NCBI GenBank assembly: GCA_949358305.1
Contig: OX442314.1
Coordinates: forward strand, 4,774,001-4,838,000
Origin: Strigamia acuminata
Taxonomy: Eukaryota
Direction of reading: 5' to 3'
Length of the DNA: 64,000 nucleotides
A program made the translations under genes and the position numbers. The notes beneath the pieces were generated by a model. It was not told where the DNA came from. It ran no database searches and worked only from the letters and a program-made list of their open reading frames with translations. Positions 1 to 64,000 of this stretch are shown one piece after another (within the stretch, counting starts at the first letter, position 1; each line of letters begins with the position of its first letter).

Positions 1-66
1 TTTTCATTTTTTCTCCTAACCAAACTAGAAAAGTTTAATCAAATGAGGAAAAAATTATATTTCCAG

Positions 67-3000
67 CCTGAAATGCGCATTAACCTTACAATTGCAAATT
101 ATGAGACTGTGAGTTCGGCCACTGCACAAGTTTCCAGTCGTAAGTCAACAATAATTCCCGTTTTCTTTATTTTTAAAAGTTCCTTTTTCCCTTAGCAATT
201 TCGTTTCCATATGGGAATCCTGCTTATAAGATGGTGATTAAACTTAATTTTCCCAAGCAATGTAAAATTGTTCGAGTGAGTATTTAATTTCATCGACAAT
301 TCTCACAATTTATTTTGCATTTCTCACAGCCACAAAGTTGCACAACACATTTTTTAAACACTAAGCGTCCCTTTGTAGCTGTCAAAATTGTGAAATCCTC
401 AGTAATAAAATTTGATAATCATTCTTGAAACCATTCCATTCAATTTCAAGGTGTTAATAGATCCATCATCAGTCGTTTATAATTTAAACAGTATATTCAT
501 GCAAGAGATACAAATAAAACATGGCAAACATACAGTTGGAAATAGAGTGCAAGAAGTAAGGATTAAATTAATAATTATTCACACAGAAAAGAGAATTATT
601 TTCTAGCCATTAATAAAAAGTATTTCTTGGATCTATCAGCTTTATTTAAGCACAATTGCTAATTATTTACTAATATGTAATAAGGGCCATCCGTAATTTA
701 CATAATGTTGGGTTTTGGTTGACTACAGTTAACATAAACATGTAAACATCAAATTTGTGTTACAAGGTTTAACAAATTCCCTCTCTTCCTCCCTAGAAAA
801 TAAAATAATAAAAAAGAACGGCTTAAGATGCTATGTTATTTAAGGAAGGCCCCATAATAATACAGGAATTTGAAACATTTATTTTAGTATCACTACATCA
901 GCACTAAGAAAAATCCATGCGATAATAATTTACACGATTGTTTGCGCCCATGTCTCGTCAAACGAATGAAATGCAGGTAAGTTTTTTTGATTCGACTCAA
1001 TAACAGAATTCAATAAAAGAATATTTATTTCTGGGTATAAATCACACATCAAAACATTTAAAAAATATTTTTTATCTAACTGTTATTATTATTAATAAAA
1101 ATTAGAAGTTAACTTAAATAAAGGTTGTCACATTAGATATCCATTTTATGAAGCGAGAAATCTACCGAAATGCAATGACAAAGACACTTTGATTCAGGTC
1201 GGACAAATAGAAAACCTTATCATCTTAGATGGTATAGAATCACAGTGTAGATGTGGTAATTTATGTGATGAGACAAGTTTCAGCCAAACATTCGAAAGAA
1301 CACCTGATGATGGAGATAAAATAGACATTTATGTTGTCAATACTTTCGTTCGAACATTAGTCGAACACTTTTCTTATGACATCATCAATTTGCTATGCGA
1401 CATTGGAGGAAACATCGGCCTCTATTTCGGAATGTCTTGCTTGACACTGGTCGAAATATTCATTCACATATGCAAAATATGCGTCAGCAAACCAACAACA
1501 GCAAATTCCAAGTTGACAGATAAAATTGAAATGACACTTGAAAAGATGCAGAATCGCCGAAAACCAACTTTCGATAAAAAGTTGATCAAAATCACAACAT
1601 CACTATTCTTTGGTTTGATATCAGTCTACTACATTTACCATTTGATTGATTCTTATTTTCAATTTCCACTCTTGAAAACTGTTAAACTCATTAGAGATGA
1701 AAAAATTCATTTTCCACTCATTATTGCATGTGCAGATAGTGCAAACATATCACATGCTAAAAAGGAATTAGCCCAAAGACTCAACTCAACTGATTGTGAC
1801 GATTTACAACTGTTGGATTTACTCCATCCACTATCTGAATTCGCAAAGCAACCACTGCAATTGTGGAATGCCTCGTCTCTTCTTGATTTATACGACGAAG
1901 AACGGATAAAGCATCTCAAGGTAAAAAAAATCAGAATATTAAATCATCAATTCAAACGTGTATAAAATTAAGAAACTTGTAGAACGGGATAGCAGCAGAT
2001 ACAATTGAATTATATATTCCCAATTTATCATTAAAACCAACAGTGTATGGAATGTGTACTGCGTTTAATAGAAGTAAAAAAACAAGTCACTTTTAAATTT
2101 TAATTCTCACTAAAATATTTTTACCCAGCTGACCGGCCGTTTTCTAGAAAGCAAAACTTTGTAATGATTACCGATCTGCCCAGTGTTCACTGTAGTTTTA
2201 AACGAGAAGTGAGATAGAAGTTTATCCTTCGTACTGTCAATTGCAGCAGTTACTAATTTCACTTTCTGTATTCCAGCACTTCATTTTGCCAACAAATCAA
2301 TTTTTTCATCCGAAATATCGTTTAGATGTATCCAACAACTTAGGTGTTTATGTCAACTTCGCCCCTCAAACGGTGAATTCAAAAAATGATTAATCCACTA
2401 TACTCTGGCTCACCATAAGGTTGCCCTTCCTCCCATTGGGCGAGTCTCACTACTTCCAACTGCAGACTGTACTACCACCAGGAAAAGTAGTTTTTATTTT
2501 TGTGATTAATTGATTATTATAAAATAAAGATTAAAATGATAGAAATTTTATTTTATTTTATAGTAAAATGTTTTTTCCATTTATAAAACATGTTTGTTCA
2601 GTTTATTGGTTGCTTTATCTGAAAAGCACAATGTCTGTACATCGATTGCAATTCTGATGTTTTGTATCACTCGGGAGAAAGACCACCCTAATAGTAAGCC
2701 AAAGTATAGCGCATTCGAAAAGCCATTGCAACAGTTTAAATAGCGTAATTAGACTTCAAAAATGGCACCCAATTTAATCTGCATCAGTCACTATTGAGAA
2801 ATTGTAGCCATTTTGGAGAAATTATCAACAGTTTTGAAAAACTCAAATTTTTCTTTGGTTTGGGGCCCCAATTTGTTCAAGGGCTCACACTGTAGCTTAT
2901 GTGGTTGTGGCCAAATTGCCATTTAGTTGATTAATCTTTCCAGCTTGTTCGATTAAATACCCCGAGAAGTCCTTGCAGACCAAATGATGAAGTTTTAAAA

Positions 3001-3779
3001 TGTGAAGAAAACTGCTACGAAAAGATACTCGAGCAACAAACTTTCAATTGCAGGTAACTTGTAATTCATCCACTAATTACTCTGAATCCCATGTTGCAAT
3101 TTACAAATCATACATTGTTTGAGTATATTCCTAACAATCAAAAGGAGCAAATTAATTGGTAACAGCAGATGTATTCAGGTTTCCGTTTCTTGCAACAACT
3201 TTGAAAATGAATGATAATATTATTTATGTTTAAAACTTTCAAACATAGAAACTAAAATCATTGAAAAAAATGATTATAGGCAATTGTCATTGTTACCAAT
3301 AAATTTAATTTGCCAAATTTGATCTACCTTGCTAAGTTGCTATCCTAGCACACTCAAACAGTTCAAGTGTATGCCCAATTTTTAATAACTGGAAAAAATC
3401 ATGCGTCATGGCACACTATATTTCCAGTAAATGTTGTTGTATTACTAGACTTCCATCCATGGATAAGAGTAAATTTCCTTTTTGCCTATCTCAAGAGACG
3501 GCTAAAACAACTTACGAAACATATTTGAAAACTCTGTTGAAGACAAACCCCCAAAAAGACTGTTCCTGCAAAGCATCTTGTCAAGAAACCATCTACAATC
3601 CTTCAATTGTCAACAGCTTTGATGTCGAGGATACCTTTGTTTGGTATATGTTTGAAAATAACATCAGAGAAATAATTGAAGAACAGCAAGAGGTTACTAT
3701 TGTAAAGTTATTGTGTCAGATTGGATCTATTATTGGTATTCTCACTGGTTTCTCCTTATTTTCTCTTCTTCAATTTTGA
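67..3779 (+). CDS. DEG/ENaC (ASIC/pickpocket-like) channel gene encoding at least two subunit repeats in tandem; 5' part lies outside the window
   Basis: Clear exons: about 888-976 (YHYISTKKNPC...CLRPC...KCR), 1137-1920 (Cys-rich thumb, TM2 LLCDIGGNIGLYFGMSCLTLVE, linker, new TM1 and IHFPLIIAC), 1983-2073 (YGMCTAFN), about 2129-2208, 2277-2372, about 2420-2510, 2944-3053 (PC...CEENC...NCR), 3449-3779 (CSCKASC, TM2 LLCQIGSIIGILTGFSLFSLLQF*). Small upstream exons near 67-139, 196-275, 330-400 and 451-555 are less certain. Motifs match ENaC FPxxxxC, GxCxxFN and LxxIGGxxGLxxGxS. Confidence 0.85.
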
Positions 3780-4032
3780 TTGCCTTTAATTTTACGGGTT
3801 TAAAATAATGAAATGTTGCTTAACTTATAACTGGATGCATTCAATTTGTACTGTAAATGCACTAATACAATGTGACGTGTCCTTTACAATGCAGGTGTAA
3901 ATCAAACTAAATTAAACAAAACGGCTACAATAAATGTCTAAATTGATCAAAAACCCTAAAAAATGTGGTGATCTCAAAATATTCATTAACTTAGAAGATA
4001 AATTAATTATGTCTTCTAATTAATTTGACTGT

Positions 4033-4234
4033 GGCACACGCCAAGTCATATCGTGTGACCAAGGGGAGAAATCCTCTCTAGGCACATATCACCTCAGGTT
4101 GTCTGAGGTGAAAACGGTTATTAACCGTTATGGTGCAATATGGTGTAATAATCCCTTGTTGCACCAGTTTCAGCTAATTGCGCAGGTTATCTGCGCAATA
4201 TTGAAGCGTGCCGGGCTCGCGCCCTAGCTTCAAT
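4033..4234 (+). other. Cluster of seven consecutive stem-loops (candidate structured RNA or element leader)
   Basis: Inverted repeats at 4033-4060, 4062-4077 (GAAA loop), 4089-4111, 4113-4129, 4131-4166, 4177-4199 and 4200-4234; mismatches in three stems are G-T pairs on the + strand. Confidence 0.55.
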
Positions 4235-6530
4235 CGGGACTCTAATTCAAACATCACAACCCTCAACATCACTGCTATTTCAACCAGACAAGTATTGACG
4301 GAGGACCGTGATTTGAACTTAGTTTCACCTTGCTATCTTTGTGCACCAAAGCACAAAGCCAGCTATTTGCGTGGATCAACCACTGTTGATTCCCGCAACG
4401 TAAGAAGAAGTTCCCGCGATCGTCGTGAACCATCGCCGAGACGAGTGCGCGAACACCCGCCGAAGCCATCGTACGCTGACCGGACGCCTGTAACCGTGAA
4501 CCACCGCCGCCGAGCCGTCGTACGAGTTACGAAAGGACCCACGAGAACCATCGTCGTCAGGACCATCGTTCGTGAGTCGTTTAACGAAGGAAACCTCCTT
4601 CGTAACAGCATTCGTGTTGTAAAGCGCCATTTCTGACGCTTTTGGCTTGCAACTGTCGGTCTTTTTATTCTCTCTCTCATAAATTAACCCTAGATAATTT
4701 TAAGGCCGCGATATAAGTCTTTTTAAGTATTCAACTGCGGTTTCTACTTATTTTACTAGAATTTAAGTAGATAAAAACCCGGATCGCAGCAAAAATTATG
4801 GGGGAAATTTAAGTGATCACAACAAAACGCCTGCATTTAATTTACAGTCAAGTTTACTCCCTTTATTGCACTCTTGCAGATCCTCTTTTATTATCATCCT
4901 TCTTACTGTGTGGGATCTCCTGAAAATTACATAAACCAATCAGGGTGCTCACGTTGTTTCTCCCTACGCTTTTTTCGCATCCAAAAACTTTTTGGTTATT
5001 TCGATTATTTTTTTTTCTCAACAAAACCGACCACCCCCCCCCCCCCCCAAATTTTGATATCAACAAATTCAGTAATTTTCAATTTCAATTTTCAAATTTA
5101 CAATTTACAATACAAAATAATAATGAATTGAAGCAATGTTACGACAAACACCGGGCACCAGGTCGCCATGGCACTTAAAAATTCTTGTCTGGCATATAGA
5201 TTTTAAAAAATTCAAAATCAAATGGATGCTTTAGGCACCTGAAAACAAATAAATATAAAAAACTACATTTTTGGAAAAAGGCTTTTATTTTAGAACTTCA
5301 AAATATTGTCAACCCCTGGAGCTAAACATTGGAAGATCACCATCCTCTGACAATTAGGATCACAAGGGAAGGGGCAACAAGCAGCTGACCATGGTGCTTA
5401 AATGTGTTAGAAGGGTCCTGGTAATACCTCGCTTTAAGCGGCATGCCAGTACAGCACAAGTCCAACCAGACTGGAGGTAAATCGTGTTATATCGGCAGGT
5501 TGTTATAAATGAGTACAAAATTTGTTTCAACGTAAAATGAACCAAAAAGCATTTTTAGATGTTCAAAATATAAGAAATTGGTCTAAATTTCTATGAATTT
5601 ACAGAAATTTTAAAAATAACATTAAGATTATCTAGAAAACTCAAATTTCTGGCCCAAATTCCAACATAATTATTCATCCAGACGTTTTTTAATTATTTTT
5701 TTTTCTAAAAAAAAGCTTTTTCACTTATACTTAAGTCAAGGATTTGTAAAAAAAAAAATGTTTTAATAATGTACCACATTTTCCTAATTCTTAACACAAC
5801 AATAAAATAAAATTTACAAACGTGATTGTTCATTTTCAAAACCCCGATAACAAACAAAAGAAAACCCGCAAAAAAATGCCATGTTGGGAAAAATTGAGAT
5901 ATTATTTAGGGTACCCAAATTAAAACAAGCGTATTTACTTACGCCATGGCGAAAATTCAAAAAATGCACTTTTCGCCAACACTTCTGCGGTTGGTACGTC
6001 GTGGAAAAGATCTCCGACGAGTCGTATCGTGTTCTAAGTCGGTGCTTCATTCATCAATACATTCGTCGAAAAAACAAACGGCAAAAATAAACAACGCATT
6101 ATTTTCCAGGTAAACATGGTCTAGTCTGCTGGTTAAATTCGTCCTAGAGTCTACATCGATGCTGTGATTGGTCGACGGGTGCTCCATTGCATTTTGGGAG
6201 CTCCATACACAAAAATTTACAAAAAATTCAACTTTAGGCCAAAAAAATTCATTTTAGCCAAAATAATTAATCTTTTATCGAATAAAACAAAAAATGTTTA
6301 AAAAAAGCTGGTATAAATCGAGTTACCAACACTATAGAAGAGGTATGAATTTCTCATGTTTCTAGGAATTTAGCGATAAAAGATGACATCATTCCGTTTT
6401 TCCCGCGCTGATTCCCGATTGGTCGGTATACAGCCCAGCACGGTGAAAATTGCGCGCAAACTTTAACCAACAACTACCAGACAAGGCGGGTGTCCAGATC
6501 CGCTCATTTCACCCAAAGAAAACCAAACTA

Positions 6531-9500
6531 ATGGACACTTTAACTTATTTCGAGAACAGGAAGATCGGTTGCCTCGATTCCGGCCTATGGAGGCGCAAAT
6601 CGGCGAACAACGGTAAAAACAACACCACAAAACGCAAAATTCCCACGAAAACTCAACCCGATCTCCATTACAGGTTACGGCAAACTCAACGTCAACTTTT
6701 TACTCTCAAAATTGCGATGCAATTGGGAGGACGATCATCTAACGATAGGAATTCGCAGCGCACTCACCACCGACGACCAACTGGAGGACTACGAGTACCC
6801 GGTGCCCGCATTCGCCGCCAAATTTTGTCAAAGTACACACAAATTTCATTCAATTTCAAGTTTTCAACCGAAAATAATTCAATAATTATTTTATTTCACC
6901 TTCTAGTTGCCGGCAACGAACATTTTCTAGCAGTTTGTACCGAAGAAGGCACCGTGAACATCCTAAACACGAATTTCCACGGCGACTCCACTTACATTTC
7001 GAGTATAAATCGAAAAGAAATTCAAAAATTGATGATTTTAATCGATTTTTTCGGTTTATTCTTTAATCTAGGTGTGCAGGCGCATCAGAATGCAATTTTC
7101 GACGTTTGTTGGGTGCCGGGAGAGTCGAATATCTTGACCGTGAGCGGGGATTTGACCGCGGCCATTTGGGACGTCGAGCAGGAAAAGAGGATAGCGACGT
7201 TTTCTGGTCATAATGGGAGCATCAAATGGGCAGATTTTAGACCGATGGATAAAAGTGGGTGTTGGATTTAATTTTTGATTAGTTAAATGTGGAAATTTAA
7301 TTTTTTTTAAATGTTTTTTAAGGTGTTTTTGCGACGGCGGCGAGAGATGGGTCCGTTATTGTTTGGGACGTGCGGAGACAGGCGGCTGATAATGTGATTA
7401 AGAATTGTCACGCGATTTCTAAGGTTTGTTCGAGGAGGAATAAGTCGCCCGAGATGCCGGCGAGGGACGGGAAGCAGAGCGTCACGGCGGTTTTGTTTCA
7501 AGACGAGCATACGCTGGTGTCGGCGGGATCGTCCGACGGGTGCGTAGAGTTTGAATTTTGTCAAATTTATTTGAATTTTCTACAAATTCACTAAGAAAAA
7601 ATTAAATTTGTTTGGATTCCGTCGAAATTCACAAAAAAAAAATTAAATTTGTTTAATTTCCGTCAAAATTCACTAAAAAAAAATAAATTTGTTTGAATTC
7701 CGTCGAAATTCACTAAAAATAAATTAAATTTGTTTGAATTCCATAGAAATTTACTAAAGAAAATTAAATTTGTTTGAATTCTGTCGAAATTCACCAAATA
7801 AATTAAATTTGCTTGAATTCCGTCGAAATTCACTAAAAAAAAAAATTAAATTTGTTTGAATTCCGTCGAAATTCACTAAAAAAAAATTAAATTTGTTTGA
7901 ATTCCGTCGAAATTCACTAAAAAAAATTAAATTTGTTTGAATTCCGTCGAAATACACGAAGCAATTTGTCGAATTTCTTTGAATTTCGTCCAAAATCCCA
8001 ATTTTTATAATTTTATAATTAATTTTCCTTTTTTTTCTACAGTAAAATCAAAGTATGGGACATAAGAAAACACTACAGTAATCACACGCAGTTGCCTCTC
8101 GCCAAGCACACGATTTCCAAAAAGAATTCGAAAACAGGTAAATTTAAATATTTCAACACTGCGAATAATACAAAATTTAATTCAATTTAATTTTTACTGT
8201 TTAGTTGGATATTCGAGCTTGGTATTCGATTCGAGACGTCGCCATTTGTTTGCCAGCGGCTGCGACAACGTGATATACGAGTACAACTGTTGGACGTATT
8301 CGTCGGTGCCCGTGAGCACGTTCACGGGTCATCAGAACCGGACATTTTTTGTGAAAAGTGCCATTAGCCCCGACGATCAGTATTTATTGAGCGGCTCCAG
8401 CGATAATTTTGCGTACATTTGGGCGGTAAATTGTTTTTAAAAAGCTTTTTATATTTATTTAATTATTAAATAAATTTTTCTTTGAAAATTAGATCTCGCA
8501 GCCAGGAGAACCGATATTTAAGTTGGAGGGCCACGAAGCCGAAGTGACGGCTGTAGCGTGGTCCATGGACCCAGTTCCGAGGGTAAAATATTGAATATTT
8601 TAGTGGTGCCATTATTTATTCAAATATTGGATATTCTTGCGTAAATTTTATCGAAATTAACCGAAAAGTTGTCAAATTTGTTTAAATTTTGTCGAAATTG
8701 ACTAAAATTTGTTTAAATTTACGCGAAATTGACTAAAATTTGTTTGAATTTAGTCGAAATTGACTAAAATTTGTTTAAATTTAGGCGAAATTGACTAAAA
8801 TATGAGTAAATTTTTCGATATTCACCGGAAAATTGTCGATTTTGTCGAAACTTACCAAAAATTTGACTAATTTTGTCGAAATTTGAGCAAATTTTGTTGA
8901 ATTTACTAAAAATTTGACAAATATGAGTAAATTTTGTCGTAATTCAGCGGATAATTGTCGATTTTGTCGAAACTTACCAAAAATTTAACTAATTTTGTCG
9001 AAATTTATCACAAATTTACGCAAATACATGGAAATTTATCGTTTTCATTTTCCAGATTGCAACATGCGCCGACGACATGCGCATGAAACTCTGGAATTCG
9101 TGGCCCGACGGCGTCACCATATCAACCGAGCGCCCATCGATGGGCCGCGTCATGAAAACCCCAAAATCCGAATCAGTGACTCACATGCAGACCCCTTGCA
9201 GACCCCTCAAACCTCGCCGCCTCAACCTCGACTCCCCAGCCAACACAACAGCCAACACAACGCCCAACAAACGAGCCAAACGACGAATCCACCAGGAAAA
9301 CGAACACGCGAGCCCGAGGAAAAAGAAGTGTTCGCCGTCCAAAGCGATTCTGTCGCCGCGCAAAATGGCCGCGTCCAACGAAGAAAACGTGCTCAGCAAA
9401 TTAACTTTCGACGGCCGCAAATTGACATTCGACGACTGCCTAAGTCCGGCCAAGTGCGGAATGCGATGGGGCTCGCCCACGTACAACTTGCCCAATTCGA

Positions 9501-9820
9501 TCGAGAGCCCCATCCCCATCTCGCCCATCGTCAGGCCTAAAACGCCCAAATGCAATTGGTTGACGCAAATGGCGCAGGAAAAAGTGCAACTAACACCCAA
9601 ACCAAACACGAGCGCAAAGAAAAAGACGAATATCAGGAGGAAATTGAACCGTTCGTCGCCCAGAAATGGCAAAGTAAAATAAATTAATTTATTAATTGTT
9701 TATTATTTTTTTAAATTGATTTATTTTATTTTTTCTTAGTCACAAAGTTCTGCTGGTAATTCGCAATCCATTCTCCATTATTTCACTTGTCCGCCGTTGA
9801 CGTCGAATTCGACGAATTGA
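6531..9820 (+). CDS. DTL: Denticleless/Cdt2 WD40 substrate receptor of the CRL4 ubiquitin ligase
   Basis: 10 GT-AG exons: 6531-6612, 6674-6832, 6907-7002, 7072-7254, 7323-7539, 8043-8137, 8205-8425, 8493-8582, 9056-9673, 9740-9820. Motifs PVPAFAAKF, EHFLAVCTEEGTV, AHQNAIFDVCW, KIKVWDIRK, FFVKSAISPDDQYLLSGSSD; S/TP-rich tail with NWL motif; C-terminal PIP-like SQSILHYF. Confidence 0.93.
7560..7990. repeat. Intronic tandem array, about 40-bp unit (aaattaaatttgtttgaattccgtcgaaattcactaaaaa)
   Basis: About 9 visible copies in DTL intron 5. Confidence 0.9.
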
Positions 9821-10140
9821 TTCGATTTTTCGAACTTTTACTTTGTTGTTTTTTTTACATTCATCTTTTTCTGAATAATATTTAAATAATAATAATAAAC
9901 AAAATGATAAATTGTAAGAATGTACTTTTGTATTTGTATTTTTAAATAAAAGTAAATTGTTGGTTTATGAGCTCAGCACGCTTCTACTGCACAACTCTGC
10001 ACTCAAGTATTAACAGGTGTGTTCAATTTTGGACACCCGGAATGACTTAGCAGTTCAAAATGTTCATTTTCATCATGAGGGCAAACATTTTATGTCACTT
10101 TTCGGGTGCATAAGGAAGAAAAGGGATGATAAACAGATTT

Positions 10141-10588
10141 AGAAAGGTTTAAAATTCTATTTTTTGTTTGTTTATTGTCCCGTCAAAGACAGGACTGCAA
10201 AAATTAGTCTATAGACTCATTGAATGCTCCTCGCCACGGAAATCTTTAGTAAAAGGCGAAAGATTTTCTCATGAATTGACGAGAAGCCAGAGATTGACAA
10301 GTTACGTAATATTAACCAAAACAACCAATTTTCGGAAATGCGTACAATTACGTTGGTGCGTCAAGTTACCCGGTCAATAGTTAATTTAATTTCTGCAAAA
10401 TTACGCGATACAAATCGAATATTTCAGTTAAAAACAAGGAAATAGATTAATTCATTCGCAAATAATTTTAAACTATCAATTTTAAAACAGGAAAATTAAC
10501 GAAATAAACTTTAAATGTATTTCCTCCGCCATAATCCTATATCCGAGATTAGTTGTGATTGGCTGATGGAAAGAACGAGATAGGAGTC
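10141..10588. repeat. Dispersed repeat, copy 1 (inverted relative to 15422-15870)
   Basis: Reverse complement of 15422-15870 with scattered substitutions, e.g. attgtcccgtcaaagacaggactgcaaaaatt vs aatttttgcagtcctgtctttgacgggacaat. Confidence 0.92.
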
Positions 10589-11034
10589 GTCGTGTACTGT
10601 AGTCTAAAAGGTGCCAACAACATGACAAGAGAAATAACAAAATTTTTAAAATTTCAATCTAACTTTTTTTTTCTGCTACGCTTAATAAACACAGTGAAGC
10701 ATTCCAAAAACAGAAAAATGCTAAAAATTACTTTCATAAAATATTTTTCTCTTTCTAATGTTTTTAAATCTTTAAACACTACAGCTTTGACACCTCTAAA
10801 CCTCCGTACAGACACGAAAAAAGTTTGAAAAACTAACTACAGAGGGCCAATGACGTCATTAGGAGAGGATCTAGTTCGAGGATCTTGATCCTGTTCTCGT
10901 TTCCCTTTATGGCGGTGTGCACTCCCCGTGTTCCAAGCAAATAACGATCGACGAATCCTCCATCATCCGCGCAGTTGTCGATTCTAAATACCCAAAAACT
11001 ATTTGAGAATCTAGTTGAATAATCGAGCTACAAG

Positions 11035-14000
11035 ATGACCGCTGGTAAGACGAATAAAGGGCCCATGGCTGGCTACCAGGACAAAGATAAACCGGCTCAG
11101 ATTAGGAACAGTAACATCACCGCCGCAAAAGGTAACGCGCATGAAAATGAAGAAAATCGAGAATTGTAATGGAAAAATGAATTATTTCAGCCGTTGCGGA
11201 TGCTATTCGAACGAGTTTGGGACCCAGAGGAATGGACAAAATGGTACTCGCAAAAGTTCTTTGTTTAAATTGCTTAGTGATTGAATTTGTTTCAGATTCA
11301 AGCCGCGAATGGCGATGTGACCATTACCAATGATGGGGCGACAATTCTGAAGCAAATGCAAGTGATTCATCCCGCTGCTAAAATGGTATAAGTTGAAAGA
11401 AAAATATAAGGAGTCGAAGAATTGGATTTTTTGGTTTGAAAGAGGAAAAATCGAATTTTGTTGGTGCTAAAAGTGGAATAGATGGTTTTAAATATGAAAA
11501 ATAAAGGATTTTTTGATTAAATAATTAAGAAATTAGAGAAAAATGAATTTTTTGATGAGAAAAATTGAAAAAACTGAAAAATTTGATCAAAATAATCAAG
11601 AAATTTAGGAAAACTTTAAAATTTTGTTTAAGAAATCAAAAAAGATACCGAAATTGTTATTTATAAATCAGGAAAACTAAAATTTTGTCTACAAAATGGG
11701 GGGAAAAGTTGAATTTTCGATTAAAATCAAGAAAACAAAGTTTTGACTAAAAATTGAATTTTTAATTCAAATAGTCAAGGAGATTGTGAAAACCTGAAAA
11801 TTTTGTTTAAAAACTAAAATTTATGATTTTAAAAACGGGAAAAAAAAGAATTTTGATTAAAAAAATTAGGAAAACTTGAATTTCTCTAAAAAAAAATACT
11901 AAAAAATTGAATTTTTCGATTAAAGCAAAAAAAAACTGAAAGTTAGTTCACAAAATTGATTTCTTGATTTAAAAATCAAAAAACTGAATTTTTTTATTTA
12001 AAAATCCAAAGGAATTGAAATTCTTGATTTAAAATTCCAAAAAACTGAATTTTTTGATTTAAAAAACCAGAAAAATTGAATTTCTTGATTTAAAAATACA
12101 AAAGAACTGAATTTCTTGATTTAAAAATCCAAAAAACTGAAATTCTTCACTTTTTAACTGCAATTGACACCAATCTCTTTCTCCAATTCCAGTTAGTTGA
12201 ATTATCGAAAGCTCAGGACGTCGAGGCCGGCGACGGAACCACGACCGTAGTAGTCATCGCTGGAAGTCTGCTCGACTCCACCCAGAAATTACTCGCCAGA
12301 GGAATCCACCCGACGACCATTTCCGACGCATTCCAACGCGCTGCGACGAAATCTGCAGAAATCCTCTCCAATTTGGCGACCCCGGTCGACCTGGCTGACC
12401 GAGAAGCGCTTTTAAAAAGCGCCTCGACCGCCCTCAACTCAAAGGTGAAAGAAAAACGACGAAAAATCGTATTTTTTCGAATTTTTTTCATATTTTTCTT
12501 ATTTAATTCGACAGGTGGTTTCTCAACATTCGACTCAACTTGCGCCGATCGCCGTTGAAGCCGTTTTGAGAGTCATCGACCCATTAAAGGACACTAATGT
12601 CGATTTGAGGGACATCAAAGTGATTAGGAAATTGGGGTATGGCGAGAAAAAATGATGAAAAAGTGGATAGAATTGTTTGAATATATTTATTTATATTTTT
12701 GTTTGCAGTGGGACTGTGGATGACACGGAATTAATCGAAGGATTAGTGTTTACGCAGCGAACTGGGGGCTCGGGAGGCCCCACGCGCATGGAGAAGGCGA
12801 AAATAGGACTGATTCAGTTTTGTTTGTCTCCGCCGAAAACTGATGTAATTATTTGTTTTTAACGAAATTAATTCCATTTTGTTAAAAAAAAAATTGTTTT
12901 TGTGATTTTTCAAACGAAAAGCGAATTTTTTTCATGTTTTTGTTGATTTTTCAAACGAAAAGTAAATTTTTTTCACGTTTTTGTTGATTTTTCAAACGAA
13001 AAGTGAATTTTTTCACGTTTTTGTTGATTTCTCAAACGAAAAGTGAATTTTTTTTACGTTTTCGTTGATTTTTCCAACGAAAAACGAATTTTCTTCACGT
13101 TTTTGTTGATTTTTCAAACGAAAAGCGAATTTTCTTCACGTTTTTGTTAATTTTTCAAACGAAAAGCGAATTTTTTTCACGTTTTTGTTGATTTTTCGAA
13201 TACAAAGCGAATTTTTCTCACGTTTTTGTTGATTTTTCGAACGAAAAGTTGAATTTTTTTCACGTTTTTGTTGATTTTTCAAACAAAAAGTGAATTTTTT
13301 TCACGTTTTTGTTGATTTTTCGAACGAAAAGCGAATTTTTCTCACGTTTCAATACACAAATAATGAATTTCCTCGAATTTTTTTGACCGATAACTTCTAA
13401 TTCCATCCATTTCTAACCATTTTTCAGATGGAAAACAACGTGATAGTGTCGGATTACTCGCAAATGGATCGCGTTTTACGCGAAGAACGTGTTTACATTC
13501 TAAACCTCGTCAAACAGATCAAAAAAGCCGGCTGCAACGTTCTCCTCATCCAAAAATCGATTCTCAGGTACTTAAACTAAACTAAACAAACCAAAACAAA
13601 TAAAATTAAAACAAATTCAACTCTGTAGAGACGCAGTCAACGATTTGGCGCTTCACTTTCTGGCCAAAATGAAGATCATGATAATCAAAGACATCGAGCG
13701 AGAAGATATCGAATTCATCAGCAAAAGCTTGGGGTGTCGTCCTGTGGCTAGCATCGACCACTTCACGCCCGAGACGTTGGGCTCGGCCGACCTGATCGAG
13801 GAGATCGGCGGAAATGGCAGCAAGATGGTCAAGGTGAGTGAATCGTTTGAAATTTGAACGATTGTGATGAGAAGTGATCAGTTATGAAATATTCTTTTGA
13901 TTTCATTTTGTTTTCTCCACTTCATCTGATTTTGTTTGGTTTTTTTTCTGGCTTTTGGTTGAGGTTTGGGTTTTGGGTGATTTTGTTTGATTGTTTTTGT

Positions 14001-15184
14001 TTGGTTTTGTTTTAGGTTACTGGAGTGCAGAATGCGGGCAAGACTGTTACGATTCTTATTCGTGGATCGAATAAGTTGGTTTTGGAGGAGGCCGAGAGGT
14101 CGCTGCATGACGCTTTGTGTGTTATTCGTTGTTTGGTTAAGAAGAGGTTTGTTGAGCTTTTTTTTGTTTTGAAAATTTTGGGAGTTTTGTTGGAAATTTG
14201 AAAAATTGTTGGGGAGTTTTGTAGTTTTGCGAATTTTTACTGAAAATTTTTGTGAAATTTTACCATTTATTAATTCATTTTTCTGAAATTTTACCGTTTT
14301 CAATTGATTTTGGCGAAATTTTACCATTTTTCAATTGATTTCGGTGAAATTTTACCATTTTTCAGTTTTTTTCGGTGAAATTTCATCATTTTTCAATTGA
14401 TTTTGGTGAAATTTTACCATTTTTTAATTGATTTTGGTGAAATTTTACCATTTTTCAGTTGATTTCGGTGAAATTTTACCATTTTTTAATTGATTTTGGT
14501 GAAATTTTACCATTTTTCAATTGATTTCGGTGAAATTTTACCATTTTTCAATTGATTTTGGTGGAATTTTACTATTTTTCAATTGTTGAAATTTTACTAT
14601 TTTTTATTGAAATTTTGGACAATTTCACAATTTTTCGTTAAAATTTTGTCGCAATTTTACAATTTTTCGTTAAAATTTTGGACAATTTCACAAATTTTCG
14701 TTAAAATTTTGGACAATTTCACAGATTTTCGTTAATTTTGGACCATTTCACAATTTCTCGTTCAGATTTTCTCGAACTTCTCCTTGCAATCTAAACATTT
14801 GAATAAATCTTTTGCAGGGCTTTAATCGCCGGAGGTGGAGCGCCCGAAATCGAACTCTCCCTTCGCCTGACGGAATTCTCGCAGACGTTGACCGGAATGG
14901 AAGCCTACTGCTTCCGATCGTTCGCCGACGCCCTCGAAGTGATCCCTTCGACCCTGGCCGAAAACGCCGGCCTCAACCCCATCGCCACCGTCACCGAGCT
15001 GCGCAACCGCCACGCGCACGGCGAATTCACGGCCGGCATCAACGTGCGCAAGGGCGCCATCACCAACATCCTCGAGGAGAACGTGGTGCAGCCGCTGCTC
15101 GTCTCACTCAGCGCCGTCCAGCTCGCCACCGAGACCGTGCGCTGCATCTTGAAAATCGACGACATCGTCAACGCACTTCGCTGA
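11035..15184 (+). CDS. CCT4: T-complex protein 1 subunit delta (chaperonin CCT4)
   Basis: 10 exons: 11035-11131, 11191-11243, 11296-11385, 12193-12444, 12515-12636, 12709-12844, 13428-13567, 13629-13833, 14016-14146, 14818-15184. N-terminus [46 protein letters not shown] motif, [16 protein letters not shown]-terminus [12 protein letters not shown] are delta-subunit signatures. Confidence 0.97.
12895..13350. repeat. Intronic tandem array, about 40-bp unit (tttttgttgatttttcaaacgaaaagcgaatttttttcacg)
   Basis: About 11 copies in CCT4 intron 6. Confidence 0.9.
14250..14760. repeat. Intronic tandem arrays, about 30-bp units (gattttggtgaaattttaccattttttcaatt, then aaaattttggacaatttcacaatttttcgtt)
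   Basis: CCT4 intron 9. Confidence 0.88.
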
Positions 15185-15421
15185 AAATTCATTTCCTTTC
15201 TATTTCTGTTAATTGTTCGCCTTTTCTTACTTGAATATTAAATAAAACGACTGTAGTGGCGCTTGCTAATAAAGATAATCAATAAACAGTGTTCTCTGTA
15301 TTTTATTTATCGTATTTGTTCACTCAAAGCTGGATTTTTTGGCCAAATATTGAGTGGTTTGTTTAAAATTTACGTTTTTGCCACATCAACTAGTGGCGCC
15401 GTATGGCGGTATTCCCTTTTA

Positions 15422-15870
15422 GACTCTTATCTCGTTCTTTCCATCAGCCAATCACAACTAACCTCGGATTAGGATTATGGCGGAGGAAATATACATTTAA
15501 AGTTTATTTCGTTAATCTTCTGGTTTTAAAATTGATAGTTTACAATTATTTGCGAATAAAGTAGTCTATTTCCTTGTTTTTAACTCAAATGTTTGATTTG
15601 AATCGCGTAATTTTGCAGAAATTGAATTAACTATTGAACGGGTGACTTGAAGCACCACCGTAATTGTACGCATTTTCGAAAATTGGTTGTTTTTGTAAAT
15701 AATACATTACTTGTCAATCTCTGGCTTCTCGTCAATTTAGGAGAAAATCTTTCGCCTTTTACTAAAGATTTCCGTGGCGAGGAGCATTCAATGAGTCTGT
15801 AGACGAATTTTTGCAGTCCTGTCTTTGACGGGACAATAAACGAATAAAAAATAGAATTTTAAACCTTTCT
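15422..15870. repeat. Dispersed repeat, copy 2 (inverted relative to 10141-10588)
   Basis: See copy 1. Confidence 0.92.
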
Positions 15871-16214
15871 TTTCTTCTTTTTGGATCCGGAAACACAAAT
15901 ATTTAAATATTTTAAATCTTTCATTTTTCATATTTTTGTTTTTATGGTCGAATTCAAATTTTCCATTAAATTTGCCTGTGGTCGTCGGCTTCGATCGCCC
16001 GAAACGGAATCTTTCCTTGATCAAATTTAAAAGTAAAACATACAGGCTTGTGTGGAATGCAATTTCCAATCGAATGAGCCTGGTTCCAGAATTTTTCGAC
16101 TTCTTTATAATGCCGAAATCATGAATAAACGTATCGGGCCGAACATTTTGGCATCCATTAAAGGACACAGGTTCGGCCAGGTGGCGCACCGGTGTGATGA
16201 CATTTCGCAGTAAA

Positions 16215-16437
16215 TCGCCTTTTCTTACTTGAATATTAATAAAAAACGACTGAGGTGGCACGTGCTAATAAAGATAATCAATAAACAGTGTTCTCTGCAT
16301 TTTATTTATCGTATTTGTTCACTTAATTTGATTTTTTTTTCACTCAAAACTAGATTTTTGGCCGAAGATTGAATGATTAGGCCTAAAGTTTATTTTTTTT
16401 GCCACATCGACTAGTGGCGCCGTATGGCGGTATTCCC
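16215..16437 (+). repeat. Direct duplicate of the CCT4 3' UTR/poly(A) region 15217-15416
   Basis: Shares tcgccttttcttacttgaatatta, gctaataaagataatcaataaacagtgttctctg and ctagtggcgccgtatggcggtattccc with 15217-15416. Confidence 0.9.
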
Positions 16438-16815
16438 ATATACACAGTTCTATTTATCAAGTGCACAGAATAATCAAACAAAATAAATTTATTTCCGTTA
16501 ATCAAAACCATTTCGTGGAAGATAAAAATTTCAATTTGACCGCTATAAAATTTACACTAGATATTACAATATTTGTATGCATCATGGGTCCATCTTTTAT
16601 TAAACACTCGTACTAAAACCTGGTTGCTATGAGTAAACAAACCGTCGCCGCATAAACGAAATATAAAAAAATCAATAATGCGAGGACCGGCAAGAGTACT
16701 CGCAGTTAATCGTTTAATCGTTCCGAGATAGTGATAAGGTTTGTTACAAGTCGCCATGAGTTAAAACGCCTCTATTCGGTGTCTTCTGTCAAATTAACGT
16801 TCAATTCGAACCAAC

Positions 16816-19800
16816 ATGGCCGACGATCTCTGTACGCTAAGTATCTCAATATCTAGTCAAAATATATTTCAAAATTTAATTCATTTCCGCTTGAAATCGA
16901 TAACTCAAAAAGCAACCTCGTTTTTAATCCAACACACTTATTTACCATAAAATTCATTACTAAAATTTAATTCTTTTTATACATTTATTAAATTTCCGTT
17001 TTTACCTCCAATCAATCCATACCTAACCCAAACCGTATTTCATCTTCTCAACCTCGAACTTCGCGACACCTCGCGACAAAACCAATAACGAATCTAACCA
17101 AAGACCAAACCTCGTGATGTACCGCTCTCCGTCTAGTTAAAAATCCAAAATGGCACCAATCGAGCAAATATGTTATCAAATTCCCATCTAATTTCCCCAA
17201 TTTTTCTCCTTTTTAACCCAAATTTCAGCTAACGAAGTAATAGTTCCGCTTCTCGGTATGTCCGCCGAAGCCCAGGTAACCGGTAACGTGGCCAGCAATC
17301 GCTTAACGGGTCGGAAAAAGCGCTACAACGTCAACAGGAACTTGCAGGTGATGCGATAAATGGAGAAAAACGTGAAAAATTGAATGAAATTTACCGAAAT
17401 TTAAATATTTGTAGGACGTGGAGCCGAACGGAGACTTGGATGCCGAGGTTACGAGTAATAACGTGCGAAACGAGACGAATTCGGGCCCGGAATGGGCGGC
17501 GGAAGAGGAGGAGGAGCTGAAATACGGAGCGAAACATGTCATCAAGCTGTTCGTTCCGGTCACGTTGTGCATGTTGGTGGTCGTGGCCACGATCAGTTCG
17601 GTCACGTTTTATACTCAGAGGGGCAGTTACTTGTAATTAACGTGTTGGAGTGTCTGGGTGAGCACCGAAAATCCGAAAAATGGAGAAAATAAAATCGAAA
17701 ACATCGAAAAATAACAGAAATAATACAAAATAATGAATTTACGTCGTTTATTCGACCGTTCGAAGGTTAAAAATCGCGTTATTTCTGATTTTTAATGGAA
17801 ATTAATCGGTTTTTCGCCCAAAATCGAAAAAAAAATAATTTTAAAATTCTAAAAATTAAATTTAAAAAATTCTAAAATAATAGAAATAACAAAAATAACG
17901 AATAAATGCAAATTCACGTTGATCTTTTACAGTTTGAACGTTAAAAATCGCGTTATTTCTGCATTTAAAATGGAAATTCATCGATTTTTCGCCCGAAATC
18001 GGACAAAATCGACGGATATTTGTACAAAATTCGATTACCCGGATAGACGGTGTTGAAACCCTGCGATCTGGTTATTTTAGAGTTTGAGAATTTCGAGATT
18101 TTAATTTTTATCGTTTTATTATTTGTAGAGTTTACACACCGTTCCATGAAAACAGTCCAGATCCGGGCACCAAAGCGTGGCAGTCGATCGCCAATGCTTT
18201 TATATTGATGGGGGTCATCGTTGTAATGACCATCTTTCTTATATTGTTGTATAAATATAAGTGTTACAAGGTTTTTGTGCTTTTTTTGGTCATTTTTTTG
18301 TGGTTTTTGTTGATTTTTTTGTTTTTTTTTAGGTGATTCATGGCTGGCTGATATTGTCGTCGCTTATGCTGTTGTTTCTGTTTGCGTATATTTACTTAGG
18401 GTGAGGAATTTCAGTGGAATTTGATCGATTTTGAATTTATTTTATTTTGTTTTCATTTTGTATCAATTTTTTTCACTTTTTTAATTTAATTTTTAATTTT
18501 TTTCTGTTTTTTTCCAATTTTTTCTGGTTTTTCCAGTTAATTTTCAATTAATTCTCCACTTTTTTTTATCTTTATTTTGATTATTTTGATTATTTTCAAT
18601 TTTATTTTCTTTTTCTCACTTTTTCTGTTTTTACCAATTGATTTTCAATTAATTTTCCACTTTTTTCCATTTTTTCTGGTTTTTTTAATTGATTTTCAAT
18701 TAATTTTCCACTTTTTCATCTTTATTTTGATTATTTTCAATTTTATTTATTTATTTTTTCACTTTTTTTCAGTTTTCTCTTAATATTTTTCTATTTCTTT
18801 TATTTTTTTTTTATTTTTATTTAATTTTTGTTTTCAATTTTTGCTCATTTTTAATTTTTTTTCGGTTTGTTGCAGGGAAGTGCTTCGTGCCTACAACGTT
18901 CCAATGGATTACATCACCCTGGTGTTCATAATGTGGAATTTTGGAGTGGTGGGAATGATTTGCATCCATTGGAAAGGCCCGCTCCTCCTCCAACAAGCCT
19001 ATTTAATCGTCGTTGCCGCCTTGATGGCTTTAGTATTTATCAAATATTTACCCGATTGGACCACGTGGGTCGTCCTAGGTGTCATTTCCATTTGGGGTAA
19101 ATTTTTAACAACAACAATTTAACATTATAAATTTTAATTCAAAAAATTGAATTTTTTTAATTTTATTTCAAAAAATTTTCAATTTTTTAAATTTTATTTC
19201 AAAAAATAAAAAATTTTCGGATTTAATTAAAAAAAATTAATTTTTTCGATTTTAATTCAAAAAATTGATTTTGTTCGATTTTAATTCAAAAAATTCAATT
19301 CTTTTCGATTTTAATTCAAAAAATTGATTTTGTTCGATTTTAATTCAAAAAATTGAATTTTTTCAATTTTATTTCAAAAAATTCAATTTATTTTTTTTAA
19401 TTTTTTCGATTTTATTTCAAAAAATTGAATTTTTTTTCAATTCTTTGCAGATTTAATTGCTGTGTTGTGTCCAAAAGGTCCTTTGAGGATACTGGTGGAA
19501 ACAGCTCAGGAACGCAACGAACCAATTTTCCCAGCTTTAATTTACAGTTGTACGTTGGAAATATATACATACCTACACAATGTCAAAAAAAAGATTTTAT
19601 TTAAAAAATTAATTTTTGCTTTTTTGTTGTTTCTAGCCACTGTGGTGTACAGTATGATGGCGGACAGAGAAACAGGAGTCGAAGAACGATCCAATACAGC
19701 AAATCATACCGGTCAAGGTATTTGGTCTAAAACAAACATATTTTCCGTATTCGCATTTGGGATTTAAAATTGCAATTTTACACTTCACATGCAATTTCAC

Positions 19801-20927
19801 ATATGAAAACGCAATTTTACACGCACATATTTATCCTTGAAAGACAATTTTACAAATAAATAATGCATTTTTTCTATCCTAAAATGCATTTTTTCATCCT
19901 AAAATGCATTTTTTTAAATCTTAAAATGCATTTTTTCGTCCTAAAATGCATTTTTTTAAATCTTAAAATGCATTTTTTCGTCCTAAAATGCATTTTTTTA
20001 AATCTTAAAATGCATTTTTTCGTCCTAAAATGCATTTTTTCATCCCTAAATGCATTTTTTTTTATCCTAAAATGCATATTTTCCATCCTAAAATGCATTT
20101 TTTCATCCAAAAATTCATTTTTTTTCATCCTAAAATGCATTTTTTCATCCTAAAATGCATTTTTTCATCCTAAAATGCATTTTTTTAAATCTTAAAATGC
20201 ATTTTTTCGTCCTAAAATGCATTTTTTTAAATCTTAAAATGCATTTTTTCGTCCTAAAATGCATTTTTTTAAATCTTAAAATGCATTTTTTCGTCCTAAA
20301 ATGCATTTTTTCATCCCTAAATGCATTTTTTTTTATCCTAAAATGCATATTTTCCATCCTAAAATGCATTTTTTCATCCAAAAATTCATTTTTTTTCATC
20401 CTAAAATGCATTTTTTTTTATCCTAAAATGCATTTTTTCATCCTAAAATGCATTTTTTCATCCTAAAATGCATTTTTTTCCATCTTAAAATGCACTTTTT
20501 CCGTCTAAAAATTGACTTTTTCCGTCTAAAAATGCACTTTTTCATGTTACAATGTACATTTCTGCAGGTAAAGAACATTTTTAGCTCAGAAAATGCAGTT
20601 TTTAGTCACAAGAACCATTTTATTCACCATCTTAAAAGTTATTTTTTCCTCTTAAAAACGCACTTTATGGCAATTATTATTACACAAAAATTGCACTTTT
20701 TGATCTCAAAATCCATTCTTCACCATTTTCACAGCAGGAAACGCAACTCCCGAAGATCAAGAAGCAGGCTTCTCACGCGAATGGCTCGTGCGTCGAGGTA
20801 CCGGAGCCAATCAAACAAGAATCGACGAGAACGGTCGAAGATCTCAACGCCGCTCGATGCCGAACGGCGATCCGGTCACTAATCAGGACGAAGAGGAAGA
20901 ACGTAAATTTCTCCATTGGAGTGCAAA

Positions 20928-20959
<32 letters not shown>

Positions 20960-21354
20960 GTTGGTGGTGGCGCCCTCTTGCGGCGTTACTCATTTTTTTT
21001 TTTTTTTCAAATTTTGTCACTAGGTGGAGTGAAGTTAGGTCTTGGGGATTTCATTTTCTACAGCGTATTGGTTGGAAAAGCGTCATCTTACGGTGATTGG
21101 AACACGACTCTAGCTTGCTTCGTCGCCATTTTGATAGTAAATTATAAAAAATTTTATTTTAAATAATGTTAAATTAATTTAAAAATAATTTTTTTTAGGG
21201 TTTATGTTTAACTCTGCTTTTGTTAGCCATTTTTCAAAAGGCTTTGCCGGCTCTGCCCATATCGATAACATTCGGGCTTATATTCTATTTCCTCACTAAG
21301 GAAATAGTTCAGCCGTTTGCCGACAGTCTCGCGAGCGAACAAGTTTACATTTGA
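16816..21354 (+). CDS. PSEN: Presenilin (gamma-secretase catalytic subunit)
   Basis: Exons 16816-16831 (tentative start), 17229-17347, 17415-17632, 18129-18270, 18333-18400, 18876-19096, 19451-19549, 19637-19717, 20735-20902, 21024-21136, 21199-21354. [20 protein letters not shown], catalytic ISIWDL and [35 protein letters not shown], ends EQVYI*. Confidence 0.97.
19860..20540. repeat. Intronic tandem array, 20-21-bp unit with ATGCAT core; contains a 271-bp higher-order duplication
   Basis: cctaaaatgcattttttcat repeats; ORFs 19874-20140 and 20145-20411 translate identically. Confidence 0.92.
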
Positions 21355-24300
21355 AAAATCATTGAGTTTTTTTTTCATTTTTCTTCATTTGATTTTATTT
21401 TAAAATCCTCATAATATGTTTTATTGTACGTGAATAAATGTGTTTCTAATTTAAATAATAAAACTGTAACAACATCAAGTGAATAAAACGATAAAATCGC
21501 TCTTTTTTGATACGAAAAACGTCCATTTTGGTTAAACCGCGACACCCGGTGATGAATTATCGCAATTTCAAAAAACGACAAAAATTAAAAATAACCAAAA
21601 TAAATTTCGAATAACTCATTAAAAATCGTTTATTTGTGTTTGAAATAATTGCAAACACCGTAAAACCGTTTTTTGAATATAAATTTTCCATTCGAGACGG
21701 AAGCGCCGTAAAATGCGAGTGATTTAAAACCCGTTGCCGGCTGAATCGGGTAATTAAACGAATCATCCGAGATCCTAATTCGCACATTATCTGTTAATGT
21801 GATTGCTAATTGCACAATTAAGATTCTCCTAACAAGACAGGAGGTGTGCAGTGCAGTCTTAATTTAATTAACTTGTTTCTCGATCAACAAAACTTGATAA
21901 CGCGCCGCGAAAAAACGAAAGAAAAATTCCCATTCAATAAATGACGTCATTCCAATACTCTCAACCCCATCCCCTGAGAGCAAACACAAACAAAACAACA
22001 ACACTAAACAGCTAATTTTACATCGATTACATGAAATTTCTAAATAAATTTTAATAATTAATAATAATAATAAATTTAATTATAAAAAAAAAAATTTCTA
22101 GCCTCGTTTCCACACTCGATGCACTCGTCAACGAAGAAATTAAAATGGCGTGCGCCACCGATCTAAATAATTCAAATCGTAATAGTCACGATATGATGCA
22201 ACTATGATGTCATAATTAATAAACCAAGGGTGCCCGAACCATCTAAATTTATTCCATCTAAATTAAAGTAATTATCTCGACCCACTTTGTCCCAGAAATA
22301 GAAAAAAGGAACCCCCTTTACACGAGATTACGTCATAAGGCGCTTACGGTACGAGAGTGAGTGCGCATGGGCACACACAGAGCTCGCGTCAATCGGATTG
22401 CGCACCATAGACAATAGAAATGGGGAGAGATTCTCTTCACCCCTAGTGGAGATGTTTGGAAACAAATTCATTTCGAGAAAGGGTTAACCGAAAATTGATT
22501 CAAATCCTTTCGAGGGGTGGAATTAATGGCGGAAGGGGGGTTAAACGCCATGTTTGACTGTGTTTCGGGGCTCGTGGGACCTGTCAGGGGTCACGTGCGT
22601 CGAGGGCCATAACGTAAACGTATGGCGCGCCACTTGCTTCCATTACGCGCTAATTACATCAGTAGGCCGTGTTAGACAATGGCGGTGCGCATGCGCGCTG
22701 TTGCAGCAGGTAGGATGTAAATCAGATGGATGGAAATGGGTTGGCTTTGTGTAGAGATGTCCCATCGCGCTAATTTGCGAATTAAATACTAGCGGGAGAA
22801 CGGAACCCACTTGGGATCGGGTAGTGATGGATGAGGGGTTTGTGGGTCGTTTTGAAACACTTTGTTTGGAGTGAGGTGGAATGATGATTTATGGTTTATC
22901 GTGTGGAGGGGAATTCGATTAAGGGGAATTAGGAATTGAGTGGTAATCGGCGAGTTTGGTTTGCAAATTGATTGAATTTTTATTCGATTTTCGGTTTTTT
23001 TTTTTTTTTTTAAATCGATTTTTTTTTCTTGGCGATTGTTTTATTCGGTTTGGTGTGTTTTGGTGTGTTTTGTGGTTGAAAAAATCGATTATTTTATTCG
23101 ATTTGGGGTGTTATGAGGTTTTTTTTATTTTTAAATCGATTAATTTAATCGATTTCGTGATTTCTGAAGACATGTTTTTGGGAAAATCGATTATTTTAGT
23201 CGATTTTGTGTCTAAAAAATGTATTTTTTGAAAAAATATTGATGATTTTAGTCGATTTTGAGTCACAAACCACATGTTTTTGAAAAAATCGAATACTTTA
23301 GTCGATTTAGTGTCACAAACCACATTTTGTTGAAAAAAATCGAATACTTTTACAAATCGAATACGTTAGTCGATTTCGTGTCACAAAAACACATTTTATG
23401 TTAAAGAAAATCGATTTTTTTTTTCTTCCATTTCGTCTCACGATAAGCAGTATTTAATAAAATCGAATATTTTCTTCGATATTATCTCCAATTCAAATGG
23501 TTTATTAAATATCGACTGATTTCACAGATAAAAAGCCCAAAAAAATCGATTTTACCTTTTCAGTTAGAAATTTTGAAAAACATTGATATTTTAATTCGAT
23601 TTTATCAAAACAAACAAAAAAAATTCAAACACATCGAATTCATTTAATCGATTTAAAATAAAAGACCCAAAATAGGCCTATGTTCGGTTGCACGAAAACA
23701 AAAAACCCCTACCGTCGATTTTCGCCAAATTAAACACAAGCAAGTTCCGCCTCGCAATAATTCCTCATTTTCCTATTACCCGATGAAATTAAGAAAAATC
23801 GCATCATCGCAACCCCCATAAATCCGCACACCCGACTGAAGTTAAGGTCCCCGTGTCAAGCGCTTTGAGTTAGCGGATAAAACGCGTCAATTATGCACGT
23901 CCAAATTAAATCTAAATCTCCACCAAATGAGATTACATCATCCCCGTTTCCCCCCGCACTCCACGACCCCCACCCTTCCCTTCCCCCTAAAACATCCCAA
24001 ACATTTTATTCCTCCGTTATTCGCCGAAAACACCATCACATTTTCCAATTTGCCAAACAAACTTCGCTTTATTTCGCCACAATTATCCGCAAAAAGCCGT
24101 TCCACGTTTTAATTACGTCATTTTTGGGCCCGGTCTTTAGTTTCGCAATCGGTCGTGGCATTAATGCGCCCATTTGCGAGTCTTTGATGACCCGAGTAAC
24201 TTCCTTCTTTATGTTCCGAATTATCGACCCCGAACCGGAGTTGATTTTCTTATAAAGAAGAAAACAAACTCGTTAAGAGACCCCTCCACATCCGCACTCT

Positions 24301-25329
24301 CGAAACCGAAACCCCGGCCATTGTTCCCGTGGTAATTCGCTCGTGAATAGAGAAACCGAGGCGGGAGGGAGGGGTGGAGGGAAAAGACGGGATGAAAAAC
24401 GGAAAGTAAAAAAATAGAAAATCATTTCCTTATTAACTCGCTATGAAAACTTTATGATTCCTCATTGGAATTGCAAACGCACAGCTCGTGTTAGCGAGGA
24501 GAAACGCAACTGGGTTAAGTCGAGGGATAATAAATTAGAAATTATTAGATTTGGTTTGCGCCAAGCCACTCGCAACGGCCATAAATCGCGCGCCAATTTG
24601 ATAAAGCTGTCACCAGGCTACGCCACACTGAACTCATCGCGCATGCGTGAATACGCTTTTACGTTTATTAATCGTTTGTTCGATTCAATTAAAAGATTTT
24701 ATTCGTTCTGCCAACGGATTAAGAGGAAATGCTAAGCGGAAATTGTTATTTATTTCGTAAATGAATCAAATATTAAAAATAAAATCTGTTTGCGCGGCTG
24801 CGCGGTTGCGTGCGCAATCGTTAAAAATCTAAAGATGGCCGCGCAAAACGAATCGCATCGCACCAAAAATACCGTAAAGTTCGGTTAAATACGAGTAAAT
24901 ATCGACAAAAACACACGTAATAAACACTGAAATTTTATTTTATTTGGTTTTAAGGTTTCGTCGAACAACAGCACTGGTCTCGCATTACGAAGTCCGAAAT
25001 CCGATGAATTCGAGCCAAATAAGGTATAGAAGAACGAAAAAACCGTTACGATGGAATTTTATTTTTAAAAATGGGATATTAATTACGGAAATAATTTTTA
25101 AAAAATTAAAAAAAAATTTCATCGTTCCAAAACAATTCCCACATGTCGTGTATTTTCTAAAAGCAATTTCTGGCAATCCGCTCAAACCAAAACCAAAAAC
25201 ATCCTTAACTTTCGATTGTATAAATGCATCAGTAGCCCAAATTGAAAAGAAATGCAGAAATTGGAAATAAATTCAGAAATGTATGCAGGAATGAAGAAAT
25301 TGGAAATACTGTATATCTAGAAATTCAGA

Positions 25330-25930
25330 GGTTGAAAAAAATCAAAAAAAAATCCAAATTTTTAATTTTAGACTGGAAAAAATCCAAATCTTCAATTTTA
25401 GACTAAAAAAATCAAAATTTTCTATTTTATACTGAAAGAAAAATCCAAAATTTGAATTTTAGACCAAAGAAAATCTCAATTTTCAATTTTACGCCAAAAA
25501 AATCCAAATTTTGAATCTTATTCTGAAAAAAATCCAAATTTTGAATTTCACACTGAATAAATTAAAATTTTGAATTTTAGACTGAAAAAAAATTCAAATC
25601 TTCAATTTTAGACTGAAAAAAATTCAAAATTTTAATTTTAGACTGAAAAAACTTCAAATTTTTAATTTTAGACCCAAAAAAATCCACATTTTCAATTTTG
25701 GACTGAAAGAAACATCCAAATTTTGTATTTCAGACCGAAAAAAAATCAAAATTTTGAATTTTAGACAGAAAAATGTCCAAAATGTTAATTTTAGACTGAA
25801 AAAGTTTTTTAAATTTTGATTTTAGACCCATAAAACCTAAATTTTCAATTTTAGACTGAAAAAAAGCCCAAATTTTCAATTTTAGACTGAAAAAAAAGCC
25901 CAAATTTTCAATTTTAGACCGAAAATTTCA
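25330..25930. repeat. Tandem array, about 31-bp unit (aaaaaatccaaattttcaattttagactga)
   Basis: About 18 degenerate copies downstream of the Vsx 3' end. Confidence 0.85.
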
Positions 25931-26248
25931 TTTAGAAAAATACCAATTTTGAATAAAAAAAAAAAAACCCTCAACTGCACACCCCCACCACACCCACATC
26001 CAACCCCATTGTTTGTGTCAAACCCCCCAAAACAAACTCCAACACAAATCCACCAATTTAACACTACACAACTCAGAATTTCACTTTTATTTATTAAATA
26101 TTTAATCATCTCTCACACACCTCCATTAAAACAAAAAAAAAATATTTACAAAACAATAAAAAAAAAAAAAAAAAATTCAATTTCACACACAAAACAAACA
26201 ATGCGACACGTGTTATATACAAAAAAATGAAAAACCCGACGAGCGAGG

Positions 26249-59394
<33,146 letters not shown>

Positions 59395-59677
59395 TGTGTA
59401 AGCGGGCGAATTTACACCGCCCATTAGGAGGAGCCCCATCGCCCAATAACGAAAGGCCGACAGCCAATGATTGACGTACATGTGACTGCAGCGAATGGCT
59501 GGGGCGAGTCGGGGGCGCATGCGCGCGGGGTTTCCGGTTGGAGTCGAGGGTTGTGTGGACTCGTTCGTGAGGTTTGCTCTTGAGATTTTGAGGGGATTTG
59601 GGACGGGGGAGCGGCGGGAGAGGAGGCGTGGGTGGCGGCGTGGGTGGTTGGGGGTTCCGGCGGAGGGGTTGCGGACA

Positions 59678-59711
<34 letters not shown>

Positions 59712-60639
59712 GTTTTTTTTTGGGGTTTTTTTTTGGGGGTTGGGAATGGTTTTTGTTTTGGTCGATGTTTTGGTCATTTGTTGGTTGGGGGATTGTTGGT
59801 CAGCGGGATGTTTGGGTTGCTATGGCGATTGGATGCTGCGGATCAAATTTCCGACACTTAGCGCCGACTAGTGAGGGTTTTTTTAAGATATTTAAATTTG
59901 GAAATAAGTGTTTTTGTTGTAATTTTTTTTAAATTAAATTTTAGACTGGACTGGAAAAATGTTGGAAGAAATTTTAATTCGTCTGAAAAAAGTGTTGAAA
60001 ACTATTATAGACCGGTCTAAAAAAAATCTACAATATTTTTTTTTTCTTTCGCTTTTGTTTTCTAGAAATTTTTTTTTTCTTTTTGGATTTCTTTAATTTA
60101 AAGGTCTGAAATTTTAGACTTCTGAGGATTTTTTTTTCGTAATTTTTATTTTATGCAAAAAAAAATAGAAAATTAAATTTTTTTTTTTTTTTTAAAAGAA
60201 AACCTAAAATTTTTTTTTTTTTAGACCCTGTCTAAATAACTTAGCAAAAATTTTAGACTGGTCTGAAAAGAATTGCAAATTTTTTTCATTTTTCACATTT
60301 CCTCAATTTTATATTTTACCAAAAAAATAAATAAATAAATAAAAATAAAATTTTCGATCTAAAAATTTTAGACCTGTCTAAAAAAAAATAACAACACCCA
60401 AACCAAAGAAAAATTTCTAATTTCCTTTTCCACAAAAAAAATATCAAAATACATTTTCCAAAAATCAAAACTTTGGGTCTAAAATTTTTAGACCTGTCTA
60501 AAAAAAAACAACAACACCCAAACCAAAAAAAAATTCCAAATTTCCTTTCCACAAAAAAAAAAACATCAAAAAAAATTTCCAAAAACCAAAATTTTGGGTC
60601 TAAAAATTCTAGACCGCCTAAAAAAACCCAAAAAATCCC

Positions 60640-61320
60640 ATCGACTCCAAGATGGCTTCCTCGGAGATGAGATAGGCACGTGTCTAGTGTCACAACCAAT
60701 CAGTATATTGCGCGTGTGTCTCACCAGGCGGCACCCGCCCCTCTAACAAAAGCAATCAGCGCCCTCCTCCGGTGACGGGTCTCGTCTGGAGCGCGACTTT
60801 AATCCGAACCCTGCGCGCACTAATCATTCAAGCGGCGCGACCCCGCTACAGCGAATCGCAACGAAATTAACCTGCGCAACTGTCTCTGTCGGGTGAATGA
60901 CATCTCGGCTCGTTTGTGCCTATTTCGTTATTAAGGCGCGAATTTCGGGACAAGTTGAAATCGCGGGGCGGCGAGAGTGCGCCGAGACGTCCGTCAGTCG
61001 CGTGACGTGCTGTCAGCCGCAGGTTATTTCCTCGCGCGCCGTTTCGTGAGTAGAGACGCTTTTATATCAATAATAAGACAGGGGAAAAAAGAGGAAAAAA
61101 AAGGGAGAGTCAGCGTCTAATTGCAACTGTGTCTGTCTCTGTCTCTGTCTCTGGCGCGTCGCTCGCTCTTTCTCTTTCGGCTCTGCGCGCTACGTGTTTC
61201 CGTCAGACGTCAAGGCGAGGAAGGCGAGTGCGTGCGTGGTTGTCTTTGGTCGCGCTGCGCTACTCTGCTGTTTGCTTCGTCATTTTCTGTTTGTTTGTGT
61301 TCACTTTGCTCGGCTCGAAA
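60640..61320 (-). promoter_or_regulatory. Candidate Vsx upstream promoter/regulatory island
   Basis: CpG-rich island upstream of exon 1 with TATAAAAG on the minus strand (61059-61066), GA-rich (GAGACA)n near 61130-61152 and a possible donor G|GTGAGA near 60724. Confidence 0.4.
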
Positions 61321-61654
61321 CACTTTGACTTTGAGTTTTTGGATTTTGGTTTTTTTTTTCTTTTTTGGTTTTTTGGTTTTTTTGGATTTTGGTTTTATTT
61401 TATTTTTTTGGTTTTTTGGTTTTTTGGGATTTTGTTTTTATTTTTTTTTTTGGTTTTTTGGTTTTTTGGGATTTTGGTTTTTTTTTTGGATTTTTTGGAT
61501 TTTGGTTTTTTGGATTTTAGTTTTTTTTTTTTTTTGGATATTTTGGATTTTGGTTTTTTTTACTCGGATTTTTTTGATTTTGGTTTTATTTTTAGATGGG
61601 TCTAAAATTAGTAAAATGTTGGGGGGATTGGTTGTTTTTTTTTATTTTTGTTGG

Positions 61655-62215
61655 ATTTTTGGTCTAAAATGTTTGGAAAACTTTTTTCCAAACATTTTAA
61701 ACTTAAAATCTGAAAGAAAAAACGTTTTTTCTTCACATTTTAGGTCTAAAATGTGTCTAAAAACGTTTTTTCTTTCGGATTTTAAGTTTAAAATGTTTGG
61801 AAAACGTTTTTCTTCATATTTTAGATCTAAAACGTTGGGGAAAACGTTCTTCTTCACATTTTAGGTCTAAAATGTGTCCAAAAACGTTTTTTCTTCACAT
61901 TTTAGGTCTAAAATGTGTCTAAAAACGTTTTTTCTTTCGGATTTTAAGTTTAAAATGTTTGGAAAACGTTTTTCTTCATATTTTAGATCTAAAACGTTGG
62001 GGAAAACGTTCTTCTTCACATTTTAGGTCTAAAATGTGTCCAAAAACGTTTTTTCTTTCTGATTTTAAGTATAAAATGTGTCTAAAAACATTTTTTTTTC
62101 AAATTTTAAGTCTAAAATATTTAGAAAACGTTTTTCTTCATATTTTTCACATTTTAGGTCTAAAATATATCTAAAAACGTTTTTTCTTTCAGATTTTAAC
62201 TCTAAAATGTTTTCT
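61655..62215. repeat. Degenerate tandem array (tctaaaatgt...aaaacgtttttcttcacattttagg)
   Basis: Directly visible upstream of Vsx. Confidence 0.85.
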
Positions 62216-63383
62216 TCTTTTGCTACTAGGTTTAAATTGAGGAATAAATGTCAAACTAAAAATAATTTTACAAATTTTAGGCTTAAAAAAATTTCCCACT
62301 TATAATTTCAGGCTTGAAGTCTAAAATTTTATCTAAACAAGTAAACTTTCTGTTTTTTTTCCGCATTTTCAATCTCCATTCACAAAACACCATCAAACAG
62401 AAACCACAATATTTTTATTACTATTTCTCCCACCAGACCCAAAATGGCCGCCACAAAAACACAAAAAAATCACACAAAACAAACTCCAAATTACCCTTGA
62501 AACCCCCAAAAATCCCACCAAAAAACGACCAAAATAAAAAAAAACACAAACACATTTTCAATTAAAACAATTTTTTAATTTTTTTAAATTTAAAAAAAAT
62601 TGCATCGATTCGAAAAAATGGCCGCAGCCCATAAATCCGTTAATGAAATTTTCAGCGTGCACAGCCAGTCAGTTGAGTCGGTATTTAAATTCTGCACCGT
62701 CGTTGCTGGCGATGCAATCTGCATTGATTTACACGCATTTCAATTGGGAGGCATTTGTTTATTTGAGCGTCGGTTTAATTCGCTCGATTTGATTAGAAGA
62801 GGGCGCTGACAAATGAATTCGAACGAGTAATGGCGGATTTATTAAAACTCGCATCTCGGGAGACGACGAGTTATGGAAACATAAATCCCCATCCACGCAC
62901 CCACACACACTCGACGAACCCTCATAACGAACCAACGTTCCATTCACGTCTCCACAGATGTCGCTCAACTCGCATCAACTTCCTAATTGAACGAAACGAC
63001 CAAGATCCCGCCCGGGTGTCAACAAAACGCGTTTTGCAACCTTTAAAACTCGTTTTACATTGTACCACTCACGCAAAAAAATTATTTTATGTTGTTATAT
63101 ATATTTTTTTTATTTGTCACATTTGTAATAATGAGGTAGAGTTGGATTAATTATCAACATTTCGCTGCTTATGTGAGCATGAAAACGCGCGTGCGCCGTG
63201 TGGTCGAGGCAGCTGGTGGAAAAGGCGAATAAATCATGGTAATTTTAATATGTTTGAAATGCTCTGCGGATTGACGAGATGTGCGAAATTATTCTTTCAA
63301 ACATGAAAGAACATCAACATTTTAAACTATAGAACCATAAAAAATGTTTTAAAAAATATGAAAAAATGACATTTGTCCGTCGT

Positions 63384-63476
63384 CCTAACCTAACCTAAAC
63401 CTAACCTAACCTAACCTAACCTAACCTAACTTTAACTTAACCTAACCTAACCTAACCTAACCTAACTTAACCTAAC
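63384..63476 (-). repeat. Interstitial telomere-like (CCTAA)n array, i.e. TTAGG on the minus strand
   Basis: About 18 units of CCTAA with a few variants. Confidence 0.9.
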
Positions 63477-64000
63477 CGACCGGTCGAAAAACTGTTTTAA
63501 GATCTTTGTATGTAGACCTCGGATATTTATGTAAAATAAAATTCGTTTTATGCACATAAAATATGCACTAAAAAGTCTATTTTATGCAGAATAGAAATAA
63601 AAATATGCGGAATAAAAAAATTTATTCGAGTGAAATCGGGTGTTAAATAACAACTTGATGCCATTTCAAAGTGTTCGTGATGTAAATGAATTATAATTAG
63701 TCATTACCAGTACGATTAATTTTTTTCTATTTTTTTTATTTTTTTATTTCTTAAAAATTTTTCCAGACACTAATTTAGGGACTTCCCCTGGTGTCTGTTT
63801 TTGGCGAAGTCCTCAGTTTTCCGATGGAGTCAGAACACTCCGATAACGGTTTCATTAAAATACAATTCTATAATCTTGTGATTTTGTATTAATCACGAAA
63901 CCAATCATTTTTGATGCCTTCGAATTCAATAAAGGGATTTTGCATTTGTTTGCAATGCATGCAGGGAGTGTCGTCTAGCGCGACACTATCTACCGCGACA

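What the first reader, a model, noticed from the sequence alone, without database searches (positions are those of the whole stretch)
888..3779. Natural concatemeric DEG/ENaC channel: two or more subunits fused in one reading frame
Seen: exon 1137-1920 runs without a stop from the TM2/selectivity filter of one subunit (LLCDIGGNIGLYFGMSCLTLVE) through a basic linker of roughly 35-40 aa into TM1 and the FPxxxxC motif of a second subunit. That subunit then has its own GxCxxFN, Cys-rich thumb and TM2. Both repeats have a phase-2 intron in the same C-R codon (976/1137 and 3053/3449), which points to tandem gene duplication. Established: DEG/ENaC channels are trimers of separate two-TM subunits with cytoplasmic N and C termini, so a TM2-linker-TM1 fusion is topologically compatible and resembles engineered concatemers. 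Inference: this gene hard-wires heteromeric stoichiometry; a third repeat upstream of the window would give a single-chain pseudo-trimer. MTLEKM in the linker (about 1531) could be the ancestral start of repeat B.
Basis: partly seen in the sequence, partly recalled or inferred. Interest (0 to 1): 0.88.

Follow-up and report, generated by a model that had tools for sequence, protein, structure and literature searches.

The report
Naturally fused DEG/ENaC channel subunits
This gene, likely from a centipede, joins two normally separate sodium-channel (DEG/ENaC) subunits in one reading frame; many related genes share the join and some shrimp and midge genes join three, so the gene itself likely fixes which subunits sit side by side in the channel.

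Summary
Confirmed and larger than reported. Exon 1137-1920 runs open from TM2 of one DEG/ENaC unit (A) through a ~31-aa linker into TM1 of a second (B). A corrected ten-exon model gives 612 aa, with intron phases 1,0,0,2 repeated in A and B. The join is not private to this locus: five Strigamia maritima proteins keep it at 52-65% identity, about 40 of 150 best hits carry a TM2-to-TM1 join, and paralog contigs in two probable DNA runs bridge it in frame. B units form their own clade and have a different pore lining (3' Gly and 18' acid lost). True three-unit chains occur elsewhere (decapods, a chironomid, a second Strigamia group), apparently of separate origin. AlphaFold gives pTM 0.73 for a dimer and 0.66 for a triple. 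Not shown: any transcript of this gene or its clade, the 5' end, the third subunit, channel activity. Ten literature searches found no description of natural DEG/ENaC concatemers.

The parts
67..139 (+). Unit A exon (region of the GxC..FN strand, which here lacks G and C); phase 0 to 1; tentative
   Evidence: AG/GT ends and frame fit; no homologue covers it, so only phase match with 1983-2073 supports it
196..275 (+). Unit A exon, 80 nt, phase 1 to 0
   Evidence: its 3' half aligns to S. maritima T1IVW1; same length as B exon 2129-2208
451..555 (+). Unit A exon, 105 nt, phase 0 to 0
   Evidence: gapless alignment to T1IVW1 and T1IVZ0 (scores 265/247 against 197/218 for my first guess 330-401)
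888..976 (+). Unit A exon, start of Cys-rich thumb, ends in phase-2 C-R codon
1137..1920 (+). Junction exon: thumb, last strands and TM2 of A, linker, TM1, FPxxxxC and finger of B, one open frame
1390..1488 (+). TM2 of unit A: D0', G3', G-M-S belt (1429), E18' (1453) all present
   Evidence: 14 of 19 listed paralog differences are synonymous
1489..1581 (+). Cytoplasmic linker, about 31 aa, basic, with a predicted amphipathic helix (K-I invariant in 6 of 6)
   Evidence: helix in the model of a relative
1582..1731 (+). TM1, first strand and FPLIIAC motif of unit B
1983..2073 (+). Unit B exon with GMCTAFN (2049), phase 0 to 1
2129..2208 (+). Unit B exon, 80 nt, phase 1 to 0
2277..2372 (+). Unit B exon, phase 0 to 0
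2944..3053 (+). Unit B exon, start of thumb, ends in phase-2 C-R codon
3449..3779 (+). Last exon: thumb and TM2 of B (Q0', S3', G-F-S at 3747, Q18'), stop 7 residues after the belt
   Evidence: S. maritima T1IZ33 ends 9 residues after the belt with the same S3' and Q18'
3929..3934 (+). Candidate poly(A) signal AATAAA (ATTAAA also at 3911)
   Evidence: motif only

Best explanation
The gene encodes two unlike DEG/ENaC units, A then B, in one open reading frame; it likely belongs to an old, expanded centipede family of two-unit (four-TM) chains that are predicted to fill two neighbouring positions of the trimeric cation channel and would take the third from another chain. Shown: the in-exon join, the repeated intron pattern, the conservation of the join in relatives, and the A/B difference in pore residues. 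Inferred: tandem duplication followed by loss of A's stop fused A's short C-tail to B's retained N-terminal helix; the fused unit was then copied many times. Because B can only sit next to A, it was free to diverge (3' Gly to Ser/Asn, loss of the 18' acid, shortened TM2b in this subclade), giving an asymmetric pore. The third position is most simply filled by a free single-unit DEG/ENaC. The likely role is sensory cation conductance, by kinship to the centipede antennal channels BRTNaC1 and PDPNaC1; the stimulus is unknown.
For: Join conserved in 5 S. maritima proteins at 52-65% identity, 32 of 111 columns invariant; 44 of 150 best hits have a TM2-to-TM1 join by my own HMMs, 3 of them doubtful. 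Two paralog contigs bridge the join at the same spacing or +6 nt; 0 of 40 listed differences make a stop; TM2-A differences 14 of 19 synonymous, p 2e-6. B units form one clade (10 rows, SH-aLRT 96) in two quick trees. Gly3' in 26 of 26 A and 1 of 9 B; acid at 18' in 19 of 26 A and 1 of 8 B (rows are related, not independent). AlphaFold model of the complete dimer T1JD34: pTM 0.73, pLDDT 77, four TM helices, best match BRTNaC1 TM 0.70. Engineered ASIC concatemers work, and one E18'Q in three keeps Na>K>Cs while two collapse it (PMC5449180 section 8).
Against: No transcript of this gene or of any centipede A-B member was found (searches gave only gene models). All S. maritima rows are predicted proteins; 2 of the 7 closest (T1IZ33, T1IVZ0) lack part of the join. 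One paralog contig has a 5-nt frameshift at 1706. Differences in the linker (3 of 8) and in TM1-B (3 of 13) are not enriched for synonymous change. The AU test does not reject grouping the window's A and B together (p 0.125), and the A clade is weakly supported (81). The Atlas model of the same dimer has pTM 0.53. T1JET5 shows that a gene model can start inside a linker, which weakens the count of two units. B's TM2b is very short here, and A may lack the GxC cysteine. No third subunit is identified.
Confidence: 0.6

Rival explanations
1. The gene has a third unit upstream of the window and is a self-contained single-chain pseudo-trimer.
For: Three-unit chains exist in arthropods, including S. 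maritima T1IU28/T1IZL2. The 5' end is not in the window and no genome is held. Gene models can start inside linkers (T1JET5).
Against: 0 of 5 clade members that include TM1-A with its N-tail have a TM2 in front. The S. maritima triples are a separate clade with 56-62% identical repeats.
Confidence: 0.15
2. A-B chains assemble only with each other: three chains form two tethered trimers (ABA plus BAB), or A units form the pore and B hangs outside as an accessory unit.
For: Two does not divide into three, and no partner is identified. B's shortened TM2b and loss of D0' and E18' could mean it does not line the pore.
Against: B keeps the G-x-S belt and a full ectodomain; most B units have a full TM2b (18-26 residues); pTM 0.73 favours a fixed A-B packing. 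A BAB pore would carry two 18' losses, which collapsed selectivity in ASIC1a concatemers.
Confidence: 0.15
3. The chain is made fused but cut in the basic linker, or B is also made alone from an internal start, so the units act as ordinary subunits and the fusion only co-expresses them.
For: Linker is K/R-rich and has two in-frame ATGs (1531, 1546). T1JET5 looks like a free B unit.
Against: The Mets are not conserved (1 of 5, 0 of 5); linker length is held to a narrow range (GxS to FP motif 103-130 aa in 20 rows); the linker is cytoplasmic, out of reach of furin (own knowledge).
Confidence: 0.05
4. This copy is a silent or decaying member of the expanded family, or the join is an accident (lost stop, misassembly).
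For: Many paralogs, at least one frameshifted; a high-copy repeat sits just 3'; no RNA seen; neither run shows the window's letter at 1483.
Against: 612 codons open over 10 exons with canonical splice sites; join conserved across species and in paralog contigs, which excludes a one-off misassembly or lost stop.
Confidence: 0.05

Closest known systems
Centipede BRTNaC1 (PDB 8YMR/8YMW) and PDPNaC1 (9JF7)
   Same: Best sequence matches in the PDB for both units and best fold match (TM 0.70); compact ~420-aa DEG/ENaC unit.
   Different: Single-unit chains; PDPNaC1 is a homotrimer (abstract). Here two diverged units share one chain.
Strigamia maritima uncharacterised UniProt models (T1JF29, T1IVW1, T1IZ33, T1JD34, T1ITL7 and others)
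   Same: Same A-linker-B architecture; 46-57% identity for the nearest.
   Different: Unnamed predictions; the genome paper's main text has no ENaC/degenerin/pickpocket mention.
Engineered ASIC concatemers (PMC5449180, PMC10329638)
   Same: C-terminus to N-terminus cytoplasmic fusion that fixes subunit order.
   Different: Artificial, keep full tails plus a 19-aa Gly/Ser/Ala linker; here the natural join is about 31 aa in all and the units are 24% identical.
Three-unit ASC proteins of decapods (KAK7028032, KAK7013173, XP_069977668 cluster) and Polypedilum (KAG5672929)
   Same: TM2-to-TM1 joins between ASC repeats in one frame.
   Different: Three units, separate clades; one decapod group has a shrunken middle unit. 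All annotated as hypothetical or uncharacterised.
Internally repeated channels of other families: Nav/Cav (four repeats), TPC, K2P (recalled, no call)
   Same: Oligomer partly or wholly encoded in one chain, allowing asymmetric pore residues.
   Different: Unrelated fold; tetrameric, so a tandem dimer divides evenly, which it does not in a trimer.

Membership tests
DEG/ENaC (Pfam ASC PF00858) | Sequence match to the family profile above the curated cut-off | tested here: met
   45.3 and 31.1 bits against cut-off 23.6
DEG/ENaC (Pfam ASC PF00858) | Unit of TM1, Cys-rich ectodomain, TM2 with G-x-S belt | tested here: met
   B complete; A from mid-ectodomain to TM2; fold match of a relative to BRTNaC1/ASIC1
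DEG/ENaC (Pfam ASC PF00858) | One two-TM unit per polypeptide | tested here: not met
   At least two units in one frame; this is the variant feature
DEG/ENaC (Pfam ASC PF00858) | N-terminal HG motif before TM1 | tested here: not met
   No HG in the linker before TM1-B; PDPNaC1 also lacks it; A's N-tail is outside the window
DEG/ENaC (Pfam ASC PF00858) | Trimeric assembly | not testable with these tools
   Only pTM of single-chain models of relatives; no coordinates seen
DEG/ENaC (Pfam ASC PF00858) | Voltage-independent, amiloride-sensitive cation current | not testable with these tools
   needs expression
Strigamia A-B tandem clade (defined here) | B unit falls in the terminal-repeat clade and has non-Gly at 3' | tested here: met
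   SH-aLRT 96; Ser3'
Strigamia A-B tandem clade (defined here) | Exactly two units | tested here: inconclusive
   5' end outside the window; inferred from 5 relatives
Single-chain three-unit DEG/ENaC | Three TM1-ectodomain-TM2 units in one frame | tested here: inconclusive
   Not seen in the window; met by 5 of the 150 best hits in full form, which lie in other clades

The most novel reading that the evidence does not exclude
Arthropods have repeatedly (at least four times: two Strigamia groups, decapods, a chironomid) turned the trimeric DEG/ENaC channel into two- and three-unit single chains, as Nav and Cav did for tetramers. The three-unit chains are complete one-gene pseudo-trimeric channels with position-specialised subunits, and this centipede family is a fixed A-B pair that takes an exchangeable third subunit, giving a combinatorial sensory receptor system.
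Probability: 0.5. Interest if true: 0.9.

Novelty: new variant of a known kind. Interest (0 to 1): 0.82.

Why it matters
DEG/ENaCs are described as complexes of three separate two-TM subunits (PMC9822975 introduction). Natural two- and three-unit chains would change that definition and supply heteromeric channels whose subunit order is written in the gene, so pore asymmetry, gating and assembly can be tested with one cDNA. They also suggest that multi-ASC proteins in databases, easy to dismiss as fused gene models, are partly real. A two-unit chain in a three-fold channel poses a clear, testable puzzle: what fills the third place.

Tried and rejected
No whole genome was held, so the 5' end could not be read. 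No RNA holder listed among sequencing runs; this says nothing on expression. The two runs are of unrecorded kind, one study, may be the source sample, and none of the 15 of 35 joints shown matched an intron, so I treat them as DNA. Summed contig depth over the linker is roughly 10-35 times that of the WD40 neighbour but is not a copy number. Search for relatives of 458-2000 aa found none. Metagenome scan: 165 pattern matches, 0 confirmed. My first exon 330-401 was rejected for 451-555. The open stretch 2394-2486 in an intron was rejected as an exon because T1IZ33 runs straight across. No further ASC copy in the window by tblastn. The careful tree did not finish; both trees are quick ones; eight multi-domain rows (three cluster duplicates, five odd models) and short domains were left out. 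No complex prediction was sent: an A-B chain plus a third unit exceeds the size cap, and cut halves would pass by likeness to solved trimers. Earlier scan findings: none. Atlas searches gave only single-unit ASC clusters.

Full report
Observation. The stretch 1099-1965 is one open frame of 288 aa and matches Pfam ASC in two stretches. With AG/GT ends at 1137 and 1920 it runs from the thumb and TM2 of one unit (A) through about 31 basic residues into TM1 and the FPLIIAC motif of a second (B). The final model has ten exons (67-139, 196-275, 451-555, 888-976, 1137-1920, 1983-2073, 2129-2208, 2277-2372, 2944-3053, 3449-3779) and gives 612 aa and a stop. My first guess for the third exon, 330-401, was replaced because 451-555 aligns without gaps to two relatives. 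A and B are 24% identical (score 116 against shuffle maximum 62). An open linker alone would arise by chance about 8% of the time, so I looked for independent support.

Organism and family. The best solved relatives of both units are the centipede channels BRTNaC1 and PDPNaC1. The seven closest proteins are Strigamia maritima gene models at 46-59% identity. The window is therefore likely from a geophilomorph centipede; this is inference.

The join is conserved. A search of 1.84 billion representatives gave 177 hits at E up to 0.001 and listed 150. With my own profiles for the TM1 and TM2 regions, 44 of 150 have a TM2 followed by a TM1; three of these are doubtful. Five of the seven closest keep the whole join at 52-65% identity, with 32 of 111 columns invariant, among them K-I in the linker; the other two models lack part of it. 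In two probable DNA runs of one study, 161 and 134 contigs lay on 1300-1760; two long paralog contigs bridge TM2-A and the start of B with the same spacing or 6 nt more, and one contig has a 5-nt frameshift. Of 40 differences shown (of 148), none makes a stop (expected about 2, p 0.16); 14 of 19 in TM2-A are synonymous (p 2e-6), but only 3 of 8 in the linker and 3 of 13 in TM1-B. A one-off misassembly or lost stop is excluded. Expression is not shown: all centipede relatives are predictions.

Two units or three. Complete clade members T1JD34, T1ITL7 and T1IPM9 (791-907 aa) have two units. Five models that include TM1-A begin with Met 41-48 residues before it and none has a TM2 in front (four confirmed as S. 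maritima, one not looked up). T1JET5 is a warning: it looks like a single subunit but groups with B units and starts inside the linker. I put two units at about 0.8. The Met at 1531 is shared by 1 of 5 relatives, so it is not the ancestral start; the linker looks like A's short tail joined to B's retained N-terminal helix (inference).

History. In two quick trees the B units, including the window's, form one clade (SH-aLRT 96); the A units group weakly (80-81). This suggests one old fusion and later copying as a unit, but the AU test did not reject a tree with the window's A and B together (p 0.125). Separate groups hold three-unit chains: S. maritima T1IU28 and T1IZL2 (repeats 56-62% identical), Polypedilum KAG5672929 (57-60%), and decapods (Halocaridina KAK7028032 and KAK7013173; a cluster with Penaeus XP_069977668), whose repeats sort by position. 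For 24 Logan/ENA proteins of the decapod-like groups the frame fills 68-97% of its contig, as transcript contigs would; their RNA status is not on record. One group has a middle unit cut to about 190 aa.

How it likely works. TM2 ends and TM1 begins on the cytoplasmic side, so the join fits the topology (own knowledge). AlphaFold on the complete dimer T1JD34 gave pTM 0.73, four TM helices and a linker helix, matching BRTNaC1 at TM 0.70; a three-unit decapod-cluster chain gave pTM 0.66 with six long helices. Unpacked repeats should cap pTM near 0.5 and 0.4 (own knowledge), so these values suggest fixed packing. I could not see coordinates, the result may echo solved trimers, and the Atlas model scores 0.53. 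Pore residues differ by position: Gly3' in 26 of 26 A and 1 of 9 B, an acid at 18' in 19 of 26 A and 1 of 8 B (2 of 28 rows had no motif match; rows are related). The window's B has Q0', S3', Q18' and stops 7 residues after the belt, as T1IZ33 does after 9. In ASIC1a concatemers one E18'Q of three kept Na>K>Cs and two collapsed it (PMC5449180, section 8). The simplest reading is an A-B pair plus a third, free subunit, giving an asymmetric cation pore, probably sensory. The third subunit, the stimulus and activity itself are untested; tethered trimers of A-B alone are the main rival.

Literature. Ten searches listed no paper describing natural DEG/ENaC concatemers. Seen as passages: PMC12714832 (plus section 10), PMC9974506, PMC8438182, PMC5203786, PMC7510291, PMC9822975, PMC7067487, PMC10329638, PMC5449180 (plus section 8). 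Term searches with no hit: PMC10148893 (concatemer, tandem, fused, fusion) and PMC4244043 (ENaC, degenerin, pickpocket). No supplements and no subscription papers were seen, and the multi-repeat proteins are in public databases, so prior notice is possible.

Verdict. Real, conserved, and part of a wider pattern: a new architecture of a known channel family. Interest 0.82.

Noticed in passing
P0025, P0030, P0048, P0065, P0151-P0154 (not in window): Full three-unit DEG/ENaC chains of 1244-1307 aa in decapods and unnamed Logan contigs; repeats 23-32% identical and sorting by position, so an old single-chain trimer candidate.
   Followed up: partly
P0105, P0072, P0040, P0036, P0032, P0058 (not in window): Three-unit chains of 930-1045 aa whose middle unit has lost most of its ectodomain but keeps TM1, thumb and TM2; one clusters with Penaeus vannamei XP_069977668.
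   Followed up: partly
P0027; P0008-P0010 (not in window): Younger internal triplications in Polypedilum vanderplanki (1460 aa) and in a second S. maritima group.
   Followed up: partly
window 3907-5678 and about 2540-2590: High-depth repeats, likely mobile-element remnants, just 3' of the gene and inside the intron 2373-2943; ORF 4205-4636 has no Pfam match.
   Followed up: no
window 67-139: Unit A seems to lack the GxC of the GxCxxFN motif that B keeps at 2049, which would remove a conserved disulfide (recalled); exon choice is tentative.
   Followed up: partly
window 6447-9682 (+): WD40 gene, DTL/Cdt2-like by recall; behaves as low-copy in both runs.
   Followed up: no
window 12094-15184 (+) and 18784-19767 (+): TCP-1 chaperonin and presenilin exons.
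   Followed up: no
window 26249-26680, 37384-37785, 58714-59799 (-): Pieces of one long-intron paired-like homeobox gene with OAR motif, Vsx-like by recall, spread over more than 30 kb.
   Followed up: no

What the first reader, a model, noticed from the sequence alone, without database searches (positions are those of the whole stretch)
6500..62600. Repeating strand-composition polarity centred on the AT-rich arrays
Seen: on the + strand, DNA approaching an array is G/T-rich and DNA leaving it is A/C-rich, e.g. 22800-23120 vs 23600-24050; 34450-34740 vs 35300-35520; 47700-48060 vs 48830-49420; 57550-58050 vs 58580-58800; 59560-59830 vs 60380-60640; 61330-61660 vs 62370-62560. The polarity is the same in + strand genes and in the - strand Vsx gene, so it is not host-gene transcription skew. 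It reaches short introns and coding exons: CCT4 intron 13568-13628 is A/C-rich, while intron 13834-14015 and exon 14016-14146 are G/T-rich. Established: single-stranded DNA accumulates C>T and A>G changes, and break resection exposes the + strand left of a break and the - strand right of it. Inference: the arrays may be recurrent break/recombination sites; alternatively the intervening islands act as bidirectional origins or promoters, or the arms are selected for loose fold-back pairing.
Basis: partly seen in the sequence, partly recalled or inferred. Interest (0 to 1): 0.75.

Follow-up and report, generated by a model that had tools for sequence, protein, structure and literature searches.

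The report
Mirror strand skew around centipede minisatellites
In this centipede's DNA, most short AT-rich repeat arrays have G/T-rich sequence on their left and A/C-rich sequence on their right, even at silent codon positions, likely because the arrays are long-lived germline break-and-repair sites where the strand pointing into the array is repeatedly shifted from A to G and from C to T.

Summary
The window is from a Strigamia-type centipede (CCT4 518/530 identical to S. maritima). In 27 of 31 tandem arrays the left flank is richer in G+T than the right (mean difference 0.31; circular-shift null 0±0.05). The polarity reaches fourfold-degenerate sites in + strand genes and in the − strand Vsx-like gene, and arrays outside gene models show it too. 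It is anchored on the arrays: it fades 500-750 bp from their edges and fits better than island-centred or gap-scaled models. Homologous repeat units diverge directionally, mainly by transitions (A>G and C>T on the inward strand). The arrays are PATC-like (10.3-bp phased A/T tracts). Sequence-specific fold-back was not found. The best reading is recurrent germline breaks or recombination repair at the arrays, as at human hotspots but far stronger. At human error rates per break, mutation alone needs implausibly many breaks, so biased conversion or stalled replication forks probably contribute. No break, origin or chromatin data could be tested, and this is one 64-kb window.

The parts
6500..62600 (.). 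Domain of alternating skew: 20 downward switches (median spacing 2.6 kb) mostly at arrays, 21 upward switches in GC/CpG-rich islands
7563..7957 (.). 41-bp array, intron of WD40 (DTL-like) gene; flank keto L +0.24 / R -0.01
8674..9017 (.). 31-bp array, DTL-like intron; L +0.10 / R -0.28 (right flank is coding exon 9056-9673)
11952..12147 (.). 31-bp array, CCT4 intron; not polar in keto (L -0.14 / R -0.10)
12896..13349 (.). 41-bp array, CCT4 intron; L +0.10 / R -0.14
14246..14774 (.). 31-bp arrays, last CCT4 intron; L +0.46 / R -0.14; fourfold sites G/T-ending before, C-ending after
18477..18818 (.). 51-bp T-rich array, presenilin intron; L +0.35 / R +0.12
19131..19394 (.). 29-bp array, presenilin intron; L +0.23 / R +0.04
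19862..20545 (.). Homogeneous 20/42-bp array (halves 99% alike), presenilin intron; almost no polarity (+0.08)
23133..23352 (.). 50-bp array outside gene models; L +0.43 / R -0.14
25345..25925 (.). 30-bp array outside gene models; L -0.13 / R -0.38
26844..27814 (.). 30/31-bp array, Vsx intron; strong internal gradient (G|A 27 vs A|G 0; T|C 21 vs C|T 5)
28832..29909 (.). GGGCCC-rich array, Vsx intron; L +0.20 / R -0.41
31237..31878 (.). 50-bp and 31-bp arrays; L +0.50 / R -0.11; left flank 31063-31230 reads as degenerate units with A-runs turned to G-runs
34855..35219 (.). 21-bp array; L +0.43 / R -0.40; left flank present in independent run X3
36253..36811 (.). 20-bp array; weak polarity (+0.14)
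38193..38907 (.). 20/21-bp array; L +0.38 / R -0.05
40911..41213 (.). 15/109-bp array, with related repeats from about 40350; switch at 40791
42381..43331 (.). 40-bp array with strong internal gradient (T|C 30 vs C|T 1)
45225..46012 (.). 25/27-bp array with internal gradient; L +0.26 / R -0.05
46665..47165 (.). 80/213-bp repeat (halves 95% alike); reversed flank polarity (-0.23)
48112..49279 (.). 22-bp array plus A-rich derivative on its right; strongest polarity (L +0.47 / R -0.40)
50267..51187 (.). 20/21/31-bp arrays; L +0.34 / R -0.07
51802..52230 (.). 21-bp array; no polarity (-0.12)
54887..55693 (.). 30-bp array; no or reversed flank polarity (-0.17)
57850..58601 (.). 130-145-bp units with strong internal gradient (G|A 18 vs 4; T|C 17 vs 1)
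60341..60626 (.). 120-bp repeat, right part of the AT-rich tract 59880-60630; switch at about 60177
61336..62211 (.). G/T-rich degenerate repeats plus 41-bp array outside gene models; L +0.17 / R -0.28
6531..9820 (+). WD40 gene (10 exons, 613 aa); the name DTL/Cdt2-like is my recall, not tested by ortholog search; GC4 0.71
11035..15184 (+). CCT4 (10 exons, 530 aa); GC4 0.69
16816..21354 (+). Presenilin (11 exons, 469 aa); intron 21137-21198 spliced in a contig of run X4; GC4 0.59
26249..59394 (-).

Best explanation
The AT-rich, 10-bp-phased minisatellite arrays are likely long-lived germline break-and-repair (recombination) sites, and repeated repair there has likely shifted the strand that runs 5'->3' into each array from A to G and from C to T over about 500-750 bp, which leaves G/T on the left and A/C on the right. 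Shown: the polarity, its anchoring on array edges, its short fixed range, its presence at fourfold sites and outside genes, the 10.3-bp phasing, and the directional divergence of homologous units. Inferred: the arrays are nucleosome-poor (by analogy with C. elegans PATCs); breaks form there; 5'->3' resection leaves the inward strand single-stranded on each side; deamination and error-prone fill-in change it; biased repair of heteroduplexes helps fix the changes and raises GC in neighbouring exons and islands. New units appear to be added inside the array, so that older units at the edges carry the most change.
For: Array-edge model with a 400-bp Gaussian range gives log-likelihood gain 326, against 221 for a gap-scaled sawtooth and at most 143 for island-centred models; it wins 500 of 500 block bootstraps against each. 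In the 5 gaps over 2.5 kb the folded skew is 0.14, 0.09, 0.03, -0.05 in successive 250-bp bins. Fourfold sites within 600 bp: G+T 0.63 left vs 0.42 right, p=4e-8; + genes p=2e-6; Vsx p=0.008. Left-half vs right-half alignments of 27 arrays: G|A 176 vs 78, T|C 193 vs 83; 18 arrays vs 6 for transitions, p=0.023. With amplified copies collapsed: A>G 41 vs 27, C>T 19 vs 9, no transversion bias. Flank polarity rises with array divergence measured without forward changes (rho 0.42, p=0.03). GC4 is 0.59-0.83 in the four array-bearing genes and 0.25-0.27 in two ENaC-like frames of the array-free first 4 kb. Human hotspots show strand-asymmetric C>N and A>N changes in 2-kb flanks, off-centre peaks at 700-800 bp, and insertion bias in tandem repeats (PMC7615360).
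Against: No direct break data. With human per-break substitution rates (2-6.6e-4) and an assumed background of 1e-9 to 1e-8, doubling the strand-specific rate at 27 arrays per 64 kb needs 8-253 breaks per Mb per meiosis; humans have about 441-620 per meiosis genome-wide. The C>G signature of human off-centre peaks is absent in the collapsed count (6 vs 9). Within-array tests are weak per array: 17 vs 13 and 9 vs 5, neither significant; the single-class tests are p=0.10 and 0.06. Best TRF percent match does not predict polarity (rho 0.05). Differences to run X3 are no denser in one flank (10 in 380 bp) than on a nearby unskewed contig (14 in 362 bp; p=0.41). The GC4 contrast rests on one array-free gene region. 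Stalled forks predict the same polarity and range.
Confidence: 0.4

Rival explanations
1. The arrays are replication-fork barriers. A fork arriving from the left leaves the + strand single-stranded as lagging template; one from the right leaves the − strand exposed. Deamination and collapse repair give the same polarity, in every germline division, and slippage keeps the arrays growing.
For: Same sign and a fixed short range; transitions dominate; many more opportunities per generation than meiosis, which eases the rate problem; arrays hold phased A/T tracts and many imperfect inverted repeats. The lagging-template logic is my own knowledge.
Against: Does not by itself explain GC4 of 0.59-0.83 near arrays against 0.26 away. 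Six-mer palindromes are no commoner in arrays than in their shuffles (0.028 vs 0.030). My search for a published local skew at stalled-fork repeats listed 7 papers, none on this by title or abstract start.
Confidence: 0.25
2. The arrays are efficient replication origins and the leading strand becomes A/C-rich, as in budding yeasts, or origin firing leaves a local strand-biased footprint.
For: Leading strand enriched in A and C in S. cerevisiae and K. lactis gives this sign at an origin (PMC3459929). Human constitutive origins have strand-biased mutagenesis that inverts at the origin within about 4 kb (PMC9645720). G-quadruplex motifs mostly point from islands toward arrays.
Against: Yeast origin jumps are about 9% and decay over about 20 kb to the inter-origin midpoint; here the GC-skew jump is about 0.7 and the range does not scale with gap size. 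It needs an origin every 2.6 kb. Human skew jumps at origins are upward, the opposite sign at arrays.
Confidence: 0.12
3. The GC/CpG-rich islands between arrays are bidirectional origins or promoters; the outward-running strand gains G and T, and arrays mark where opposing domains meet.
For: Same polarity as A>G/T>C asymmetry around human CpG islands (PMC2817419). Upward switches lie in sequence of 47% GC against 37% for the window. An island term still adds to the joint model (310 vs 269).
Against: Island models fit much worse. Skew peaks near array edges, 300-500 bp from the downward switch. In humans the effect is about 9%, constant over hundreds of kb, and C>T is symmetric. The four gene starts show no consistent upward switch: one of three + genes does in GC skew.
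Confidence: 0.08
4. Selection or remodeller preference: oriented T-tracts left and A-tracts right, with G/C caps, help clear nucleosomes over the array, as recalled for yeast promoters.
For: Runs are oriented: left T7+ 36, G5+ 25, A7+ 18, C5+ 5; right A 36, C 22, T 13, G 11. PATC introns are nucleosome-depleted barriers in C. elegans (10.64898/2026.08.08.743475). The yeast pattern is recalled, not looked up.
Against: Diffuse single-base bias at fourfold sites hundreds of bases away and unit-by-unit transitions look like a neutral process; weak selection on thousands of sites is hard to sustain.
Confidence: 0.07
5. The two arms are selected to fold back on each other, or are the inverted arms of foldback transposons.
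For: DNA duplex energy of cognate flank pairs is slightly better than permuted pairs (-30.5 vs -27.6, p=0.036). One pair (34855) has the top alignment score of 27.
Against: Cognate vs non-cognate alignment p=0.11, mean rank 11.9 against 14 expected. The best alignments are gapped low-complexity G/T matches. None of the 25 longest of 181 inverted repeats brackets an array from flank to flank. Units run head to tail through the switch.
Confidence: 0.03

Closest known systems
Strand-asymmetric mutagenesis around human meiotic DSB hotspots (Hinch et al. 2023, PMC7615360; read abstract, sections 4 and 8, passages and figure legends; figures not seen)
   Same: Mirror asymmetry about a focal site; C and A are the mutated bases; off-centre maximum under 1 kb; tandem repeats biased to insertion. 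That C>N/A>N fall on the left of the forward strand I infer from the Fig. 1A legend on where ssDNA lies.
   Different: There it is seen only in pooled rare variants at PRDM9 sites; here single loci show a GC-skew jump of about 0.7 in the reference sequence, every 2.6 kb. The C>G signal is not seen here. No break map exists here.
Bidirectional asymmetry at human CpG islands (Polak and Arndt 2009, PMC2817419; read abstract and section 14)
   Same: Same sign: A>G excess to the right of an island, T>C to its left.
   Different: About 9%, constant over hundreds of kb, sharp at the island, C>T symmetric. Here it is strong, short-ranged and anchored on arrays.
C. elegans PATCs from Helitron minisatellites (bioRxiv 10.64898/2026.08.08.743475; read abstract and passages)
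   Same: Intronic minisatellites with A/T tracts phased at the helical repeat; unit lengths near multiples of 10.3 (16 of 23).
   Different: The word 'skew' does not occur in its main text, nor 'centipede' or 'arthropod'. Helitron origin and nucleosome depletion were not tested here.
Replication skew jumps at yeast origins and the large local jump at Candida albicans centromeres (Marsolier-Kergoat 2012, PMC3459929; read abstract, passages and section 16)
   Same: Yeast origins have the same sign. The Candida centromere jump has a similar size (74%) and short range (about 3 kb) and is unexplained by replication.
   Different: Yeast origin jumps are 9% over 20 kb. Candida has one jump per chromosome, and by my inference from the text its sign is opposite.
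Nucleotide skew changing polarity at mouse hotspot centres (Smagulova et al. 2011; recalled only, paper not held)
   Same: Composition skew that flips at break hotspots.
   Different: Recalled as weak and seen in averages; its type and sign were not checked.

Membership tests
Meiotic DSB/recombination hotspot | SPO11 breaks or DMC1/RAD51-coated ssDNA mapped at the site | not testable with these tools
   No such data set reachable
Meiotic DSB/recombination hotspot | Mirror-asymmetric A>G and C>T changes on the 3'-ended strand | tested here: met
   weaker after collapsing copies
Meiotic DSB/recombination hotspot | C>G (translesion) asymmetry in off-centre peaks | tested here: inconclusive
   G|C 48 vs 27 in pooled halves but 6 vs 9 collapsed and 26 vs 33 against consensus
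Meiotic DSB/recombination hotspot | Footprint limited to resection scale (1-2 kb) | tested here: met
   Fades 500-750 bp from array edges irrespective of gap size
Meiotic DSB/recombination hotspot | GC-biased conversion signature | tested here: inconclusive
   GC4 0.59-0.83 vs 0.25-0.27, but only one array-free gene region and no polarised data
Meiotic DSB/recombination hotspot | Raised local diversity | tested here: inconclusive
   One flank 10 in 380 bp vs island 2 in 451 bp (p=0.016) but vs unskewed contig 14 in 362 bp (p=0.41); one haplotype pair
Replication-origin skew jump (yeast type) | Downward jump with A/C-rich leading strand | tested here: met
   Sign matches
Replication-origin skew jump (yeast type) | Skew decays to the inter-origin midpoint; amplitude about 9% | tested here: not met
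   Fixed range beats sawtooth; amplitude about 0.7
Replication-origin skew jump (yeast type) | Nascent strands or fork-direction switch at the site | not testable with these tools
   No OK-seq or SNS data
CpG-island bidirectional asymmetry (Polak and Arndt) | Asymmetry starts at the island and stays constant over long range | tested here: not met
PATC (periodic An/Tn clusters) | A/T tracts phased at about 10 bp over hundreds of bases | tested here: met
   AAA/TTT autocorrelation peaks 0.10 at lags 10-11, 20-21, 30-31, 41, troughs 0.03-0.04; 16 of 23 periods near 10.3n, p=1e-6. The published PATC score was not computed.
PATC (periodic An/Tn clusters) | Located in introns of germline-expressed genes | tested here: inconclusive
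   23 of 27 arrays lie in introns of my gene models; germline expression not testable
PATC (periodic An/Tn clusters) | Derived from Helitron minisatellites | not tested
   No repeat library or genome held
PATC (periodic An/Tn clusters) | Nucleosome-depleted, anti-silencing barrier | not testable with these tools
   Needs MNase/ATAC and transgene assays
Foldback element / terminal inverted arms | Sequence-specific inverted arms bracketing the array | tested here: not met

The most novel reading that the evidence does not exclude
A strand-specific form of biased gene conversion acts at array-centred, evolutionarily stable break sites: G and T alleles on the invading 3' strand (G.T wobble heteroduplexes) are kept more often than A and C alleles (A.C mismatches). 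This 'keto drive' beside ordinary GC bias would write a break map into the genome at kilobase resolution, recode synonymous sites, and explain the unusual high-CpG class reported for Strigamia. It needs a repair bias of only 0.0005-0.02 under assumed Ne and conversion rates. A hint: only 2 of 10 differences in one flank were transitions against 10 of 14 listed nearby (p=0.036), but 2 of 3 in a second flank were transitions.
Probability: 0.15. Interest if true: 0.88.

Novelty: new variant of a known kind. Interest (0 to 1): 0.66.

Why it matters
Mirror strand asymmetry is known around human hotspots, CpG islands and origins, but mostly as a weak signal in pooled data. Here it is strong enough to read at single loci, repeats every 2-3 kb, and overrides synonymous codon choice in housekeeping and homeobox genes. 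If the arrays are break sites, the reference sequence alone would map germline breaks in a myriapod, and PATC-like repeats would gain a role in where recombination starts. It may also explain the high-CpG genome fraction that the S. maritima genome paper called unusual among arthropods (PMC4244043). The rival causes make separable predictions (site-frequency spectrum, non-recombining regions, DMC1 against OK-seq), so a mutation-versus-conversion question becomes directly testable.

Tried and rejected
Whole-genome test: no genome is held, so everything rests on one 64-kb window. Unit-versus-TRF-consensus count: A>G 1.61 (p=0.001), C>T 1.29 (p=0.07), per-array sign 17 vs 13, not significant, because TRF splits graded arrays. 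Polarity against left/right identity (rho -0.74) is partly circular and was replaced. Unit-level alignment used 15 of 16 hand-anchored arrays and only units inside a length window, so some degenerate edge units were dropped. Fold-back, foldback-element and unit-orientation explanations were rejected; arrays with the shared TTTTAGR word in either orientation have the same flank polarity (9 of 9 positive). Amino-acid differences to S. maritima CCT4 (12 sites) were too few and mixed to use. Dispersed duplicates in the window gave no usable asymmetry. Read laying gave contigs only, unpolarised differences, and a list cut by 55 rows; X1 and X2 share alleles and may be the source sample, so they were not counted as independent; X3 did not cover 21500-22900. 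No RNA holder was listed. The gerbil 'GC skew' paper concerns GC content, not strand skew (PMC7403616, passages). Literature: 10 searches listed no report of this pattern in Strigamia or around arthropod minisatellites; most hits were seen only as listings, subscription papers are not searched, and the repeat analysis in the supplement (Text S1) of PMC4244043 was not read.

Full report
Setting. The last CCT4 exon is 99% identical to the Strigamia maritima protein T1JB12, ahead of other centipedes at 89-91%; the whole protein matches at 518 of 530 residues. The window is therefore from Strigamia or a very close relative and differs from the S. maritima reference protein. No whole genome is held. 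I built four gene models with GT-AG introns and no internal stops: a WD40 gene (DTL-like by recall) 6531-9820 (+), CCT4 11035-15184 (+), presenilin 16816-21354 (+) and a homeobox gene (Vsx-like) 59394-26249 (−). ENaC-like frames lie in the array-free first 4 kb.

The observation. TRF gives 31 array regions covering 15.9 kb. In 27 of 31 the left 300 bp are richer in G+T than the right; mean difference 0.313 against a circular-shift null of -0.003±0.052, maximum 0.119 in 5000 shifts. Switch points found without reference to arrays agree: 17 of 20 downward switches lie within 150 bp of an array, none of 21 upward switches lies inside one, and downward switches recur at a median 2.6 kb. Around downward switches GC skew reaches +0.46 at -500 bp and -0.32 at +500 bp, TA skew +0.26 and -0.25. 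A contig of run X3, from another study, spans 33989-34818 with 13 substitutions and 22 gap letters and keeps the G/T-rich flank. Four of 27 merged arrays lack or reverse the polarity.

It is made of single-base change, not only of low-complexity insertions. Fourfold sites within 600 bp of an array are 0.63 G+T on the left and 0.42 on the right (p=4e-8); + genes p=2e-6, Vsx p=0.008; codon positions 1 and 2 shift only from 0.52 to 0.48. Presenilin alone does not show it. Because the pattern is its own reverse complement, agreement between + and − genes does not exclude a transcription-linked cause. Better evidence is that both flanks are skewed about equally in Vsx (+0.19, -0.16; 15 arrays) and that 4 of 4 arrays outside gene models are polar; in + genes the upstream side is the larger (+0.16, -0.08).

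It is anchored on the arrays and short-ranged. Logistic fits on non-array bases give log-likelihood gains of 326 (Gaussian, 400 bp from array edge), 269 (exponential), 221 (sawtooth scaled to the gap) and at most 143 (centred on GC or CpG islands defined without skew); an island term still adds to a joint model. The array model wins 500 of 500 block bootstraps against each rival. Ranges were tuned on the same data for all models. In the five gaps over 2.5 kb the skew is gone by 500-750 bp.

Direction of change. Aligning left against right halves of 27 arrays gives G|A 176 vs A|G 78, T|C 193 vs C|T 83, G|C 48 vs 27, T|A 177 vs 106, and no bias for G|T or A|C; by array, transitions go 18 to 6 (p=0.023) and transversions 10 to 11. 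These counts are inflated by amplified copies. With each side-private allele counted once in 15 arrays, inward against outward counts are A>G 41:27, C>T 19:9, A>T 22:24, C>G 6:9, and arrays go 9 to 5, not significant. The robust part is thus transitions on the inward strand. Homogeneous arrays tend to lack polarity: flank polarity correlates with divergence measured from neutral and reverse mismatches (rho 0.42, p=0.03), though not with best TRF match. Several flanks read as decayed units, for example 31063-31230 and 48909-49279.

The arrays. Their A/T tracts are phased at about 10.3 bp, 16 of 23 basic periods lie near a multiple of 10.3 (p=1e-6), and 23 of 27 are intronic. This matches C. elegans PATCs, which a 2026 preprint traces to Helitron minisatellites and finds nucleosome-depleted; that text does not mention skew. 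Unit orientation does not set flank polarity. Fold-back is not sequence-specific: cognate flank alignments do not beat non-cognate ones (p=0.11), duplex energy does so only slightly (p=0.036), and the best matches are gapped G/T low-complexity.

GC context. GC4 is 0.59-0.83 in the four array-bearing genes and 0.25-0.27 in the two ENaC-like frames. Islands have 53% GC and CpG o/e 1.29 against 34% and 0.85 in the first 6 kb. The S. maritima genome paper reports an unusual high-CpG class of genes and windows (passages). This suggests a GC-raising force tied to the array domain, but rests on one control region.

Mechanism. Resection of a break in the array leaves the + strand single-stranded on the left and the − strand on the right. 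In humans the 2-kb flanks of hotspots carry asymmetric C>N and A>N changes with off-centre peaks at 700-800 bp, and tandem repeats in hotspots are biased to insertion. Sign, range, transition bias, array growth and high GC all fit. The main difficulty is rate: inward G/A is about 2.4 times background (from compositions), and at human error rates per break this needs 8-253 breaks per Mb per meiosis under assumed background rates. A fixation bias in heteroduplex repair needs only 0.0005-0.02 under assumed Ne of 1e5-4e5; these parameters are assumptions, not measurements. Stalled forks give the same sign and range with more opportunities per generation but do not explain GC4. Origins at arrays match in sign for yeasts but not in amplitude or scaling. 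Island-centred asymmetry matches the human CpG-island sign but not its range or anchor. I put recombination-type break repair at 0.40, fork stalling 0.25, origins 0.12, islands 0.08, chromatin selection 0.07, fold-back 0.03.

Polymorphism. Against X3, one G/T flank differs at 10 of 380 bp, the adjoining island at 2 of 451, and an unskewed contig at 14 of 362: islands look constrained and the flank is not clearly hypermutable. Transitions were 2 of 10 in that flank against 10 of 14 listed nearby, but 2 of 3 in a second flank; this is a hint at most.

Novelty. Ten literature searches listed no report of this pattern in Strigamia or around arthropod minisatellites; coverage is limited to open papers and supplements were not read. 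An earlier scan note on a microbial eukaryote describes a similar mirror skew at AT-rich introns; it is an unchecked lead. I file this as a new variant of a known kind, focal mirror strand asymmetry, unusual in strength, density and its anchor on PATC-like arrays. It works like a hotspot footprint; membership as a meiotic hotspot is untested.

Noticed in passing
window 43977-44190 and 63384-63477: Internal telomere-like TTAGG/TTTAGG tracts in opposite orientations. The 145 bp before the first (43811-43955) recurs at 53980-54115 (82%) without the tract, suggesting a mobile element that carries it.
   Followed up: partly
window 10141-10588 and 15422-15870: A 450-bp inverted duplicate (92.7%) brackets the whole CCT4 gene; 15217-15424 is also repeated directly at 16215-16445 (80%).
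   Followed up: partly
window 32600-33060 and 53545-53835: Very high-copy dispersed repeat (contig depth hundreds to thousands of times the unique level); two copies in the window are 94% alike.
   Followed up: partly
window 1-3800: ENaC/ASC-family coding frames (Pfam PF00858) with GC4 about 0.26, an abrupt contrast to 0.7 in the gene 3 kb away; may mark a compositional domain boundary near 6 kb.
   Followed up: partly
window 9056-9673: The WD40 gene's exon right of array 8674-9017 begins with A/C-rich codons (Pro, Gln, Thr, Asn, Lys), so the skew may shape the disordered protein tail.
   Followed up: no
window 16428 and 21438: Two downward switches of the keto walk without a TRF array, near the presenilin promoter region and 3' end; could be nucleosome-poor sites acting like arrays.
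   Followed up: no
window 33989-34440 and other Vsx intronic islands: GC/CpG-rich islands with low divergence to run X3 (2 in 451 bp) and facing C-rich/G-rich G-quadruplex motifs; possibly conserved enhancers of the homeobox gene.
   Followed up: partly
window 20572-20760: Runs X1 and X2 carry a second haplotype with 13 substitutions and 8 gap letters in about 190 bp just right of the young array 19862-20545, a dense cluster of differences beside an array.
   Followed up: no
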